A stretch of DNA of 64,000 nucleotides from a virus, in the IMG/VR virus record IMGVR_UViG_3300048997_000130, positions 96,001 through 160,000 of that record; one strand, written 5' to 3'. The notes below the pieces were generated by a model, which searched no databases, was not told the origin of the DNA, and worked only from the letters and a program-made list of their open reading frames with translations. Below, piece after piece: positions 1-64,000 of this stretch; positions within the stretch are counted from its first letter, which is position 1; each line of letters starts with the position of its first letter. Position numbers and translations under genes: made by a program.

Positions 1-148
1 TGGCCGGCTTCATGGCCTGTTCGATTTTCTCTCGCTGTTCAAGACTTGGATGCGTGGCCACGACTTGCTCGGACAAAGATTGGAACCGGACAGCGTCACT
101 GTTGAAATGCGCCAGAATGAGTTCACTTAGCAAATCAGGCTTTTTCAT
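1..148 (-). CDS. partial hypothetical protein (runs off window start)
   Basis: ATG at 148, open frame MKKPDLLSELILAHF... to position 1. Confidence 0.35.
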   Translation of the reverse strand, partial: MKKPDLLSELILAHFNSDAVRFQSLSEQVVATHPSLEQREKIEQAMKPA

Positions 149-207
149 TTATGATGTTACCTTCGAATGAAATTTCAACCTTCATGGTTCGAAACCCCCA
201 AACCAAA

Positions 208-435
208 TCATTCAGATTGAGTGAATTCAATGACGGTCAGATCAAAAATGTCTTGAAGTTCGTCCACGGAAATGTCTGCCGCAAGACAAGTGCGAATGAG
301 ATGTTGTAAAGACTGCCTGAGGGGAGGAGGACTTGGCGAACCAGAAATGTGATTGTTGACGCTGGATTTCAAATCCGTTAGCATTCGAACCATGTCCGAC
401 AATGATGGAGGAGCTGGCGGATTTCCTTGAGACAT
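208..435 (-). CDS. hypothetical protein with C-terminal tag (Q variant)
   Basis: ends DELQDIFDLTVIEFTQSE; C-terminal half resembles 436..738. Confidence 0.75.
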   Translation of the reverse strand: MSQGNPPAPPSLSDMVRMLTDLKSSVNNHISGSPSPPPLRQSLQHLIRTCLAADISVDELQDIFDLTVIEFTQSE

Positions 436-738
436 TTATTCTTCTTGCGTGACTTCGATGGCTTCCAGCCTGAAAATTTCTATGATGCGTTCAATGGGAA
501 CGTTGTTTTGGAAACAACGCCTGAGCGCCTGCCTTAAATCAACTTCCGGAGCGCTTTCTGCGGGAAATGATTTAATGTTTTCCAAATCATGAATGACGGT
601 GGATAAATCTTCGGTGTAGAACTTGGAGGGAAGATGACCGGGATTGGAAAATGTGCCGTTATGTGCATTCAAATCAACTGGCGATATGGATTGGTTGGAC
701 GTCGCCAGCAAACGGGCAATGTGTGATTTGATGTCCAT
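436..738 (-). CDS. hypothetical protein with C-terminal tag (Q variant)
   Basis: ends ERIIEIFRLEAIEVTQEE; abuts 208..435. Confidence 0.75.
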   Translation of the reverse strand: MDIKSHIARLLATSNQSISPVDLNAHNGTFSNPGHLPSKFYTEDLSTVIHDLENIKSFPAESAPEVDLRQALRRCFQNNVPIERIIEIFRLEAIEVTQEE

Positions 739-757
739 TTCACAAAATTATACAGAA

Positions 758-1117
758 TTACTCAACCACAGTCAAATGTTCTGGGAGATAAGAATATCGA
801 AGATTTTCAGGCTCCCAACGCACATCGACCTCTGGACCGATGTTTTCCAAGTTAAATCTGGACGTGCCAGGTTTATGATTGTTGAAATCAGTGAGTCCAA
901 GAACGACTCCTGTCGAATTTCCAAATTCGGCAACGTGCCTGGACGAACAAGCTAGACAATCGTCATCTAAGAACGGACCCGTATGTGCCTGAATGCAGTT
1001 CCCGATGAGCAAAGCTTTAAAGGAATCCGAAAGTCGAACCCGAGTGCCCTTTTCCATTTCTAAGTTTACATTTGGAACAAGAAATCCTAATGGCCTTATA
1101 TTGGACAGAGGACCCAA
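758..1117 (-). CDS. hypothetical protein
   Basis: ORF in co-oriented array; start may be MEKG. Confidence 0.6.
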   Translation of the reverse strand: MGPLSNIRPLGFLVPNVNLEMEKGTRVRLSDSFKALLIGNCIQAHTGPFLDDDCLACSSRHVAEFGNSTGVVLGLTDFNNHKPGTSRFNLENIGPEVDVRWEPENLRYSYLPEHLTVVE

Positions 1118-1164
1118 AGCCGCGGGGAAATTTAGATTCTTGTTCCAAAAAGGTTATTTAAAAA

Positions 1165-1554
1165 TTACGTTTTAAGGACGATGTTTCCCCATTTGGTGGT
1201 CTGAGGTCTTCTGTGGGCTCGCACCATAATGCCAGTTTTTACTGCGTCGGATGGAGGATCTTTACCACGGAAATGGCAAGCTTCTAGGAGAATCGGGAAA
1301 TAGAAAGTTTCGTTTCCCGATTCTATTCGAATCATATTACATTGATGTTTAGTGCTTTTAGCAATTTGGAGAATTCCTGAAAGGAGGTCCCAAAGATTGC
1401 GGCGAGTCCTGACGCCTCGTTGTTTCCATGATGTTAGAAGTAAATTCCATTGTTCTAGTGCATAACGAGCGAGAGATCGAGCTTCAGGTGAGGATGATGA
1501 AATGGATACGCGTTTCAACCATTCTGGAGCGGTTTCATGACCATTACGTGGCAT
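1165..1554 (-). CDS. hypothetical protein
   Basis: 129 aa ORF in co-oriented array. Confidence 0.6.
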   Translation of the reverse strand: MPRNGHETAPEWLKRVSISSSSPEARSLARYALEQWNLLLTSWKQRGVRTRRNLWDLLSGILQIAKSTKHQCNMIRIESGNETFYFPILLEACHFRGKDPPSDAVKTGIMVRAHRRPQTTKWGNIVLKT

Positions 1555-1611
1555 GAATTAAAAATACAATTGAACTCCTCTATGCAAAATTAATATACTC
1601 CAAAATCGAAC

Positions 1612-1866
1612 CTAATCATTTTGGAAAGGCCCCACCACGTACAACTCATTTCCGGAATTTTTTAAAGTAATATGCATCTTTTCCAGAAGGGCTCCGTCAC
1701 ATACAAAATATATTTTTGAAGTAATATATATTTTTCTTTTCGGGCCCCACCACGTACAACCCGGACTACCCATTTGAATAGGGGGACCCGCCCGGATTTC
1801 TCGTGCATCCGGTTCCCCTCCAAAAAGACTTCCCCCGGTGATTCCTATACTATCTATGTATGGCAT
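1612..1866 (-). CDS. hypothetical protein
   Basis: 84 aa ORF, locally AT-rich. Confidence 0.5.
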   Translation of the reverse strand: MPYIDSIGITGGSLFGGEPDAREIRAGPPIQMGSPGCTWWGPKRKIYITSKIYFVCDGALLEKMHITLKNSGNELYVVGPFQND

Positions 1867-1998
1867 ATACTAATTATTAGGGGGTGGATATTTATATACT
1901 AGTATCTGGATAGATATTCCCTCCGGGGAGGATGGGACTGTTATCTCCGGGTCCCCTCCTCCCCGCGTCGCGGGGAGGAGGTTAGATTTCTGCGCGGT

Positions 1999-2295
1999 TT
2001 AGCGCTGGCGGCATTTGCCTTCCATGAGTGACCGGGCTTGCTCGGCGAACAAGATGGCTCGCGAACCTTTCGGCCAGGCTCGGTGGATTTGCGGGTCCGG
2101 ATGGTCCTCATCGATTGTGACAACGATGGCTTCGGACTTGGGGTCGTACATGAACGGGCTGCCTGCTTGTCCGGTGTCGTAGAACCGGACTTGGACAAGT
2201 TTGTTATGGAGCAAGCCACGAACGTAATGGACGCCCGACTTAGCAGCTTCGATTTGTTCCTCGGAATACACTGGCTGGGTCTGCGATTTCTTCAT
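1999..2295 (-). CDS. hypothetical protein
   Basis: directly downstream of promoter/SD cassette at 2302..2343. Confidence 0.8.
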   Translation of the reverse strand: MKKSQTQPVYSEEQIEAAKSGVHYVRGLLHNKLVQVRFYDTGQAGSPFMYDPKSEAIVVTIDEDHPDPQIHRAWPKGSRAILFAEQARSLMEGKCRQR

Positions 2296-2301
2296 TTGTC
2301 C

Positions 2302-2580
2302 GAACCTCCAGTCCTGACTATAGAGGAACCCGGGAGATTTACGAGATTTTCTGCCAGGTCAGCCCGCCCATGTTTTGCCAGACGCCGACCGTGATTTGCG
2401 AATTTGGGGATGCTGTCTGGAATTCCCGCTTCTTCTTGTTAACGCCCGACCGTGATTTGTACAGGCCTGCCGCCGGCTGAGGTTGACCGTTTACTTCCAC
2501 CACCCACCACTGATTTTCTGGAAGAGCTTTAGGCACTAGAACCTCCAGTCCTGACTATAAAGGAACCCGGGAGATTTGCG
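2302..2580 (-). repeat. 42-nt direct repeat of the promoter cassette (2302..2343 and 2539..2580)
   Basis: 40/42 identical; flanks the 65-aa gene 2339..2536. Confidence 0.9.
2339..2536 (-). CDS. hypothetical protein
   Basis: GTG start after GGAGGTT; stop lies inside the next GTAAAT. Confidence 0.75.
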   Translation of the reverse strand: MPKALPENQWWVVEVNGQPQPAAGLYKSRSGVNKKKREFQTASPNSQITVGVWQNMGGLTWQKIS

Positions 2581-2599
2581 GCTCCCGGGTTCCTGATTT

Positions 2600-2791
2600 T
2601 CAGCGGAAAAGGGCGTTTTCGAGGTTGGCGTCGTCGAACTTGGCACCCGAGAGATTCGCGTCACGGAAGTCCGCATTGCGGAGGTCGGCCCCACGGAAGT
2701 CCGCATTGCGGAGATTAGCGCCTTGGAAATTAGCACACTGGAGGTTGGAACCTGCAAAATTGCCATTCTCGAGATTTTGAACGTTGGTCAT
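2600..2791 (-). CDS. pentapeptide repeat protein
   Basis: tandem A[DN][LF]xx units (ANFQG ANLRN ADFRG ADLRN ADFRD ANLSG AKFDD ANLEN); ATG 2791 after GGGAG. Confidence 0.9.
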   Translation of the reverse strand: MTNVQNLENGNFAGSNLQCANFQGANLRNADFRGADLRNADFRDANLSGAKFDDANLENALFR

Positions 2792-2818
2792 TTTCTGGAA
2801 TCTCCCAATTTCTGCTAA

Positions 2819-2860
2819 AGCGCCCGGGACCAAATTTCCGCTTTCTGGTCCCCGGGCGCT
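2819..2860. terminator. GC-rich hairpin
   Basis: CGCCCGGGACCA...TGGTCCCCGGGCG imperfect inverted repeat between genes. Confidence 0.45.
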
Positions 2861-2872
2861 TGGTTCGAGCTG

Positions 2873-3199
2873 TTAGCGACCGGCGAGCAGGATCTCACTG
2901 GTTCCGGCCTGGCTTGTGAAGCCCGAGCCGCCGTGCGTGCGTGAAGATCCCGGCCCGAACCAGCGGTCATTGGACGAAGTGGTGAAACCTCGGGTGCGCT
3001 TGAGCGCCAGGCGAGTCTCCAGGGCAAGCCCGAAGCTCTCGAGCGCCTGGCGAATGCTGGCGACCGGCGTGCGCAGCCGAAAGTTCAGGGCGGTCAGGTC
3101 TTCGTGGGAAAAAGTCTCTTTGTCGTCGTCCATGCAAAACTGCACGAACGCTTCGATGCTTGCGAACTCAGGTGCCGACTTGAACGTGATATTTGCCAT
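2873..3199 (-). CDS. hypothetical protein
   Basis: start MANITF after cassette at 3208. Confidence 0.8.
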   Translation of the reverse strand: MANITFKSAPEFASIEAFVQFCMDDDKETFSHEDLTALNFRLRTPVASIRQALESFGLALETRLALKRTRGFTTSSNDRWFGPGSSRTHGGSGFTSQAGTSEILLAGR

Positions 3200-3351
3200 T
3201 TTGCCAGTGCCTCCATTCCCTTCTATGCTCGGAGGCACTGGATTTACGAAGACCGGGAAACGGCCTTTTGGAGACACTGGACGCCCTGATATAGCTAGGG
3301 GATTAATTCAAGCGCAAGGAAAACCCCACGGAACGTCAGGACTACCCATTC

Positions 3352-3666
3352 CTACATACGAATCTTGGCTTTGCCGTCTTGGACCGACAGCACGTCCAGG
3401 TGTTTCTCTTCTTTCAGATACCTGTAGAATCTGAAATCTTCCTCGTCCGCATCCCGGCAGTCTTCACGTGAGATGAAACCCAGGTCGGGATGTCCAAACG
3501 TGAGATCCGAAAAAGTCAGTTCGAAGGTGACGATTTTGGACGATTTCTTGGCCATAGGCTTTACGCAATCTCCGTTTTGATGTCCGGCCAGGGAAACTTT
3601 CCCGTGCTCTCGAATCCAACTATAACGATAGCCGCAAAATTTGCAGAATTCGGCAGGGACGGTCAT
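3352..3666 (-). CDS. hypothetical protein with N-terminal Zn-binding motif
   Basis: CKFC...H...C. Confidence 0.65.
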   Translation of the reverse strand: MTVPAEFCKFCGYRYSWIREHGKVSLAGHQNGDCVKPMAKKSSKIVTFELTFSDLTFGHPDLGFISREDCRDADEEDFRFYRYLKEEKHLDVLSVQDGKAKIRM

Positions 3667-3667
3667 C

Positions 3668-3952
3668 TTAGCCTCGAATCAATTTTTGCTCGGGTTCGAA
3701 AAGAGCAATACGAATTATTGAAGTCAGTTTATCTGCTTGGACTTCTAGGCCGGTTATCGAATTCCAAATCTCTCTATGCTTTGAAGTCCCGAATTTACGC
3801 TTGGACAGGGCCACGTTGAGCTTGCCAATCGTTTGGTAAATGCTCGGGAGTTCATTCAAAGCTGCCCAAGCCTCGTGTTTTAGATTGGAAATCATCGGGT
3901 TTTTCTCGCGTGCGCGCGTCATGCACGTCGCGATTCGCGCGCACAAGGGCAT
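3668..3952 (-). CDS. hypothetical protein
   Basis: abuts next gene; start uncertain (possibly MISNLK). Confidence 0.55.
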   Translation of the reverse strand: MPLCARIATCMTRAREKNPMISNLKHEAWAALNELPSIYQTIGKLNVALSKRKFGTSKHREIWNSITGLEVQADKLTSIIRIALFEPEQKLIRG

Positions 3953-4088
3953 TCAAATTGGGATAATTTCAGGAAAATCGGAAGCTCGTCTCTCCGAGCT
4001 GTCACGCCGAACCACAGGTGGCGTTCCCCGCCCGATCCTTTAGAATCGATCAGGTTAACATTTGCTGCTACGAAAGATGGAGGGAAAT

Positions 4089-4253
4089 TTACGAGACCGT
4101 CATGACTTCGTAGCGAACGTTTTTGCGTTCGAGAATGACGGCGTTGGGCCGGACGCCCACGACAACGTAGCCCAGATCCGTGAAATGCGCCAGGCCAATG
4201 GCCCGGTCGAGCACATGCTGGAAAGAACAACTTTTGAGAACTTGAATTTCCAT
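4089..4253 (-). CDS. small hypothetical protein (54 aa, absent from ORF track)
   Basis: MEIQVLKSCSF...EVMTVS; follows cassette 4256, stop inside GTAAAT. Confidence 0.7.
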   Translation of the reverse strand: MEIQVLKSCSFQHVLDRAIGLAHFTDLGYVVVGVRPNAVILERKNVRYEVMTVS

Positions 4254-4292
4254 GGGAATCTCCACCCCTCACTATAGGAAGAATCTCGGGAC

Positions 4293-4547
4293 TTACGCCA
4301 GCCATTCCACGCGGGTTAGACACCACATATACTGGCCATGCGTGGCATTATATACCGATTGCTCTCGGGCAATTCCGAGCTCGGCCAGGTGGTTGAGGCT
4401 GAACACCACGCTGGTCAACGTGAAACCGGCTTCGCGGGCGATTTCGACAGGGTCGGCATGGCCGGCGCGCGACAAATGACGCGCGACAGCACGAGTTTCC
4501 AAGGCCAAGTCATGCGATTTGAGCGTGGCGTTCAGTTCTTGGTTCAT
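4293..4547 (-). CDS. winged helix-turn-helix protein
   Basis: ADPVEIAREAGFTLTSVVFSLNHLAELGIA pattern. Confidence 0.6.
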   Translation of the reverse strand: MNQELNATLKSHDLALETRAVARHLSRAGHADPVEIAREAGFTLTSVVFSLNHLAELGIAREQSVYNATHGQYMWCLTRVEWLA

Positions 4548-4591
4548 TTGGTCCGAGCCTCCACCCTACGCTAAGTTCAAGAAACCCAGAT

Positions 4592-5128
4592 TTACACTGT
4601 CCGGATTTGAGGCCGACAATACTGCGCTTTCCCGCCAATGTGCTCAACGAGCCGCACCTGGATTTCCGACCGGCCGTTCAGAATCTGAGCTGCCACACGC
4701 GTATGATTTTGCACATAATAAACGCCATCTTTCACAACCACCAGAGGCAGTTCTTGAGGCGCGTTTTCCGTGTACTTTCTGAGGCCGTCTCGGTATACGT
4801 AGTCTTGCACGGGAACCAGGACGGAAGCTGGAAGCTCGGTTTTAACTGCCAGCTTCAGAAATGCCTTCCTGGAGAACCCGAAAATCACCGGCGTGGAAGC
4901 GTTCTTGAAAATGCTTCCAATATCCACGATGTTCTCGCGTTGGGCGTTGGGTCCAAAGCCTCGCGACACGGTCTCCTCGGGCAAGCTCGGAAGCGCATCA
5001 ATGATGTCCAAAATGTTTTGTCGTGAGTTCATTTCCCGGGTGCCTCCAGTCCGTTCTAAACCTTGGAGACTCGGATTTACGCGTGGACACGACGGGATTC
5101 GAACCCGCGATGACTTGGGAATGTTCAT
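4592..5128 (-). CDS. ParB/Srx-like domain protein
   Basis: LPLVVVKDGVYYVQNHTRVAAQILNGRSEIQVRLV resembles the ParB-N PxxV..DGHHR..A..G motif with a divergent DG; start may be MNSRQ. Confidence 0.5.
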   Translation of the reverse strand: MNIPKSSRVRIPSCPRVNPSLQGLERTGGTREMNSRQNILDIIDALPSLPEETVSRGFGPNAQRENIVDIGSIFKNASTPVIFGFSRKAFLKLAVKTELPASVLVPVQDYVYRDGLRKYTENAPQELPLVVVKDGVYYVQNHTRVAAQILNGRSEIQVRLVEHIGGKAQYCRPQIRTV

Positions 5129-5340
5129 GGACTTGCTCCGGGGAACGCCATGCCCGACCTTTGCCAGTCTGAGGTATCGTGCCCCCGGCAGCCATCACTT
5201 CTCGAAGGACAAGGTCAAATCCGGTGCAAATTAGACAGTTGGGGGTCCATCTAATCGGCTGGTTTTGGATTTGACCTTATCTCTCGAGAAGTGATGTCCT
5301 GTCCAATTTTACACTTGGAACCCGGGAATTTACGGAATTT

Positions 5341-5544
5341 TCAATCTTCCAGCGGGCGATTGACGTAGATGAGCGATTCCAAGTGTCGGCTTCCCCGCGC
5401 AAATTCGGCTTTAGCATCCGGCCGACTGATAACAAACGGATCGAATCGCAGCAAGCCCTGAATCAGAATGGCGTTGCCATGGACTTCACTTGTGCAAAGC
5501 GTCTTCCTGACCGACCCACCAATGTTCCAAGTTGCGTCTTTCAT
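5341..5544 (-). CDS. hypothetical protein
   Basis: follows cassette 5551. Confidence 0.75.
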   Translation of the reverse strand: MKDATWNIGGSVRKTLCTSEVHGNAILIQGLLRFDPFVISRPDAKAEFARGSRHLESLIYVNRPLED

Positions 5545-5596
5545 TTAGGTGAACCTCCAGTTGGGAACTACGGGAAGAATCTAGAAATTTACACAC

Positions 5597-6076
5597 TCAG
5601 TTGTGTTGGATTTCGTAGACTTGGACAGCTTTTTGAAGAAATGGGATTTGTTTTAGCAACTGCTGGTCTCGGACCGAAATAAAAGGTTGCACGAGTTGTT
5701 CGAAAGAAACCCTATCCAAAAGTTCTTGCTCACTGAACGAGCCCGGGAACGCTACCCAGAAATCCATGAGAGCCGTCGTTTCCCATCGGGGAGTTCCTTT
5801 TTGAGCGGCCGGCTTCGGAGCCCCTTCCAGAAGCCGGGAGAGCACTTGGTCTTTCGACAACACTCCAGCTTTGGCAAATTCCACCAACCGCCGGAAGTCC
5901 GTGTCCGACATATTGGAATGAAAGAACGCCGACAGTACATCATCTTCAGAAATGTCCCAACGGACTAAAGCATCTCGATTGATCTTTTTCAACAAGAACT
6001 TGCTAAGGACGTTGGTATTCCGATTTTCCATATGACGCAAAAATTGGTCTTTGGAAAGATTTCCTGGAATCGCCAT
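5597..6076 (-). CDS. hypothetical protein with C-terminal tag (Q variant)
   Basis: start MAIPG after cassette 6084; ends QKAVQVYEIQHN. Confidence 0.75.
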   Translation of the reverse strand: MAIPGNLSKDQFLRHMENRNTNVLSKFLLKKINRDALVRWDISEDDVLSAFFHSNMSDTDFRRLVEFAKAGVLSKDQVLSRLLEGAPKPAAQKGTPRWETTALMDFWVAFPGSFSEQELLDRVSFEQLVQPFISVRDQQLLKQIPFLQKAVQVYEIQHN

Positions 6077-6120
6077 TCGGTTGGAATCTCCATCCCCTAC
6101 TATGGGTGGAGTCCGGGAAT

Positions 6121-6360
6121 TTACGAAGCTTGAGACTGATCGAACGCTCCAAGCGGGCAAATTTCGACCCAAACTTCCTGAACGGGGGTGTTAAGCCCCA
6201 AATTCGGATCTGCAGGAACCCAGACCTCGCCTTGCAGTTGGGCAGACACGAAGTTCCCATATGCGCCGGCTTCCTCGGCGGCCGCGACGAGTTCAGGCGA
6301 GGGCTTTCCCAAAACCCGGCACGTATCTACACTCATCACTCTTGGGAAATCTGAATTCAT
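6121..6360 (-). CDS. hypothetical protein
   Basis: stop inside GTAAAT. Confidence 0.65.
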   Translation of the reverse strand: MNSDFPRVMSVDTCRVLGKPSPELVAAAEEAGAYGNFVSAQLQGEVWVPADPNLGLNTPVQEVWVEICPLGAFDQSQAS

Positions 6361-6416
6361 TTGTTAATTTCTTTCATGAAACTCTCTATCTTGGAGTACA
6401 TAAAGCCCGTTCAGAC

Positions 6417-6743
6417 TTACGACGAACTGGCCTCAAACATCAACCAGGTGTCTTGTGCCGGACCGTTCGGACCGCGCCAAGCCAACTCCAGGGTCCCGTC
6501 ACAGTCAAACATTTTAGCCAAGTCCGATTCGCCTGGCAAAGTCTCGTGAGGGGCCCAAACCCTGAGGCCGAGACCCCCAGCTGAGCTCGGAAAAAATTGT
6601 GCCAATTTTTGGCCAGTCATCGGGAATGGCAAAACACTGAAAAATCCGGTTTCGCCATGGACCGTCCACAATTTATCCGCTCCCGGGCCTTGCAGGAACT
6701 CCAGCAAAGCTGGCATCTCAACATCAACGATTACGTCTTCCAT
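6417..6743 (-). CDS. hypothetical protein
   Basis: 108 aa ORF in array. Confidence 0.6.
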   Translation of the reverse strand: MEDVIVDVEMPALLEFLQGPGADKLWTVHGETGFFSVLPFPMTGQKLAQFFPSSAGGLGLRVWAPHETLPGESDLAKMFDCDGTLELAWRGPNGPAQDTWLMFEASSS

Positions 6744-6761
6744 GGTTTTTCCGGAGCCTTT

Positions 6762-7259
6762 TCAGGCTTTCTCGTAAGCTTCCTTCACTTGCGCCATGGT
6801 CAGTGTGCCCTCGGCAACCAGAACGTCCAGAATGCCAGGAGCAGCGTGGATTCTGCCGTGTTCGCGCTTGAGCCACAGCGACGGCGTGTCCTCGACCGGT
6901 TCCAACGCGCGCACCAAATCCGGGACATCTTTGAGGAGTACAGCCTCGTGTTCATAGCCCCCGTCCGGGAAAATGTGCCAACGCTTATAGACGTCGCAAT
7001 AGCGAACTGCGAGCAGTTCGCCTTTTTTGATTGGCATGGCCCGCCAATCGCGCGTCTTGCGCTTGTCCGGGCGGACCGCAGGCAGGTCTTGGGTGACGCG
7101 GAAAGTCCCGGATTCCGGACTCCAATGCGATTCAATGGCCACGCAACATCGCCCGCAACAAAGCGTTCCAAGATGTTTGTCACCACGCCCGGACCAATCC
7201 CCGAGGCATCCAATGCTTCCTTTTTGAATTTCCGACATTTGCATCATCTCCAATTTCAA
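6762..7259 (-). CDS. hypothetical protein
   Basis: follows cassette 7245; true start probably one of the internal Met codons. Confidence 0.7.
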   Translation of the reverse strand: MKLEMMQMSEIQKGSIGCLGDWSGRGDKHLGTLCCGRCCVAIESHWSPESGTFRVTQDLPAVRPDKRKTRDWRAMPIKKGELLAVRYCDVYKRWHIFPDGGYEHEAVLLKDVPDLVRALEPVEDTPSLWLKREHGRIHAAPGILDVLVAEGTLTMAQVKEAYEKA

Positions 7260-7263
7260 ATAC

Positions 7264-7301
7264 GGTGACGGGGGCCCGATTTACGCCGGGTCCCCGTCAC
7301 C
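7264..7301. repeat. 15-bp hairpin with GTAAAT motif in the loop
   Basis: GGTGACGGGGGCCCG-ATTTACGC-CGGGTCCCCGTCACC (one G-T pair). Confidence 0.8.
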
Positions 7302-7308
7302 AAAGCTG

Positions 7309-7668
7309 TCAGACCGGGAAGAACTGGATGCGGTCGGCACCCGAACCGCGCGACCAGCGGCCGCTTGACAGGTAGTACCAGGCGCCCTCGTCGCCTCCAG
7401 GAATCTCCCGGGCCACCAGGTACAGGCCGTGCCCGTACTCGCCCGCGTCCTGCTTCGCCTGGGCCGCTCTCAGGCTCGAAACGCCCTCAGCGCGCAGGGC
7501 TTCCCGGACGCTGCCGTAGCGGACGCCGCTTTCGCCGTATTTCTGGCTAGTGTCTGTGACCCCCAAGATTTCGACGGTTTCTTCCTTGATGAAACCGGCG
7601 TTGCGGTAGACCACGCGAACCTTCATGCCCCGAGCGATGTCCGAACCCTTGATTGCTGACGTTTCCAT
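7309..7668 (-). CDS. hypothetical protein
   Basis: start METSA after cassette 7675; GC-rich. Confidence 0.8.
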   Translation of the reverse strand: METSAIKGSDIARGMKVRVVYRNAGFIKEETVEILGVTDTSQKYGESGVRYGSVREALRAEGVSSLRAAQAKQDAGEYGHGLYLVAREIPGGDEGAWYYLSSGRWSRGSGADRIQFFPV

Positions 7669-7711
7669 TTTCCTGAACCTCCATCTCTTTCTACGTGGGA
7701 ACCCGGGAGAC

Positions 7712-7993
7712 TTACGAACCGGACTCCAGCCGGGTCCGTCTGAACGCAAATTCGGCATCTGTGGATGTAAATGCGAACACGTCCACCAAATAGAAGTAGA
7801 TGGTCGGAGCAGACGTGGACAGGACTCGACCTTTAAAAGTCTCGCAGATTTTTTCCAGGCTGAACGAATGATCGTAGGCGTTTAGTATCGCCAGTTCCGC
7901 ATCTTTGAAGCTATGGTACGTGCTCCCAACTTCATTACATGGAACCCAAGTGTCATTCTGTCGAACCAACACCACGATCATTGCATTCACCAT
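7712..7993 (-). CDS. hypothetical protein
   Basis: start after cassette 7999; stop inside GTAAGT. Confidence 0.75.
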   Translation of the reverse strand: MVNAMIVVLVRQNDTWVPCNEVGSTYHSFKDAELAILNAYDHSFSLEKICETFKGRVLSTSAPTIYFYLVDVFAFTSTDAEFAFRRTRLESGS

Positions 7994-8035
7994 TGCCTCA
8001 ACCTCCAATCTTGACTACGAAAGGAGTCTGGGAAT

Positions 8036-8293
8036 CTACAGATTATCCCAGACGAACCGAGCCAAATCGCCGCGCCAGGTGCAAGACCTCTGGCCAGTTT
8101 TGGGCACCGGGAAATCATGGAAGGCGTGTTTGATGTGCTCGAGTTCGTCGCCATCCGCATAGCATTCGAGCACTTGAATGTCTTCACTGTTTCTGTTTTT
8201 GTGCTCACCCATCCGAGTCCTCGGAGGTTTTTCTCCGACATGCCATTCCAGTTCTCGATTTTTCCCTGCGTTCTGAATCATAAAGTATAGCAT
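8036..8293 (-). CDS. hypothetical protein
   Basis: start MLYFM chosen to avoid overlap; stop inside GTAGAT. Confidence 0.65.
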   Translation of the reverse strand: MLYFMIQNAGKNRELEWHVGEKPPRTRMGEHKNRNSEDIQVLECYADGDELEHIKHAFHDFPVPKTGQRSCTWRGDLARFVWDNL

Positions 8294-8325
8294 CTTGTCT
8301 TTCTGTATCGATGAAGTGTTGAAAT

Positions 8326-8562
8326 TTACGAACCGGACAGCGAACCGGGCCAGACGGCCCGAAAGGAACTTCGAATCCAAAATGATAACTTCGAAAACCA
8401 AATGATTCCCTTGGGAATCATTTGGACTGTGGATGGGTTCCGGAGCTTTTCGTATCCCGACAATGCGAGCTCGACGGTTCCACGTCCATATTGTTGTTCA
8501 AAATGCAACAAATCTCGCCAAAGATTTGTTGCAAAACCTTGTTGGAATTTGGCGTCGTACAT
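8326..8562 (-). CDS. hypothetical protein
   Basis: follows 8565..8735. Confidence 0.55.
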   Translation of the reverse strand: MYDAKFQQGFATNLWRDLLHFEQQYGRGTVELALSGYEKLRNPSTVQMIPKGIIWFSKLSFWIRSSFRAVWPGSLSGS

Positions 8563-8564
8563 GA

Positions 8565-8735
8565 CTAATTGGAAACCAATCGAACTTGCGAATCTTCAGA
8601 GACGCGGATGAGACCGGCTTCCTCGAGAACTTCCAAACCAGTGCTGGTTTCCTCGATGCCGAAATCATCCACGAGCTCTGCCAAAGGCGCTTGTCCGTAT
8701 TTCTCGAGCAGCCCCAGAATCTGTGCGCTGAACAT
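8565..8735 (-). CDS. small winged-helix-like protein (56 aa, absent from ORF track)
   Basis: MFSAQILGLLEKYGQAPLAELVDDFG...LEVLEEAGLIRV; after cassette 8743. Confidence 0.65.
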   Translation of the reverse strand: MFSAQILGLLEKYGQAPLAELVDDFGIEETSTGLEVLEEAGLIRVSEDSQVRLVSN

Positions 8736-8852
8736 CTTGCTTGAACCTCCAGCTCTGCATACGGAAAGGGCTGGGAGATTTACTTAAACATGAATTTTGT
8801 TCTGAAAAAGGCCGGGAGATTTCCGCCTTCCCAGCCTTCGGATTCCGCTATA

Positions 8853-9092
8853 TCAAGCCCAAAATTTATATGCTCTAGTAGGGAGTTCCGTTCCTTCCAC
8901 ATTGTGGGCTCCCGGATCCTGGCATTCTTCGTCCTCATCATCGCCACCATAGGCTCCAGGAGCTTGACATTCCTCGCCATCCTCGCAGCCGGCTTTCTCG
9001 CACTCATTGCAGAAGTCCGGATGCTCCACGTCATCCGAAATGGCGATTTCGAAGCAGTCCCGACATTTGCAGCTCGTGTATCCACTTGACAT
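8853..9092 (-). CDS. Cys-rich acidic protein
   Basis: CKCRDC, CNEC, internal repeat EECQ[AD]PGA; after cassette 9099. Confidence 0.7.
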   Translation of the reverse strand: MSSGYTSCKCRDCFEIAISDDVEHPDFCNECEKAGCEDGEECQAPGAYGGDDEDEECQDPGAHNVEGTELPTRAYKFWA

Positions 9093-9135
9093 TTGACCGA
9101 ACCTCCAATCCTGGATATGGAAGAACCCAGGAGAT

Positions 9136-9447
9136 TTACTGGTTCCTTAGCCTATCCAAATATGGTTGATATTCATCAAAAAAGCTTCCTACTTGGCGAG
9201 CGCAATTCGGAGATTCGCAACCCTCAGACAGATAAACATCGAAATTCTTGGTCTGCACGAATTCACAAACGCGTCTAGCATACTGCTCGGTAGCAAAATA
9301 TCTTCCAGGCGCACGCCTGCGAATTTCTTCCAGTGTGGTTGAAGCTTCTAAAAGGACTTCAATCGGAAATCCGGAAGCCCATGAACTTTCTCCCAACTCG
9401 AATGACTCTTCATTCGAGTTGGTGACGATGTAAACCGACGAACTCAT
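9136..9447 (-). CDS. hypothetical protein
   Basis: between cassettes; stop inside GTAAAT. Confidence 0.7.
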   Translation of the reverse strand: MSSSVYIVTNSNEESFELGESSWASGFPIEVLLEASTTLEEIRRRAPGRYFATEQYARRVCEFVQTKNFDVYLSEGCESPNCARQVGSFFDEYQPYLDRLRNQ

Positions 9448-9480
9448 TTCAGTTTCTAGATACGGGTTCCCCCGGGAGAT

Positions 9481-9702
9481 TTACGAGTCTCCCGGTTTGC
9501 CCCAAGGGCCGGAATCGGTCATGATGGGAGGGTCCCAATTCCGAGCTTCTACGCACAGTTGGAACTGTTCGGTAAGGAGTTTCTGGACATCTTCTTCACG
9601 ATTGGGATTCCTATCATGGAAGACGATCCTGATTTGCCCATTCAAATCTTGAAGCCTTCCAATAATAATGAGAAGATCTCTTCTTGTAGGTTTCCTTTTC
9701 AT
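9481..9702 (-). CDS. hypothetical protein
   Basis: TAATG overlap; stop inside GTAAAT. Confidence 0.75.
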   Translation of the reverse strand: MKRKPTRRDLLIIIGRLQDLNGQIRIVFHDRNPNREEDVQKLLTEQFQLCVEARNWDPPIMTDSGPWGKPGDS

Positions 9703-9914
9703 TAGTTCCTGCGGATAGTCTGCACGAACTCGACGATTTTGGCTTGAAGCGCTGCATCATCGAGGCCTTCCGCAATGCCAACGCGGCCAATTTGGAAAAT
9801 CTTGGGAATGGACATCATTGGAATCTGCACGCCGTTGCAACTCGCCGTATATAGGCGGCTGATGCGGTCGTCTTCTTGTTTTGCCCGAGCTTTTGCCGAA
9901 AGTTGCTTGGCCAT
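9702..9914 (-). CDS. hypothetical protein
   Basis: after cassette 9922. Confidence 0.8.
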   Translation of the reverse strand: MAKQLSAKARAKQEDDRISRLYTASCNGVQIPMMSIPKIFQIGRVGIAEGLDDAALQAKIVEFVQTIRRN

Positions 9915-9932
9915 TTTTCCAGAACCTCCACC

Positions 9933-10214
9933 TCAAGGTACAGAATTAGAGGACGGATTTACCTTCACGTCCGAGACTCCGAGGAAATCGTAGTCCAGTC
10001 TATGTCCGCAATACTTAAGCATGAAGACTTCCGCCCTTTGTTCGGCCTGGGCATATGTTTCGGCCTCCACTTGGATTTCGAAAGCCAGCGGTTGATTGAT
10101 TTCGAACCATGGAGGGCTTGAAATTTCCACAGATTTGATCGAAGACGGAACAAAGTTATTCAGCTTAACTTGCAGATCGAGACGCGCCGTAACTTTCACT
10201 GTGAATTTTGCCAT
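9933..10214 (-). CDS. hypothetical protein (VEAExxxxA family)
   Basis: after cassette 10221; resembles 11064..11534 and 16526..16708. Confidence 0.7.
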   Translation of the reverse strand: MAKFTVKVTARLDLQVKLNNFVPSSIKSVEISSPPWFEINQPLAFEIQVEAETYAQAEQRAEVFMLKYCGHRLDYDFLGVSDVKVNPSSNSVP

Positions 10215-10309
10215 GTTCCAGAACCTCCAAATTTAGATATGGAAGAATCCAGGAGACTTCCGAAGTTGGCGTAAATTGTCTTGTAGTCCTTTTATACTAA
10301 TTATGACTT

Positions 10310-10657
10310 ATGGGACCTCGAGAAGCCGCTGAACAGATTCGTGCTATTGCAAATTACATCGAGCGCGAGGCCAACCCGAAGAAATTAGTGGTCTCCAACG
10401 GCATCTCCAACGTTCTTGCGACTTTGACCGGAGCTCCTGTTCGAACTTCTGGATCCTTGAAGCGGTTCATGGACAAGGACATCGATGGAGCGCTTTCTGG
10501 CATCACGAACTTGGTCGAAAAGCTCCATAAAGTGGTCAGGACTCTCAATCCGCAAAGTCCTTCGAAAGCTTATTTGGAGGGCGTCCAAAAGGAATGGGAC
10601 GCCTTGCGAGATCAAGTTGAAACTCAAATTGAAGATTTCGAGAACGTTGAAATCTAG
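10310..10657 (+). CDS. hypothetical coiled-coil protein, counter-oriented
   Basis: 115 aa; converges on 10654..10848. Confidence 0.7.
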   Translation: MGPREAAEQIRAIANYIEREANPKKLVVSNGISNVLATLTGAPVRTSGSLKRFMDKDIDGALSGITNLVEKLHKVVRTLNPQSPSKAYLEGVQKEWDALRDQVETQIEDFENVEI

Positions 10658-10848
10658 CTTTCCTGCACTTGCTTGATTATTTCGATATTGCAATCCACGG
10701 AAATTCCGGCTTTCTTCGCGTAGCGGGTGATGTTCCGTTTGTGCGTGAACCCGGGCAGGTAAACGGGTCCGGCCCCACATTTGGAACAAACATATATTTT
10801 CATATCTCCAGCAAATGTTTTCCGTTCATATTTCCAAGTGTGATTCAT
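10654..10848 (-). CDS. small Zn-binding protein with C-terminal tag (Q variant)
   Basis: H..CSKC..C; ends DCNIEIIKQVQES. Confidence 0.8.
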   Translation of the reverse strand: MNHTWKYERKTFAGDMKIYVCSKCGAGPVYLPGFTHKRNITRYAKKAGISVDCNIEIIKQVQES

Positions 10849-11057
10849 TAGCTCTCTTGAATCTTCTTAATCATTTCCACTTTGCAATCCGAAGAAATGC
10901 CTTTTTTCTTCGCGTAACGGGTTATGTTCCGTTTATTTAAGGTTTTCATTATGTGAATTGGGCCGACTCCGCATCTAGAGCAAATGTAAGAGTGGATGAA
11001 AGAGTGGATGATTGAAAACTGATGTTTATTGGTTCGAAGCTTCCATTTATGATTCAT
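10848..11057 (-). CDS. small Zn-binding protein, tandem paralogue with tag
   Basis: shares KRNITRYAKK; ends DCKVEMIKKIQES. Confidence 0.8.
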   Translation of the reverse strand: MNHKWKLRTNKHQFSIIHSFIHSYICSRCGVGPIHIMKTLNKRNITRYAKKKGISSDCKVEMIKKIQES

Positions 11058-11063
11058 GTTCTA

Positions 11064-11534
11064 CTATTGATCGGGAACCCAGATTTTCGGCAGGGAGTCA
11101 TTGGATTCGAGCATGCCGCCACCCTCATGTTGTGGCGAGTTGAACGTCCTTTGACAGTACTTACAAACCCGTTGATTGCTGGTGTTGGGCGGGCAACCCC
11201 TGTTTAGAAGGATCGTGTGCTTGCAGGCAAGTTTCTCCTCTAGAGATCTGTCAATCTTAGTCTCTGCCACTTTAACATTCCAACATTGGACGTTGAAGCC
11301 AGTTCCCTGGATTATGAGTCGCGCTTGGGCTTCAGCCTCTTCTTGATTGGAAGCTTGGACTGTGACTGTCAGCATTATTTCTGGTGTGAACTTCAATCCG
11401 AGTTGTATACCAGTAACTTGCCCAGACATCGGGTAAACATCCATCCCCATTTCAAGCCGACAAAGGACTTTAATTTCAAATTCTTGCATCGTATTTCTTC
11501 CTAACCAGAAACCTCTTTGATTTACCGGGTCCAA
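11064..11534 (-). CDS. hypothetical protein with C-terminal Cys/His motif
   Basis: likely start MQEFE; CKH..CKYC. Confidence 0.6.
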   Translation of the reverse strand: MDPVNQRGFWLGRNTMQEFEIKVLCRLEMGMDVYPMSGQVTGIQLGLKFTPEIMLTVTVQASNQEEAEAQARLIIQGTGFNVQCWNVKVAETKIDRSLEEKLACKHTILLNRGCPPNTSNQRVCKYCQRTFNSPQHEGGGMLESNDSLPKIWVPDQ

Positions 11535-11752
11535 GTGCCGGCCGGACCATTGCCCCAGGCTTTGCGCTCCAGGGCTTCCCGGTCCTCCCAGCTCGAATTA
11601 TCAGTTGCAGGCTCGCCAGCTGGCTTTTGGAACTTTATGACTGCAACGGCTCGCAAGATCAAAATGGCTCCAAAGAAAAACACGAACGTGGAGAGCAAGT
11701 AAATCTTGATGAACTTCCCGGTGGTCATAATTCCTTTTACCGGGAAATTCAT
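11522..11752 (-). CDS. small membrane protein
   Basis: hydrophobic IYLLSTFVFFFGAILILRAVAVI. Confidence 0.65.
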   Translation of the reverse strand: MNFPVKGIMTTGKFIKIYLLSTFVFFFGAILILRAVAVIKFQKPAGEPATDNSSWEDREALERKAWGNGPAGTWTR

Positions 11753-11757
11753 TCAAT

Positions 11758-12066
11758 TTACAAGGGTCGGTTGGGAACTCGGACCGACAGGCTCTTCCCA
11801 TTCTCCCATTGCGCAAGACCCATTCGAGATGCACAAGGTGTGTTGGTCCAAACTGCAATGCCTCGTTGCACGAGACCAGCCACAAGTTCGGCCGGTTCGG
11901 AAAGCAAGATGCCGCCAAGGGCTCGCGTGAAGATGGTCGGAACGTACCCATCCGACATTGATGCTTGCAGGTCAGTGAGCGTCCGGAACGCGGTATATCG
12001 CTTGAGGAGAACTTCGAGCCGCGACATGAGGACCAAATCAAACTCGGCAATGATTGACGTTTCCAT
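11758..12066 (-). CDS. hypothetical protein
   Basis: after cassette near 12060..12100. Confidence 0.7.
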   Translation of the reverse strand: METSIIAEFDLVLMSRLEVLLKRYTAFRTLTDLQASMSDGYVPTIFTRALGGILLSEPAELVAGLVQRGIAVWTNTPCASRMGLAQWENGKSLSVRVPNRPL

Positions 12067-12095
12067 GTTTCCTTCTACTGGGAACCCTGGAAGAC

Positions 12096-12275
12096 TTACA
12101 GCCCTTCCAGGGTCACATAATCCGAACTCTTGGATATTTCTTCATCTCCCAAGCGCAAAGTCACCGTGGCTTTGACGCTGGCTTTATTGTCATTGTAAAT
12201 TTCTGTCCTCTGGCTGAGTTCGACGAAAACCGAAAGGTTCTCTCGAAGGAACGAGATGAGGTCTTCCTTTTCCAT
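12096..12275 (-). CDS. small hypothetical protein (59 aa, absent from ORF track)
   Basis: MEKEDLISFLRENL...VTLEGL; stop inside GTAAGT. Confidence 0.65.
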   Translation of the reverse strand: MEKEDLISFLRENLSVFVELSQRTEIYNDNKASVKATVTLRLGDEEISKSSDYVTLEGL

Positions 12276-12281
12276 GGATGT

Positions 12282-12875
12282 CTACAGATAGCCGAGTTTC
12301 TGGGCGTGAGTCTTGGCTTCGGGCGTGATGATGTACATCTGGGCTTTATGATCCCACTCGGCAATCCGGAACTTCTTTACGAGCTTCTTGTGGCTCGCGT
12401 CAACCACAGACTCCGTGATGAACTTCTTGAGTGCTCGAAGTTTGGCGCTGTCTGGGTGTAGGTCCTCGGCGAGGTAGACGGGCTTGAGCTTCTTGGCACC
12501 ATTGACCAGCTTCTCGACCGGGCCTTCCAAGGTCTTGAGGAGCTTGAACATGCCTTCAGCTTGCTTGTTCAAGTCGTCCAGAAGTTCTTGCTTCATGTCC
12601 GGGAAATAATCGTCCTTCTTGAAGTCTTCTTCGTTCTCGTAGGAACAACAACCGAGACTGGTAGAAGCTGTCAGGCAACCTTCCCAATTGGCGGTCATGG
12701 TCACACAAGCCCAGGCCCAAACTTCCCCATTTCGGAGGCGCTCCTTGATGTCAGCCACCATCTTTGCATCGGCTTCAGCATCGTCCGTTGCGAAGTGCCC
12801 GTCCACTTCGGCATCATCCACTTCGGCAGAAAGGGTGAAAAGGACGTCTTTTTCGGTGATCTTACGCAGGGTCAT
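12282..12875 (-). CDS. hypothetical protein
   Basis: start MTLRK after cassette 12881. Confidence 0.8.
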   Translation of the reverse strand: MTLRKITEKDVLFTLSAEVDDAEVDGHFATDDAEADAKMVADIKERLRNGEVWAWACVTMTANWEGCLTASTSLGCCSYENEEDFKKDDYFPDMKQELLDDLNKQAEGMFKLLKTLEGPVEKLVNGAKKLKPVYLAEDLHPDSAKLRALKKFITESVVDASHKKLVKKFRIAEWDHKAQMYIITPEAKTHAQKLGYL

Positions 12876-12916
12876 TTGAAAATCTCCAACCGGAACTATG
12901 AAGGGATGGCCCAGAT

Positions 12917-13174
12917 TTACAAGACTGCAGCGAACCGGGACTCGTCGCGCTCGGCTCGATTCGGCCGGTTGGCCTTGAGCCGACCGTGCTTGATGAGCCA
13001 TTTGGCTTCGTCGCCCGAACAAATCGAACACTTCACCACGAACGGCACGTTGCCGTTGCGTTCGACATGTTGCTTCCAACGCCTGATGGCTCGACGTTGG
13101 GCTCGCGGCGTGTCCGTATGGGCTTTCAGAAACGATTCAAGCGTTGTGTAGACCTGCGAGCAGTGTTTTGCCAT
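12917..13174 (-). CDS. hypothetical protein
   Basis: CSIC motif; stop inside GTAAAT. Confidence 0.7.
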   Translation of the reverse strand: MAKHCSQVYTTLESFLKAHTDTPRAQRRAIRRWKQHVERNGNVPFVVKCSICSGDEAKWLIKHGRLKANRPNRAERDESRFAAVL

Positions 13175-13218
13175 TGGGTTCCTTTTCCTACTGAGAAATT
13201 ATTCGAATTTCCAGACTT

Positions 13219-13401
13219 CTATTCCGGGAAGGAGCCGGCAAATTCAGCTTCTTTTTTGAGGAGTTCTTCCTCAAGCAGCCGTTCAAGCACAGACTCGAGT
13301 GCCTCTTGGACCAAGCCTTGAGTCGCCCATTTGGGGGCATTAACCACCAATCTGAGATCATTGGACCCATGAGTCACTACATTGATTACGAATTTTGCCA
13401 T
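13219..13401 (-). CDS. hypothetical protein
   Basis: TGATG overlap with upstream gene. Confidence 0.65.
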   Translation of the reverse strand: MAKFVINVVTHGSNDLRLVVNAPKWATQGLVQEALESVLERLLEEELLKKEAEFAGSFPE

Positions 13402-13607
13402 CAAGCGGCCTTGGAAACTTTCACAACGCTGGATTCGATGCTGGTTGCTGCGGCTTGCCATTCGGCCTTTTCGAAACCGCGAGCGAACGCCGCGGCGTCT
13501 TGCGCCAGCTGCCATAGGCGCCTCAAACTTTCGATGTCCTGATCTGCCGCTGCCCGAATTGCACTGATAAGAACCGCTTCGCTCGTCACCTTGATTGAAA
13601 TCGCCAT
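13401..13607 (-). CDS. hypothetical protein
   Basis: after cassette 13615. Confidence 0.75.
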   Translation of the reverse strand: MAISIKVTSEAVLISAIRAAADQDIESLRRLWQLAQDAAAFARGFEKAEWQAAATSIESSVVKVSKAA

Positions 13608-13649
13608 TTCCCTAACCTCCAGTTTTTGATATGAAGGTTAGGGCAGGAT

Positions 13650-13820
13650 TTACGCGTTTTGCAGGAACTGCAAGTGATCCCGGTCATAACGCCAGATTTT
13701 TCCGTCCGACCATTTGACCGACACTGAAGACTTTCCATGGCGAACGACTCGGCCAAGACGCCATGGCCACCACGTGTCGCACACCGGCCGGCGCAATGAG
13801 AATTGCTCGAACTTCCTCAC
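13650..13820 (-). CDS. small hypothetical protein (56 aa, absent from ORF track)
   Basis: GTGA overlap start; WPWRLGRVVRHGKSSVSVKWSDG; stop inside GTAAAT. Confidence 0.65.
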   Translation of the reverse strand: MRKFEQFSLRRPVCDTWWPWRLGRVVRHGKSSVSVKWSDGKIWRYDRDHLQFLQNA

Positions 13821-13999
13821 GCGCCAGGCACCTTCGGGTCACGACGGAGGTCGCGTTCCCAAAGCTTGAGTTCCGGGCCGCATTCCTTCGGAATCCCTCG
13901 GGAAAGCGTCTGGCCCCATGGCTTATTCACTGCCGCACAATAGGGATCCAAGTCCATATCCATGCAACGATTCAAACAAGTGTGACAACTTCTTTCCAT
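13817..13999 (-). CDS. small Cys-rich protein
   Basis: CHTC..C..C..C. Confidence 0.6.
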   Translation of the reverse strand: MERSCHTCLNRCMDMDLDPYCAAVNKPWGQTLSRGIPKECGPELKLWERDLRRDPKVPGA

Positions 14000-14018
14000 T
14001 GTTTATTTTACATCCATA

Positions 14019-14237
14019 TCAGGCGGACTTACAAGCGATTCCTAGATCCGGCCGAACAACCGCCAATTCGAGCTTGTTGATGGTGTCGTTGGCTTCAGCC
14101 GCTTTCAGATAGTGAAGCGCCATTGAGAACTGGCCCCGGCTCACGCAGTCCTGGATGAGCTTCGCGTATTTGCCGACTGTCATATCATAGCCGCGAATTT
14201 CGCATGGCAATTCAGCCCAAACTTTGGAATTATCCAT
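14019..14237 (-). CDS. hypothetical protein
   Basis: 72 aa ORF in array. Confidence 0.55.
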   Translation of the reverse strand: MDNSKVWAELPCEIRGYDMTVGKYAKLIQDCVSRGQFSMALHYLKAAEANDTINKLELAVVRPDLGIACKSA

Positions 14238-14451
14238 ATTCTTCAGTATGTTCAGACATATCCGACTTACCGGATATTTGTTTCTCGAGCACAGCCTTTT
14301 ATCGAGATCGAGGTCTCAGCGAGAGAATCGTAATCAAAATAATCACGCACCCTAAGATTCCCCAAACGAAAAAGACCTCTCTCACAGCGTCCCCGACAAT
14401 GATATGAATTCCTTATTCATATTCCTTCCTATATATGGGATGGGTGAATTT

Positions 14452-14504
14452 CCATACAGCTGAAGGGGAGGCCGGGAAAACCGGCCTCCCCTTCAGCTGT
14501 ATGG
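14452..14504. terminator. 24-bp perfect inverted repeat, 5-nt loop
   Basis: CCATACAGCTGAAGGGGAGGCCGG-GAAAA-CCGGCCTCCCCTTCAGCTGTATGG. Confidence 0.7.
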
Positions 14505-14513
14505 CCCGACTTT

Positions 14514-14828
14514 TCAGATGTCCGAGTAGCAAGTCCGAACGTGGGGATGATAGATGCAGAGCGTGCTGCTGGTTTCGATGAGAATCGGTTGAAGCGTGAT
14601 GGTGCGATGCGTCTGCTTGGCCGGACCTTTGACCGTCATGGCCTGGAGCTCCTCGACCACGGCAGGAGGCGCGGGATAACTGACGACGTCCTCGAACCTG
14701 TGCGGAGCTTCCTGCGTGGCCGTGTGGACCGGGGTTTGCACCGTGTTCAAGCACAACGCGAACGCCGGGATTGCCACTGCCATCATCACAACCAGAGCCA
14801 CCGCGAAAGTCTTGATTTGATTTTTCAT
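14514..14828 (-). CDS. secreted/exported hypothetical protein
   Basis: signal peptide MKNQIKTFAVALVVMMAVAIPAFA; after cassette 14836. Confidence 0.7.
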   Translation of the reverse strand: MKNQIKTFAVALVVMMAVAIPAFALCLNTVQTPVHTATQEAPHRFEDVVSYPAPPAVVEELQAMTVKGPAKQTHRTITLQPILIETSSTLCIYHPHVRTCYSDI

Positions 14829-15063
14829 TGGAACCGAACCTCCATCCCCTTCTATGGAATCAATCCAGTGATTTACCGAAGCGGTTTTTAAAAGAGATTC
14901 TTCGTAAATCCTCCATATAGCCGTATAGCTTGGAACATGAACAACGTGAAGATGACCGCCGAGGAAGCCGCGTTGCTTGCAAAAATTCGTGAGCAATTGG
15001 CATTGCAAGCTCGCAGGATTGCCATTTATCCGAGCTTGCATGGTGGGCGACGCCCCCTCTGAT

Positions 15064-15333
15064 TCAAGAAGTTTGGATAGATGCCACTAACTGAATATCG
15101 CAATCTGGTTGATATCCGTAGAGATCCAACCAGGCATCAGTATCAGTCTCGAATTCCGGCCAGTCAGGACCGGATTCATCATTATTGGGTTGATTCTGGG
15201 GATCCACGATGGTGTAGCCACAACGTTGGCATACGTACGTGTGAGATAATATCAGGGATTGCCCAGTTCTCGGATCACGGGAACCGTGTTCTTCAACGAA
15301 CTCCTCTAAATGATCAAAGTTATGGCTCTTCAT
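15064..15333 (-). CDS. Zn-binding protein with C-terminal tag (Q variant)
   Basis: H..HTYVCQRC..DC; ends PDCDIQLVASIQTS like the 10654 pair. Confidence 0.7.
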   Translation of the reverse strand: MKSHNFDHLEEFVEEHGSRDPRTGQSLILSHTYVCQRCGYTIVDPQNQPNNDESGPDWPEFETDTDAWLDLYGYQPDCDIQLVASIQTS

Positions 15334-15547
15334 CGGGTTCCGGAGTTTTTTCTTTATCCTTTGGGACGAAGCCTTCACAAAATAAATCAATGGCTACGAA
15401 TGACCAAATGAACAAGACGATGAACGGTCCGTGCCAATGCAGGCACCCAAGAATGGATTCAATGATAGCAGCCAAAAGGGATACGAGAGCGAAACCTATC
15501 CCAAGTTTGGTTGCGTTTTTAAGCGATTCGAAAAGAGTTTTTAACAC
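15320..15547 (-). CDS. small membrane protein (2 TM)
   Basis: two hydrophobic segments, acidic tail. Confidence 0.7.
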   Translation of the reverse strand: MLKTLFESLKNATKLGIGFALVSLLAAIIESILGCLHWHGPFIVLFIWSFVAIDLFCEGFVPKDKEKTPEPDEEP

Positions 15548-15586
15548 CTGGAAGACTTTACATCTCAGGTGCCCAAATTTACGATT

Positions 15587-15790
15587 TCATTCTTGGCCGT
15601 GATAACTGTTGACCAGACTGGACATTTCATCCACTTTCTTGTTCCACAGCTCAATGAGCTCGGGAGAAGGATTGACGGACATCCGGCCAGTGAGAATATC
15701 AATTTCCTCTCCAAGCGCTTCCACTTTTTCCCAAAGCTCTTGGTGAGCAGTTTCCTCAACCGAAAAATCATCCATAGCAGAGGATTCCAT
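15587..15790 (-). CDS. hypothetical acidic protein
   Basis: start uncertain. Confidence 0.55.
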   Translation of the reverse strand: MESSAMDDFSVEETAHQELWEKVEALGEEIDILTGRMSVNPSPELIELWNKKVDEMSSLVNSYHGQE

Positions 15791-15875
15791 AGGGTATGCT
15801 ATATGGGCGGTGTTGGAATTTACAAGATTCAAAGCGATACTGTGGATGTTCATGAACATCCACAGTATCGGAAAG

Positions 15876-16103
15876 CTACGATGCGACTTCCACAGCTCCA
15901 GGGAGCTGATAAAACACGTCGTGACAGTGAATGGAAGCCTGCACTTGCCCGGCTTTTGCCAGCTCATTGAGCTTCTTTCGGATTCTCCGCAAATCCGACC
16001 GGTTCACTTCAATGAGGACCTTCTCGGCCAAGGTTGCAGAGGTATAGGCCTTGCCACTTTGCAAAGCGGCAAGGAGCGAAATTTCGAGAGCTCCAGTATC
16101 CAT
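15876..16103 (-). CDS. winged helix-turn-helix protein
   Basis: LLAALQSGKAYTSATLAEKV...IRKKLNELAKAGQV. Confidence 0.55.
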   Translation of the reverse strand: MDTGALEISLLAALQSGKAYTSATLAEKVLIEVNRSDLRRIRKKLNELAKAGQVQASIHCHDVFYQLPGAVEVAS

Positions 16104-16134
16104 CTGTTTTTTTATATGAGGGAGATGTCAGAAC

Positions 16135-16455
16135 TTACGCTTGCAGGATTTCGAGCGTGAGCAGACGCCCCACGCTCGGATTGAAAGTGCGGAAGGCGCC
16201 AACTTCGCCGGTGACCGAGTTGTCACGGTTGGCCACGAAAACGGTCATCGTGACCTCACCATGCCGGTTCATGTTGATGGCTTTGAACGTGCCGACATAA
16301 TGACGGGGGCTAATGCCCATTTCGTCCGAAACTCGAGCTTCTGCACGAGCTTTGGCTGAAGCTGTACGACCGGCCACATACGAAATGAACAGTTCAGAAC
16401 CTTCACGAACGCCTTCGAGTTTCCGGAGCATCTCTTCGGTCGTCATAGCTTTCAT
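16135..16455 (-). CDS. hypothetical protein
   Basis: after cassette 16461; stop inside GTAAGT. Confidence 0.8.
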   Translation of the reverse strand: MKAMTTEEMLRKLEGVREGSELFISYVAGRTASAKARAEARVSDEMGISPRHYVGTFKAINMNRHGEVTMTVFVANRDNSVTGEVGAFRTFNPSVGRLLTLEILQA

Positions 16456-16525
16456 CGGTGCAACCTCCACCTCTGAATATAAAGGTGGAGGATGAATTTA
16501 CGCAAGCCCGGCCAGAGAACCCGGA

Positions 16526-16708
16526 TCAATCAACGGGTTCGAATTGGACGGTCTCCGTGCCTCGAGCAATGATGTTCTTCGTGATGTAGGCCCTGTCATA
16601 AGGTCTCATGTTTGCGACCTTCTCAACGGCTTCATCAAAAGATTCCGCTGTGACATCAAGCGTGGTTTCGATGAAGATGCGAACCGGGATCTTATGAACT
16701 GTGAACAT
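16526..16708 (-). CDS. hypothetical protein (VxAESxxEA family)
   Basis: after cassette 16716. Confidence 0.75.
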   Translation of the reverse strand: MFTVHKIPVRIFIETTLDVTAESFDEAVEKVANMRPYDRAYITKNIIARGTETVQFEPVD

Positions 16709-16762
16709 TTGAACCGAACCTCCAGCGCATACTATTGAGACAGGATTTGAATCTACACTAGC

Positions 16763-16810
16763 CTGGCCACGGGATCCGGAGCAGTAAGGAAAGACGGATC
16801 CCGTGGCCAG
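16763..16810. repeat. 16-bp perfect inverted repeat, 16-nt loop
   Basis: CTGGCCACGGGATCCG...CGGATCCCGTGGCCAG, intergenic. Confidence 0.8.
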
Positions 16811-16818
16811 CGAAGTCT

Positions 16819-17046
16819 TTAGCGACCCCGAACCATGGCTCGCGAATCTTCGTCGAGCATGTCGGAAATATCCTTGACGAGTTCGTAGCTGCCGACCGTG
16901 TTGCCGTTGAGGTCCATGATATTGCCGTCAGTGCGACCGACTTTGACGCACTTGGCCACGTACTTGAGGGCGTCTGCCACTTCATTGGGCGACCTCATGC
17001 CATCATTGCCGAGCTCGATAGAAACCGTGAATTTGCCGTTGTCCAT
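16819..17046 (-). CDS. hypothetical protein
   Basis: after cassette 17053. Confidence 0.8.
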   Translation of the reverse strand: MDNGKFTVSIELGNDGMRSPNEVADALKYVAKCVKVGRTDGNIMDLNGNTVGSYELVKDISDMLDEDSRAMVRGR

Positions 17047-17106
17047 TTTGCCGAACCTCCATCAGATAGTAAACAGAAAGAACTCGGATTTACGATCAAG
17101 TCTTAG

Positions 17107-17379
17107 CTATTGGCGTTTGTTCCACCACTTCCAGATGTCCGGACCATAGAACGTTTCCATGGTCTTTTCGAAAACGTCATGTGCGAAGTCCTTGGGAGGG
17201 AATCCACGATCTGCGACCGATTGGATTCCGTCCGCCAGACGTTGTAGCAGACCCGAATAATCACGCTTGCAATCGGCCAACAGCTTTGGGGCTTGAGGAA
17301 CTCGCTTCTCAGCTTCGCGCCGCTCGAGTTCCTTTTGCAGTTCGTTCACCGAGAACTTCTTCAAAACTTCTTTGCTCAT
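17107..17379 (-). CDS. hypothetical protein
   Basis: start MSKEV. Confidence 0.7.
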   Translation of the reverse strand: MSKEVLKKFSVNELQKELERREAEKRVPQAPKLLADCKRDYSGLLQRLADGIQSVADRGFPPKDFAHDVFEKTMETFYGPDIWKWWNKRQ

Positions 17380-17408
17380 GTTGGTTCCTATGGAGAAAGG
17401 ATGACGAT

Positions 17409-17588
17409 TTACGCGTGTAAGGCGGGCATCATGAGTTCGACGCCAATGATTTCCACGTTGCCGTATGTGCGGCGCAAGCGAGCTTTGGCGGATTGTCTGG
17501 AACCAGCCGGGATGGCGACTTTCTTGCTGCCCGAACAGTCCTTGAAAAAGACGTTGAACGTGCGCTCGACCGAAATCCAACTCGTCAT
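17409..17588 (-). CDS. hypothetical protein
   Basis: after cassette 17594; stop inside GTAAAT. Confidence 0.75.
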   Translation of the reverse strand: MTSWISVERTFNVFFKDCSGSKKVAIPAGSRQSAKARLRRTYGNVEIIGVELMMPALHA

Positions 17589-17646
17589 GTCCGCAACCTC
17601 CATCCCTTCCTACATTGGAAATGTAGGCACTTACGACAAGGCCGGT

Positions 17647-18000
17647 TCAGGTCGTGTAATTATATGGAACCAAGCCTTCTTTGCTAGGTTGGACGACCGT
17701 CCGGAAATTGGTTTCAGCGTCGAGCATATCTGCGAGGCTGACTTCGAACATTTCGTAACCCTGCAAAATGCTAGGGCAGCCAGTGCTAGCCCCACTCACG
17801 TAGCAATAAGGACGTGCGAGTTTCACGACCATCCAATGACTATTGGATTCAACCTTGAGCACGACGCAATCCGAGAATGGGACTGCCCTGTTCATATCCC
17901 AAGTGCCGTCTTCGTTCAGGCTATGTAGCATACGAAGCACTGTGCCTGGCGTCAGATCTGACGCCACTATTCTTTTCATCAAACCGTCTTGATTGTTCAT
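17647..18000 (-). CDS. hypothetical protein, paralogue of 39890..40162
   Basis: DLxxGxVxR...F.D..V...RPY.YV shared. Confidence 0.75.
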   Translation of the reverse strand: MNNQDGLMKRIVASDLTPGTVLRMLHSLNEDGTWDMNRAVPFSDCVVLKVESNSHWMVVKLARPYCYVSGASTGCPSILQGYEMFEVSLADMLDAETNFRTVVQPSKEGLVPYNYTT

Positions 18001-18051
18001 TTTGCCGAACCTCCATCCCTTTCTACGCAGGACGGGTCTAGACTTACAGGA

Positions 18052-18366
18052 TCACTCCGGAAGAGTGCCAGTCTTGTCGAAGTGTCGAATGTTGGCCATG
18101 GCAACGCGCATTCCAACTTCGTCTTCTATCAACATGCATAGAGCCGCACGTGCCTGCATGGCCTGTCCGACTTTATCCCGATTGGGACCGGTCGGAGCCT
18201 TCCGGAAACAAGCTCGTGCATATTTCTCGGACCGAGAAACGCTTGCAAGAAGCTCTCGGAGCTTCTTGCGTCTTCCGAGTTTCTGTTTGAGCAAAAAGAT
18301 GTCTACCAACAATTGATTGTCGTCCATCACAATCTCCTCATGTCTATATGAATGAGGCTCCCACAT
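18052..18366 (-). CDS. hypothetical protein
   Basis: likely start MDDNQ. Confidence 0.65.
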   Translation of the reverse strand: MWEPHSYRHEEIVMDDNQLLVDIFLLKQKLGRRKKLRELLASVSRSEKYARACFRKAPTGPNRDKVGQAMQARAALCMLIEDEVGMRVAMANIRHFDKTGTLPE

Positions 18367-18392
18367 TTCCGGAGGAGCCTCATTAGAACTTT

Positions 18393-18563
18393 TTATTCTT
18401 CGTCGGACGTCACGAGTTCGAGGATTGAATTCTCGGCGTCGTCATCTTCCCAAGTCTTGCCGTAGGCCTTCTTGGCCTCGTCGAGCAGTGCCCGGATTTT
18501 TTGCGCCGTGTCGTGTTTGACAGTTTCTTGGTTCTTGCGAACTTCGATTTGAGAAATCGTCAT
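18393..18563 (-). CDS. small acidic hypothetical protein
   Basis: start MTISQ after GGAAG. Confidence 0.6.
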   Translation of the reverse strand: MTISQIEVRKNQETVKHDTAQKIRALLDEAKKAYGKTWEDDDAENSILELVTSDEE

Positions 18564-18571
18564 GCTTCCTT

Positions 18572-19066
18572 CTATGTTGCCAAATATCCAATTTCCGGTT
18601 CTTCCCCAGTCCGAACAACCAGACCTTGCGCACACAGAAAATGGAGGGCGATATTCACCGTCCATGCGGCGTCGTCCGAGTCGTCATCGACGTCCGCATA
18701 TATCTGGTCCGATCCCCAAGCTCCGCTTTCCCGGAGCTTGTCACCAATTTCAGTTACTCGAGCCAGGTCAATCCGGGTTACGCGAGCAATCTCTGCATCT
18801 ACGGGTCCGAACAGGAACGCGGCAATCACTACTCTCAAAAGTTCAAGTTCGGCCTCAGACCGGTTTGGGTACTCGGGCAATTGTAATGCTAGAATCTGCT
18901 CATAGCCCATTTCGGGCGTGAGCCCGATGCAAAGCAAACATTCTTTTTTCCCCAGACCGAAACACCTGAAATGAAGCCATCTCCCGCATTCTTTACACTT
19001 CCGCCTTTGCTCGTGGTACTCCACGGCTTTATTGCAAAGTGGACATTCATGGCGGAAATAAGGCAT
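18572..19066 (-). CDS. C4HC3 (PHD/prokaryotic RING-like) Zn finger fused to HTH-like domain
   Basis: CPLC-x11-CKEC-x4-HFRC-x6-CLLC; then DAEIARVTRIDLARVTEIGDKLRESG. Confidence 0.6.
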   Translation of the reverse strand: MPYFRHECPLCNKAVEYHEQRRKCKECGRWLHFRCFGLGKKECLLCIGLTPEMGYEQILALQLPEYPNRSEAELELLRVVIAAFLFGPVDAEIARVTRIDLARVTEIGDKLRESGAWGSDQIYADVDDDSDDAAWTVNIALHFLCAQGLVVRTGEEPEIGYLAT

Positions 19067-19145
19067 TCGCAGAACTCAAGCATTGGAGATCTTCCAATCT
19101 CCATGGAATTTATTATTTTTTCCTAATTCAAATTTACAAGTAAGA

Positions 19146-19205
19146 GTGAAGGGGACTGCAGGTTAGCGGGTTGGGGAGGTTGGCGGACCCTGCAGTCCCC
19201 TTCAC
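19146..19205. repeat. 17-bp perfect inverted repeat
   Basis: GTGAAGGGGACTGCAGG...CCTGCAGTCCCCTTCAC with G-rich loop. Confidence 0.8.
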
Positions 19206-19259
19206 AAAGTCTTTAGTTCAAATCCACTCGATGCCGAGCATATACATTAAGGCCCGTTA

Positions 19260-19475
19260 TTACTCCCAATATTGTCCGCCAGAACCGCCACGAACTCGGT
19301 GCATTCCGATGGACTCGTAAGCTTCTCGGCGAGCCGCTGCAGCACGACGTGCTTTCTTGTTACGGGCCAGTCGCCGCGCTTCGCCCTCAGCAGTACGAAG
19401 TTCAGCCTCGTACTTCGAGTCTTCTGCTTGTTCCAGAGTTTCACGCAAACGTTTGATTTTTTCGAAATTGTTCAT
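19260..19475 (-). CDS. hypothetical protein
   Basis: GTAAAT motif upstream at 19506..19511. Confidence 0.75.
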   Translation of the reverse strand: MNNFEKIKRLRETLEQAEDSKYEAELRTAEGEARRLARNKKARRAAAARREAYESIGMHRVRGGSGGQYWE

Positions 19476-19544
19476 CTCATGTTCGACTATTCAGACTGGA
19501 GTCTGATTTACGAGGAAGCGTAAGTTCGGACTTCGTGTTTTTAG

Positions 19545-19860
19545 GAAGGATTGAAGCAGACGGCACCTCGGGGAAATCCCGGAGATCCGGATGAAATAGG
19601 GACGCTTTGGGGAGAACTGTTTTTCGTCGGCCCAACTTTAACACACTTTCGTCCGAAGCCGCTCTACTCCGTATCAGGTTCCCATCTTAGTGACGGCCTC
19701 TGATCCGCTTGGTGATCTTTCTATAAAGATATGTCTGGAATTTACGAAGTCCCGTAAATCGACGATATTCAGGTGTAGTAGGAGATGAAGCGGCGACACC
19801 GTTTGCACCAGGCAAACATAGGATCGGCGGAATAGGGACGCTTGGCGGAAAAGTATTTCT
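19545..19860. repeat. two diverged ~75-nt repeat units
   Basis: AATAGGGACGCTT at 19595 and 19831, preceded by TGAAGC..CACC and a small hairpin. Confidence 0.55.
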
Positions 19861-20080
19861 AAATTTTAGTGAGCTTCCAAGTCCAAAATATCTGATATTG
19901 GTATGTGGATATGGTACATACAGCTGTATTTATTAGTTGATATTCATATGATGATTCGTCATCATTCAGTTCATTGCAGTTTGGAGATTCTGGTTGTGGA
20001 ATGAAGTCGATCGTATTTATTGGTTTAATTTGACCGATCGCTGACGTGGTTACGTATTCGGCTGTTGATTTAACTATCAT
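19859..20080 (-). CDS. hypothetical protein
   Basis: ATGA overlap with upstream ORF. Confidence 0.5.
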   Translation of the reverse strand: MIVKSTAEYVTTSAIGQIKPINTIDFIPQPESPNCNELNDDESSYEYQLINTAVCTISTYQYQIFWTWKLTKI

Positions 20081-20292
20081 GGATAAGGGTCTTTTTCAGA
20101 TTGTTTCCTGATATGATTTATTAGAGTTACGTGTTGGAGGCAAGAGACTGCTTTCCCAATGATGTCTCGAAGATGGCCTTCAAAAGGCAAATCAATCGAA
20201 ACTGGCTGCGTTCGACAGGCGGTTTCAACCATTCCCTTCAATATTTGAAGTTGTCTTTCCAGTTTTGCTGTTTCCAACTTTAAGTTATCCAA
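20077..20292 (-). CDS. hypothetical protein
   Basis: 71 aa ORF. Confidence 0.55.
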   Translation of the reverse strand: MDNLKLETAKLERQLQILKGMVETACRTQPVSIDLPFEGHLRDIIGKAVSCLQHVTLINHIRKQSEKDPYP

Positions 20293-20332
20293 AGTTCACT
20301 TATCTTTCTCTCGGAACTCACTTCGGAGATTT

Positions 20333-20623
20333 TTAGAAGGTGGGCTGAATTGAATCTCTCGGAATTTCCGGTTCGAGTTGTTCAGTGCAGTTAAGCAGTG
20401 CGTGTTTCATGATCTGATATCGAACGTTAGGGTCTCGAATAACGCTCCAAATCGGAGGATCATTGGACACTCTCAACTGGACAAGCAGCGTGTCGGCTCC
20501 GATTTGGACGATACGGTATTCATCCAAGTCTTTATCCAAGCCTGTCCAAATCGTTTTAGTTTTTTTGATTTCGCTCATGTGACATATGTGTATTATGGCA
20601 TATAGGCAAGTGACCCCTGCCAT
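20333..20623 (-). CDS. hypothetical protein
   Basis: likely start MSEIK. Confidence 0.6.
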   Translation of the reverse strand: MAGVTCLYAIIHICHMSEIKKTKTIWTGLDKDLDEYRIVQIGADTLLVQLRVSNDPPIWSVIRDPNVRYQIMKHALLNCTEQLEPEIPRDSIQPTF

Positions 20624-20648
20624 ATATTTCGGAAATATATATTAGAAA

Positions 20649-20924
20649 TCAGGCTTTACAACTTACAGGCGGAGGTTCGGAATCTTCTTCAAATTCTTTA
20701 GTGGCTCGAACGTGTGTGATTTCTTCCTCTCGCAAGACTTTATCCGTAAGTTCGTCGAATGTGATCCTGCCTGCCACGTACGCTTCAATATATTTGCGAG
20801 GACCGGAGGCAGCAACAAGACCTGCGCCAATGCGCTGCCCGTCCAGTTCGGTGTGGATGATGAGTTGAGCATCAGTCCGTTTGTTAGGATTTATCCTAAT
20901 TTCGTGATAGCTTTCGAGTTTCAT
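20649..20924 (-). CDS. hypothetical protein
   Basis: GTAAAT motif upstream near 20955. Confidence 0.7.
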   Translation of the reverse strand: MKLESYHEIRINPNKRTDAQLIIHTELDGQRIGAGLVAASGPRKYIEAYVAGRITFDELTDKVLREEEITHVRATKEFEEDSEPPPVSCKA

Positions 20925-20983
20925 TTCGGTCAGTCCTACTGCTAACCCCCTCAGATTTACGAATATACTTTACGAGCAAATAT

Positions 20984-21247
20984 CTAAGACCAAAGAGCTC
21001 TCGCCATTTCTACGAGCTCTTCCGGAGAATGCAAACGAATGTCCATATGTAAGCTTCTGGACGAAGCTGCTGAATCACCCACCCAAACGGCTTGCTGGTG
21101 GAACCATAAACGGATGGATTTATCTGGACTTGTAGCGTGCGGCACCTTCATGGCCTTCATGGTTTGCATGTTGAACGACTTGACGTCCCAACCAAATTGT
21201 CCAAGATGCGCTAGAATCTCTTCACGAGCTTTCTTGAAAGTCTTCAT
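20984..21247 (-). CDS. hypothetical protein
   Basis: start MKTFK after GGAGGTT. Confidence 0.75.
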   Translation of the reverse strand: MKTFKKAREEILAHLGQFGWDVKSFNMQTMKAMKVPHATSPDKSIRLWFHQQAVWVGDSAASSRSLHMDIRLHSPEELVEMARALWS

Positions 21248-21303
21248 TTTTCCCAAACCTCCAGCCTTTGCTATTGAGATCGGAGCTTGATTTCCGTTGG
21301 AAT

Positions 21304-22002
21304 TCAAGCCGTTCGGACGAGACGAAGCCTGTCGCCGTCGAGAACCGAAACTTCGAATGAACGCTTCTTTTGTTCGAACGTGGCAGTCACATGCTTATGG
21401 TCGAGTTTGTGGTCGTCCACATGTACGACTTTTTCAACACCCTTGAGCAGCCCTTTGGTCTCTTCCTTCACCAGTTCAACCAGTTTCTGACGAACAGCAT
21501 CCTGCTCCATTGCCAGTTCTTGGTCACGAGTCTGCATGAGTTCGTAGAGCTCTCCTTCGAGCTTTTGTTGAAGACGCACGCCGAATTCGGCCACACGATT
21601 GTAGAATTTGAGAACGCCAATCGCTTCGACACATCCCATATTCCCGAAAGATGCCCAATTGATATTCACGGTAGGATTCTGGAATTTCCGATATATGTTG
21701 CCAGACACGGAATCGCGCAGAATTACCTGATCCCCAGGCTCCCATTGGAAATCGATGTTCAATGTCACATCGATACGGTTACTGAATTTGAACCTGAAGT
21801 ATCCATCCAAGAGACTTGAACCGGCTTCTTTATTGAGGAAGTTTTCCACACGAGCCTGGCCATGTTTATCCAACGTAATCGGCGATCCGCCGACCGCAGA
21901 ATCATTCACAAACTCCAGAATCATTCTTCCGGCGATGCGAAGCGCATCTTCCATATTGGATTTGCTGTCCAGACCGTCCGCCAATTCGTAATGCTTTGTC
22001 AT
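21304..22002 (-). CDS. hypothetical protein
   Basis: 232 aa after cassette 22010. Confidence 0.8.
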   Translation of the reverse strand: MTKHYELADGLDSKSNMEDALRIAGRMILEFVNDSAVGGSPITLDKHGQARVENFLNKEAGSSLLDGYFRFKFSNRIDVTLNIDFQWEPGDQVILRDSVSGNIYRKFQNPTVNINWASFGNMGCVEAIGVLKFYNRVAEFGVRLQQKLEGELYELMQTRDQELAMEQDAVRQKLVELVKEETKGLLKGVEKVVHVDDHKLDHKHVTATFEQKKRSFEVSVLDGDRLRLVRTA

Positions 22003-22052
22003 GTGAACCGAACCTCCACTCCTGAATACTTAGACAGATATGTGATTTACAA

Positions 22053-22619
22053 CTAGATGATTTGGCCGGTATTCAAATCGATAATAACCAAGAATCCATC
22101 GTTGCGAGTCTTCTGATGATCGTGGTAAGTCGCAACGATGGATTCGGCTTCAGTCAAGGTCTGGACGACCTTATGGACTTTCACCTTATCGCTCTGAATT
22201 GCCAGAATGGAGAAGTTCGGACGATCCGACGATTGGAAGCTGGATTCAAAATTGAGTTCGAGTTCTTTGGCCAGCAGCTCGCCTTCCTGCAGAGCTGATT
22301 TCGGCGGCTTGGATGAATCTTCCAATCCAAGATTCTTGAGAGGAATGCCGGATTCGTCTTCCATATAACAAGAGCCCTTTTCGGAAAGCTTGTTATATTT
22401 GGGTGGAGCAAAAAATGGATACTGCTCTGCGAAAGCTCGCCCAGCTTCGGTCGGAAGAGCAATCCCATGTCCATACGATCCTGCTACGAAATCCACAAAG
22501 CCTTTCTCTTGGAGCGCTAACATGGGCTTAAAAGTTCCGATACACCGCGATCCTTTAGGATTGTGGAGAACTTGCTTGAGAAATTCGGCTTGCGCCTTGG
22601 AGAGTTTCGGTTTTGCCAT
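22053..22619 (-). CDS. hypothetical protein, wHTH-like N-terminus
   Basis: LSKAQAEFL...LQEKGFV...TEAGR. Confidence 0.65.
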   Translation of the reverse strand: MAKPKLSKAQAEFLKQVLHNPKGSRCIGTFKPMLALQEKGFVDFVAGSYGHGIALPTEAGRAFAEQYPFFAPPKYNKLSEKGSCYMEDESGIPLKNLGLEDSSKPPKSALQEGELLAKELELNFESSFQSSDRPNFSILAIQSDKVKVHKVVQTLTEAESIVATYHDHQKTRNDGFLVIIDLNTGQII

Positions 22620-22659
22620 GTTTTGGACTACTGGGAAAGGAATGTAGATTTACGTTCGG

Positions 22660-22953
22660 TCAATGACCGAAATTGAATCCATATTTATAAGTATGGAACA
22701 GCGGAGACGGGCCGAATTCAATCTCATACGATCCGCAGCAACCACTAAGTTCTTGCTCCACGAAAAATAGTTCAGAAAGCTCATCGCCAATCAAGCAAAG
22801 TCGGAAATTATCTGTGAATTCAAACGCATCCGGGTCTGTCCGAGCCCAGAACATTTCGATTTGATATTTCAGCCAATTGGCTTCTTCTTGACCAAAGATC
22901 CTGGCCAAATTATCCAAGCTGGATTCATTTTTGGCGGCGATTGCAGTTTCCAT
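22660..22953 (-). CDS. hypothetical protein
   Basis: GCCG motif, ends GFNFGH. Confidence 0.7.
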   Translation of the reverse strand: METAIAAKNESSLDNLARIFGQEEANWLKYQIEMFWARTDPDAFEFTDNFRLCLIGDELSELFFVEQELSGCCGSYEIEFGPSPLFHTYKYGFNFGH

Positions 22954-22963
22954 GTTCTTTATT

Positions 22964-23299
22964 TTAATACTGAAAAAACAGGAGAGTTTCCGGATTTTTA
23001 GTGTCCAGCGTGGTTTGGATTTCGGAATCTTCCCAGATTTTGCGATTGAATACGTAAATCAACCGGTGAGGCTTAAACCCTTTCACCAGCAAATTCCCGT
23101 AGGCATAGAATCGAACTTCCTGCTTCGATTCTTGGAGATAATGGCCGTTAGGCGCTCTGAACTTCTCGTTCATTTTCCGTCTCGAGTTCTTCGTCAAGCT
23201 CGGCCAGCAAATCGCGCTGGTCATTGCGCTGACCGCCACGTGGCGCACGCCGGTCGCGATGGACCGAATTGGTTTGACCGTAACGCTTGCGCATCGCAA
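22964..23299 (-). CDS. hypothetical protein
   Basis: start uncertain (possibly MNEKF). Confidence 0.5.
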   Translation of the reverse strand: MRCASVTVKPIRSIATGVRHVAVSAMTSAICWPSLTKNSRRKMNEKFRAPNGHYLQESKQEVRFYAYGNLLVKGFKPHRLIYVFNRKIWEDSEIQTTLDTKNPETLLFFQY

Positions 23300-23371
23300 C
23301 TGCCGTGGGACTGGTTAATCGGTTCATTGGAATCGAGCCTCCACACAGTGTTATGTCTGGAATGTTAGAAT

Positions 23372-23929
23372 TTACACTTCATTTGGCGCCAGTTCTTCGC
23401 CTTCAATTTTAATGTGTTCAGTGGGCTTAATAACCACTTGTTCATCTCCGAATATGACCACGTCGTATCCGGTTTCAATAACAAACCTATCTACCGCATG
23501 AATCCATTGCACGGGATTCTCAGCCATTATAGCCCGGAATTCAACGGTCCGGGCTTCGTCATTTTTAGTGTTGGTTTGGGCATCAAATTCCGCAACGGTG
23601 TCGAAAAGTCCTGACGGAGCTTGCGCCGGATCGGTGGACGCCACTAGGATTCGAGCTCCCGGCAAAATTCGAATCCTGCTAATTACCGGTCCATACCAGC
23701 GCCGGACATAATCCGGATCGAACGCCACATAGAATCCCCAGCCATACCAACCATCGAATATACTGTCGTCAATGTTCGACACAAGAGCTTTCCCAGCATG
23801 ATAGAGCATGGGGACTGCTGAAGCATCAATTTCGTACTTTTCGGTCGGCACCTGGGTGGGCTTCAAAGCAGCTATCCGATAATCCATAGGACCGGCAGCC
23901 AGTTTGAAAGCAATGCTAGGCAGATTCAT
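23372..23929 (-). CDS. ADP-ribosyltransferase-like protein (H-Y-E clade)
   Basis: LYHAG...GWGFYVAFD..YVRRWY...DEQVVI motif order. Confidence 0.55.
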   Translation of the reverse strand: MNLPSIAFKLAAGPMDYRIAALKPTQVPTEKYEIDASAVPMLYHAGKALVSNIDDSIFDGWYGWGFYVAFDPDYVRRWYGPVISRIRILPGARILVASTDPAQAPSGLFDTVAEFDAQTNTKNDEARTVEFRAIMAENPVQWIHAVDRFVIETGYDVVIFGDEQVVIKPTEHIKIEGEELAPNEV

Positions 23930-23952
23930 ACGAATCCCAAAAACATAAAGGA

Positions 23953-24261
23953 CTAAGCAACGTCCTCGATGTGTCCGGCGTCTTGAAGACCGGTGGAATG
24001 AGCTTCCTGGAACATGTCGAATATCGACCCGTCATCAATCTCGAGCAAGAACTCGAGCTTCTGGATAAGTCCGCCCGTGCCGTACACGAAGTCCGCATCG
24101 CTCGAGAATTCTTGGTCCGGCCAGTAGCCTTGGATACCAAAACTGTAACCGGATTCGCACACGTCCATGATTTCGCACGCCGTCTCGTTGTTGCACGAGA
24201 ACTTGGTCTTGATACTGTCCACCGTCACGTCATTTTTACCACAATAAACTGGATTTGCCAT
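23953..24261 (-). CDS. hypothetical protein
   Basis: start MANPV after GGAGG. Confidence 0.7.
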   Translation of the reverse strand: MANPVYCGKNDVTVDSIKTKFSCNNETACEIMDVCESGYSFGIQGYWPDQEFSSDADFVYGTGGLIQKLEFLLEIDDGSIFDMFQEAHSTGLQDAGHIEDVA

Positions 24262-24360
24262 TTTTAAATCTTGCCTCCACATCTAATTATTTTAAAAGAT
24301 ATTGGATTTCCGGAATTTTCAAGTTTTTGATTAATGGAATTTTACGAAGGAGTTACCCCG

Positions 24361-24789
24361 ATGCATAAATTCGTAAATGGACTTTTGTTATTGATATTTG
24401 CGTTGTTTGTTACTATATCCGCTTGCAGTGGTGATGGTTGCGGAACCGTGACCTGTATGAGTCCTGGAACTGGATCATACACTATTGCAGAAGTTGTAGT
24501 TTCTGGCAGCCCATCGAGCTGCCAGCAGCTAATTACTAATTCTACGTCAGTCTGGGCGTCTTATACTTGGACACAAGTTTCGCAGGCTCCGACTTGCGAA
24601 TATGATACGACATTCACCATTACTTCCCCTATCACCGGGAATCATTCCACTTCAACATTGAAGATGTATATGGGGATGAGCCAGGTAGATGTACCTGGTT
24701 ACGGAACTAAGACTTGCAGTCAAGCGCAGCCCGGTGCGCCTGTGGTCGTTAATGGTTGTAGTTATAACGTATATGTTTGTCAGAACTGA
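24361..24789 (+). CDS. Cys-rich lipoprotein
   Basis: signal peptide II MHKFVNGLLLLIFALFVTISA-C; 7 further Cys; Thr/Ser-rich. Confidence 0.7.
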   Translation: MHKFVNGLLLLIFALFVTISACSGDGCGTVTCMSPGTGSYTIAEVVVSGSPSSCQQLITNSTSVWASYTWTQVSQAPTCEYDTTFTITSPITGNHSTSTLKMYMGMSQVDVPGYGTKTCSQAQPGAPVVVNGCSYNVYVCQN

Positions 24790-25038
24790 TTATTGAAGTT
24801 GACTGTGGGGATCCGATCCGGGCCGCTGAATAATGCACGACAAGAATTGATTTCCACGAATGAATTCGACATGGATGTCGCCAAATTCCGTGTAACTATC
24901 AATATAATCTTGGACAGTCCGGATCGGACTCCCGTTACTTGATATGATTTTATCACCCACAAGGAGTCCAGCTTTTTCAGCTGGACTATCCGGCTGGATG
25001 TGCCAAATCCGGAATCCGTCGATTTGAGTGTCAGTCAT
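24790..25038 (-). CDS. stand-alone PDZ domain protein
   Basis: GFRIWHIQPDSPAEKAGLLVGDKIISSNGSPI...VEFIRG; start ATG 25038 just after the upstream stop. Confidence 0.85.
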   Translation of the reverse strand: MTDTQIDGFRIWHIQPDSPAEKAGLLVGDKIISSNGSPIRTVQDYIDSYTEFGDIHVEFIRGNQFLSCIIQRPGSDPHSQLQ

Positions 25039-25039
25039 C

Positions 25040-25255
25040 TTATTTGATTGTAAAAGATTCCGGGTCTGATCTACTGGCCCGAATATTATCGTTCCTGTTG
25101 CAACCCGGACAAGGCTTTCGAGTCCAAAGTTGGAAAGCCCCGTCCACCATGACGGCTTTGGAATGCGATCGAAATGACTTTCCACAATGACATTCAATAC
25201 TGGATTCCGGAAATCCATCCAGGACTAACCAATTAATTTCCGTAGGGGATTCCAT
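25040..25255 (-). CDS. small Zn-ribbon protein
   Basis: CHCG...CPGC. Confidence 0.65.
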   Translation of the reverse strand: MESPTEINWLVLDGFPESSIECHCGKSFRSHSKAVMVDGAFQLWTRKPCPGCNRNDNIRASRSDPESFTIK

Positions 25256-25306
25256 GTGAGCTTATGTGGTGGAGTGTACGTGTTGCACGTGCAACACGTT
25301 GCGTTA

Positions 25307-25597
25307 TCAGATAGATTCCCGAACATTCTTCATGAAACGCAAAACGGCTGCCTGGATCCCGCCTCCCGTAAGATCTGCGAACCCAAGAATCCCACGAAGC
25401 CGGCCTAGTTGAGGGGAGATGGAATCTCTGGATAGATTACGATTTCTCATCTCTTCATGCACAACCATTACCATTTCCTGGCAGATTTTCTGTTGTCGAT
25501 TGACACGCATGGTTGGAGGTTTCTTAACTCCATATAGTTCTTCGAGCGTCGCCAAGTCCCATTCAGTGGCTTTGCAGTATTCTTGAAAAATGTCCAT
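25307..25597 (-). CDS. hypothetical protein
   Basis: after cassette 25605. Confidence 0.75.
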   Translation of the reverse strand: MDIFQEYCKATEWDLATLEELYGVKKPPTMRVNRQQKICQEMVMVVHEEMRNRNLSRDSISPQLGRLRGILGFADLTGGGIQAAVLRFMKNVRESI

Positions 25598-25653
25598 GGA
25601 AATTCAACCTCAACCGGAACTAAGCCATGAATGATTGTATTTACGGAGCTGGA

Positions 25654-25914
25654 TTATCCACCATCCACAAATTTATACTCATATTTCGGGACTTCGACGA
25701 GCTCGTAATCTTTACGATCGAAACCAAGCTTAGAAAGCCATTCTTCGGCCTTTCCAGATTGAGTTTCCACGCTGAAAGCGGCCGGATATTTTCCGGGGTC
25801 TTTAGCCTCCATATCCGGGAATGGTGATGGACAATCTTCGACGACAAAATCGATTTTGTCGGTTCCACCACGACGCAGGACTTGAATTTTATGTATTTGG
25901 AGTTGTAGCAACAT
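25654..25914 (-). CDS. hypothetical protein
   Basis: start MLLQL. Confidence 0.6.
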   Translation of the reverse strand: MLLQLQIHKIQVLRRGGTDKIDFVVEDCPSPFPDMEAKDPGKYPAAFSVETQSGKAEEWLSKLGFDRKDYELVEVPKYEYKFVDGG

Positions 25915-25915
25915 T

Positions 25916-26233
25916 TTAATCCAATCGGACTGATAGATACCAAAAAGCAAAAAAACTCAGGACGGCTTTATAGGTTACTGCCCCGAATGAGCCAAGGAGC
26001 GTAATGATTATCGCAGCGTGGTTGGTGAACCCCACCATTTGACCAAGTGCCATATATATGAGAATTGCCATGCCGGCTGCGATGAAAAATTTCATTTTAA
26101 CTTGGCTCCAGCTCCAAATACGGAAACGGGACTTGGATTTGCGAACTGGCCTCGACTTTGGAGGTTTGGCCAAAGCCTGCGCAAGTCGGTCTCGTGATTC
26201 CTTATTGGCTTGACCGGACAAGTTTCCATCCAA
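25916..26233 (-). CDS. membrane protein (2 TM)
   Basis: basic N-terminus plus two hydrophobic helices. Confidence 0.65.
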   Translation of the reverse strand: MDGNLSGQANKESRDRLAQALAKPPKSRPVRKSKSRFRIWSWSQVKMKFFIAAGMAILIYMALGQMVGFTNHAAIIITLLGSFGAVTYKAVLSFFAFWYLSVRLD

Positions 26234-26486
26234 CCGTTGCCATTTTTCGTATGGGCAACGCTGCGAATTTGGTTTGATTCTCGGCGTTCAGAACGTCATG
26301 CACCTGCACAAGCATGCTGGCCGTGGTGGCGTCAACAAACAGACCATCCACGCGATTGGCTTGATGGCCGGCCACAATTTCTCGGAGTTTCTCAATGCGA
26401 GTCTTCTTGACGGACTTAGGAATGCTTTTTACGGCTCTCGCCAAATCGTCCCTGTGTAGTTGCTCTTCAGGATTCCGGAGTCTCAT
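26202..26486 (-). CDS. hypothetical protein
   Basis: VDGLFVDATTASMLVQVHDVLN..Q.KF. Confidence 0.65.
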   Translation of the reverse strand: MRLRNPEEQLHRDDLARAVKSIPKSVKKTRIEKLREIVAGHQANRVDGLFVDATTASMLVQVHDVLNAENQTKFAALPIRKMATVGWKLVRSSQ

Positions 26487-27033
26487 GTTCTTGCATATGT
26501 TCAGGCGCTTCAAATTTCCGAAACGGCAAGACTTCTCGAGCTTTTAAATCGAGAGCTCGAGCTCGAAGCAGAGATTTAGAACGGCCGGCCTTATAAAGAG
26601 ACCCGGGTTCATAGAGCAAAAGTTCATAACTGCGCACTTGCAGGAGCTCATTTATCAAATGCTCATGTGACAGGAGTTTTTGAGGTTCATCGAGAATCCA
26701 AATTTTGGTGGTGAGCGTGGAGCGCCATAAACGCTCAAGTTCTTCTTGCCGTTTTTCGAACGGCACTGTCGTAAAACTTGGCAAATCCACCAAACACAAT
26801 TTAATGATTGGTTGCGAATCATCATAAAACCCATCGAGTGGAATGTTCGGGAAACCGTCCAAGAATTCGTCCGGAGTGGACAAAACGTTGCCATGCCGGT
26901 CAAGAAGCATCTTCCCATCCCAATATACATGTTGCCCTTCGGGTTGAATGGTTATCCACCAACCGACGGGATTCACGTCCGGAAAATCTTCTAGATTTCG
27001 GGCACGCATGAGAGGTGGACTATTGGGTTTCAT
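26467..27033 (-). CDS. degenerate ATP-dependent DNA ligase adenylation-domain homologue
   Basis: GWWITIQPEGQHVYWDG..LLDRHGN..PLDG..DLP..PFEKR..YKAGRSKSLLR; KxDG lysine replaced, no OB domain. Confidence 0.7.
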   Translation of the reverse strand: MKPNSPPLMRARNLEDFPDVNPVGWWITIQPEGQHVYWDGKMLLDRHGNVLSTPDEFLDGFPNIPLDGFYDDSQPIIKLCLVDLPSFTTVPFEKRQEELERLWRSTLTTKIWILDEPQKLLSHEHLINELLQVRSYELLLYEPGSLYKAGRSKSLLRARALDLKAREVLPFRKFEAPEHMQEHETPES

Positions 27034-27074
27034 GCAGTATCATACATCTTTGAACGCTCTTGCTGCGAGAAACA

Positions 27075-27317
27075 CTAACCGAGCAATGTCGGAAGTCGCT
27101 TCTTCCTTCGATTTTGAACTTCTCGCAGAATTGGTTTGAAGCCTTGAATTTGATTGAACACTGAACTCAAGAAACCAAATTTATCTCCGGTGAAATTCAA
27201 AAATTTTTTCACGAGAATGTGTTCGCAGCGATGACGATAACTGAGCAAAATTTTCTCAGCAACTTCAGGTGAATCGCTGGACAGAATGTCATAAACGACG
27301 TCAGCTTCCATGGACAT
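27075..27317 (-). CDS. hypothetical protein
   Basis: 80 aa ORF. Confidence 0.6.
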   Translation of the reverse strand: MSMEADVVYDILSSDSPEVAEKILLSYRHRCEHILVKKFLNFTGDKFGFLSSVFNQIQGFKPILREVQNRRKKRLPTLLG

Positions 27318-27367
27318 TATTTTGCCTTAGATTATCTGCCATATATTTTTAGATTATATGGCAGATA

Positions 27368-27622
27368 CTACGCAACTCGAACTGACGGCATGTCCTGACG
27401 GGTGGTCCGGTTCTGGCGAGCCGCCTGTTCAGCCGCCCGAATGAATTTGGTGTCTGCATGATTGCGCACTGCAGCATCGAGTTGCCGGACTGTCCATCCC
27501 GAAGTTCGGGCAACATAGCAAAAAACTTGGCATTTGGTTTCGATGTCCATGCCTGCAAGAGCCGCTTTCATGGCCACCAGACGATGCATGACTGATTTGA
27601 ACTCGAGACGATTTCGTTCCAT
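27368..27622 (-). CDS. hypothetical protein
   Basis: start MERNR after GGAG. Confidence 0.65.
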   Translation of the reverse strand: MERNRLEFKSVMHRLVAMKAALAGMDIETKCQVFCYVARTSGWTVRQLDAAVRNHADTKFIRAAEQAARQNRTTRQDMPSVRVA

Positions 27623-27641
27623 GTTTGCTCCTAAATCGAAA

Positions 27642-27995
27642 TCAGTCAGATTTCCGCAATTGCTCGAGAAGCGACTTGCGCCAAGGATTCCCGCCGTCGT
27701 CAACAAACCGAATGTTTTGGATTTGATCTGGCAAAGCTACGCCATAATAACCATGGCAATGGCTTTCCAGATTATCGTCTCGGATTCCGACATGTCCAAA
27801 ACGTGAGTAGCAAGTTATGAAGACTTTGGTGCCGGCCGTGGCCGTGTGGACTTCGGTGTTGGCGTCCGACGGATGCGTGCCGTTCCAAACGCGCATTTCA
27901 ATGGGTTCGAGGAGTTCCGCATGTGCGAAAACTTCCCGACCTTCATGTTTGCGGAGATAGATTTCTTCCCAGGCTGCTGCGTCTTCAGGATTCAT
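27642..27995 (-). CDS. hypothetical protein
   Basis: 117 aa ORF. Confidence 0.65.
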   Translation of the reverse strand: MNPEDAAAWEEIYLRKHEGREVFAHAELLEPIEMRVWNGTHPSDANTEVHTATAGTKVFITCYSRFGHVGIRDDNLESHCHGYYGVALPDQIQNIRFVDDGGNPWRKSLLEQLRKSD

Positions 27996-27999
27996 ATTC

Positions 28000-28155
28000 T
28001 TAACTATTCCAAGAGATTTTGAATTTCCGTTTGAAAAGTGCCCCGGTCACGCAGCCGAATGCAAAAATCGCAGCGTGCAGCGCCCCATAAAGCCCGAACC
28101 AAAAGCCGGCAAAAGCTACGGCGAACATGATGAGCGCAAGATCACGATTTTGCAT
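28000..28155 (-). CDS. small membrane protein
   Basis: hydrophobic hairpin. Confidence 0.55.
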   Translation of the reverse strand: MQNRDLALIMFAVAFAGFWFGLYGALHAAIFAFGCVTGALFKRKFKISWNS

Positions 28156-28441
28156 GATTGTCCAGATAAACTTGGAAACCCCGCAAGGCTCCCGCAATGG
28201 ATTCAAAATCATTACAAATGGCAGACATGGGCCGGTTGCCAACTTTTGGGAACCGGGGTCTCAAGAAATCTGAATAATCACCCAAGAAATTTTGCATGTT
28301 CCGCACGCGCTGAAGCCGTAAACTGTGTCGAATTTCAAGCAGGAGCAAAACTTGGAGTTCGAACGCTTCGGGCCCGCCCCAGTTGCGAGGATGCTCAAGC
28401 ATCATTTCTATGCGCGTCTCAATGAACGATTCGATGTCCAT
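28142..28441 (-). CDS. hypothetical protein
   Basis: start MDIES. Confidence 0.6.
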   Translation of the reverse strand: MDIESFIETRIEMMLEHPRNWGGPEAFELQVLLLLEIRHSLRLQRVRNMQNFLGDYSDFLRPRFPKVGNRPMSAICNDFESIAGALRGFQVYLDNHAKS

Positions 28442-28895
28442 GGCTTTTTCAAAAACAAAAACGGGCAACGCACCCCGAGGACTAAAATGTCCTCTTTCCC
28501 CCGGCAAGAGGCGATCGATTCGTACCTTTGGACATTTTTGCCGAATGCCACGTCTTATCGATCCTTACTTTGGGGTGCGTTGCCCGCGAATTTAATTTTC
28601 CTTTTATAACTGTGCTTTATTTTACATTTAAACCGACAAGACTGTCCAAGACTGCTTAAATCAAAACTTTACTGAAATTTTTTGGTGTTCGATTTCTGAA
28701 AATTCTTACAACATCACTCCGGAGATTTACAAATTTGGTTCACGTATTTTTCGAAAACCAAATTACGACGCCGTCAACGGTTGATTGAGACTTCAAACCG
28801 TAAACTTCAACGGTTGAATGCAATGGAAACTTGGCTTCCAACGCCGTGACTGGACCTCTCGAAACCGCCGACAATTTCAATGGGACTGGGCATTT

Positions 28896-29096
28896 TTAAT
28901 TTATTTGACCTTTGCAACACGGGCACGAGATTTTTCGCATTTGACTCGAACAATAAATGCGAGTGGAACATTCAGGACAACACACGGAACGCAGTGTCTT
29001 TTGAACGGGAGATTTCCTGCGAGCCAGCCAGGTTTGAGAAACCACGAAGCTGAACAACGCAAGAGTTATGAGGAGGAGGACCACTGAAAAATTCAT
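28896..29096 (-). CDS. TM-anchored Zn-ribbon protein
   Basis: N-terminal TM; CPEC...CPCC. Confidence 0.65.
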   Translation of the reverse strand: MNFSVVLLLITLALFSFVVSQTWLARRKSPVQKTLRSVCCPECSTRIYCSSQMRKISCPCCKGQIN

Positions 29097-29434
29097 TTTT
29101 TCAAAATAAGAGTGGGGGATTCCAATTTGCGAAGACCTTCACGCTCGAGCTCCCACAACATTGCATAGACAATGATGGGAGGTTTGCGTGCGTCCTGGAA
29201 ATGGATCCACCAAGACAAAACTGATTGTGCAGGTTCGAAACGAATGGCCCCTAAAAGCTTGCCCGTTTTCCGGGCGATTTCAATTTTGCCCTTCCAAATT
29301 TGCCGAACCGGCTTTGTGATTTCTGCCATTTTTCCCGCTCCAAATTCTATAAATTCGCCCATTGGATTTACGGTTGGCGGAGTTTGTAAATTAATGGGCG
29401 GGCCGGTTAGGAGGGAACATGGAAAAGAATTCAA
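29093..29434 (-). CDS. hypothetical protein
   Basis: start uncertain. Confidence 0.5.
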   Translation of the reverse strand: MNSFPCSLLTGPPINLQTPPTVNPMGEFIEFGAGKMAEITKPVRQIWKGKIEIARKTGKLLGAIRFEPAQSVLSWWIHFQDARKPPIIVYAMLWELEREGLRKLESPTLILKK

Positions 29435-29652
29435 CTCAAATCGTTTGGTCCGGCGTGGTTTTCAGTGCACACAGCGGGAAGGAATTCCCTGTTCAAATTC
29501 GACAGGTGAACGCCGACCCGGACGATGGACTGGTCGAAATTCAAGTGGACGAGAAATGGGTGGCCGCTGACGACACTTTGGCCATGAATGCCTACATGCA
29601 AGCTTTCTTCGACGCTCGCAAGCAATTGCTTCTTCAAGAAGATAATCTGTAG
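29419..29652 (+). CDS. hypothetical protein
   Basis: GGAGGG SD. Confidence 0.65.
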   Translation: MEKNSTQIVWSGVVFSAHSGKEFPVQIRQVNADPDDGLVEIQVDEKWVAADDTLAMNAYMQAFFDARKQLLLQEDNL

Positions 29653-29705
29653 GAAACCGAGACATAACTAAGCTTTTCATGTAGGTGACAAAGTGCGTTA
29701 CCTAC

Positions 29706-30608
29706 ATGATAAAGCAAATTTTTTCGCCGCACCACGGAACTCATGTCAAATTGGGTCGGAAACATCCGACCTCCCGGCCGAAGCTGCATCTCAAAAATTA
29801 TTTGAGTCAGCTTCCTCTCCCGCCGGCTTCCTGTGATTTCAGCGCCAAAGCTCTCCCCGTTTTGTCCGATATTATGGGCAACGATAATTTGGGCGACTGC
29901 GTTATTGCTGGCGGTTACCATATTGTGGGCGTTGAAACTGGCAACGCTTCTACTTTATATCATGCAAATCCCGCTCAAATTATTCATGATTACTCGGCCA
30001 TTGGTGGATACGTACCGGGCGACGTCAACACTGATAATGGTTGCGAACTGCCGGTGGCTTTAGCCTATTGGCAAAAGCATGGCTTTAGCAACGGCACTAA
30101 ATTGCTCGGCCATTTGGCTGTTGATGCCACTGACAAGCAAGAAGTTGCGTTGGCCTGCTATTTGTTTGAAAATCTGTACTTTGGAATGGCGCTTCCGGAC
30201 AAATGGATAAACCCGTTCCCGACAGGCAACGGTTTCATTTGGGACGTGGCTGGCGCTCCAGACATGAACAATGGACACTGCATCATGGGCATGGGTTTTG
30301 ATTCTCACGGTGTCAAAGTGGACTCATGGGGGCTCGTTGGCACTTTGACCTGGGAAGCCGTGGCCAAATATGCAAGCGCTACAGCTTCCGGCGAACTGCA
30401 TGTGATGCTTTCTCCGGATCAACTGGCTAGGGGCCAATCTAAAGCCCCTAATGGCGTCAATTGGGCGGATTTGCTCGACGATTTCAATCAACTTGGTGGA
30501 AATGTTCCAATTCCCCCGGTTCCTGTTCCAATTCCTCCTACGCCAGTTGTTAAATCACTTTCGCTCACGCAAGTCCAAGCGTTGCTTGCCACGACTTGGC
30601 CGAAATGA
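29706..30608 (+). CDS. papain-like cysteine peptidase
   Basis: MGNDNLGDCV (Cys), NGHCI (His), DSWG; DNGC motif; Pro-rich C-terminus. Confidence 0.7.
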   Translation: MIKQIFSPHHGTHVKLGRKHPTSRPKLHLKNYLSQLPLPPASCDFSAKALPVLSDIMGNDNLGDCVIAGGYHIVGVETGNASTLYHANPAQIIHDYSAIGGYVPGDVNTDNGCELPVALAYWQKHGFSNGTKLLGHLAVDATDKQEVALACYLFENLYFGMALPDKWINPFPTGNGFIWDVAGAPDMNNGHCIMGMGFDSHGVKVDSWGLVGTLTWEAVAKYASATASGELHVMLSPDQLARGQSKAPNGVNWADLLDDFNQLGGNVPIPPVPVPIPPTPVVKSLSLTQVQALLATTWPK

Positions 30609-30609
30609 T

Positions 30610-30801
30610 TCAAGCGGCAAGCTCATAATCTATCACAATCGCATATACATAACCAGCGTCGTCTTGGAAAATTTCGCCAGTCATTTTCAATATTTCCAAA
30701 CCAAGTAGAGTCCCTACTCGGCCGATGTTATCCGACAGGAAATCTTCATGGGCCATTCCCCCGAAATTCAAAAGCAAATCCATGATATTTTGTGAAAACA
30801 T
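30610..30801 (-). CDS. hypothetical protein
   Basis: after cassette 30808..30850. Confidence 0.65.
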   Translation of the reverse strand: MFSQNIMDLLLNFGGMAHEDFLSDNIGRVGTLLGLEILKMTGEIFQDDAGYVYAIVIDYELAA

Positions 30802-30850
30802 TCCTTTAAATCTCCAAAGAAATCTTACCTAGGAATCCTTGGAATTTACC

Positions 30851-31692
30851 CTATGGCATATATTGCTGGATCCTATGCCATACCCAAACGAAATCTAATA
30901 CAGAGTATCTCTTGAATAATCTATTTTCAAGAGATACTCATCAAAATGTTTTCAAATAGATTATTTGAAAACAAAATTTTTGAAGAGATATGTCAACATA
31001 ATCTATTTGAAAATCAAATACTCCTTCAAAAACCAGTCATATTCCTTTTTAAAATCAGTCATATTAATATAAATCTCCGAGTTTCTTTGATTGACTGTGA
31101 ATTGTTATGGGTTTTTCTGTGAATTGTTATGGTTATTGGAGGGGTTTTTGAAGGGATTTGTAATGGGTTGTGGGGAGACTATGGAAGAGTTTCTCGGATT
31201 ATTGTGGATTTTAGACGGGACTTTTTAGGATTCCTTCAATCTATTCCCCGTTATCCCTTTCCGAATCCATTTTATTCCCCTATCCAACTCCCTTCGTATG
31301 ACCCATTTTCTCCCCGTATTTGGAATCCGGTTAGGACACTCCTATTTATAACCGGATTATTTATATCATTTTCCTTCATTTCCAAAGCCTCATGAAGCTG
31401 TCTTGATTTTTCCTAATCTCTTTTAATTTCGTCCTCTAGAATAAATATTTACGAAAATTTCGCTCCTTGGATTTTAAAGATTCTTCCTAACAATTCAATT
31501 CTAATATGTTGAATATTTACAAATGATTACTATTTTGAATTTAAATAAGATTATAAGATTGGATTTTCCGGGATTTTGAAACCCCTTATGCGGTCTTCGG
31601 GCCGTTTTTTAGTGGTTATTCTCACCCCCATATTCCGTTAAAATTCATAAAATATGTAGGGTTAGAACATCATTTCCTTTGTATATTTGGGT
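30851..31692. other. AT-rich non-coding divergence centre (candidate origin or genome-end junction)
   Basis: no credible ORF; 14-bp inverted repeat 30903..30939; repeated ATTTGAAAA, CAGTCATATT, AATCTATT; G/T-rich then C/T-rich tract at ~31130..31320. Confidence 0.5.
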
Positions 31693-31698
31693 TAAATC

Positions 31699-32340
31699 AT
31701 GACCTTCGTAGATTCGGTCTTCAAGTCCGGGCATGGCGCCAAGTTTTTACAGTCCGTTCTGGACCATCCTGAAATAGCTTCGGACATTGAAGCTTTCCCG
31801 CACCTTTTGCAACAAGCCAAAATTTTGGACATCCACTTCGTTCCATCGTCAATGGGAAAAGAAGACTGGAGGCCGAGCTTTTCCATTCAAGTCAAAGACC
31901 GCCAGTTCATTCAACAGGGTTTAAGCCTTCCATTTTTCTCCGTTTGTCCGGGTTCCGGCAACCTTGTTCACATGCTTTGTTTGGAACATGGGCGCTCCCT
32001 CCAAAAATTAAGCTCGGGTTCCGAATCACTCAAACATGCTGGCTCATCGGTCCGAAAGTCCGCGGTCGTTTCAGGTCCGGACCTTCCCACCATTTATCAA
32101 TCCGTTGATCGCTTCGTCACCCACAATTGCCCGCAAGTTGAAGAAACTCGTCTTCGTCTTCACAACGAAGTTTTCGGCCAGCTGCATCCCTGGCAGTTTG
32201 AACAGCGTCGCATTTCGGCTCTCCGAGCCGCCGCCCTTGAGCAGTTTTTTGAAATTCTTTCCAATTTCGAGGAGCTTGGCACGCAACATTTTCGCGATCT
32301 TCTCGACCAGTTTCAAGTCCATTCCGTCATGTCCTCATAA
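31699..32340 (+). CDS. family A paralogue with C-terminal tag
   Basis: ends LDQFQVHSVMSS. Confidence 0.85.
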   Translation: MTFVDSVFKSGHGAKFLQSVLDHPEIASDIEAFPHLLQQAKILDIHFVPSSMGKEDWRPSFSIQVKDRQFIQQGLSLPFFSVCPGSGNLVHMLCLEHGRSLQKLSSGSESLKHAGSSVRKSAVVSGPDLPTIYQSVDRFVTHNCPQVEETRLRLHNEVFGQLHPWQFEQRRISALRAAALEQFFEILSNFEELGTQHFRDLLDQFQVHSVMSS

Positions 32341-32376
32341 TTTTTGGAAATCGACCGTTTTTCTCAGTAAGTTCCA

Positions 32377-32955
32377 ATGACCCCGATGGTTCCAATGATC
32401 TCAAATTCCATTCTTGATCAGGTTCAAGCTTTTTTGGCTCGGTCCGACGTCGTTTCGGCCATGGCCCGATTCCAAGCCGTTTTGTCCAACGTTCAACTTT
32501 CGGACATCGATTTCTCTTGGAACACGCATTTTAACAGCCTGCACGTTGAAAATCCGGCTCCTTTGGACATCACTTACACTTTGGTCGCAGATAAAGAAAC
32601 TTTTCGAACTGGAAATTTAGAAGTTCCTTTCCGGGATCTTCATGAAGTTCTCATTAACGCGTTTTGCGATCACCAAACAGCGTTGGAACAAAAGCGAATT
32701 CAACTTTTTAACGCCATAAATCTCGCCATAAATCAACGTTTTTTGACGCAGCGCGTCGAAGCTCAATCCCGGCTCACGGCCCAGTTCGACAAAAAAATCC
32801 TTGAACCATCCTTCCAACAAAAGCGTCTTGAAGTTTTGCGTGAACGGTTCACCGTTCAGTTCAATCATGTTTTGTCAAGCAGCGTTGAACTCGGCCCACA
32901 GTTCATTCAGCAAACTTTAGATGCGTTTTGGGTTCAATCCGTCATGCATGAGTGA
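32377..32955 (+). CDS. family A paralogue with C-terminal tag
   Basis: ends LDAFWVQSVMHE. Confidence 0.85.
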   Translation: MTPMVPMISNSILDQVQAFLARSDVVSAMARFQAVLSNVQLSDIDFSWNTHFNSLHVENPAPLDITYTLVADKETFRTGNLEVPFRDLHEVLINAFCDHQTALEQKRIQLFNAINLAINQRFLTQRVEAQSRLTAQFDKKILEPSFQQKRLEVLRERFTVQFNHVLSSSVELGPQFIQQTLDAFWVQSVMHE

Positions 32956-33545
32956 GGCCAGTCGCCATGTCTTCCAATCTTTTCTTCCATCCGCACATTC
33001 AAGAGCTTCGCACAGTTTTGGAAATCAGCACCCGTTTTGCTCGCATTTCCGGGTTTTCTTTTCAAGTTCAGTTCAAACCGGGTTCCAGTCCGAGTCCAGG
33101 TTTGCACATTGAGGAAATTTGGCACATTTCTTTCCCCAACGGTTTCAAACCCCACCACATTCCTCAACGGTTCCTCACATCTTCAAACACACCTCCGCCC
33201 ATTTGGTTAATTCAGCCCAAAGCCTTGGAAGTCCCCGTTCGCGCCATTTTGGCCGCTTTGCCATCTGATCAACTTCGTCAAACTCTCAAACTCGAAACTT
33301 CTCAAATCATTTCTCAGCTCAAACAAATTCTGCGGCCCGCCAACAATGATGCCGTTCTAGACATTCAGAAGCAAGCTCTGACATTTTGGAAATCTCCACA
33401 TTTCCTTCAAACCAGGCACCAAGCCGTTCTTGATGCCGCTCGAAGCACCCTTTCTGACGTTCTCCAAGCTTTTGGCGGGTTTGACTCCTCCTTGCCGTCC
33501 CAGCTCACGGGCGAGCTCGTCGCGCGCCACATCATGCATTCTTGA
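32952..33545 (+). CDS. family A paralogue with C-terminal tag
   Basis: ends GELVARHIMHS. Confidence 0.85.
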   Translation: MRPVAMSSNLFFHPHIQELRTVLEISTRFARISGFSFQVQFKPGSSPSPGLHIEEIWHISFPNGFKPHHIPQRFLTSSNTPPPIWLIQPKALEVPVRAILAALPSDQLRQTLKLETSQIISQLKQILRPANNDAVLDIQKQALTFWKSPHFLQTRHQAVLDAARSTLSDVLQAFGGFDSSLPSQLTGELVARHIMHS

Positions 33546-33552
33546 TCAAATC

Positions 33553-34113
33553 ATGTCCCATCTTCCATTTAATTTTCCTTTTGAGGTCAAAAACATTTTC
33601 TTTCTCATAAACACTTTGCAATTTTGCGTGGAATCATCCAAACTTGACGGTTTTGATTTTGAGTTCAATCTCATTGAAGAAACTCTTCAAACCCAAGTTT
33701 GGTGGAAAATTTCCATGCCAGGTCTTCCTCCCTTCACTTGGCTTTTTCCATTCGTTCAAAGTTCCAATTCTCCCAGTCGTTTCATTCATTCGAATCTCAT
33801 TTTCCCACACGTTCAGCGTCTCATCCAAGGTTTTCCTCCTTCCTTCGTTGAAAACAAACTTTGCATTTCTGAAAACGTTGAACGAGTTCAACTGGCACTT
33901 GATCCCCTTTACACGAAAGTTCTCATCCGTTTGGGTCAACAGGCCACGGAAATTTCATTGACCAATCAATTTCAATCCGCACGACATTCGGCCGTGAAGG
34001 ATTTTGCAACTTTCCACATAAAATCGGCCTTCCAGGCGTTTTCTCAATTTGATCCGCACATTGTGCATGACATCGTTCGTGAGTTCCTTGCCGAAAGCGT
34101 CATGGAAACGTGA
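33553..34113 (+). CDS. family A-like paralogue with C-terminal tag
   Basis: start MSHLP; ends REFLAESVMET. Confidence 0.85.
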   Translation: MSHLPFNFPFEVKNIFFLINTLQFCVESSKLDGFDFEFNLIEETLQTQVWWKISMPGLPPFTWLFPFVQSSNSPSRFIHSNLIFPHVQRLIQGFPPSFVENKLCISENVERVQLALDPLYTKVLIRLGQQATEISLTNQFQSARHSAVKDFATFHIKSAFQAFSQFDPHIVHDIVREFLAESVMET

Positions 34114-34177
34114 CGCTTTCGGCAAGGGATGAAATCATTCTTAACTCATGAAATTTTGGAACAGGTCATAATTCTCC

Positions 34178-34693
34178 ATGCACATTCACATGTCTTGGTT
34201 TTCAGACAAAAAAGAACTCTTGGATGGTGAATTTGGAAGCACATCTGTCACGAGTCCGTTGAAAAATGCATTTTTCAACGGACTCGAAATTCGAATTTGT
34301 TTTAAACTGATTCGTTCTTTGGATGGGTTTGACATCGATTTCAAAATTTTTGATTCTAAACAATCTTTTAATATTGACTTTGCTCACCTCGACGTGGATT
34401 TCATCCATCGTTCAGATCAAGATTTTGATAGGGCTTTAACTCTCACAGGCAGTTGGCTTCGGAATCTTTTTCGCCAGCACAATCGAGTTGGCAACGCCAG
34501 TTCTGGAAAGTTCGTCGTAAAGTTGGTTCAGAACATGATTCAAAAGGAATTCGAATCCATGCTTCCAATTCTCGTTTCCCGTTGCATTGAAAAATCTCTT
34601 CAGAACATTTGCCGTTTGGATAAATTCGTTCCAGATGGTTTCATTGAACGGCGCTTGGCCGAAATTCGCATCCAAGACGTTATGGACGGTTAA
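34178..34693 (+). CDS. family B paralogue with C-terminal tag
   Basis: MHIHMSWF...LAEIRIQDVMDG. Confidence 0.85.
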   Translation: MHIHMSWFSDKKELLDGEFGSTSVTSPLKNAFFNGLEIRICFKLIRSLDGFDIDFKIFDSKQSFNIDFAHLDVDFIHRSDQDFDRALTLTGSWLRNLFRQHNRVGNASSGKFVVKLVQNMIQKEFESMLPILVSRCIEKSLQNICRLDKFVPDGFIERRLAEIRIQDVMDG

Positions 34694-34696
34694 ATC

Positions 34697-34769
34697 ATGA
34701 TAATTTCCATCCGATTTCATTGAAACCAAGCTTGCAGAATCGCGCGTACGTGCCGTTATGGACGGCTGA
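34697..34769 (+). pseudogene. internally deleted family B remnant
   Basis: ATG ATA ATT TCC AT joined out of frame to (P)SDFIETKLAESRVRAVMDG-stop. Confidence 0.8.
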
Positions 34770-34800
34770 GTCAAGCCATTTTTATATTTGAATCTACACA

Positions 34801-35307
34801 ATGAAAATCTACACATCTTGGATATCTGGCTTTCTAAAGCTTACACGAGACAGCTTCGAAGCTACTTCTGCCGAACATGTTTTTAAGAATCCGTTTTATA
34901 ACGAACTTGAATTCCGCATAAGTTTCCAATTCACGCGCATTCCCGATTATATTTCTATCGAAATCAAATCTTTAAACGGACAAACAGCACAGGATATGGA
35001 TTTTATTCGAAATTTTGAACATAATTTGGATATAGCCATGCTTGATATTGGAAAATGGCTTGAATATCATATTCAAGAGTATAGTCCCAACGGAATCCCC
35101 GTTGGATTCAAAAGCACTGGGAAAAAAGTCATAAAGCTGCTCGAGAAAACCATTCGAGATGAATTTCAACGCATGTTGCCCGCCATTGCTCGATTTTATA
35201 TTGAAGATGCTATAAAAAGTATTTGTCTATTGGATAAATTTGTTCCGGATGATTTTGTTCAACAAAAACTCGCCGAGTCGCGCATACGTGCCATTATGGA
35301 CGGTTAA
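34801..35307 (+). CDS. family B paralogue with C-terminal tag
   Basis: ends LAESRIRAIMDG. Confidence 0.85.
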   Translation: MKIYTSWISGFLKLTRDSFEATSAEHVFKNPFYNELEFRISFQFTRIPDYISIEIKSLNGQTAQDMDFIRNFEHNLDIAMLDIGKWLEYHIQEYSPNGIPVGFKSTGKKVIKLLEKTIRDEFQRMLPAIARFYIEDAIKSICLLDKFVPDDFVQQKLAESRIRAIMDG

Positions 35308-35310
35308 ATC

Positions 35311-35799
35311 ATGATAATTTCCATACTCTGGATTCAATCGAGTACATACATTCGAAGTCTTCGAACGGAGAAAATTCCAGTTCAATATTCATTCCATTCG
35401 CATTTTGAAAGTACTATAACATTCCGATCTTGTGCCCGAAATGAATCTTCTCTTTATCAAATCGAATTCCAGAATTCAGGCGATCCAGCTATATTCAATG
35501 TTGATTTTATTAATAATCATGCTGACAATTTAGATACTATTATCAGTTATGTTCCGAAATTGTTTAATAATTCTACAGTGTGTATGGAAGACCATCCTGG
35601 TCCATGCGTTGATGACGCATCTATAAAACGAATCCAATCACTGATAATAGAAGAAGTTTCAAAATTCGTTCCTATCATTGTATCTGAATATGTAACACAA
35701 GCTCTCCGAAATATTAGTTCGCTTCCACCCATTATGTCTGATGAATCCATTCTACAGAAGCTTGCAGAATTTCGTGTACGCGACGTCATGGATGGTTGA
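35311..35799 (+). CDS. family B paralogue with C-terminal tag
   Basis: ends LAEFRVRDVMDG. Confidence 0.85.
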   Translation: MIISILWIQSSTYIRSLRTEKIPVQYSFHSHFESTITFRSCARNESSLYQIEFQNSGDPAIFNVDFINNHADNLDTIISYVPKLFNNSTVCMEDHPGPCVDDASIKRIQSLIIEEVSKFVPIIVSEYVTQALRNISSLPPIMSDESILQKLAEFRVRDVMDG

Positions 35800-35835
35800 T
35801 TTATAAATCAATGTTCATTCAAAATAATTTGATTT

Positions 35836-36273
35836 ATGGGAATTCAAAATAATAATCTCTTGAAAACTGCCAATTGTAAGATTGCCGATTTCTTGGAAGA
35901 TGGTATGGATGAACATTTGAAGGCGCTAGCCGACAACAGTTTGCAAGCTGCTATTATTAGATTTCGAAGTCCAGTTGTGAGTTATATATCAACCATTGGA
36001 TTTTGGTTCGAACATGGACAATCTTTCCTCGTAAAATTCCAAATTCAAACGGTTTCTAGCGAATCGAGCGATCCAAATTTTGCTCAAGTGCATTTCATTT
36101 TTATGACGCGAATTGACACTGATGTAGATCTTCCGCCCATAGCTCTCAACGTATTCAGTTGTATGCTTGATAAGATTTCGAATCTTGGCATGCATACAAC
36201 TGAATCACATTGTTCCAGGCGATTTTCTTATTCCTCGATAATGATTTCGGAAATCTCCAAATCTTCGCTTTAG
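35836..36273 (+). CDS. hypothetical protein
   Basis: 145 aa ORF. Confidence 0.5.
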   Translation: MGIQNNNLLKTANCKIADFLEDGMDEHLKALADNSLQAAIIRFRSPVVSYISTIGFWFEHGQSFLVKFQIQTVSSESSDPNFAQVHFIFMTRIDTDVDLPPIALNVFSCMLDKISNLGMHTTESHCSRRFSYSSIMISEISKSSL

Positions 36274-36291
36274 AAGCAGGTGAGATTTCAA

Positions 36292-36654
36292 ATGAACAAT
36301 CCGCAAAACAAATATCCGTTTCCCACCAAAGCTCAAATCCTTGCCAGTCAGGCGTCAGACGGCACTTGTCTCGAACACTTCGGGATTCTCATGGCTCGCC
36401 AAACCAATGATGAACATGAAGAGAAGACCACCAAATGGAAGAATCGCCGAGGTCTGATGTCTTCGCATGCGGTTCGCGGCACGGAACTGTGGGAGAAAAT
36501 TGTGGCTTGCGAAGATCTCAGTGAGAACGACGTCGCAGAAGTTCGCTCCATCGTGTCTCGCTACGGCAAGCAATTGGCCGCTCATTATCGCGATGAGATG
36601 TTCCGTAAAAACCCTGGAATGCAAGAAGTCGCAGCCATATTCAGCGCTAATTGA
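36292..36654 (+). CDS. hypothetical protein
   Basis: GCAGGTGAG upstream; QTNDE...NRRGL motif. Confidence 0.7.
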   Translation: MNNPQNKYPFPTKAQILASQASDGTCLEHFGILMARQTNDEHEEKTTKWKNRRGLMSSHAVRGTELWEKIVACEDLSENDVAEVRSIVSRYGKQLAAHYRDEMFRKNPGMQEVAAIFSAN

Positions 36655-36703
36655 CAATTTGACAATCCGGTGTAATTTCTTTCATAAGAGTTGTCGATAA
36701 TCA

Positions 36704-37225
36704 ATGTATTGGAACCGTTGGAATTTAAAAATGAATAATATTAATTGTTATTTGCCTCCTAGTACGTCATCTATCAATATGTCGCAGTCCGGAGTCCGGA
36801 CTCTCGTAATTGAAAATTTAAATCGTCTCGAGCCATATCTTGAGAAATTGGAAAAACGACAGTTTGAAGCATCTTCGGAATATCTTGATAAACATCTGGT
36901 TAATCGATTCCTAAAAACTATCGTGGGAATTAAGTCATTGGAGAAATTCGGACAATATTTGACTTTAATCATGCTTAATCGGGCTCGTATTAAAACTCAT
37001 AACGTTCAATTGGAAGAAAATATCGAGCGATATCGGATTTGCATTAAACGTCTTAAAGACATTTTAAGGCTTTCCAGATTCTCGAAAGTTGTTCATATCG
37101 ATGCTCGGGATTTGCGTTTGCTTGCGTTCGAAGGTTGGGATAAAGAACAAGAGTATATTAGGCAGGCTTTTCCTGAATATTACAAGAATCATAATAACGA
37201 AGTTGATGTGGACAATCAATCGTAA
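36704..37225 (+). CDS. hypothetical protein, paralogue of 37257..37715
   Basis: shared IKRxKDxLR...DLRxL..E..Y; stop inside GTAAAT. Confidence 0.75.
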   Translation: MYWNRWNLKMNNINCYLPPSTSSINMSQSGVRTLVIENLNRLEPYLEKLEKRQFEASSEYLDKHLVNRFLKTIVGIKSLEKFGQYLTLIMLNRARIKTHNVQLEENIERYRICIKRLKDILRLSRFSKVVHIDARDLRLLAFEGWDKEQEYIRQAFPEYYKNHNNEVDVDNQS

Positions 37226-37253
37226 ATCAATTTATTGATTTTGTAGGAATGGA
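37222..37253 (+). promoter_or_regulatory. promoter/RBS cassette copy 1
   Basis: GTAAAT-N14-TGTAGG-AATGGA; 31/32 identical to 37721..37752. Confidence 0.8.
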
Positions 37254-37256
37254 CTG

Positions 37257-37715
37257 ATGCATCAAATCGTCGCTGGAATATCTCTTGTAGAAATTGAATC
37301 ATCAACAGTTATTCAATTGGCCATCCAATCTTTAAACTTGGTTGAACCATTGCTCAAGAATGTAAAGCGTAAACAGCATGAATTAACATTTACAGCTTTA
37401 GATAATATGACTGTTTGGGAATGGATAAGAGTCCATTTGAAACCCATTCCAATTTGGGGAGTCCAAATTAATAGATCAATTACGGATAGATGTGTGAAGA
37501 AAGCAAGTATTAAAGCCATTAACTCCGCACTGAATAATCAAAGCAATGATTATGAGTCAATGATTAAACGTATCAAAGACTTGCTTAGAATGACTCGTCA
37601 CAATAATACTGTTTGGATATCGGCTATTGACTTGAGGATCTTGCATTGTGAAAACGGTCTTCAAGAACGTGAATATTTCCATACGCATTATCCTGACTAT
37701 CGAGGTCATGATTAG
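37257..37715 (+). CDS. hypothetical protein, paralogue of 36704..37225
   Basis: see above. Confidence 0.75.
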   Translation: MHQIVAGISLVEIESSTVIQLAIQSLNLVEPLLKNVKRKQHELTFTALDNMTVWEWIRVHLKPIPIWGVQINRSITDRCVKKASIKAINSALNNQSNDYESMIKRIKDLLRMTRHNNTVWISAIDLRILHCENGLQEREYFHTHYPDYRGHD

Positions 37716-37720
37716 TAATT

Positions 37721-37752
37721 GTAAATAAATTTATTGATTTTGTAGGAATGGA
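37721..37752 (+). promoter_or_regulatory. promoter/RBS cassette copy 2
   Basis: direct repeat of 37222..37253. Confidence 0.8.
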
Positions 37753-37754
37753 TT

Positions 37755-37970
37755 ATGCAGAAGAAACAATCATTGGAAGAATTTTTCAGAGTCTATACCT
37801 GGAAGATTATCGGTATCATGGCTTGCGCCATAATGATTGTTCTTTATGTTGTTGGAGCTCTGTTCATTTTTCCTAAAGAATATTTTCTCCCATCATTCTT
37901 GATGATCATATACTTCAGTTTCCAAGCAGGTATTCTTGTCCAACAATTTAAGAATCGAGGTGCCCCTTGA
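37755..37970 (+). CDS. membrane protein (2 TM)
   Basis: two hydrophobic helices. Confidence 0.7.
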   Translation: MQKKQSLEEFFRVYTWKIIGIMACAIMIVLYVVGALFIFPKEYFLPSFLMIIYFSFQAGILVQQFKNRGAP

Positions 37971-38163
37971 AGGTCTGATTAAACCCAATTAAATTCCTCT
38001 ATTTGATATGTGATTGATATGGCATAGTGCCGAATGTTTGAATTAATATTTACTCAGGTGATCGTCATGTGAACGCAATTCTGCGCCAACTTTCATGTTG
38101 GCAGGTTAGACTCCTAACCCAAAAATCTGCTAATATTTATAAAATCAATAACCATTATGGTTC

Positions 38164-38200
38164 AAATTATGGGAGAAAGCCTGGCTTTCTCCCATAATTT
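38164..38200. terminator. 17-bp perfect hairpin, 3-nt loop
   Basis: AAATTATGGGAGAAAGC-CTG-GCTTTCTCCCATAATTT. Confidence 0.65.
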
Positions 38201-38238
38201 TATGTGTAAATTAATATAATAGTTATTTAATTACAGAC

Positions 38239-38547
38239 ATGATATCTAGCAAACAAGATTTGGTTTGGCAAGCTCGAATGGTAGCCGCTCGTGGCAAATG
38301 GATCGTAGACAGCATCCATAACGGTAAGAATCGAGACTTCTTATGTTATCTTCCGGAAGCTGCAGAGGACGGCATCTGCGGGATTTACGTGTCAATTATC
38401 GGGAATCGGGCGAACGCTGGATATTACTCCGGTGCGATTCCGCATATCGGAGATGCAATCTTCACAATCGTATGGCAGAAAGAATTCACGACTGTAAATG
38501 AGGCGTTCTCGAGAGTGTTGGGACGTCTTGGTATCAATCTCATTTGA
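38239..38547 (+). CDS. hypothetical protein
   Basis: 102 aa ORF. Confidence 0.7.
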   Translation: MISSKQDLVWQARMVAARGKWIVDSIHNGKNRDFLCYLPEAAEDGICGIYVSIIGNRANAGYYSGAIPHIGDAIFTIVWQKEFTTVNEAFSRVLGRLGINLI

Positions 38548-38558
38548 AAGAATTATGA

Positions 38559-38798
38559 ATGGCAATCATTGATCATCCGACTCGTAAATGTGGCTATGAA
38601 CTTTTCGATTATAAACCCTCAAAGGTTGTCCAATGCGAATTCTGTCGCGCTTTGTGTTCGCATTCCGGGCATGACGCTGGCGAAGCCGCTGATCAGGCTC
38701 GGAAAGTCGGATGGCAGACTGTGCGTGGTCGTATGCGATCGGATCCCAAACAGTGGGCTTGTTCGGAATGCATTAAGAAGCCTGATATTTGGACGTAA
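38559..38798 (+). CDS. Zn-finger protein
   Basis: CEFC...WACSEC; stop inside GTAAAT. Confidence 0.7.
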   Translation: MAIIDHPTRKCGYELFDYKPSKVVQCEFCRALCSHSGHDAGEAADQARKVGWQTVRGRMRSDPKQWACSECIKKPDIWT

Positions 38799-38847
38799 AT
38801 TTACTAACTAGTTAGTATTTAAACCAACTATATCTTGGAGTATAAAT

Positions 38848-39213
38848 ATGCCATATTACGTAAAGACTCATCGAATGTTGTTCAATTTGTGTCGTTTGAA
38901 TTTGGCGACATTCGATGAGATTGAACAATGCCGGATTTTGGTTTTGGACGAAGACCTTAAAGAAATCAGCATTCATATTGAACAGCAAACTCGGAATTTG
39001 ATTGAAGATAGACAGCAATTGGCTCTATTGCCCGGAATCGATTTGAAAGTAGAACAAATATATATTATGGAACGCCATCGTGATGAACTCTTGGCGATGA
39101 AACGCCAAACACATAAGCTCACGAGCTCCATGATGAACGTCCTGTATAATGGGATCGTTCCACCATGGGCTCGTCCTAATTCTAATATCAAGTCTTCCAA
39201 AACGATATACTGA
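38848..39213 (+). CDS. hypothetical protein
   Basis: TGGAG SD. Confidence 0.7.
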   Translation: MPYYVKTHRMLFNLCRLNLATFDEIEQCRILVLDEDLKEISIHIEQQTRNLIEDRQQLALLPGIDLKVEQIYIMERHRDELLAMKRQTHKLTSSMMNVLYNGIVPPWARPNSNIKSSKTIY

Positions 39214-39253
39214 GAAACATCTGATACTCAATATCCGAACAAGAGATTTTCCA

Positions 39254-39706
39254 ATGTCCTATACTACACGGATTCCGGTTGAAGGCGTGGATAATGCGTT
39301 TGTTATTCACAATTCTGATTTCTCAGGCGACGTAGTTGTCTGTTGGGGGAATGTCACCCCTGATAATGGATTGAATAATCCTGCTCACCGGGTGACTTTG
39401 CCGGGTGAGTTGCTCCTTCAAATCAGTGCTTGCGCTGCTTTCGAATATTTCCGAGCCAAGACTATTTCATTTTTGGAGGGGCTCGAACCCAAATTTATGA
39501 TTCGATCTGCGTCTCGATCAGATATCCGGAAGAAAGAGCGAGATAATATAGAAGAATTTGTTCGCAATCTTGGATATTCTATATGCGCCGATAAAATAAA
39601 GGCGCTCGGAGAGCCATTCCAAGCCTTGAATGACAGTTCTCGCAGTGATGCCGGTCTTGGAAATTTCGATGAGCTTCCTTGCAGCTCGGACGAAAAGTCT
39701 CCGTAG
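39254..39706 (+). CDS. hypothetical protein
   Basis: start MSYTT. Confidence 0.65.
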   Translation: MSYTTRIPVEGVDNAFVIHNSDFSGDVVVCWGNVTPDNGLNNPAHRVTLPGELLLQISACAAFEYFRAKTISFLEGLEPKFMIRSASRSDIRKKERDNIEEFVRNLGYSICADKIKALGEPFQALNDSSRSDAGLGNFDELPCSSDEKSP

Positions 39707-39734
39707 TAATTTGGACTAAGACCGAAGGAAAGGA

Positions 39735-39777
39735 AACAGCAGCCTGAGGGTAAAAAGGGGAACCTCAGGCTGCTGTT
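39735..39777. terminator. 15-bp perfect inverted repeat
   Basis: AACAGCAGCCTGAGG-13 nt-CCTCAGGCTGCTGTT after gene end. Confidence 0.65.
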
Positions 39778-39889
39778 AGAGAGGTACTCAATCCGTCGTC
39801 TTGTCTATAGTAATAATAACACTTTCCGTTCCTTCCAACAAGTTGCAAATCGGATACCCATCCCTGTAATCCTCCTAGAGAGATTATAG

Positions 39890-40162
39890 ATGTCCAGTAA
39901 GAAAAAAGCCACTGTCCGCGATTTGTTTATTGGTGCTGTCATTCGAATAATTCCAGAAGATGGCAATATTGACGCGTTCGAAGACGCTATTATTGTCGAA
40001 CAAACACTATTTGGCTGGCGCTGCGTTCGCCCCTATGTGTTTGTTCTTGGCAATGGACAATTTGAAGTCCGAACCGAAATCTACATATTGAGCGAAAATA
40101 CTGTCCAGAAGAGATTAGTGGAAGTAATTTCGCCAAATCAAGATATCGGATTTGCTACCTAG
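39890..40162 (+). CDS. hypothetical protein, paralogue of 17647..18000
   Basis: VRDLFIGAVIR..FEDAII..RPYVFV. Confidence 0.7.
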   Translation: MSSKKKATVRDLFIGAVIRIIPEDGNIDAFEDAIIVEQTLFGWRCVRPYVFVLGNGQFEVRTEIYILSENTVQKRLVEVISPNQDIGFAT

Positions 40163-40173
40163 GGGGTAAATAA

Positions 40174-40695
40174 ATGAAACACTTTCGTAATGTTATGATG
40201 AAATCCGATCCCAATCTATCTACTATCATGAAACTACATACTTCAATGTTCCCGAATGATGAAGAAGTCACAACCATTTACGTAGGTTCTGCAGCCTCTG
40301 CTGTAGAAGAGAAGACTCGACCGGATATCTATATTAGTATCATGGCAGCCGGTCATATTCATGGATTTGCGGAAGCTGAACATTATCCGTGGCAAAAACC
40401 CAGTACATTCTGGAGTTGCGTGGCCGACGCTCAAGTGCCAGAACTCAATTGTGAACAACGCATACAATATATCAAAAATTTTTTGGAAGGGGTTGCACAT
40501 TATTACGAACTCAATAACGTGCCGACTTTGGATGAATATGCGGTTTTGCAACAAATATTGAATAATAAAGATGATGCAGAAGAGGAAGAACTGGATAGGG
40601 TGACAGATTCTCTCATTCAGTCTCTTCCTGCGACGCATGAACACTCTGGCGTATTCGATAGGATTAAAAATATTTTCCAGAGGTTTGTTGCATAA
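40174..40695 (+). CDS. hypothetical protein
   Basis: 173 aa ORF. Confidence 0.7.
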   Translation: MKHFRNVMMKSDPNLSTIMKLHTSMFPNDEEVTTIYVGSAASAVEEKTRPDIYISIMAAGHIHGFAEAEHYPWQKPSTFWSCVADAQVPELNCEQRIQYIKNFLEGVAHYYELNNVPTLDEYAVLQQILNNKDDAEEEELDRVTDSLIQSLPATHEHSGVFDRIKNIFQRFVA

Positions 40696-40746
40696 ACTGA
40701 AAATTCTGTAGCTTAAGATTTTATCTTGTATAATTTTATAAGATAA

Positions 40747-40956
40747 ATGAAAACTTTAGCCCATTTTGCAATTGATATTCAGCGTGATATGTGTTTAGAG
40801 CTTTCAGGTAGTCAATTTGAAGCCTTAATCACTATGCTCCAGTCGGATCCCGAAGCTGAAACTAAGAGACTATGGGAACTTCGACCCAAACAAGTGATGA
40901 TTGAAATTAATAAACGGATGGAATTCGATAGACAAATATATCAAAATTCGTTCTAG
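40747..40956 (+). CDS. hypothetical protein
   Basis: 69 aa ORF. Confidence 0.6.
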   Translation: MKTLAHFAIDIQRDMCLELSGSQFEALITMLQSDPEAETKRLWELRPKQVMIEINKRMEFDRQIYQNSF

Positions 40957-40983
40957 TCTTGATGTATGTTGTTGAGATAGGTA

Positions 40984-41166
40984 ATGGAAATGGCCGATAT
41001 TATCTCAACAACATCTGGTACTACGGATACTAAAATCGCTCTATGGAAAACATTACGAGCACATTGTTCAATGGCGGAAATTGTGGAGTTGCTGCGTTAC
41101 GAACTTGAACAAAATGGTAGTATGGTATCCGAAAGATTGGCTAATATACTTAAGAAATCATTATAA
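40984..41166 (+). CDS. hypothetical protein
   Basis: 60 aa ORF. Confidence 0.55.
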   Translation: MEMADIISTTSGTTDTKIALWKTLRAHCSMAEIVELLRYELEQNGSMVSERLANILKKSL

Positions 41167-41211
41167 TATATGACATTACTATGTGTAATATATTCTGACG
41201 AGATATGACAT

Positions 41212-41385
41212 ATGTTCCATTGGTGCGGCAATCCATTCCATGATCTTCCGATGCTGTTAATAACGATGTTTCCTGTTCTTGGCTCGATCGTGGAATTTCT
41301 TCGAATACAAATCACTCGCCGTTTTATTTCTCATCACAATTGCAATCATGGATCTACCGATAATAGCCAGAAGGATTGCTCTTGA
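41212..41385 (+). CDS. small membrane protein (57 aa, absent from ORF track)
   Basis: MFHWCGNPFHDLPMLLITMFPVLG...HHNCNH. Confidence 0.5.
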   Translation: MFHWCGNPFHDLPMLLITMFPVLGSIVEFLRIQITRRFISHHNCNHGSTDNSQKDCS

Positions 41386-41389
41386 TCCG

Positions 41390-41668
41390 ATGCGCAAGTC
41401 GATTTTGACGACGCGTACACGTATGGATTCTACTGCTCCCGGACCTTCTAGGCTTCGTCATTTATCGGAATTAATCCAATATTTAGAGTCAGATATTGAA
41501 CATGCTGTATTGATATGGTCAAATATTGATTGGATAGCTATTTATCGCAACAAATCTTCACCTCGTTACTATATAGTCTCTAGGCTTCCAACCAAAGACA
41601 TTGATAACAAACTGGGAGACAAAATCAAAACGGCTGATGATGCTATCGACGCTGCATTGCAAATTTGA
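41390..41668 (+). CDS. hypothetical protein
   Basis: start MRKSI after AAGGA. Confidence 0.6.
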   Translation: MRKSILTTRTRMDSTAPGPSRLRHLSELIQYLESDIEHAVLIWSNIDWIAIYRNKSSPRYYIVSRLPTKDIDNKLGDKIKTADDAIDAALQI

Positions 41669-41693
41669 TATTTCCAGTTTCATAACCGAGATA

Positions 41694-42089
41694 ATGAATA
41701 CAAAAACCAAAACTACGGGCGATTGTTCTCAAGTAGGATCTAACAGAGAATTCTATTTGAAATTTCTCATCGATAACAATGCAGCTACGGAGGCCGAACG
41801 TACTGAATATATGATGATAATACGACCTCGCGTATTTCGGAAATGGACAGAACGGGGGATTTTACCTGGGACGCCACGTACTGCTAGTGGTGAACTGGAA
41901 CGTAATGTTTTACTAAATGTGAACGGGATCGGTGATTACTGCGTCAGTACATTGCCGAAAGGTCGTGGAGAAGAACTCCAGGGAATCATCGATCAACTTA
42001 CGACTTTATCTCCTGAAGAGCTTCTTATTATGAGTGAAGTGATATTTTCTTTGAGTCGTAAATCCGGACTAATCCGAGAAAGACTCTAA
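41694..42089 (+). CDS. hypothetical protein
   Basis: start MNTKT. Confidence 0.65.
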   Translation: MNTKTKTTGDCSQVGSNREFYLKFLIDNNAATEAERTEYMMIIRPRVFRKWTERGILPGTPRTASGELERNVLLNVNGIGDYCVSTLPKGRGEELQGIIDQLTTLSPEELLIMSEVIFSLSRKSGLIRERL

Positions 42090-42112
42090 ATAACTTTGCA
42101 AATTCTTATTTA

Positions 42113-42352
42113 TTGTATGTAGTTCACGGTTGGATGATGAACCCTTACCCGAACCCACGAAAAACAGTTTTCCTTCCAAATCTTGAAGGATTCCGATTCA
42201 TTGGTGTTTTTCGTGACAATTCAATTCGTGAATGTGTTATCACAATTAATGAATCGGGTCTACACTCCGTAGATAATTACGATAAATTGGTAGGATGGTT
42301 TGAAATAAATTCAATGGCTCTATGTAGTCCAACCTCCAATTCTTCTATATAG
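42113..42352 (+). CDS. hypothetical protein
   Basis: start may be the internal MMNP. Confidence 0.55.
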   Translation: MYVVHGWMMNPYPNPRKTVFLPNLEGFRFIGVFRDNSIRECVITINESGLHSVDNYDKLVGWFEINSMALCSPTSNSSI

Positions 42353-42418
42353 AGCCGGCATGAGCTCCCGGAGGTCTAAGCCCAACCTCCAAAACTAAGC
42401 CCCTGATTCTTCGGGGGC

Positions 42419-42862
42419 TCATGCTTCTTTAATGATGCTTTCAAATCGAACATCCATTATTTCTTGGATTACAGGTTTCCGAAACATAGAAACGACGTCG
42501 TCTTCGGAGACTATTTCATTTAATTCTTGAAATGTAAAATTCAGATATTTCATAGTTGTTAAATATCTGATTTTGGTCAGATATTTAGAAAGATCAACAT
42601 TATTAGGTGTCCAATTAATTATAAGTTGTGATAACTGTGTATTTATTGCTGATATTATAGATAAATCACTATCCAATATATTACAATTCAACAAATGTAA
42701 TTCTTCGTTAGTTTGATCTTTGACTAATGTGAATCTAACGATCATCTGAATGTCATTCCATGGGCCTTTTCCAGAAAGCGAATGAATTTGACCAATGATT
42801 CGGCCTCCTGGAATCACCAATATAGGTTCAAATGGCTCATATATTGTTTCTGATAAAGACAT
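42419..42862 (-). CDS. hypothetical protein with tag followed by a 10-aa extension
   Basis: ...VVSMFRKPVIQEIMD-VRFESIIKEA. Confidence 0.7.
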   Translation of the reverse strand: MSLSETIYEPFEPILVIPGGRIIGQIHSLSGKGPWNDIQMIVRFTLVKDQTNEELHLLNCNILDSDLSIISAINTQLSQLIINWTPNNVDLSKYLTKIRYLTTMKYLNFTFQELNEIVSEDDVVSMFRKPVIQEIMDVRFESIIKEA

Positions 42863-42870
42863 AAAATTTG

Positions 42871-42942
42871 TCCACCATGCTGGACTTGAACCAGCCCGCC
42901 AACCTTATAAGAGTCGGCAGCTCAACCCGAGCGTTATGGTGG
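42871..42942 (-). tRNA. tRNA-Ile(UAU), short D-loop, no encoded CCA
   Basis: acceptor CCACCAT/ATGGTGG, D-stem GCTC/GAGC, anticodon loop CT-TAT-AA, T-arm GCTGG-TTCAAGT-CCAGC. Confidence 0.75.
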
Positions 42943-42979
42943 GGAGGGGGTGTGAATAACTATCTAACGGCCGGTACTA

Positions 42980-43516
42980 TTATTCTTCCATAGTTCCACT
43001 AATTATAGCTTCTGACCAAGCGTCTGTAACATCAGATTCTGTCAGATGTCTACCATATTGTTTCATTGTCGCAATTAACATATGTTTATAAGCTATCGAT
43101 TTACATTTTTTCCAAAGTTCCCATAGACTCGGACCATCAATTATTATTCTATTTGGAGTTTCCGGACATAACAGTCCAACCAATTTAAGATTGAGATTAT
43201 CAAAAAATGATTTCGGATCTTCGCTTAACACACTAAATGATTTTACAATTATGTCTTTATTGTCACATTCTATCGATATATCGACACAAGGTCGAAGCTT
43301 AAAAGTAGCTATTTTTTTATAATCACAATAAATTATGATGCGTAACGTGGCTAGTTCTAAATCAATGATTATTTCATGTGGATTAGTCCTCCCTTCCATT
43401 CTCACAATTGGCGGTATTCCATATAAACTGCCAGTTGTAGCCCCTTGAGCGCCAGCAAAAGACCCAGATATTGGTGTTGGGCCTACAGGGACTGATGATT
43501 TAATGATCGGAATCAT
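42980..43516 (-). CDS. hypothetical protein with C-terminal tag
   Basis: ends SDVTDAWSEAIISGTMEE. Confidence 0.75.
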   Translation of the reverse strand: MIPIIKSSVPVGPTPISGSFAGAQGATTGSLYGIPPIVRMEGRTNPHEIIIDLELATLRIIIYCDYKKIATFKLRPCVDISIECDNKDIIVKSFSVLSEDPKSFFDNLNLKLVGLLCPETPNRIIIDGPSLWELWKKCKSIAYKHMLIATMKQYGRHLTESDVTDAWSEAIISGTMEE

Positions 43517-43779
43517 TTAAGTAAGAATTGTAACGTATCACGCACTACCGAATTCCTATGTTTAATAGCTTCGGCACTATCCGGATCCATACCGCCTGAA
43601 TATAAATCTGATTCTTCAATAATGGCTTCCATAGAATCCAGTAAATTATCTTTATTAATCATCGACAATCTGGAGAAAAACACATCTTGGACAGTCATCA
43701 CAGGTTGAACTTCTGAAGTGTCAACTTTCTTTTCATTGGACACGGAAGAAATCCTTGGATTCCCGATTAATTCATGCAT
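43513..43779 (-). CDS. hypothetical protein
   Basis: ATGA overlap. Confidence 0.65.
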   Translation of the reverse strand: MHELIGNPRISSVSNEKKVDTSEVQPVMTVQDVFFSRLSMINKDNLLDSMEAIIEESDLYSGGMDPDSAEAIKHRNSVVRDTLQFLLK

Positions 43780-43806
43780 TGATCAGCTCCATCATAAATA
43801 TTACAT

Positions 43807-44097
43807 TTACCATCCATTATCAGTGGATTCAGGCTCAGCTTCGATAATCGGACTCCCGCAACGAGGACATTCATCAGGAACGATTCCGGATTCATGGTCT
43901 ATTAATGGGTTCCAACCACAATGTGTTCCTTTTACGGATAATACATGAATACATGGCTGATGTTCCCCACAATCACACGCATATCCAAAATCAATGTTGA
44001 CGTTGGGATCAAATTTTTCAACCATTTGCACAACATAAATATGTCCATGATCCTCGACGGTAGTTGACCATTTAAACCAAGTTGTGCAAGCCCGCAT
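43807..44097 (-). CDS. SWIM-like Zn-finger protein
   Basis: CDC-x5-CIH plus CPRCG. Confidence 0.6.
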   Translation of the reverse strand: MRACTTWFKWSTTVEDHGHIYVVQMVEKFDPNVNIDFGYACDCGEHQPCIHVLSVKGTHCGWNPLIDHESGIVPDECPRCGSPIIEAEPESTDNGW

Positions 44098-44162
44098 TTT
44101 TTCTCTAAATATTGATAAATAAATCCATCATTAATTTTCGTCTTAATTGTCTTCAGTTAAGA

Positions 44163-44387
44163 TTATTGAGATAACAGAATAGCTAGAATCAAACTCGCTT
44201 GTGCGGAAACATACACCGGATTACCATTCATTACGTTATATATAGTTATCGAAACCAATGGGCTTCGAAACTTAATATATTTTAATCGGAATGGAATTAT
44301 TCCACCGGACATGGAAATTTCCATATCAGCTGAATTATCTGTGTTCCATTGAATTAATTCAACACGATCCGGATATTTATCCGCCAT
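44163..44387 (-). CDS. hypothetical protein
   Basis: 74 aa ORF. Confidence 0.5.
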   Translation of the reverse strand: MADKYPDRVELIQWNTDNSADMEISMSGGIIPFRLKYIKFRSPLVSITIYNVMNGNPVYVSAQASLILAILLSQ

Positions 44388-44419
44388 CTTTTGAAAAAGA
44401 TTTTGAATGACTGTATTAA

Positions 44420-44689
44420 TTAGAATATCCAGCCAAGTTGATGAGCGTTGGGATGATGAAGCTCGATATTCATGTGTGGTACTCCATCTTTAGATTGAGA
44501 ATGGATTACCCCGACAATATATAATTCAAGCATCATAATAGTCTGAGATTCTCCATGCTTATCTTTATAAAAAACCGGGCCCTTCGCTTGGACTCGTTGC
44601 CCGATTTGTGGAACTCCTACGAACAGATTAGGGAATTTAACGAATTTGAAAATATCAATACTAGTGTGACAGTGGCCTTTAATAAACAT
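44420..44689 (-). CDS. hypothetical protein
   Basis: 89 aa ORF. Confidence 0.6.
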   Translation of the reverse strand: MFIKGHCHTSIDIFKFVKFPNLFVGVPQIGQRVQAKGPVFYKDKHGESQTIMMLELYIVGVIHSQSKDGVPHMNIELHHPNAHQLGWIF

Positions 44690-44754
44690 ATGAGAAAATA
44701 CATAAATTATCAGCCAATTTCCGGAGATTCTACTATCTGATTTATATATGATGA

Positions 44755-45399
44755 TTGGAATATCATATGAGCCTCAATTGCCAATTAACTATTAAAGGAT
44801 GTGGAGCTGGAGCCAGGAATGGGAAATTGGTGCATGATAAGACGGGCCCAGTATCAGATTTCCTTCGTGATAATCAATATTATTATCGGACAGTTCAGAA
44901 TCATTTAATTGAATGTAAGAAATGCGATCCACAAGAAGCTTTGGAAGGGTTCTTACAAAATCGCAATTCCACTAAAAAATTTGGTCAAACGTCCCAGACG
45001 TTGATATTGATGGCTTTATCATATGAAAAACGCTTTGCTCAATATGTCAAAGAAGAGACTATTGATGAATTCGTCATGCGCGGCCTAATAGAAGCTCCTG
45101 AATGTTTTATCAATGAAGAATTGCGTTTAACAGATAATCAACTTTTGCAAGCTTTGCGCTGGTCGCACTATGCGATTTGGGCTTTTCGTTCACTTAAACG
45201 TAATGTTTCGTATCCTGTCGGATTCGAAAAATTTATTGATATCGTAAAACATGGGATTTGGCGAGGACGTTCTATCGTTATATCTAGACGTGTCCGAACA
45301 CTTTGTGATATTTGTCTGGCGATTGAAGGGTTGGAAGTCTTGCCGTGTGATGAAGACTTGCAGAAATTGGCAGTGATTGGATCGATTATGGGAACATGA
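44755..45399 (+). CDS. hypothetical protein with C-terminal tag
   Basis: ends DLQKLAVIGSIMGT. Confidence 0.75.
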   Translation: MEYHMSLNCQLTIKGCGAGARNGKLVHDKTGPVSDFLRDNQYYYRTVQNHLIECKKCDPQEALEGFLQNRNSTKKFGQTSQTLILMALSYEKRFAQYVKEETIDEFVMRGLIEAPECFINEELRLTDNQLLQALRWSHYAIWAFRSLKRNVSYPVGFEKFIDIVKHGIWRGRSIVISRRVRTLCDICLAIEGLEVLPCDEDLQKLAVIGSIMGT

Positions 45400-45917
45400 C
45401 AACCATTGAAATTGATTGGTTCCAAAAACCGGATACTTCGTTTCCAATATTTTCGCATTCCATTCAGCTTGAAATTCAAGGACTGGATGCTGGATTAACT
45501 ACATTCCAAATCAATATAACATTTGATATGAATCTAAATTTTCATATCAATGTGAAATTATGTGGCCCGTTATTTGATATATCTTCTCCAAGCCGGCAAA
45601 TGCAAACGCGATCATATAATAATTTCAGTTCTGTTTTTACGCTAAAGGAACTGTCTAGTCAAGGACTTGACAATAATTTGCATCGACTGGCATCTAATGC
45701 TGTCCATTGTTTCACTTATTTAAATCTCGATGTATCGTTATTCGATCCGGTTCTTGCTCAAATTAAACAATCATTTCAACAGCGTCTATCAATATTGATT
45801 CGAGCGCATATTACTCAACAACTTATCATGGTTGTGGGTTTGAATGCATACATACCGGATGATGAAATAGATTCCATAATTCAAACTATTCGTATTACGT
45901 CTGTTCTAAGTTCTTAA
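45396..45917 (+). CDS. family B paralogue with tag (L variant)
   Basis: ends IIQTIRITSVLSS. Confidence 0.85.
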   Translation: MTTIEIDWFQKPDTSFPIFSHSIQLEIQGLDAGLTTFQINITFDMNLNFHINVKLCGPLFDISSPSRQMQTRSYNNFSSVFTLKELSSQGLDNNLHRLASNAVHCFTYLNLDVSLFDPVLAQIKQSFQQRLSILIRAHITQQLIMVVGLNAYIPDDEIDSIIQTIRITSVLSS

Positions 45918-46448
45918 ATGGCTATTATTAAAGGATCTTGGATAATCAATATTGATGCGAATAAACCCAATATTGTACGAGAATTTGAATATCAATTTAT
46001 TTATTCCAATCAAATAAACGCTATAAACGCTTTGATTATATCTGTTGATTTCATATCAGAGCCTAAAAAAGCATTTGTTGATGTTCGAATGAATATTATT
46101 AGGCATAATTTCTATCAAAAATGTCTTGTTCACTACAATGAATTCAAGAATCCCTATCATTTGCCATTGATACTTGCTTTAAGACAAACTCGAGAGTTCT
46201 TGGATTCAATTGATGCTGCTGGTAGTTATGTAAATATGAATGACGTTTGGAAAGTTGATAAAGATAAATTCATATGTGATATAAAAGATTGTATTTTTAA
46301 GGAACTTTCAGAATTCTTACCAATTGTTGTTCGGAACCATGCTCGGAAGTCCCTTACTGATTTGCATGGTTTTCCTGGGCTTTTATCTGATTCCGATATC
46401 GATGAGCTGATTGCGGAAATCCGAGTTTCTGGAGTTATGAAACAATAA
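45918..46448 (+). CDS. family B paralogue with tag
   Basis: ends LIAEIRVSGVMKQ. Confidence 0.85.
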   Translation: MAIIKGSWIINIDANKPNIVREFEYQFIYSNQINAINALIISVDFISEPKKAFVDVRMNIIRHNFYQKCLVHYNEFKNPYHLPLILALRQTREFLDSIDAAGSYVNMNDVWKVDKDKFICDIKDCIFKELSEFLPIVVRNHARKSLTDLHGFPGLLSDSDIDELIAEIRVSGVMKQ

Positions 46449-46472
46449 ATTAAAGAAGGGAATTGGGATTTA

Positions 46473-46961
46473 TTGAAAATTAATACAATCGTTGAACAAA
46501 CCAATCATACTCAAAATTCTTTGATATTATTTCGTGATTCGGATGAATTAGTATATGATTTCCCGTACAATATCGTTAGTTTAGCCAGTATTCAAATAAG
46601 TATTGACCAAGCAACATTGGAAGCGACTATTTCAATATGGATTGAAAGCGGAATAGCAGTTTCCGGATGTTTTTCACCGTCTTCTGACATAAATCTCGAT
46701 GTTATTCTCGAACATCTACAGTATAAATTGAAGATCGAAGCAAAATTGATATATGAGAAACAATATCAATTTTACGCCCAATTTATTGAATATTTAATGG
46801 AACAAACTACGAACTTATTAAATAAATATATTCGAATGGCAATTCGTGATAATATTCGTCAACATTTATCACTGATAAACAATCTTCATCGATATATTTC
46901 AGACGAAGAATATGATATTATACTCTCAGAATCTCGAGTCCGCAGAGTTATGGCTATCTAA
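46473..46961 (+). CDS. family B paralogue with tag
   Basis: ends LSESRVRRVMAI. Confidence 0.85.
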   Translation: MKINTIVEQTNHTQNSLILFRDSDELVYDFPYNIVSLASIQISIDQATLEATISIWIESGIAVSGCFSPSSDINLDVILEHLQYKLKIEAKLIYEKQYQFYAQFIEYLMEQTTNLLNKYIRMAIRDNIRQHLSLINNLHRYISDEEYDIILSESRVRRVMAI

Positions 46962-47446
46962 TGACTAAAATTCATATTAAATGGATATCTACTTATAGAG
47001 AATTGCAATCAGAACTTATTTATGAATATCCTATTGATATTCGAGGAGATGATATAATTATCCCTGTCAATTTTAATATTTCTCTTTATTCTTTAAGTAT
47101 TAATATAAAATTGTGTCTGGATGACAAACTAAAATGGGTTTCTGATATTTATTTCCAAGATTTACGAAATAAAAATCCTGACGAACTATTGAAGAACATG
47201 CCCGATATGATCGAAGACTTATTTACTAAAAAAGGATGGATGCAAAATATTGATACGTCTCGAACATTAATAAAAATTATTTGCAATCGCGTTTTGGACG
47301 ATTTACAACAGCAACTACAGAATGTGCTCCAAATTTGGACGAGAGATAATATTCGGCAAATTTGTGAATTCTCTCGTTATATATCGGATGAATTTGTTGA
47401 TAAAACAATCGCTGAATGTAGAATTAAGCGAATTATGGACGAATAA
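46961..47446 (+). CDS. family B paralogue with tag
   Basis: ends IAECRIKRIMDE. Confidence 0.85.
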   Translation: MTKIHIKWISTYRELQSELIYEYPIDIRGDDIIIPVNFNISLYSLSINIKLCLDDKLKWVSDIYFQDLRNKNPDELLKNMPDMIEDLFTKKGWMQNIDTSRTLIKIICNRVLDDLQQQLQNVLQIWTRDNIRQICEFSRYISDEFVDKTIAECRIKRIMDE

Positions 47447-47989
47447 ATGGATACTTTTCCTATTATAGCTGTTTGGAGTACCATCAATCCCGATAAAGTC
47501 ATATCTAAAAACGAATATACGACGTTCGGATTCGGACCACAGATTGAAGAAATTAGAATTAATTTCACAGTGAGCTCTTATTCTAATTTGAATGTAGAAG
47601 TGGGAGTAATATTTATCTCTAAAAATCTCGGCCAAATTGATGAATATAGAACATTATATTCATCCGACATGTCTAAATCTGGGATTCAATCATTTTTAAA
47701 TGAATCTCGGAATTCATTATGGGCTGAATGCAAATTAAAACATATTGAGAAATGGAAAATCGCTCCGACAATTAACACAGTTAAAGAAGTCAATCAGCAA
47801 CTATCCAAACTTCTTGATATTATTAACGAGATAATATCAAATGAATTAATGATGAAGCTCCCTGAATGCGCAGCTCGTTATTTGAAATGGATTGTTAAAA
47901 TTATTCATGAGTTGCCTGAATTGTTATCTGATGAGACTATAGACGATTATATTAATAGGTTCCGAGTAAATAGAGTGATGGAATCATAA
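47447..47989 (+). CDS. family B paralogue with tag
   Basis: ends INRFRVNRVMES. Confidence 0.85.
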   Translation: MDTFPIIAVWSTINPDKVISKNEYTTFGFGPQIEEIRINFTVSSYSNLNVEVGVIFISKNLGQIDEYRTLYSSDMSKSGIQSFLNESRNSLWAECKLKHIEKWKIAPTINTVKEVNQQLSKLLDIINEIISNELMMKLPECAARYLKWIVKIIHELPELLSDETIDDYINRFRVNRVMES

Positions 47990-48352
47990 ATGGACAGCCA
48001 TTCTCAACTTATTGCGCTTCGAGATTCTCTTTGGGCACAACGACATCGGAATCATGCACTAGATCCAACTATTTATTTCCTTCTAGAACTCAAGAACATC
48101 ATTCTTAGAGGTGATGAATATGCTATAGATAAAGCAAACTGTAGGAATCATATTCTGCTCAATCTTCAAGTGGATTTGTCCGGATTTGGCGCGGATTACG
48201 GTCCATTTAAAGATGATATTGATATGCTTGTAAACGAAACTAATCTTCTAATTTCCAAAATTTGGAAAGATCTTCAAGATCATATTAGTTCTGGATCTAT
48301 ATGTTCTCACATTTTGCGAACCGTTCTAATACAGTTTCCGAAAGTTCCGTAA
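47990..48352 (+). CDS. hypothetical protein
   Basis: stop inside GTAAAT. Confidence 0.65.
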   Translation: MDSHSQLIALRDSLWAQRHRNHALDPTIYFLLELKNIILRGDEYAIDKANCRNHILLNLQVDLSGFGADYGPFKDDIDMLVNETNLLISKIWKDLQDHISSGSICSHILRTVLIQFPKVP

Positions 48353-48374
48353 ATCTTTATAACTAATTCATAAT
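48349..48374 (+). promoter_or_regulatory. GTAAAT-N14-CATAAT promoter upstream of tRNA/endonuclease locus
   Basis: exact consensus spacing. Confidence 0.65.
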
Positions 48375-48436
48375 ATATGATGGAGATAAGAGATTGTAAA
48401 TGTAAAGTAAAGACAAGTAATAAAGTTACGAATCAC

Positions 48437-48462
48437 GGCCCTTGGTGGAATCGGCAGACACG
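48437..48462 (+). pseudogene. 5' fragment of a tRNA-Leu-like gene
   Basis: GGCCCTTGGTGGAATCGGCAGACACG = acceptor 5' strand + D-arm; no 3' half follows. Confidence 0.6.
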
Positions 48463-48474
48463 ATAATAACTAAT

Positions 48475-49182
48475 ATGTATAAGAGCAATAATCATAGATC
48501 TAAATATTCATATAATATCGAGATCTTTGAAAAATCTGACCCGATTGCTTATTATATATTAGGAGTTATTGCTACTGACGGTGCTTTGTTTGAATCATCA
48601 AGATACAGGATGTTTAAGATTGATTCTAAGGATAAAGATTGGTTGGAATCAATACGAGACATTATAGTTCCTGGCAAACCTCTTTACGAATATAAAAATA
48701 AAAATCTTTATACACTGTCTATTTATTGTCGTCCAATATTTGATTGGGTTAAATCTAATGGCATGACGCCAAATAAAACGTTGACTCTAAAGATGCCGAG
48801 GATAAACCATTTTTATTACCGAGATTTTTTGAGAGGCGTGATTGATGGTGATGGTTCCGTAAGTCTTTGCAAAATGAATGGTTACGACAGTGTGTATATG
48901 AAAATAATTACTGCCAGCGAAGTATTTGCAAATGAATTGAATTTTATTTTATCAGAATTATTTGAAAAGCCTACCGCTTTCACAGAAATTAGACATAGTA
49001 AATTGGCTAAGCCAAGTTCTCCTACAACTCGTGCATTCCGAGTTCAATATGGTGGTCGTAGAGCAGTCAAATTTCTAGATGGAATCTATTATGATCATAA
49101 ATTACTTAAATTAGAAAGGAAATTCCAAAATTATATGAAGATAAAACAAATATTTGTTGATACTGATCGTAGGTATGACTGA
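48475..49182 (+). CDS. LAGLIDADG homing endonuclease (two motifs)
   Basis: AYYILGVIATDG and RDFLRGVIDGDGS. Confidence 0.9.
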   Translation: MYKSNNHRSKYSYNIEIFEKSDPIAYYILGVIATDGALFESSRYRMFKIDSKDKDWLESIRDIIVPGKPLYEYKNKNLYTLSIYCRPIFDWVKSNGMTPNKTLTLKMPRINHFYYRDFLRGVIDGDGSVSLCKMNGYDSVYMKIITASEVFANELNFILSELFEKPTAFTEIRHSKLAKPSSPTTRAFRVQYGGRRAVKFLDGIYYDHKLLKLERKFQNYMKIKQIFVDTDRRYD

Positions 49183-49188
49183 AATAAT

Positions 49189-49274
49189 GCCCTGGTGGTG
49201 GAATGGTATACACTCCGCGCTTAAAACGCGGCGCCTTAGCCGGATTGTGGGTTCGAGTCCCACCCAGGGTACCA
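49189..49274 (+). tRNA. tRNA-Leu(UAA)
   Basis: GCCCTGG/CCAGGGT acceptor, CCGCG-CT-TAA-AA-CGCGG anticodon arm, long variable arm, GTGGG-TTCGAGT-CCCAC, ACCA end. Confidence 0.95.
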
Positions 49275-49421
49275 TAGTGGAGTTTAAGATTGCCGAGGGT
49301 TCGAGTAATCGGTCAATTTCCTCCATTAGTTTCCTGTTAGATGATTCATTTATAAATTTGTTTAATATCGAGAGCTCGACATCTTGTAAACGAATGGAAT
49401 GGATTATCTAGACAGGAACCT

Positions 49422-49691
49422 ATGATATTTTTGAATTTTGGATATTTATTTGATACTGTGACAACGTCAAATAAATTATCGATCAATCCAACTGTTCATC
49501 AATCAGGACATACTGTCCTTGATGAGCGTAATGCAAATTGGTTTAAGCGACTCCCTGTCCACAAGAAAGTGGACTATTTTATCAAAAATGGGATGGGAAT
49601 TCGAGCTATCGCTAAAGAACTGCATCTGCCTAAGAAGACAGTTCGAGCTATTCTGCATAGTAACGTTCTGAAGGATGTCATGCAATCGTGA
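49422..49691 (+). CDS. HTH protein with C-terminal tag
   Basis: NGMGIRAIAKELHLPKKTVRAIL; ends VLKDVMQS. Confidence 0.75.
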   Translation: MIFLNFGYLFDTVTTSNKLSINPTVHQSGHTVLDERNANWFKRLPVHKKVDYFIKNGMGIRAIAKELHLPKKTVRAILHSNVLKDVMQS

Positions 49692-49811
49692 AGATTTAGT
49701 GAATAAGTTTGACGATTTTACGTATGCACATCCCTTGTTATCTTTGCCTATTGTAGTGGTTTTAGCCGTGTCTTTGCCCATTTATGTTTTCGCTGCTAAG
49801 CGAATTCTTAA

Positions 49812-50015
49812 ATGGCAGCGGTCATGAACTGGCAAGAATCTAAATCTTGGTGGTCATTGTCGAACGACGATAAAAATCGACTTCGCTCTCGTATTCAAGA
49901 ACTTCGCCAAGAAGGTTTCATGGTTCGTTCAATCGCTAAATGGCTTGGAATCACTCGTTTAGTTGTTCGAGATTGTTTGCATGAAATTTTGACATCAGAA
50001 ATCATGGATTCTTAG
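49812..50015 (+). CDS. HTH protein with C-terminal tag
   Basis: EGFMVRSIAKWLGITRLVVRDCL; ends LTSEIMDS. Confidence 0.8.
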   Translation: MAAVMNWQESKSWWSLSNDDKNRLRSRIQELRQEGFMVRSIAKWLGITRLVVRDCLHEILTSEIMDS

Positions 50016-50350
50016 TTTACAGCCATACTGCGTAGTCCTCGCTTTAGAGATTCGTTGGCTCGCAATATACCATCTTTGAATTCTTGGACTTGACCCGTAC
50101 ATGCTGCTAAAATAGCAGCACTTATCCATAACGTTGTATCTTGGATAATGTCTTGTGGTAAGTTAATATTAATGGACGCGTCATTTATATTATCCAGCGC
50201 GTCACAAGCTCTCAACACAGTCCTAGGACCATCCAACTTTTCTAATTGTCTTAAATCATAAGCCACATTTGGCATGCCTCTTGATTCAAATATTATGGGC
50301 AAAAATGTGCGAATAATTATATCAGCTTTTGGGAGTAATATGTTTTTCAA
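50012..50350 (-). CDS. hypothetical protein, counter-oriented
   Basis: 112 aa ORF converging on 49812. Confidence 0.55.
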   Translation of the reverse strand: MKNILLPKADIIIRTFLPIIFESRGMPNVAYDLRQLEKLDGPRTVLRACDALDNINDASININLPQDIIQDTTLWISAAILAACTGQVQEFKDGILRANESLKRGLRSMAVN

Positions 50351-50468
50351 AATTCGGCTTCCATAACATTATATAAATAACATACACAGAATTAGACACG
50401 GATCATATTATTGTTCGCACAAAACATTAATAAACTCTAATATTGGTAATATCTAATAGATAATCTAA

Positions 50469-51059
50469 ATGTCTAATACTTCTCCATCCAGTCCGAAAGA
50501 GAAAACTCCGGAACAAGTCCGTCAGGAATTTCTGGAGATGATACATTTCAATATTCGATATTGGTCCAGCCATTCATTAGAGAAGTCCGTGGAGGATCGC
50601 TTAAAAGGTCTAGCTTTTTCAATACTAGTGGCTATAGATGGGAATCATGCAGGCCTCCCCGCATTTATTTTGGCCCCTAATCCCGATTCTACTGATAAAT
50701 CTCATCATATTAAGATGAATGAAGATTATTTTCCCGAACAAATCACTAATATCCGATGTAATATTTCAGGATCTCTCCAAGATGCACTTTATGGGATTCC
50801 GACTCCACAATTGATAGAACCAGACAGTAATCCTTATATCTGTATGGATTGCGGTCAAGATGGTTCTAGTGAGTTGGAATGTCTACATTGCCATAGTAAT
50901 CAAGTATTTAATAAATACGATAACGGATGGACTTGTAGGGTTTGTAAAAAGGAGTTATCGAGCAATTACCTATCCATCTGTTCCACAAAATGTCAAGAAG
51001 AATTTATTCAATTCGGAGAAGAGTGCTTTCCAAGTTTGCCTGTTAGCCACCCAAAGTGA
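50469..51059 (+). CDS. hypothetical protein with C-terminal Zn-binding region
   Basis: GLAFSILVAIDG..LPAF.LAP; CMDC/CLHC/CRVC. Confidence 0.7.
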   Translation: MSNTSPSSPKEKTPEQVRQEFLEMIHFNIRYWSSHSLEKSVEDRLKGLAFSILVAIDGNHAGLPAFILAPNPDSTDKSHHIKMNEDYFPEQITNIRCNISGSLQDALYGIPTPQLIEPDSNPYICMDCGQDGSSELECLHCHSNQVFNKYDNGWTCRVCKKELSSNYLSICSTKCQEEFIQFGEECFPSLPVSHPK

Positions 51060-51384
51060 ACTCGGACTCGAACTCACTGGAGTTCTGGATAGGAATCTTA
51101 TTCATAAGCTCGGTCCAATAGCCTTCTGCGCTAAAGGACTTTATAATTCCGGATGCACTCATTTAATCGATTGGACGCATATTCCTAATATCTGTCAAAA
51201 GCCCGTTGGTCCCATTTTATTATATATTGTCAGCCCAAAAATTCGACCAGGAACCGGATTCTTTGTCCAATCTTGTATTGATCATCATATGCAAGATGTC
51301 CAATTGACTGATCTTTGGTTCATTCGCAAACCAAATATTGAAGAACTCAATTCCTATTATATTCATACCATCATGGACATGTAG
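50860..51384 (+). CDS. hypothetical protein with C-terminal tag (start unresolved)
   Basis: ends NSYYIHTIMDM; only listed start overlaps the upstream gene by 200 nt. Confidence 0.6.
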   Translation: MVLVSWNVYIAIVIKYLINTITDGLVGFVKRSYRAITYPSVPQNVKKNLFNSEKSAFQVCLLATQSELGLELTGVLDRNLIHKLGPIAFCAKGLYNSGCTHLIDWTHIPNICQKPVGPILLYIVSPKIRPGTGFFVQSCIDHHMQDVQLTDLWFIRKPNIEELNSYYIHTIMDM

Positions 51385-51386
51385 AT

Positions 51387-51749
51387 ATGGTTTCCGATTT
51401 GATGATAACCAAAGAATCATGTGCTCTTAAATATTCAATTCGTCAACTCCAACAACAATTAAATTTAGAGCCTGATGGCGAACTCACAGCTTTATTGATT
51501 CCAGCTTTGAAACCTGGTTTATTTTTCCCTAAATATTTAAATTGTAATTTTGAACACAGTATAATATGGCGCTGTCAACGGCCAGCTTACGGTTTCGTTC
51601 TATTTCATGATATCAAACCGGAATCACGCATTGTTGTGACATGTTGCGAACAACATCCAATATCAATTGTTAAATTCGGTTGGAATTTCCGATTGTTGAC
51701 GAGTATTGAACGATCAGAATTAATTATTTTGCAAATCATGAATTCATAA
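51387..51749 (+). CDS. hypothetical protein with C-terminal tag
   Basis: ends ELIILQIMNS. Confidence 0.75.
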   Translation: MVSDLMITKESCALKYSIRQLQQQLNLEPDGELTALLIPALKPGLFFPKYLNCNFEHSIIWRCQRPAYGFVLFHDIKPESRIVVTCCEQHPISIVKFGWNFRLLTSIERSELIILQIMNS

Positions 51750-51796
51750 GTTATATAATGGAAATCTTCCGACATTCTTTGTAAGTTTTTGAATAT

Positions 51797-52351
51797 ATGT
51801 CTCCAAGAACTGGTATTATATTCTTGCTTGAGAATCTTCAAATTGCCTCCGAAATTGGCAGAGTTGCCGAACGTTTGGCCGGAGCTCGATTGTTACATGC
51901 TCAACTGAATATATATGAGCCTCTCATCGATGGTCCTGATAAATCTTTAAGGTTCAGTCATTTTTTCCATATTTCTGATGGACTAGATAATCAGTTCCTT
52001 ACTCAATCTTTGTTATTGAGTTTCCCGCAGTTATGTGATGTTGATCTGGTTCGCAATATTAGTGATACCAATCATATAAATACTCCCGGGAGTAAATCTG
52101 CATATTCCACTCTCATTGACTATGTTGACAATCAATTCCGGACGCAACTTAGAGAAACCAAAGCTCGATTGAATTTGGAATTCGAGAAGTTCCAAAAAAC
52201 TGATGCTTATAAACAGCAACGTATTCGGAAAGTCCAAGATTCCGCTCGTCAAGAACTCCAGAAATACTTGATACGATATGCGGAGCTCGATGATGAATTT
52301 ATCCGCAATACGATGGATACATTATTGATCCGAGATACAATGGAGCAATAG
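51797..52351 (+). CDS. family A paralogue with tag
   Basis: ends MDTLLIRDTMEQ. Confidence 0.85.
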   Translation: MSPRTGIIFLLENLQIASEIGRVAERLAGARLLHAQLNIYEPLIDGPDKSLRFSHFFHISDGLDNQFLTQSLLLSFPQLCDVDLVRNISDTNHINTPGSKSAYSTLIDYVDNQFRTQLRETKARLNLEFEKFQKTDAYKQQRIRKVQDSARQELQKYLIRYAELDDEFIRNTMDTLLIRDTMEQ

Positions 52352-52353
52352 TC

Positions 52354-52938
52354 ATGGGAACCTTATCTGATTTTGAACATTCAACTATCGCTCAAATAGT
52401 ATTTAAGACTCCGGAATTATCGATATTATTGAAAAAACTTCCGAATATTTTGAAGAAGATTCGCCTACTAGATATTACGTTAGATATTTCTAGAGAATTC
52501 AATTCTGATAATAATTCATTCTCATGTTCTATTAAGAGACGCCATTTATTATTGATTAATGGGAAAGAAATTATAAAATATAATATTTCCAATATCGGAT
52601 TTTCAGATACACAACTGGATGCCGACGTCAGGGCTATTATTAGATCAAATTCTCCAATATTCTATACAGAAATGGATTATCAACGAACTATCAATCATTT
52701 AGAAAATTTGATTAATTTGGAATTCCAAGAACATCGATTCCGGAGCCAGACGAGGATCTATCGATTAATTAAACAATTTGTAAATACTTCACAATTCCAA
52801 ACGTATCAAACAACAACCATTCGCAATGCAGCCACTCAAGACATATATTCAGTCTTGTCTGCTTATTCGCATTTGGGAGATGATTTCATAAAATCATCAA
52901 TCGATACTTTTTTGATTCGCCATACGATGGATATGTGA
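52354..52938 (+). CDS. family A paralogue with tag
   Basis: ends IDTFLIRHTMDM. Confidence 0.85.
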   Translation: MGTLSDFEHSTIAQIVFKTPELSILLKKLPNILKKIRLLDITLDISREFNSDNNSFSCSIKRRHLLLINGKEIIKYNISNIGFSDTQLDADVRAIIRSNSPIFYTEMDYQRTINHLENLINLEFQEHRFRSQTRIYRLIKQFVNTSQFQTYQTTTIRNAATQDIYSVLSAYSHLGDDFIKSSIDTFLIRHTMDM

Positions 52939-53502
52939 ATGGCTAAATCGTTCGATTTTGATAAAGGCGTTGCAGCCATTTACGCGTCTGATGAATTTGC
53001 AACGATATCTAAGGGACTGGAATCCAGTATTAAATCTCTCAGATTTTCCGATGTCCGATTTGATGTATTCATACAGGAAAATAAATCTAAGTTAAAGATC
53101 AATGTAATATTTCTAATCCATGCAGGTGAATGCTCTGTTATAGCTCACCGCAATTTTAAGATCCGATGCAGACAAATCATCGGGCCTTTGAACTTATTAT
53201 TGCAATTTGGCCAAATCCTTGAACCATATTGTCAAAATATTCAAATTGATATTGTGAATCAATTCTTGGATACAATGGATATTCGATTTGAAAGCATCAT
53301 TGAAGAAGCCAGTATACGACTCCGGAATCAATTTTGTGAATATTTGGAAAAACCCTATTTTAAGCAAAAGAGAACAGAAGCTGTTGTAAGTTATGCTAAA
53401 CAAGAAATGGATAAATTATTATCTATATTTTCTAATTTGGATTTTGAAACTTTGCAGTCTATATTTAATGAATCAATGGTTCGTAATATAATGGAACAAT
53501 AA
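52939..53502 (+). CDS. family A paralogue with tag
   Basis: ends FNESMVRNIMEQ. Confidence 0.85.
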   Translation: MAKSFDFDKGVAAIYASDEFATISKGLESSIKSLRFSDVRFDVFIQENKSKLKINVIFLIHAGECSVIAHRNFKIRCRQIIGPLNLLLQFGQILEPYCQNIQIDIVNQFLDTMDIRFESIIEEASIRLRNQFCEYLEKPYFKQKRTEAVVSYAKQEMDKLLSIFSNLDFETLQSIFNESMVRNIMEQ

Positions 53503-53503
53503 T

Positions 53504-54118
53504 ATGAATGATCCTGTGATCAATAAAATGATAAGAAAAATTTGTTCTTATCCAGTTATTACAACAGTAATTAATAATCATAAAGACATTATTATTAATT
53601 CAAAAATTATTGAATTCCAGTGCGAATCTGAACTCGGCATGACGCCCAGCAAATCGTTTGTCATTGCTACTACGTTATACGCGATTGTTCAAATTTCTGA
53701 GCAGAATTATCTCATGGCATCTGAGACTATAGAATTACTCTTGGATTGGCATCCGTTTAAGGTTCAAGATATTATGCAATCGTTAGTCAATGAAGTTATC
53801 ATTAAATGCGTTGAAGCGATAACTATCCAGTTCGATAGAATACTGACTGAGTCTGAATTATCATATGTTAAACTCCATATCTATGACTTCATTAATACTA
53901 CCAATTCCGAAGTTCTTAAGCAAAAATTTGATATGTTCAAAACCCAAACCAATGATTTCATAAAATCGGCTGCATTTGAACAACTACGTCGTAAGTCCAC
54001 TATTAAAATTTTTGAATCATGTCTGCATGGATTCATGGGCGCATTTGAAAGCATTGATGATAACGTGATGCGCGCGGCTTTCAATTCATACTTTGTTCAT
54101 ACTATTATGGAATCCTGA
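53504..54118 (+). CDS. family A paralogue with tag
   Basis: ends FNSYFVHTIMES. Confidence 0.85.
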   Translation: MNDPVINKMIRKICSYPVITTVINNHKDIIINSKIIEFQCESELGMTPSKSFVIATTLYAIVQISEQNYLMASETIELLLDWHPFKVQDIMQSLVNEVIIKCVEAITIQFDRILTESELSYVKLHIYDFINTTNSEVLKQKFDMFKTQTNDFIKSAAFEQLRRKSTIKIFESCLHGFMGAFESIDDNVMRAAFNSYFVHTIMES

Positions 54119-54793
54119 ATGCCATCGGCTATATCTCATAGAGACCCAGTCTATCATTATTTAGATATAGCCAATTTATTATATGAAACTGATACTATTC
54201 AACATTTAGTCAATTCATATATATCATATTTATCAAAATTAGAAGTTTGGGGGTTCACTATCGATTTTAATATTGTATTGCGCAAGGGTTATGCTATGTT
54301 GTCGCCAAAAGTCCTAATGAATATTGGTCAATCTTGCAGTTCTGGGATTCTTGTTTATGATATGTATTCAGGAGCTTCTTTGCATACAATATTAAACTGT
54401 TCCAGTTTATCAATTATCTCGGACAAAATCTTACGTGGTGTTGTTACTAAATATGCAATAACTAAATATTCTGGTCAGGAATTAGAATTATTTATAACTC
54501 AATTTATGGCATATCAAGGTAACATTCAATTTTCCGGAGGATTCCCACAATTTGTGACTACTAAAATCAATAATAATACTTCTTCGTTATTGAATGACAC
54601 AGTCGTTCGATTATATGGAAAAATCGATGTTATCAAGAATAGTGCAGAATATAAAAAGCGCTACAACGAAGCTTTAGAAGAATCTGCTGAATATGATATT
54701 GGTCGATTACTAAATCTATATAAAGATGTTAAAAATTCAGTGCGACAAGAGATCCTTTCTAAATTCATTGTTACTTCAGTGATGACTGAGTAA
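54119..54793 (+). CDS. family A paralogue with tag
   Basis: ends LSKFIVTSVMTE. Confidence 0.85.
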   Translation: MPSAISHRDPVYHYLDIANLLYETDTIQHLVNSYISYLSKLEVWGFTIDFNIVLRKGYAMLSPKVLMNIGQSCSSGILVYDMYSGASLHTILNCSSLSIISDKILRGVVTKYAITKYSGQELELFITQFMAYQGNIQFSGGFPQFVTTKINNNTSSLLNDTVVRLYGKIDVIKNSAEYKKRYNEALEESAEYDIGRLLNLYKDVKNSVRQEILSKFIVTSVMTE

Positions 54794-54815
54794 ATTCGGA
54801 TTTTCAATTCATATA
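54790..54815 (+). promoter_or_regulatory. GTAAAT-N14-CATATA promoter
   Basis: overlaps the stop of 54119..54793. Confidence 0.55.
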
Positions 54816-54825
54816 ATATTTTGAC

Positions 54826-55500
54826 ATGGCATCCAGTTATCTCAGGATTTACGAACGATTATATATGACTCCTAAATGTCAAAATATTATCGAAAATTTC
54901 CAATCGGCATTATCTTCGGCTAGAGTTTGTGACTACAAATTCAATGTTCGTATTGATAGCAATGATGATCTCATCATTTCGCCGTCATTTAAAGTATCCG
55001 TTAGTCCATTCTTTGATAATTTCTCTGAACCACCAAATCGCAGACATTCTAATAATGACCATTTTTTCTCAATTGCTAGTCATTCTTACAATTTCATTTC
55101 ACGAGATATTTTAGATAATATTGTTGATTATTATTGGTCCAATCCGAAAGGTTATTGGTCCAATCCGGGAAGCATTCCCACTTATGGATGCGATAAAGAC
55201 GTCGTTAAAAAAGGTCGGAGTTTTACGGGGAAACGTAATGTTGATTCTTTCATAACATATTTTCGAGAGCGTGTTGATGCAGAAACTAAAGAACTCCGGA
55301 CTGAAGCCATAAATCGAACGTCCATTCAAATGGACGCCATGATATTGGATCCACAATTTGCTATTAAACGAGATGAAACAGTTGTGCATCATGCTCAAGC
55401 TGAAATTCGGAAAGTCTTGTCTATTTATAAACATCTTGGTGACGACGTACTCCGGACTGCTATTTCCAGTTTTGTAATTGGTTCAGTTATGGACGAATGA
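54826..55500 (+). CDS. family A paralogue with tag
   Basis: ends ISSFVIGSVMDE. Confidence 0.85.
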   Translation: MASSYLRIYERLYMTPKCQNIIENFQSALSSARVCDYKFNVRIDSNDDLIISPSFKVSVSPFFDNFSEPPNRRHSNNDHFFSIASHSYNFISRDILDNIVDYYWSNPKGYWSNPGSIPTYGCDKDVVKKGRSFTGKRNVDSFITYFRERVDAETKELRTEAINRTSIQMDAMILDPQFAIKRDETVVHHAQAEIRKVLSIYKHLGDDVLRTAISSFVIGSVMDE

Positions 55501-55916
55501 TGTTGAACCAGACTTTAATCCTTAATTATATACGTCGATCAGTAGATAATCTGATTATTTCGGAACCTGCTACTGATATGTTTGTGTTAATTAAATTACA
55601 AGATAATAATGTGTTGTATCTTCAACAGTTAGGGCCGATTGAAGATAATGAACATGAATATTGGATATTGGAGCTTCGAAATCAATATAATGGAGTTTTG
55701 GAAGCTATTCGATTTAGTAAAGAAGTCCCATATGCTAGGATTATTAATAGTAGCTTTCATACAGACTGGGTTATGAAAGTCTATGAACATTTCACATTTG
55801 CAATCACGCATTTATTGTCAACAACCATTGATTCGCTTCATGCAGCCGGTCTGAATATTGAAGAAATAAATGACGAAGTTCGACATGTTGTGGTTTCAAC
55901 AGTTATGAATAAGTGA
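55497..55916 (+). CDS. hypothetical protein with tag
   Basis: ends VRHVVVSTVMNK. Confidence 0.8.
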   Translation: MMLNQTLILNYIRRSVDNLIISEPATDMFVLIKLQDNNVLYLQQLGPIEDNEHEYWILELRNQYNGVLEAIRFSKEVPYARIINSSFHTDWVMKVYEHFTFAITHLLSTTIDSLHAAGLNIEEINDEVRHVVVSTVMNK

Positions 55917-56116
55917 TGCGTGCTAGTTATAAATTCGGAGTGCGCTGGATAGCAGAAAATGATGAACCCATCGCTCAAACTCCTGAAGACGCAGTCGGTT
56001 TAATATCTATCTTGCTTTTAGCTGATCTGTTTGGGAAAACGCCAGAGATAGTTGCTCGGGATGTTTTTGATTATAAGAACAAGATGCTGGTGATACGAGA
56101 CGTTATGGAGTCGTAA
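55913..56116 (+). CDS. small hypothetical protein with tag
   Basis: WIAENDEP..LLADLFGK; ends MLVIRDVMES. Confidence 0.8.
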   Translation: MMRASYKFGVRWIAENDEPIAQTPEDAVGLISILLLADLFGKTPEIVARDVFDYKNKMLVIRDVMES

Positions 56117-56148
56117 ATTTTACGACTTTGTTGATTATTTATGCTACG

Positions 56149-56343
56149 ATGAGTGATAGATTATTGTGCGGTGTTGGACTCGGATTATTTTCTGTGGCAT
56201 TGTTTTTATATTTCATAATCTTGCCACAAACCTCGCCAGCTAAACGTCTCGGGCTGCATCGAGAAGTCATGTTGATGATTCTCCTTGGAGTAGCCTTCAT
56301 AGCTTCTACTTTAATTAGCTGGTGTGTTCGGAATCCAATATGA
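56149..56343 (+). CDS. membrane protein (2 TM)
   Basis: two hydrophobic helices. Confidence 0.65.
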   Translation: MSDRLLCGVGLGLFSVALFLYFIILPQTSPAKRLGLHREVMLMILLGVAFIASTLISWCVRNPI

Positions 56344-56663
56344 AACTGGTGGATTTGGAACCACAATTCTTGAAGGTTATTGATGCGGATTCTCATTGTT
56401 ACGTAGATACGATTCTAGAAGCTCAAGGTTTATTGTTTTTGTGTCCATTATGTTTTATTAATAATAATGGTCCGATTGGAACACATTCAATATTGACTTG
56501 GTTCCGTGATAGAGGCGTTCCAGACGATCAAATTCCCATCCCTGGCCGATGGATAATGTCTGGTTCCGATTATTCCAATTTGAATTTATATCCTTCCATC
56601 CAACTCACGCTTGGATGTAAATGGCACGGCAATATAATCAACGGTAATATTCAGATATTATGA
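56340..56663 (+). CDS. DUF6527-like Cys/His protein
   Basis: LFLCPLC..H..RW..PSIQ..CKWHG.I.NG pattern recognised from memory. Confidence 0.5.
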   Translation: MKLVDLEPQFLKVIDADSHCYVDTILEAQGLLFLCPLCFINNNGPIGTHSILTWFRDRGVPDDQIPIPGRWIMSGSDYSNLNLYPSIQLTLGCKWHGNIINGNIQIL

Positions 56664-57061
56664 CATCTAAAGCTAATATATGTTATAGTATACACACTAT
56701 TATCAAGGAATTGATTCATAATATAGAAAGCCATGATATTATCTTATATAAATTCCCGTATAATGTATGTATTAAATTTAGCATGAATTATACATCAAAT
56801 ATGCAAATCAAAATTTGGTCCTTAAGTTGGTCTCGTAATAATGTATTCCAATCCAACATTTGGATTGTAGATTCTACCAGATTACCAGAAAATGTCCAAT
56901 TATTTAATGCATTTTTAAATGAAATTGTTGATCAATTCATATTAGATATGGAATCGATTATTGATAATGCTATCGATAATCTTGCACTATTAAATTTAGA
57001 CGTATCATGTTTACATACAATGATTGATAAAGTTATTGTTAATAAAGTAATGATTACATAA
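56660..57061 (+). CDS. hypothetical protein with tag
   Basis: ends IDKVIVNKVMIT. Confidence 0.8.
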   Translation: MTSKANICYSIHTIIKELIHNIESHDIILYKFPYNVCIKFSMNYTSNMQIKIWSLSWSRNNVFQSNIWIVDSTRLPENVQLFNAFLNEIVDQFILDMESIIDNAIDNLALLNLDVSCLHTMIDKVIVNKVMIT

Positions 57062-57066
57062 ATTAT

Positions 57067-57630
57067 GTGTTGTATATTATTGGAAGAATGAGTATATCAA
57101 AATTAACTGCAGAGTTGAAGGCAATACCATTATCTTCTACTATTGATGAATCAATATTTAATCAAATTATCCATGAATGCCGCATTATAACGAAAATCCG
57201 ATATCATTCATATAATGCAGTTTTAACCCCAGAATTAATCCCGATAATACGAGTTAGATATCGGACTCAACTTTTACATCGGCGTGTGCAGCGTTTTTTT
57301 ATTGCTGGACAACCCATAATTGATCAAATATTATATTCTTTTGAATTGCCGATTCGAACAGCTTTTAAATCGAAAATCGAATTATTCCTTGCTGAATATA
57401 TTGCAAAAATTGAATCTGACGTTCGACAATCTATAATTAAATCCGGTCAAGATGAAAAGTTCCAAGATAAAATCAGATTTAGGCGTTTAGAACGTTATCA
57501 TAAAATCCAATCGGAACAACAAGAAACATTATATACAGAAATTAAACGTGCTTTTGATATTGGAATCACTCGCGATGCTATCGTTACTATCATAGATACT
57601 GTATGTTGCCAAATTACTCATGACGAGTGA
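57067..57630 (+). CDS. hypothetical protein with tag (H variant)
   Basis: ends IDTVCCQITHDE. Confidence 0.75.
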   Translation: MLYIIGRMSISKLTAELKAIPLSSTIDESIFNQIIHECRIITKIRYHSYNAVLTPELIPIIRVRYRTQLLHRRVQRFFIAGQPIIDQILYSFELPIRTAFKSKIELFLAEYIAKIESDVRQSIIKSGQDEKFQDKIRFRRLERYHKIQSEQQETLYTEIKRAFDIGITRDAIVTIIDTVCCQITHDE

Positions 57631-57700
57631 TAAACATGGCGCATTTATCCACTAAGCCGGCTCGAATCACGGGTTTCTGAATCGATGCTGCGAACTAATC

Positions 57701-58120
57701 ATGAATTTTGAATTTAAAATTCGGCAGAAAGTCATTGAATCCCTATCGATCCTACTTGAGAGACATGAACAAAATCCAATTTCCTCGCATATCGCTCCGA
57801 TTGTGTTATTTAATTTCCGTGATATATCGAACATAATTCTATATATTAATCTGAAACATACTGCACATACTAATAGTTTAAGATTTGGATGCGAAATCAA
57901 GCGTGAATTCGATATGGTGACCATGTCAATTCCGAAACCGATTTCATTAAATTGTATTGGTGTACAAGAATTTGTTGATGAAGTGGTCTCTAGATCATCA
58001 TATCATTTAGATAAAGACATCAGAGATTTGATGAATGGTTTCTCTGGATTAGGAATCGGAGCACATGAACTTCATCAACATATGTTGGAATTAATTGCTG
58101 CTGATATAATGGAATCATGA
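57701..58120 (+). CDS. hypothetical protein with tag
   Basis: ends LELIAADIMES; paralogue of 58121. Confidence 0.8.
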   Translation: MNFEFKIRQKVIESLSILLERHEQNPISSHIAPIVLFNFRDISNIILYINLKHTAHTNSLRFGCEIKREFDMVTMSIPKPISLNCIGVQEFVDEVVSRSSYHLDKDIRDLMNGFSGLGIGAHELHQHMLELIAADIMES

Positions 58121-58534
58121 ATGTTTGAATCTAATATTCGGCCGCATGTTGAGAAAGCTGTCCGTTGTTTACTTGATAGATTTGATTCCAATCATTTGGA
58201 TTATGATAAAATAAAATTATTGCGAATTCACAATGAATCATGGGTGACTGTTTCCATCAAAGCCGAAATCCATCCTATTTATAAAGTAGCTTTTAGACTA
58301 TATGGTCACTTTTGGAGACCCAATAGGACGATAGAGACTTCGATATTCCATTATCCAGTATTAGATAATCATTCAATGGAGACGTTCATTGAACAAATAA
58401 TTGACGCGATTTCAGATAGAATCCAAACGCATTTATTAGAATTTATTCAAGCTTGTTCCACGGTTGGTGTTGAAAAACAATATCTTAACCAATATTTATT
58501 GGATCATATTGCTCAAGAAATAATGGAGTCATGA
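58121..58534 (+). CDS. hypothetical protein with tag
   Basis: ends LDHIAQEIMES. Confidence 0.8.
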   Translation: MFESNIRPHVEKAVRCLLDRFDSNHLDYDKIKLLRIHNESWVTVSIKAEIHPIYKVAFRLYGHFWRPNRTIETSIFHYPVLDNHSMETFIEQIIDAISDRIQTHLLEFIQACSTVGVEKQYLNQYLLDHIAQEIMES

Positions 58535-58794
58535 AGGTTCAATTCGAAAACCTCCGATATTTTCTGAAGTGGTATTGGGGGCTAGATTTGCGTCGTGCAG
58601 ATTCCGAATCTGAAACTTCCAGATTCACGGGAATTTATAAAACGGGTTTTATAGTAAGCGGTCCTCGTCCTGGATTTAAATGGAGCAAAGATCGAAGATA
58701 TCGATCTCTTTTAGAAATTGCTAGAATATTTGAATATGATAAATATCGTAGTGATTCGTTGGAACGTTTGGCTGCAGGAGTCATGAATACTTGA
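58531..58794 (+). CDS. hypothetical protein with tag
   Basis: ends LERLAAGVMNT. Confidence 0.75.
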   Translation: MKVQFENLRYFLKWYWGLDLRRADSESETSRFTGIYKTGFIVSGPRPGFKWSKDRRYRSLLEIARIFEYDKYRSDSLERLAAGVMNT

Positions 58795-58799
58795 ATTTC

Positions 58800-58840
58800 G
58801 TAAATCATTCGATATCATTCATAATTACGTCTGGAGATTC
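58800..58840 (+). promoter_or_regulatory. GTAAAT-N14-CATAAT promoter + TGGAGATT RBS
   Basis: full left-arm consensus on the plus strand, ATG at 58843. Confidence 0.8.
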
Positions 58841-58842
58841 TA

Positions 58843-60087
58843 ATGGACGTACAAAGCCGACATCGACAAGAAGACGGGACCTGGAAAATTCCGGACCATT
58901 CGTTGCCAGAGCTCATGCAGCGAGTCGAGAAGCTCAATAAGAGGACCAAGAAGACTAGCGGGAACGGACTTTCACTCGAGAAAGTCGGAGAATGCACGGA
59001 AGAGATTCAAGACGAAGAGAAGGCATTTCCTGACGTCAGGAAATATGTTTTTATCAAAATTTCCGGCGAAATCCCTGTCATTAATGGTCATGCGTTTATT
59101 GCTCGCATTGAACATCATGTTACCGGCAATATCATATCGAAATCCCCACGATTTTTTGATTTCCCGTTGGCCGAGGAATTTCGAACCTGCACTGCAAATT
59201 GCGAACACTGTAATACGCTTCGGCAACGTAAAGACACCTTTATTTTGCGAACCGAAGACGGGACTTTGAAGAAAATCGGCCGGAACTGTCTTGCTGATTT
59301 TCTTCGTGGTTCGAACGTCCAAGACGTGCTCCAGTTGTGGTCTTTGATAGATTCTATTGAGAAGCTTCTGGACGCAGCAGAATCGGATTTGGAAGGCAGT
59401 TCTAGTGGTGGAGGACGGTCTTACGTTCGTTTGTCGAATTATTTGGCTTGTACGGCTTCTGCTGTTCGGAACTTTGGATGGGTGAGTCGCGCAAAAGCTG
59501 AAGAATTTCAGAAACAAGCTACTGCTACGGTGGCAGATTGGCTATGCGGCAAAGCTCCTAAATCGCCTCGAGAATACGAAGAATGGAAGAGTTGCCAACC
59601 CACGGCAGTAGATTTGGCAACGGCCAAATCGGTCATGGATTGGGTTGAGACTTTTTCCGGAAAATCAGATTTGAGTGAATATTTCTGGAATATGAAAGCC
59701 GCTTTTGATTTGGGTTATGTTAGCGCTCGCAATTCTGGACTTATTGCGAGCGCAGTCATTTCCTATCTTAAAGAAATGGAGCTTTTGCAAAAGAAACAAG
59801 CTCGTGCTGACGTTCCGGATGGCGGCCATTTTGGCATTCCGGAGAAGCGTTATGATTTTACTAATTTGACTGTGCTCACTGTTCGTAATTATGAGAACGA
59901 TTACGGCACTGTTACCATGCTTATCATGTCAGATGCTGAAAATCATCAGTTTAAATGGAACGCCAGCGGTTCCAAAGATTTCAAAGCCGGCCAGACGGTA
60001 TCAGGTAAAGGCACTGTTAAGAAGCATGATATGTACGAAGGTCGCCATGTAACGATTTTGACTCGTTGTAATTTGACTATCTCCTAA
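58843..60087 (+). CDS. phage-type protein with Zn-binding motif and probable C-terminal OB fold
   Basis: CEHC..R..IGRNCLADF; C-terminal beta-rich GTVKKHDMYEG..T.LTRC. Confidence 0.6.
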   Translation: MDVQSRHRQEDGTWKIPDHSLPELMQRVEKLNKRTKKTSGNGLSLEKVGECTEEIQDEEKAFPDVRKYVFIKISGEIPVINGHAFIARIEHHVTGNIISKSPRFFDFPLAEEFRTCTANCEHCNTLRQRKDTFILRTEDGTLKKIGRNCLADFLRGSNVQDVLQLWSLIDSIEKLLDAAESDLEGSSSGGGRSYVRLSNYLACTASAVRNFGWVSRAKAEEFQKQATATVADWLCGKAPKSPREYEEWKSCQPTAVDLATAKSVMDWVETFSGKSDLSEYFWNMKAAFDLGYVSARNSGLIASAVISYLKEMELLQKKQARADVPDGGHFGIPEKRYDFTNLTVLTVRNYENDYGTVTMLIMSDAENHQFKWNASGSKDFKAGQTVSGKGTVKKHDMYEGRHVTILTRCNLTIS

Positions 60088-60146
60088 ATAATATAATTTC
60101 TTTAGAACTTGATACTGATTTTTTATTATAAAATGGCAGATATAAA

Positions 60147-61163
60147 ATGAAGCTCAATGGGATCCATGCATTCGAATTTAATTATTTGAAAGATGAATAC
60201 CCATTATCACAAGAATGGAGGGATATTCAAGCCTTTGAACATTCTGTGACTGTATGTGATGTTAACATCGTGCTATTTGGAATGTCAGCCACACATAAAT
60301 CCGGAAAAGAAATATCTGCTAGTTCCATTCATGATTTCGAACATATTGCTAGTGGTGGACTAGCTGCAGCATATTTTGAACTGTTGGAAAGGACGGCTCT
60401 TATAGAAGCTTCTTCCGTTCCCCATTTCCCGATTATTAATTATCTTGGCGAAGAATTCGGGCAAATCGATTATACGAGAGTGTTTCCCGGATCACCAGAT
60501 CCACGCTGGAAATATTCATTATCGAATGGCATATCGGCCAATATTGGAAGAGAAGCTGCATGTAAATCAGCCAATTTTGAATTAATTGAACGCGATTTAA
60601 TTTTGAGATCTTGGTATGATAATTTGAAATCTATTAAAGTTTCTAACTGGGTCGAGTTCCCAACATCTTTCAATGATAATTATGACATCCAATCTTATTC
60701 ATTTTCGAATTCTGATCAAGATTGTTCTGTTGTTGGTATATTCGGTTTCCCGAAAATCCATATTCCATTAATCTATGGATTTGGAGCTCGAGCTACTATT
60801 GATGAAGCTATTGCTGTGGCAAAGCGCGAATGCATTCAAAGACTTGGATTTTTGTGGGGCGAATCTATACCTTCGCAAGCTCCGACTTTAAAATGCACTG
60901 CAGAATTCCATCAAGCATTTTATTTATATCCGCCGCATCATATTAAACTTCGGAACTGGTTAGATAATGATCTTGGTCGGATGATGCATGTTCCTACCTG
61001 TAAAATCGAAAATCGACAATTCATCGATTTGACTCCTGATCATTTGAAGCACAAAATGTACGTTGTGAAAGCACTTCTAAAAAGTGAAATCCCTTTAACA
61101 TTTGGACTTCCAAGATCATGCAATCGGATTTATCCGGACAGAACAATTCATCCAATAGCGTAG
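60147..61163 (+). CDS. YcaO-family ATP-dependent amide-modifying enzyme
   Basis: AYFELLER, SNGISA..ELIERD, GFGA..AKRECIQR, C-terminal HPIA. Confidence 0.85.
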   Translation: MKLNGIHAFEFNYLKDEYPLSQEWRDIQAFEHSVTVCDVNIVLFGMSATHKSGKEISASSIHDFEHIASGGLAAAYFELLERTALIEASSVPHFPIINYLGEEFGQIDYTRVFPGSPDPRWKYSLSNGISANIGREAACKSANFELIERDLILRSWYDNLKSIKVSNWVEFPTSFNDNYDIQSYSFSNSDQDCSVVGIFGFPKIHIPLIYGFGARATIDEAIAVAKRECIQRLGFLWGESIPSQAPTLKCTAEFHQAFYLYPPHHIKLRNWLDNDLGRMMHVPTCKIENRQFIDLTPDHLKHKMYVVKALLKSEIPLTFGLPRSCNRIYPDRTIHPIA

Positions 61164-61438
61164 CTCAATACTGGACTACGCGTTCCGGAGAGAAGATACT
61201 CGTTGAAGAAATGACCGATTCGCATATAAATAACGCTGTCCAATATTTGATTAGACAACTAACTGACTGGGATAGGCAAACTGGGATCGATCTTGGCAAC
61301 ATTGACTCCGAAGCCGGCCCGTCTGTAAATCTTCCGATTTTGTATTTTCCGCAAGTTGAATTGGTGGCTGAAGCGTTAACTAATTTAGAAATGCTTCAAA
61401 AAGAACAAAATAGAAGATCTCGTCAAAATTTCTATTGA
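61118..61438 (+). CDS. hypothetical protein
   Basis: WTTRSG..I.EMTDSHI.NA motif; start uncertain. Confidence 0.65.
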   Translation: MQSDLSGQNNSSNSVAQYWTTRSGEKILVEEMTDSHINNAVQYLIRQLTDWDRQTGIDLGNIDSEAGPSVNLPILYFPQVELVAEALTNLEMLQKEQNRRSRQNFY

Positions 61439-61448
61439 CGAGATAAAT

Positions 61449-62876
61449 ATGGCTAAGCGTTGCATTTGGATACCACTCGGTATTGCATTCTGGATTACTA
61501 ATATCGCACAGGCTCAACAGCCGACTCCGCCGGCTTCTTGTGCTCCAGCTATTGCAGCAGCCACGTCTTGTACGTTAAGTTCGCAGTGTCCTACTGGACA
61601 AATTTGCACACTTGACTATAATCAACAGATAAAACATGCTTGGACGTCTGGGCATTGTTTAGATCCAAGCGGCAAAGTTAACGCGCAACCGGCTGTCCAA
61701 GCCGATTTATGTACTTTGCCCATTCCTTATAACTTTTCCGCCGGAGTCTTATATAATTTGCCTGGACAATCTCGAATTCGAATCGAAAGTCCAGGGCTCA
61801 TTATTTATAGACACACTATATTGGCAGGTAACGGTGCACTTTTAGTATTGCCAAATCAAGCGCCATGGTTTACAGCTCTCCGTGTGGTGGTACCACTCGA
61901 TGGTGAATTTATATATGAAATTAACGGGAAGCATGCCAGTTTTAGTGCAGTAGAAGATCTTGCTATAACTCCTGATGCCAATATTCTTCCCAATCCGTTA
62001 TCTGTTCCCAACCAGCATATTGGACTCCAAGTGGCAGCTCACGGAGTGCGTTTATTCAATATTCAAATTCACAGACTTGGAAAATGCATTGAAGTTTATG
62101 GCGAAGGTGGTCATGCCAATAGTAATGCCACTCAAAGCTATTCCACTTTGATGAATAACTGTTGGGGATACGGCGAACGGATCCGAGGAGGCGATTCTAA
62201 TGGAGGCGTGTTCATTGGAGAAGAACTCATTGGTGGAGTCGGATTGCGCGATAGTGCATTCTTAGGAAATCTCCATCTTGGGCCGATGGTTCAAGGCAAT
62301 GATAAAGTCTCCAATAGTTCAGAAGAGGGGCCGACTCCGAAGAAATATTCATTGGATTTTTCCAGTGGGAATTATTCTACAATAGTTCATCCATATATTG
62401 AACTTTCAGAAGCAAAACCTTTAGGAACGTGGACTAATTTGATTGCTGGAGGCCAAGCTGTTGCGCGTTGGGAACTTGGAGAACGCGTTGGGGGTCAGTA
62501 TTCTCGTTTAGTGTTCAGGAACCAAACCAGTGATCGTCGTTACAAATTCATTCTTGGACGAGAAACCGAACCTATGTTTTGGCAAGCTTACACACCTGAT
62601 AACATTGCTGCAGAACCATATGGTCACAGACTAGAATATCGACCTGAATTTGATGCTTGGCAAATTGGAAGTGAAGCTTTCGTTCCAGCAGGTTTGGGTT
62701 CAGATAGATATGTGCTCCGTTTCCGGACTTCAAAAATTATACTCAATGCTGGGATTTTCTCACCTGGTCCGAAATTAACGCCGCTTTCTGAAAGCGGTTT
62801 ATCAATGTGTACTGATGGAATTGATAATGACGGTGATACTAAAATTGATGCGTTAGATCCTGGATGTTCCCCATAA
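61449..62876 (+). CDS. secreted Cys-rich protein with C-terminal Ca/metal-binding-like motif
   Basis: signal peptide ending AQA; Cys-rich N-domain; ends CTDGIDNDGDTKIDALDPGC. Confidence 0.75.
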   Translation: MAKRCIWIPLGIAFWITNIAQAQQPTPPASCAPAIAAATSCTLSSQCPTGQICTLDYNQQIKHAWTSGHCLDPSGKVNAQPAVQADLCTLPIPYNFSAGVLYNLPGQSRIRIESPGLIIYRHTILAGNGALLVLPNQAPWFTALRVVVPLDGEFIYEINGKHASFSAVEDLAITPDANILPNPLSVPNQHIGLQVAAHGVRLFNIQIHRLGKCIEVYGEGGHANSNATQSYSTLMNNCWGYGERIRGGDSNGGVFIGEELIGGVGLRDSAFLGNLHLGPMVQGNDKVSNSSEEGPTPKKYSLDFSSGNYSTIVHPYIELSEAKPLGTWTNLIAGGQAVARWELGERVGGQYSRLVFRNQTSDRRYKFILGRETEPMFWQAYTPDNIAAEPYGHRLEYRPEFDAWQIGSEAFVPAGLGSDRYVLRFRTSKIILNAGIFSPGPKLTPLSESGLSMCTDGIDNDGDTKIDALDPGCSP

Positions 62877-62908
62877 CGCCTTAGACTTATCGTTGATATT
62901 GTTTAAAT

Positions 62909-63172
62909 GTGATACATAATCCAGTTGTTCCAATTGAATATGTAAGGACTGAACTCGGCGAAGAAGCCATGTTAGAAATAATTTCTATATTCGATACTGA
63001 GCAAATTGAATTTACACGGTCTCCCAGCCGAGTTTTAGCGTCTGAATACAGCCATTCTACTATCGAACAAAATACTCCATCTCGAACATTTGTTGCAGTC
63101 TCATTCGATCGACGATATATCTATCAATATGATATAGATGGTTATGGTGAATGGCGCGAATGTGCTAGATGA
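62909..63172 (+). CDS. hypothetical protein
   Basis: 87 aa ORF. Confidence 0.6.
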   Translation: MIHNPVVPIEYVRTELGEEAMLEIISIFDTEQIEFTRSPSRVLASEYSHSTIEQNTPSRTFVAVSFDRRYIYQYDIDGYGEWRECAR

Positions 63173-63208
63173 TTATTTTGGTTGGATTCTGATTGCCAAT
63201 TTCCATGA

Positions 63209-63703
63209 TTGGCTTCTCGAATTGAATCTTCGGTATTCACATCATGTAGATATGAATATTATTTTTATAGAAATATTATGAATTTGACTGGAAATTATGA
63301 AACTATAACAATTGATGATTCGTCTTGGTCTCTTCGATGTAGTTGGTATAAAGAATCTCATCATTGGTCGGTATGTATACGGATTTGTTTGAACAGTAAA
63401 CCTGTGGAAGAACTTGTATATTATGTGATTCCTGGTGGGAATTGGTCTGTGAGCGATTCAAGAATGGTTCCCAATAAACTAAATTCTATGCAAATTGCTA
63501 ATTTGATTGAGAAACGCTTGATTTCCAGTATGGCGCCATTGCCGCGCCCTATTGATATCGCCGAGTTCATGGATCGAGTACACAAACTCGCGCTGGTGGA
63601 AATGTTTCGGCAATTCGCAAAAGAATGGACAGGCGATATTGCAGTGGAAGATATTGCTTGTATTTGGGCCGAAGAACAATATCGCGGAGTTATGGAATCG
63701 TAG
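63209..63703 (+). CDS. hypothetical protein with tag
   Basis: ends WAEEQYRGVMES. Confidence 0.8.
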   Translation: MASRIESSVFTSCRYEYYFYRNIMNLTGNYETITIDDSSWSLRCSWYKESHHWSVCIRICLNSKPVEELVYYVIPGGNWSVSDSRMVPNKLNSMQIANLIEKRLISSMAPLPRPIDIAEFMDRVHKLALVEMFRQFAKEWTGDIAVEDIACIWAEEQYRGVMES

Positions 63704-63706
63704 ATT

Positions 63707-64000
63707 ATGAATATTGTTTGGTGTAGTGAAAGATCGCTGGAATCGCTGGGTTTGCGCGGTCTGTCGATTTTATCAGAATTGACAGATAATGGTGGAGTTT
63801 TCCTATCAATTAAAACTCCTAACAACCATAAATACTGTGCTACTATCAGCTTTGTAAAGCATATGATATTGTTCTCCACGCCTGAGAATCGTGTGGCTCA
63901 AGTCATTAGTTATGACATATTGATTAAATATATTAAGACTTCGTTCAGCGGGTTTTTATATGAACTCGTTAATACGAATGAAGGTTTGCCTTGGATAATT
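63707..64000 (+). CDS. partial hypothetical protein (runs off window end)
   Basis: ATG 63707, open to 64000. Confidence 0.6.
   Translation, partial: MNIVWCSERSLESLGLRGLSILSELTDNGGVFLSIKTPNNHKYCATISFVKHMILFSTPENRVAQVISYDILIKYIKTSFSGFLYELVNTNEGLPWII

Follow-up and report, generated by a model that had tools for sequence, protein, structure and literature searches.

A C-terminally locked motif on many small proteins of huge phages as a candidate docking tag

Why do dozens of dissimilar proteins of one phage end in nearly the same residues at the same distance from the stop codon? The record under study (G000) is 196,676 bp long and approximately 44% complete, and the window is the 64,000-nt part of it that raised this question; positions below are those of the window unless given as genome positions. 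The original prediction listed 30 ORFs ending in [V/I/T]-M-x-x-stop and eight more with Gln, Leu or His in place of Met, and proposed that the ending is a modular tail read by one partner. Searching with a DNA pattern that encodes R-D-[VI]-M-E-S-stop led to two complete huge phages, G002 (436 kb) and G003 (362 kb), with which G000 is compared here.

Occurrence of the motif and its constant spacing from the stop codon

Translation confirmed the list, all 30 ORFs ending in [V/I/T]-M-x-x-stop, where the entry 42980 gives the lower end of an ORF on the minus strand. In the whole record, [VIT]M occupies positions -4/-3 (counted back from the stop codon) in 45 of 315 greedily called genes, compared to 1.4 expected from a per-site frequency of 0.0045 (binomial P = 6e-52), and each other offset from 2 to 15 gave a count of only 0 to 3; the enrichment is thus confined to offset 4, and the fixed distance to the stop holds as described. 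Of 2128 stop-to-stop frames of at least 40 codons, 58 carry the motif; approximately 50 of these lie in real genes, and simple subtraction leaves 8 or so, near chance.

Many tagged ORFs of the window fall into two paralogous families, A and B, on the plus strand. Translation gave the family A members at 31699-32340 (end VMSS), 32377-32955 (VMHE), 32952-33545 (IMHS), 33553-34113 (VMET, with an alternative start at 33430), 51797-52351 (TMEQ), 52354-52938 (TMDM), 52939-53502 (IMEQ), 53504-54118 (IMES) and 54119-54793 (VMTE), joined by 54826-55500 (VMDE), in whose model the last helix spans residues 206-223. Family B was likewise translated at 34178-34693 (VMDG), 34801-35307 (IMDG), 35311-35799 (VMDG), 45918-46448 (VMKQ), 46473-46961 (VMAI) and 47447-47989 (VMES), and includes 46961-47446 (IMDE), modeled as a beta domain followed by helices, the last at residues 143-160. 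The other plus-strand carriers are an ORF with Cys motifs at 44755-45399 (IMGT), whose G002 homologue (47% identity) ends in VMDC; two HTH-like proteins at 49422-49691 (VMQS, with HTH matches under the Pfam cut-off) and 49812-50015 (67 aa, IMDS); a paralogous pair at 50860-51384 (IMDM) and 51387-51749 (IMNS); singletons at 55497-55916 (VMNK) and 56660-57061 (VMIT); a 67-aa protein at 55913-56116 (VMES); and the ORFs at 57701-58120 (IMES), 58121-58534 (IMES), 58531-58794 (VMNT) and 63209-63703 (VMES).

That tagged ORFs lie on both strands was also correct, as seen for the singleton at 42980-43516 (TMEE, minus strand, from a genome-wide ORF scan) and for minus-strand Gln variants. The proposed set of eight variants held up in part. 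Five were accepted: the Gln forms at 208-435 (TQSE), 436-738 (TQEE) and 10848-11057 (IQES, with a G002 homologue of 40% identity ending in VMES), all on the minus strand, the family B Leu form at 45396-45917 (VLSS, plus strand), and a probable His form at 57067-57630 (THDE, plus strand), His at -3 being common in G003 and in a fourth phage, G001. A possible sixth, the minus-strand ORF at 5597-6172 (IQHN), is uncertain, and the IQIL end of 56322-56663 is doubtful. The VLKT end of 1165-1554 (minus strand) was rejected because its G002 homologue keeps a different conserved end.

The consensus tail reads hydrophobic-x-x-[V/I]-[M/Q]-[E/D]-S-stop. Per-position counts were taken from the 29 tagged G000 proteins outside families A and B, in which position -7 is hydrophobic in 93% and -8 in 79%, -2 is Glu, Asp or Asn, -1 is Ser in 19/29, and -10 is Glu in 12/29. 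The conserved positions -3, -4, -7, -8 and -10/-11 have helical spacing, the amphipathic-helix pattern spanning 10 to 12 residues with conservation fading past about -12, and in AlphaFold2 models each of the two families finishes in an 18-residue helix that reaches the penultimate residue. These features agree with the hydrophobic residue three positions before V/I/T and the amphipathic helix that had been described.

The Val, Ile and Ser codons of the tag differ synonymously, leaving third codon positions free, and the Gln variants use CAA, which keeps no base of ATG; because of this codon usage, the constraint on the tag is placed at the protein level. A nucleic-acid signal at gene ends, be it a ribosome-binding site of the next gene, a promoter or a recombination site, could draw on the fact that M-E and M-D encode ATGGA, which contains GGA, and on the presence of Glu or Asp at -2 in 17/24 tags with an adjacent next gene versus 9/21 otherwise. 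The codon data, however, largely refute it; furthermore, a third of the tags have no Glu or Asp at -2, no more than roughly one in three large genes has GGA upstream, and we consider the chance of such a signal negligible.

Carriers of the tag and the shared module of families A and B

In this uncultured phage about one gene in six is tagged. When the last 14 residues were removed, the 54 tagged G000 proteins separated into approximately 42 sequence groups by phmmer, including HTH-like, Cys-rich and multi-pass membrane proteins. By this sequence comparison the carriers are mostly unrelated to one another, and the possibility that all belong to one homologous family with an ordinary conserved C-terminus is not borne out.

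The modularity originally proposed needs qualification for families A and B, which share a homologous C-terminal module. Family A (10 members) and family B (9 members) are true paralogue sets whose profiles each recover only their own members; they align with each other solely over the final 48 columns, which run exactly to the C-terminus (hhalign P = 3.4e-4). This module is a C-terminal helix-loop-helix, both models showing a long helix and a loop before the terminal helix. Part of the spread of the tag therefore comes from genes that were duplicated and diverged in the ordinary way, not from a tag being grafted on.

Extended to all carriers, this relationship would make them descendants of one ancient protein, with the terminal helix an ordinary structural element that packs on the preceding helix and has no common reader. 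The A/B module with its common fold speaks for such an origin, as does a turn with acidic residues approximately 15 to 19 residues before the end of many singletons. However, a profile of the A+B module built without its last 8 residues matched no other tagged protein, the 29 other carriers lose conservation beyond about -12, and the carriers extend to membrane proteins with three transmembrane segments, 67-aa HTH-like proteins and Cys-rich proteins. In addition, the exact stop position is kept within A and B at 15 to 25% identity, and across phages whose tagged bodies otherwise differ. We regard a common ancestor of all carriers as unlikely.

Carriers with one to three predicted transmembrane segments are encoded at genome positions 177424 and 177771 of G000, and four more were found in G002. 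They bear on the suggestion that the tail is a signal for capsid loading or ejection. Encapsulins and microcompartments load diverse cargo via a common terminal amphipathic helix, the T4 capsid-targeting sequence offers a further parallel, and huge capsids are roomy. Yet multi-pass membrane proteins are tagged in both phages, so this option of the original prediction is disfavored, and the 54 to 104 carriers per genome are encoded in accessory arrays outside the structural block; we give capsid loading very little credence.

The tag in other huge phages and the search for a reader

G002 carries the tag on 104 of 623 ORFs, with a cleaner consensus of E-x-[IL]-V-x-E-V-M-E-S and Ser at -1 in 89 of the 104, and G003 on 37 of 426, with Met, His or Gln at -3; G001 has approximately 9 ends of the variant form V-D-x-V-H-D-L. 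The residues at -3 and -1 thus vary by phage lineage (M..S versus H..L), and the tag-bearing phages span 38 to 66% GC. G000 and G002 have 84 proteins in common at a median identity of 46%, among which only three tagged G000 proteins have G002 homologues; all three homologues are tagged, with a Gln/Met swap in one pair. Across genomes, then, the tag is common property and the tagged bodies almost never are, as would be predicted if a modular tag were recognized by a single partner. No convincing Pfam domain was found in any of the 102 tagged G002 proteins examined, and a tail-profile search of 1.84 billion proteins, a search of low power, returned no real match.

Termination-arrest peptides such as TnaC keep their conserved residues at a set distance from the stop codon, as is the case here. 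The motif might accordingly act on the ribosome, the nascent C-terminus modulating termination or re-initiation at the stop codon with the ribosome or a release factor as reader. Tagged genes are enriched for a closely adjacent (≤10 nt), co-directional next gene (47% versus 23% in G000 and 36% versus 25% in G002), which leaves room for a role during translation; Shine-Dalgarno use in G000 is weak, and a universal reader would account both for the lack of a phage-encoded one and for persistence of the tag over so wide a GC range. On the other hand, more than half of the tagged genes have no adjacent downstream gene, their stop-codon choice equals the genome average, the helical pattern reaches 10 to 12 residues, and lineage-specific residues at -3 and -1 would be odd for a universal ribosomal reader, making this explanation improbable.

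Among candidate phage-encoded readers, no ClpP, Lon_C, S41 or trypsin-like protease was encoded in any phage searched, and no TPR scored above cut-off in any of them. The window does encode a stand-alone PDZ protein (24790-25218, minus strand), the only PDZ in the G000 record, with matches to PDZ_6 (38.3 bits; cut-off 27), PDZ (27.3; 23.2) and PDZ_2 (27.5; 27); its nearest models and structures are the PDZ domains of DegS, HtrA and site-2 proteases. PDZ domains bind free C-termini, and known HtrA-type ligands have a hydrophobic last residue. Because PDZ_6 has no match in the complete G002 and G003, despite their wealth of tags, the protein was rejected as the general reader. That in G000 it reads the tag as HtrA/DegS-type domains read C-terminal peptides is also very improbable: no homologue of it was found among 5.8 billion proteins, and the last residue of the tag is a Ser that follows an acidic one. 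Likewise, the ligands of DegS (outer membrane proteins with YxF) and Tsp/Prc resemble the tag in that a free C-terminus is recognized, but they bind as a strand with a hydrophobic end, whereas models show the tag as a helix and its last residues are E/D-S.

A proposed docking motif and its known counterparts

On balance we lean toward the tail being a position-locked C-terminal docking motif read by a single common cytoplasmic partner. The modular tail survives as a protein-level, C-terminus-locked motif on unrelated bodies that is kept in other phages; as for the partner, no reader was identified in the phages searched. The tail would comprise the final two turns of an amphipathic helix plus the carboxylate, locked to the free C-terminus, with hydrophobic residues at -8/-7, Val or Ile at -4, Met (or Gln, His or Leu) at -3, Glu or Asp at -2 and usually Ser at -1. 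In a clade of huge phages it would label a large repertoire of small accessory proteins that turns over quickly. New carriers would arise chiefly when a gene that already has the tag is duplicated and the copies diverge in all but the tail, a route that families A and B illustrate. We infer that a single reader exists: the partner, phage or host encoded, would hold the hydrophobic face and the acidic end, dozens of different proteins being treated as one class, and docking would most likely lead to recruitment to a hub or controlled turnover.

A fuller version of the docking proposal, offered tentatively and with somewhat less than even confidence, is an address-tag system in which one conserved receptor, from the phage core or the host, holds 50 to 100 unrelated accessory proteins per genome by the end of the C-terminal helix, handling them as one class, for example to remove them at a given time or to recruit them to a takeover hub, while the receptor and the residues at -3 and -1 co-evolve between lineages (M..S, Q/H..S, H..L). 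Small orphans with no functional clue make up most huge-phage genes, and a label on 9 to 17% of the proteome is a single experimental handle on them. It singles out the real genes among the orphan ORFs and indicates their ends; if a sole reader were found, hundreds of uncharacterized proteins across the phage clade could be given a common fate or location, and a portable tag of 12 residues, together with its defined partner, would become available.

No published description of such a tag was found in the literature, in line with the original statement that no described system matches, although several known systems share parts of its design. vWA-MoxR systems contain small, fast-diverging proteins of the FxSxx-COOH type whose conserved motif lies at a constant distance from the carboxyl end (Kaur, Burroughs, Iyer and Aravind 2020, PMC7159879; see also Haft and Basu 2011, as cited therein), each system having one precursor with an adjacent zincin metallopeptidase and often a radical-SAM/SPASM enzyme (PMC7159879). 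The likeness lies in small, rapidly diverging proteins and the fixed motif; the difference is one precursor per system versus 54 to 104 carriers per genome, and the consensus here, hydrophobic-x-x-[VI]-[MQH]-[ED]-S, contains no FxSxx, RxD or acidic-run motif. VWA_2 has no match in the partial G000 record, in which the only MoxR-like hit is a 15-bit AAA_3-like match (genome positions 164777-165970); it scores 41 bits in G002, at 333 kb and well away from the main tagged arrays, and 20 bits in G003, where the vWA protein is not beside tagged arrays.

Poxvirus ankyrin/PRANC (F-box-like) adaptors are also a large viral set with a constant C-terminal handle on one hub and fast variation elsewhere, but their handle is a folded domain of approximately 30 to 40 residues that binds eukaryotic Skp1 on homologous ankyrin-repeat bodies, whereas the constant part here is approximately 12 residues on unrelated bodies. 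Encapsulin cargo-loading peptides, microcompartment encapsulation peptides and the T4 capsid-targeting sequence are terminal amphipathic addresses on diverse proteins; they bring soluble cargo into a shell and require no exact distance from the end, while the present tag also occurs on membrane proteins.

The sliding-clamp-binding motif, the SspB XB tail and ssrA and other ClpX C-terminal degrons likewise place a short peptide at or close to the C-terminus of unrelated proteins for one reader, with the end position counting. Degrons of the ssrA/ClpX type have a non-polar, LAA-like end or a basic C-motif 2, whereas the tails here finish with [ED]-S, and neither ClpP nor Lon is encoded by the phages searched. 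The hub-binding motifs LAA, LRVVK and QL[SD]LF have no sequence likeness to hydrophobic-x-x-[VI]-M-E-S, and they mark a handful of proteins, whereas the tag described here marks a sizable share of the proteome.

C-terminal tag of the phage under study

The original prediction described 30 ORFs ending in [V/I/T]-M-x-x-stop, and translation from the listed starts confirmed this ending in all 30; for the entry at 42980 the tag stood, while the coordinate proved to be the low end of a minus-strand ORF and not its start. We then counted residues back from the stop (−1 being the last residue) over the whole record of the phage under study (G000), for which a greedy, non-overlapping gene call gave 315 ORFs. 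[VIT]M occupied positions −4/−3 in 45 of the 315, against 1.4 expected from a per-site frequency of 0.0045 (binomial P = 6e-52), and 0-3 ORFs carried it at each of the other offsets from 2 to 15. Counting also the credible Gln variants and five real ORFs absent from the greedy call, the tag has 54 carriers, or 17% of genes. They cluster at genome 127-180 kb and 195-197 kb in arrays of genes that run in one direction; a few others lie at 80-107 kb. One array of tagged genes is broken by an ORF resembling LAGLIDADG homing endonucleases (window 48442-49182, plus strand).

When 14 residues were removed from each carrier, the 54 proteins fell into approximately 42 phmmer groups, and among them are proteins predicted to span the membrane up to three times, HTH-like proteins of 67-89 aa and Cys-rich proteins, in agreement with the claim that the tagged bodies differ. 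There are two true paralogue families, A (10 members) and B (9 members). Their N-terminal parts do not align; in a profile-profile comparison only the last 48 columns aligned, flush with the C-terminus (P = 3.4e-4), and a profile of this 48-column module with the last 8 residues left off matched members of A and B only. A single homologous family with an ordinary conserved C-terminus, which the original prediction had raised against itself, is thus true of A versus B and not of the whole set. We consider it unlikely that the tail is an inherited, purely structural helix. The family A profile retrieved only G000's own proteins from 5.8 billion, neither tblastn with four tagged proteins as queries (50,697 phage records) nor megablast with 20 kb of the window produced a match, and a Foldseek search of the PDB with the family B model returned nothing at E ≤ 0.001.

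The tail was profiled per position in the 29 carriers outside families A and B. Ser was found at −1 in 19 of them, with E, D or N at −2, Met at −3, I or V at −4, a hydrophobic residue at −7 in 93% and at −8 in 79%, and Glu at −10 in 12; conservation fades past about −12. As judged from the aligned tails, the conserved positions have helical spacing. AlphaFold2 models of family B (pLDDT 69.7) and family A (pLDDT 67.6) have the same terminal order of a long helix, a loop and an 18-residue helix, the last reaching the penultimate residue in both.

All synonymous codons for the Val, Ile and Ser residues of the tail are in use, the Gln variants are encoded by CAA, which has no base in common with ATG, and a 69-aa G000 protein ending IQES has a homologue in another phage (40% identity) with VMES at the same aligned position; the constraint on the tag therefore acts at the protein level. 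The codon data rule out a nucleic-acid signal. Shine-Dalgarno use is weak in G000, tandem in-frame stops follow tagged genes at the same rate as other genes, and a promoter motif considered for the tagged arrays, CGTAAA-N15-TGTAAAAT, was found at a single place in the genome and so is not linked to them. An effect of the nascent chain at termination gains a degree of support from the finding that a closely adjacent, co-directional downstream gene is commoner behind tagged than untagged genes, but fewer than half of the tagged genes have such a neighbor, and we regard this explanation as very unlikely.

The tag in related huge phages

A degenerate DNA pattern for R-D-[VI]-M-E-S-stop, run against IMG/VR, matched nine stretches, four of which lie within two complete records with terminal repeats, G002 (436,316 bp, 50% GC) and G003 (362,524 bp, 57% GC). 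The whole sequences of both were analyzed in the same way as G000. In G002, [VIT][MQH]xx ends were present on 104 of 623 ORFs, compared to 5-14 at other offsets, with a consensus of E-x-[IL]-V-x-E-V-M-E-S that is sharper than that of G000 and has Ser at −1 in 89 of the 104. In G003, 37 of 426 ORFs were tagged, with M, H or Q at −3. A further relative, G001 (273,770 bp, 66% GC), was located via its clamp loader. It has no Met form, and its use as a tag-free control was dropped once allowing His at −3 revealed about nine ORFs ending V-D-x-V-H-D-L-stop (in G001 segments L010-L023, for example at 75035+, 140470-, 163484+, 215768+, 236140+ and 237636+). By its sequence this ending is a lineage variant of the tag, with His for Met at −3 and Leu for Ser at −1. 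In the G000 lineage (38% GC) the tag occurs with Met or with Gln, and two large families of paralogues carry it. Because the residues at −3 and −1 are lineage-specific, they may co-evolve with a putative reader, that is, a partner recognizing the tag.

G000 has 84 proteins in common with G002 (median 46% identity), 55 with G003 and 32 with G001, forming a syntenic core. One core protein, with two sigma-70 region-4 domains (L003:5279-6037 of the G000 record, minus strand; genome 45276-46037), is 62-65% identical across all four phages. Among tagged G000 proteins only three have a G002 homologue, and in each case the homologue carries the tag too. Of the 104 carriers in G002, only about 4 are homologous to a protein of any other genome, and a convincing Pfam domain was found in none of 102 tagged G002 proteins. 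From one genome to the next the bodies are almost entirely replaced, and the tail and its exact distance to the stop persist. A 240-aa protein is 68% identical between G002 and G003 (G002_159484p and G003_40225p, in regions L060 and L036) and ends EVMES in the former and KTLEG in the latter; hence a conserved body can either acquire the tag or see it decay. A 32-position profile built from 52 tails had no real match among 1.84 billion representatives, a library in which a profile of this length cannot attain significance; the sole match was a 933-aa low-complexity protein, aligned internally.

A putative reader, and the genome setting of G000

The simplest account of all these data, and one that we hold to be somewhat probable, is a C-terminal docking motif gripped by one putative partner, which would hold the hydrophobic helical face of the tail together with its acidic free end. 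In membrane-embedded carriers the tail comes after basic residues that follow the last predicted transmembrane segment; the tag of these proteins thus faces the cytoplasm, which argues against capsid loading.

G000 encodes a stand-alone PDZ protein of 142 aa (window 24790-25218, minus strand) that scores above Pfam cut-offs, resembles the PDZ domains of DegS, HtrA and site-2 proteases and lacks a protease domain. It is the only PDZ protein in the record, and a search of 5.8 billion proteins for relatives found only itself. Because PDZ_6 has no match in the complete, tag-bearing G002 and G003 and the last residue of the tag is not hydrophobic, it was rejected as a general reader, and we consider a role as a local reader in G000 highly improbable. 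In the phages searched, of which G000 is about 44% complete, there is no gene for ClpP, Lon_C, S41 or a trypsin-like protease, nor for a clear TPR protein. G002 encodes a vWA protein and G003 has a weak match to one, with no match in the G000 or G001 fragments. A divergent P-loop/AAA+ protein of 397 aa (GSAGIGKT; weak AAA_3 and IstB matches; L006:4777-5970, plus strand, genome 164777-165970) sits among tagged genes, is conserved far better than its neighbors and shares 55% identity with G002_25877p, a protein likewise encoded among tagged genes; it has no homologue in G003. The set of proteins found in G000, G002 and G003 but not G001 numbers 35, mostly of the structural and replication core, and gave no pointer to a reader. 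Also inside the tagged block is a four-gene YcaO-like cluster (window 58843-62876, plus strand) encoding a 414-aa protein of no assigned function, a divergent YcaO-like protein (window 60147-61163; YcaO 33 bits, SagD-type 41 bits), a 106-aa ORF and a 475-aa Cys-rich protein matching an acidic double-disulfide repeat. It was dropped as a general tag modifier because it has no homologue in G001-G003.

The window spans bases 96001-160000 of one IMG/VR virus record 196,676 bp in length. Since CheckV estimates completeness at about 44%, the full G000 genome probably exceeds 400 kb. PHROG matches identified a terminase, a portal-like protein, a RecD-like helicase, a ribonucleotide reductase and a clamp loader, and several of these genes have intein-like insertions. 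The portal-like (L002:7791-12206), terminase (L002:13105-16707), RecD-like helicase (L003:15750-19277) and ribonucleotide reductase (L004:4112-8212) genes, all on the minus strand, far exceed their usual length. The last three have phrog_9666 matches in common, which suggests that they carry inteins. GC content is about 38% except for a stretch of about 50% at window 1-31,000, where some 30 kb hold short ORFs only, the majority of them minus-strand. This stretch contains the PDZ gene as well as the Gln-type tags. Stop-codon recoding was considered for this ORF-poor stretch, and no reassignment gave a clear gain or long frames.

Comparison with known systems

A full-text literature search found no published description of the tag. 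Short terminal motifs that unlike proteins have in common and that one hub reads are familiar from clamp-binding motifs, ClpX degrons, the SspB XB tail and cargo-loading peptides. Among viruses, the poxvirus ankyrin/PRANC families come closest in their logic. The closest formal parallel is the FxSxx-COOH class, small, fast-diverging proteins of vWA-MoxR-linked peptide-processing systems, which the tag resembles in its fixed distance to the carboxyl end (PMC7159879). Among these systems the tag has no match by sequence, by its scale of 9-17% of all ORFs or by an identified reader.

Follow-up and report, generated by a model that had tools for sequence, protein, structure and literature searches.

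The contig described here stems from an uncultivated giant phage and carries a single gene for a YcaO-domain protein that, on sequence comparison, belongs to a clade of short YcaO enzymes of Myxococcota and Bdellovibrionota. In cells, genes of this clade form a cassette with GNAT-like and haem-oxygenase-like genes, mostly beside a sensor kinase, whereas the phage copy lies between phage genes. Our preferred reading – to which we give about an even chance, judging from sequence – is that the phage protein is an active auxiliary enzyme, captured by itself, which acts on a host-encoded substrate or partner of the clade.

YcaO enzymes use ATP to O-phosphorylate the backbone-amide hemiorthoamide that arises after nucleophilic attack, yielding azolines, thioamides or amidines. 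Their known settings comprise peptide-antibiotic pathways and the modification of two proteins that are essential to their cells, McrA and the ribosomal protein uL16. A lone amide-activating enzyme in a phage would either work by itself on a target in the infected cell or plug into a host pathway, and either reading would add protein-backbone chemistry to the tools of phage takeover. The YcaO superfamily itself is already known; the clade is uncharacterised, and both the carrier and the gene context are unusual. For the short-YcaO clade and its cassette, no account of a function was found in the literature, and neither the papers listed by full-text searches on YcaO combined with phage or virus nor the GenBank phage collection yielded a bona fide phage-encoded YcaO. 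The finding also draws attention to a conserved and unstudied cassette of GNAT, haem-oxygenase-like and YcaO genes with sensor kinases in Myxococcota and Bdellovibrionota, of whose YcaO the phage copy may be regarded as a natural minimal version.

The gene and its viral setting

The window – the whole 64,000-nucleotide stretch that was analysed – corresponds to bases 96001–160000 of one linear contig of 196,676 bp, an IMG/VR virus record with a CheckV completeness of about 44%. The contig is viral: PHROG matches include the large terminase (TerL), the portal protein, the prohead protease, RNR, a clamp loader and helicases, six tRNAs are present, and phage genes run to both contig ends. The phage-like genome context from which the original prediction started is thus confirmed – by terminase, portal, protease, the phrog_2319 neighbour described below and the nature of the record itself – and the surroundings of the gene are not those of a cellular contig. 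As a separate observation, several of the PHROG-matched core genes carry intein-like inserts.

The YcaO ORF (Table 1) begins with an ATG, the earliest start codon downstream of the in-frame stop at 60132, and ends with a TAG stop codon. Alternative genetic codes were considered and set aside, as they leave this ORF unchanged and do not explain the short ORFs at 1–32 kb of the window either. The promoter-like match ahead of the gene is one of consensus only, in a region that has 28 such matches compared with 18 expected.

Table 1. Positions (window numbering) of the YcaO gene, its motifs and its neighbours
Feature	Position	Strand	Basis
Nearest upstream tail-bearing ORF (...GVMNT)	58531..58794	+	Phage-specific set
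Upstream neighbour, 414 aa, phrog_2319 family	58843..60087	+	PHROG E=2.5e-70 over 5-396 of 399 positions
Weak sigma-70-like promoter match, TTTAGA-17-TATTAT	60101..60129	+	In the 59-nt gap before YcaO; 9/12 positions
YcaO-domain protein, short clade, 338 aa	60147..61163	+	ORF call, translation
AYFELLER (E78, E81, R82), first ATP/Mg-binding Glu pair	60369..60392	+	99-100% conserved in 224 relatives
S126-N127-G128 motif	60522..60530	+	hhalign onto E. coli S180-N181-G182; 96-99% conserved
ELIERD (E145, E148, R149), second Glu pair	60579..60596	+	hhalign onto E. coli E199/E202/R203; 100% conserved
ECIQ (E228, Q231), third Glu	60828..60839	+	hhalign onto E. coli E290/Q293; 100% conserved
C-terminal H-P-I-A tail	61149..61160	+	H335 and P336 98-99% conserved
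Short ORF downstream, 106 aa at most, that overlaps YcaO at its 3' end	61118..61438	+	Weak phrog_16964 match, E=5.6e-4
475-aa protein, signal-peptide-like N-terminus, Cys-rich segment	61449..62876	+	Relatives: three metagenomic proteins only
Nearest downstream tail-bearing ORF (...GVMES)	63209..63703	+	Phage-specific set

The protein encoded immediately upstream, which matches the phage family phrog_2319 over its full length, is unrelated to the cellular upstream partners of YcaO. Beyond it lies one of a set of ORFs that share a C-terminal tail and are specific to this phage, so that the YcaO gene is embedded in phage-specific DNA. On the downstream side, the closest relative of the 475-aa protein (55% identity) is encoded on a high-GC phage-like contig, between tail-fibre-like and terminase-like ORFs; co-acquisition of the 475-aa gene with YcaO was entertained and ruled out, as this homologue's contig has no YcaO.

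Could the gene nevertheless be cellular DNA – a host flank, a product of chimeric assembly or a contaminant? All the relatives found are cellular, and neither tblastn of the phage protein against INPHARED nor a pattern scan of IMG/VR with the clade alignment brought up a further phage copy. However, the gene has a GC content of 37.8% (GC3 28.6%) and follows the codon usage of core phage genes (cosine 0.955), while its cellular relatives mostly sit in DNA of 56–72% GC; it is flanked by the phrog_2319 gene and by phage-only paralogs, with phage genes continuing to either end of the contig; and the best cellular identity is only 40–41%. Phage-like base composition and codon usage, combined with phage-specific flanks, make contamination or a host flank very unlikely, and we consider a cellular source of this stretch of DNA scarcely credible.

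Searches for kin of the phage itself gave no close relatives in IMG/VR (with the phrog_2319 neighbour and a helicase as queries), no megablast match of the 58–63 kb region to phages, and no match linking the 44–64 kb region of the window to five low-GC genomes that carry the clade. When the E. coli protein served as the query against INPHARED, only ycaO copies or fragments 89–99% identical to the host gene were recovered, in records of E. coli and Shigella phages; the fragments mostly lie at record ends, and one copy is full-length.

Fold and active site

The Pfam YcaO model (PF02624) matches residues 119–262 of the phage protein with 33.1 bits, above the gathering cut-off of 25.7, and a six-frame scan of the whole contig returned this same ORF as the single match (31.4 bits). 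In NCBIfam, the sole match is to the SagD-type domain model TIGR03604 (residues 117–236), sub-threshold at 40.7 bits against a cut-off of 219.25; beyond it, no model scored the protein at E up to 0.1. By its predicted structure, the protein is certain to have a YcaO fold: the VIA Z is highest for McbD (22.1, with 286 residues aligned), then come the M. kandleri YcaO (19.9), LynD (19.5), MusD (18.2) and E. coli YcaO (15.6), compared with 10 or less for unrelated rows, and the alignments with McbD and LynD reach the last residue, 338. The best profile-to-sequence matches are TruD and LynD. Since these structural scores nearly tie among YcaO classes, the fold does not indicate the chemistry. The sole low-confidence part of the modelled core is a small insertion at residues 61–70.

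The active site was compared with that of E. coli YcaO (the hhalign reference, taken from NC_000913.3) and assessed for conservation in an alignment of 225 clade members, that is, the phage protein and 224 relatives. The claim that all three ATP-binding Glu motifs are intact holds: E78/E81, E145/E148/R149 and E228 are all present, at positions 99–100% conserved among the relatives. In the first motif, A-Y-F-E78-L-L-E81-R82 matches G-E75-Y-F-E78-R79 of E. coli, and overall every acidic ATP/Mg residue has its counterpart, aligned to E. coli E75, E78, E199, E202 and E290, with R149 equivalent to R203. An E202A variant of the E. coli enzyme is inactive and has been used as a control (PMC13063428). 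The Pro-containing C-terminus, likewise part of the original prediction, is indeed there, with one correction: the protein ends in I-H-P-I-A, with a single highly conserved Pro and a likewise conserved His before it (Table 1), and has no canonical PxPxP.

Retention extends beyond the nucleotide-binding residues. Forty-five alignment columns reach a conservation of 90% or more among the 224 relatives; the phage protein keeps 41 of them, including – outside the ATP motifs – W156, F235-L236, E239, H255, W271-L272 and L317-F319-G320. At the four remaining, otherwise conserved positions it departs from the clade (A60S, R74A, A130S and P162S), which ranks it 213th of 225 by deviation, above 94% of its relatives. 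The R74 column aligns with E. coli S71, four residues ahead of the first Glu, and with a substitution just before this motif an altered or lost activity is conceivable. Taken as a whole, the alignment supports a catalytically intact-looking enzyme, which is probably active.

Relatives and their cellular cassette

Relatives were sought among 5.8 billion proteins and, by exhaustive HMMER search, among 1.84 billion cluster representatives. Both searches led to one coherent family of YcaOs of about 340 aa, with 503 representatives at E up to 1e-3 in the exhaustive search. The phage protein is 33–41% identical to clade members over at least 90% of its length (E=1e-40 to 1e-66) and has in common with them the signatures FLWGE, W-x-Y-S-x-SNG and the C-terminal IHPIA. 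The best 150 relatives from a search unrestricted by length (E up to 3e-38) are all 262–383 aa long, which leaves no fused form among the close relatives.

The GTDB reference genomes hold 52 clade loci, every one of them in Myxococcota (Polyangiaceae, Labilithrix and others) or in Bdellovibrionota (Oligoflexia, Bacteriovoracaceae, Bdellovibrionia); clade proteins come, for instance, from Polyangiaceae, Oligoflexus and Bacteriovoracaceae MAGs. The clade occurs in predatory and gliding bacteria. A phylogeny against host YcaOs had been proposed as a check; the maximum-likelihood tree leaves the phage copy unplaced, on a long branch (1.22) within no well-supported clade, so that no donor can be named.

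The gene neighbourhood of the cellular members was reconstructed from gene tables for six contigs and from clustering of all ORFs in the 52 loci. A GNAT-like gene is found at 30 cellular YcaO loci, and a protein of 220–260 aa with a haem-oxygenase-like character, whose gene overlaps or abuts the YcaO start, at 31; the latter has sub-threshold matches to Haem_oxygenas_2 (the 'iron-containing redox enzyme' family). In place of the upstream partner, five cellular loci have a PAPS-reductase-like gene, and a gene for a B12-binding radical SAM protein occurs at eight. A kinase gene cluster is present at 37 loci, usually downstream of YcaO, and often encodes a protein of about 1,800 aa with the architecture Pkinase–AAA_16–GAF–HisKA–HATPase–REC or, alternatively, HisKA and response-regulator pairs. 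TfuA is not among the conserved gene clusters around YcaO at the 52 loci. Nor did clustering of these loci reveal any conserved small ORF on the + strand, which suggests that the clade may not use an adjacent precursor; small ORFs of 62–71 aa near three of the cellular loci were looked at as precursor candidates and dismissed, being unrelated to one another. In cells, then, the clade is not stand-alone, and its cassette and sensor kinases point to a host-encoded substrate or pathway.

The same linkage invites a different view, namely that the phage protein is a decoy or binder that titrates host cassette partners or the sensor kinase and so blocks signalling or defence, or else is a decaying passenger. 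The tight association of cellular members with large Pkinase–AAA_16–GAF–HisKA or HisKA/response-regulator genes (37/51 loci) would suit such a role, as would the unusual number of deviations at conserved positions, R74A included. Yet the phage gene is a full-length ORF with the codon usage of core phage genes, and it has kept its acidic ATP/Mg residues and the C-terminal H-P, none of which a pure binder would need. In addition, no PADLOC defence model covers YcaO or its cassette partners, the GNAT and the haem-oxygenase-like protein; the matches to the kinase concern the generic Ser/Thr kinase domain only. A decoy or a passenger is, on this evidence, unlikely.

A lone gene on the phage contig

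None of the cassette genes accompanies the phage copy: where cellular loci have GNAT-like and haem-oxygenase-like genes upstream and a sensor kinase downstream, the phage contig has none of these. Family scans of the 197-kb contig found no TfuA (PF07812), ThiS (PF02597), ThiF/E1 or nitroreductase, and no PqqD/RRE, radical SAM, PAPS reductase or Haem_oxygenas_2 (PF14518); the only GNAT (PF00583) match is sub-threshold and lies inside a Mom-like gene 110 kb away. HMMs of the three upstream-neighbour types gave no match in the six-frame translation of the contig, and phmmer with all ORFs that lie up to 6 kb away from YcaO at the 52 loci matched nothing on it except YcaO itself. What had been noted for the immediate neighbourhood – no TfuA, no E1-like partner, no dehydrogenase – therefore extends across the contig, and the search for TfuA, ThiF or precursors elsewhere in the genome that had been suggested came back empty for these 197 kb. 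The 'stand-alone' status of the YcaO gene is confirmed for this length, by estimate about 44% of the phage genome. Since the contig is incomplete to that extent, the phage may encode partners or precursors elsewhere in its genome.

It is on this remainder that a phage RiPP or toxin pathway would have to draw, with its precursor and partners encoded either off the contig, in the missing genome share of roughly 56%, or in a small ORF that escaped recognition. Characterised YcaOs do mostly act on nearby precursor peptides, and the CheckV estimate leaves ample room. RiPP genes are normally adjacent, though, and both neighbours of the phage YcaO are phage genes unrelated to RiPP enzymes; as originally stated, no obvious precursor lies next to it, there being no small ORF rich in Cys, Ser or Thr nearby. 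The lack of a conserved small + strand ORF at the 52 cellular loci and the absence of RRE, ThiF, TfuA, nitroreductase and radical SAM from 197 kb weigh in the same direction. We hold a phage-encoded RiPP pathway to be rather improbable.

Capture of the enzyme by itself would account for this arrangement as follows. An ancestor of the phage would have taken up the YcaO gene alone, without the flanking GNAT, haem-oxygenase-like and kinase genes, and the captured gene would since have taken on phage composition. Its product would act as an ATP/Mg-dependent enzyme that O-phosphorylates a peptide backbone amide, after which a nucleophile would replace the oxygen. During infection, it would do so on the conserved substrate of the cellular enzymes, be it a host protein or a peptide of the host cassette, and would thus serve as an auxiliary host-takeover gene rather than as part of a phage RiPP pathway. 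That the phage protein keeps clade-conserved positions beyond the ATP site, in a genome region devoid of clade neighbours, suggests that it recognises the clade substrate and that the infected cell supplies it; the substrate is, accordingly, probably host-encoded.

The shared C-terminal tails

The original prediction also raised the possibility that a tail shared by many ORFs of the phage serves as a follower-type recognition sequence. The ending [VIT]-[MQ]-x-x-stop is shared by 62 ORFs with a length of 60 aa or more, and the variety of codons and stop codons that encode it points to selection at the protein level. If YcaO used such tails, it would modify phage proteins rather than host ones, with the tail, which more than 50 ORFs carry, or its helix as a follower-type element in the manner of bottromycin biosynthesis, where stand-alone follower-peptide-reading YcaOs exist. 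The location of the gene fits, as YcaO lies within the array of tail-bearing ORFs, the nearest of which end 1.35 kb upstream and start 2 kb downstream, and so does the fact that E. coli YcaO thioamidates a Met (PMC13063428).

The architecture of the tail-bearing proteins speaks against this use. Their last 45–80 residues align across families as a conserved helical module, and in one modelled tail-bearing protein (modest confidence, pLDDT 62) the V-M closes a long terminal helix; the tails therefore appear, from alignments and this model, to be the ends of a C-terminal helical module of phage-specific paralogs and not free-standing follower peptides or tags. A profile search with a ten-member family of these paralogs (A4) found no homologue outside this genome, which means that the family cannot show whether such tails occur without YcaO elsewhere. 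The clade spans two bacterial phyla, and its cellular members conserve the same surface residues as the phage enzyme although the A4 family is confined to the phage; from this it follows that the enzyme did not evolve for that family. Furthermore, no consistent nucleophile follows the tail Met: the last tail residue may be S, E, G, M, K, Q, T, D or I. Co-folding of YcaO with the C-terminal module (45 aa) of one of the tail-bearing proteins scored 0.01 against a mark of 0.32, in a run made without controls, and counts neither for nor against an interaction.

Nothing beyond proximity links the tails to YcaO, and the proposal that they act as recognition sequences finds no support. Modification of phage proteins through them is, in our estimation, very doubtful, and its most far-reaching form – one captured enzyme writing a virus-wide post-translational mark, such as a thioamide on the invariant Met, into the [VIT]-M-x-x ends of more than 50 phage proteins – would be more improbable still.

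Likeness to characterised YcaO systems

There are precedents for YcaOs that work on folded proteins without partner genes. The archaeal enzymes of McrA-glycine thioamidation (M. kandleri 6CI7/6CIB and M. jannaschii 6PE3/6PEU) are among the best structural matches, at 14–17% identity, and neither source organism is known to have TfuA; McrA as such is irrelevant to a bacterial phage. E. coli YcaO resembles the phage enzyme in being partner-less and without an adjacent precursor, it acts on a folded protein, and its ATP-site residues align with those of the phage protein. It thioamidates Met82 of uL16 directly, recognising the tertiary structure of uL16 (PMC13063428). The E. coli enzyme is longer (about 586 aa), carries a TPR-like domain at its C-terminus and is strongly acidic, with a pI near 4.4 (PMC13063428); it is nevertheless of a different type from the phage protein, which has 338 aa and a pI of 6.16 (clade median 5.64).

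The azoline cyclodehydratases – McbD of microcin B17 synthetase, LynD, TruD and SagD – show the top structural and profile likeness to the phage YcaO, but they come with an E1-like/RRE partner (fused or separate) and a dehydrogenase, neither of which is encoded on the 197-kb contig, and with a Cys/Ser/Thr-rich precursor, of which there is none near the phage gene; where they have a PxPxP, the phage protein ends in I-H-P-I-A. Judged as a member of the SagD family, the protein scores below the curated TIGR03604 cut-off, and the 197-kb contig encodes neither an E1-like/Ocin-ThiF and RRE partner nor an FMN dehydrogenase. As for thioamidation of the YcaO–TfuA kind, the contig has no adjacent TfuA and no ThiS-like sulphur carrier.

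Among published systems, the thiovarsolin pathway alone was found to pair a YcaO with a haem-oxygenase-like protein, and it is the nearest analogue of the cellular cassette. It combines VarY (YcaO), VarT (TfuA) and the haem-oxygenase-like dehydrogenase VarO, depends on TfuA and on the repetitive precursor VarA, and yields N-acetylated products (PMC6511847). This acetylation echoes the GNAT of the cellular cassette, and VarO is a putative counterpart of the cassette's haem-oxygenase-like protein. In contrast to thiovarsolin, the cellular clade cassette shows neither TfuA nor a repetitive precursor, and the phage carries YcaO only.

By analogy with the partner-less, protein-acting precedents, and with the occasional PAPS-reductase-like neighbour hinting at sulphur handling, thioamide chemistry may be slightly favoured for the phage enzyme; an azoline or amidine product is also possible. 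Among the solved YcaO structures, the title of 7U58 (MusD) gives an ATP-dependent peptidase activity.

Tail-bearing genes of the phage

Among ORFs of at least 60 aa, 62 end in [VIT]-[MQ]-x-x-stop, with codons and stop codons that differ from one tail to another, and their last 45–80 aa can be aligned as a conserved helical module. One ten-member family of tail-bearing paralogues, A4, has no homologue beyond the phage genome among 5.8 billion proteins. Two small tail-bearing members (window 49422–49691 and 49812–50015) resemble helix-turn-helix proteins.

Locations of the phage features
Feature	Position	Strand	Remark
Tail-bearing ORFs	window 31699–58794 and 63209–63703; genome 160–196 kb		
Small ORF	window 61118–61438		shares 46 nt with the 3′ end of the YcaO gene, read in a different frame; start putative
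475-aa protein	window 61449–62876		N-terminus resembling a signal peptide; Cys-rich segment
tRNA-Ile(TAT)	window 42870–42942	−	within small-gene array
tRNA-Leu(TAA)	window 49189–49274	+	within small-gene array
Portal, large terminase, helicase, RNR large subunit	L002:7791–12206, L002:13105–16707, L003:15750–19277, L004:4112–8212 (genome 27.8–68.2 kb)		

Gene neighbourhoods of short YcaO

In Myxococcota and Bdellovibrionota (loci L017–L068; e.g. L018:2875–10166), genes for a GNAT-like protein, a haem-oxygenase-like protein (PF14518 match below threshold), the short YcaO and then a sensor kinase – often giant, at ~1,800 aa, with a Pkinase–AAA_16–GAF–HisKA–HATPase–REC architecture – follow one another in a conserved and apparently unstudied cassette. 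At some of these loci a B12-radical SAM gene lies nearby, and at some a PAPS-reductase-like gene replaces the upstream partner; a precursor peptide is not evident.

At the 3′ end of the phage YcaO gene, the small ORF carries the motif W-T-T-x-S-G-x-K-I-x-V-x-x-M-T-D-S-H-I-N-N and weakly matches phrog_16964. The 475-aa protein that follows, with its C-terminal motif C-x-D-G-I-D-N-D-G-D...C, has only three relatives among 5.8 billion proteins, one of which (L070:1409–2821) lies between tail-fibre-like and terminase-like ORFs on a phage-like contig of high GC.

Other features of the phage genome

The products of four core genes – portal, large terminase, helicase and RNR large subunit – exceed their normal size, at 1,175–1,471 aa. 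Terminase, helicase and RNR share matches to phrog_9666, whereas the portal shows RNR-like matches instead; together with the excess length, these matches suggest that several core genes carry inserts, intein-like or otherwise.

Four further tRNAs lie close to the contig end, and all six phage tRNAs are consistent with the supplementing of A/T-ending codons.

Window 1–32000 has a GC content of ~50%, compared with 33–41% elsewhere on the contig, and is dense with small head-to-tail ORFs, mostly on the minus strand, with no ORF longer than ~310 aa whichever genetic code is used. Several of the small ORFs end in [VI]-Q-x-S (IQES, VQES, IQTS), the counterpart of [VI]-M-x-x in other tails.
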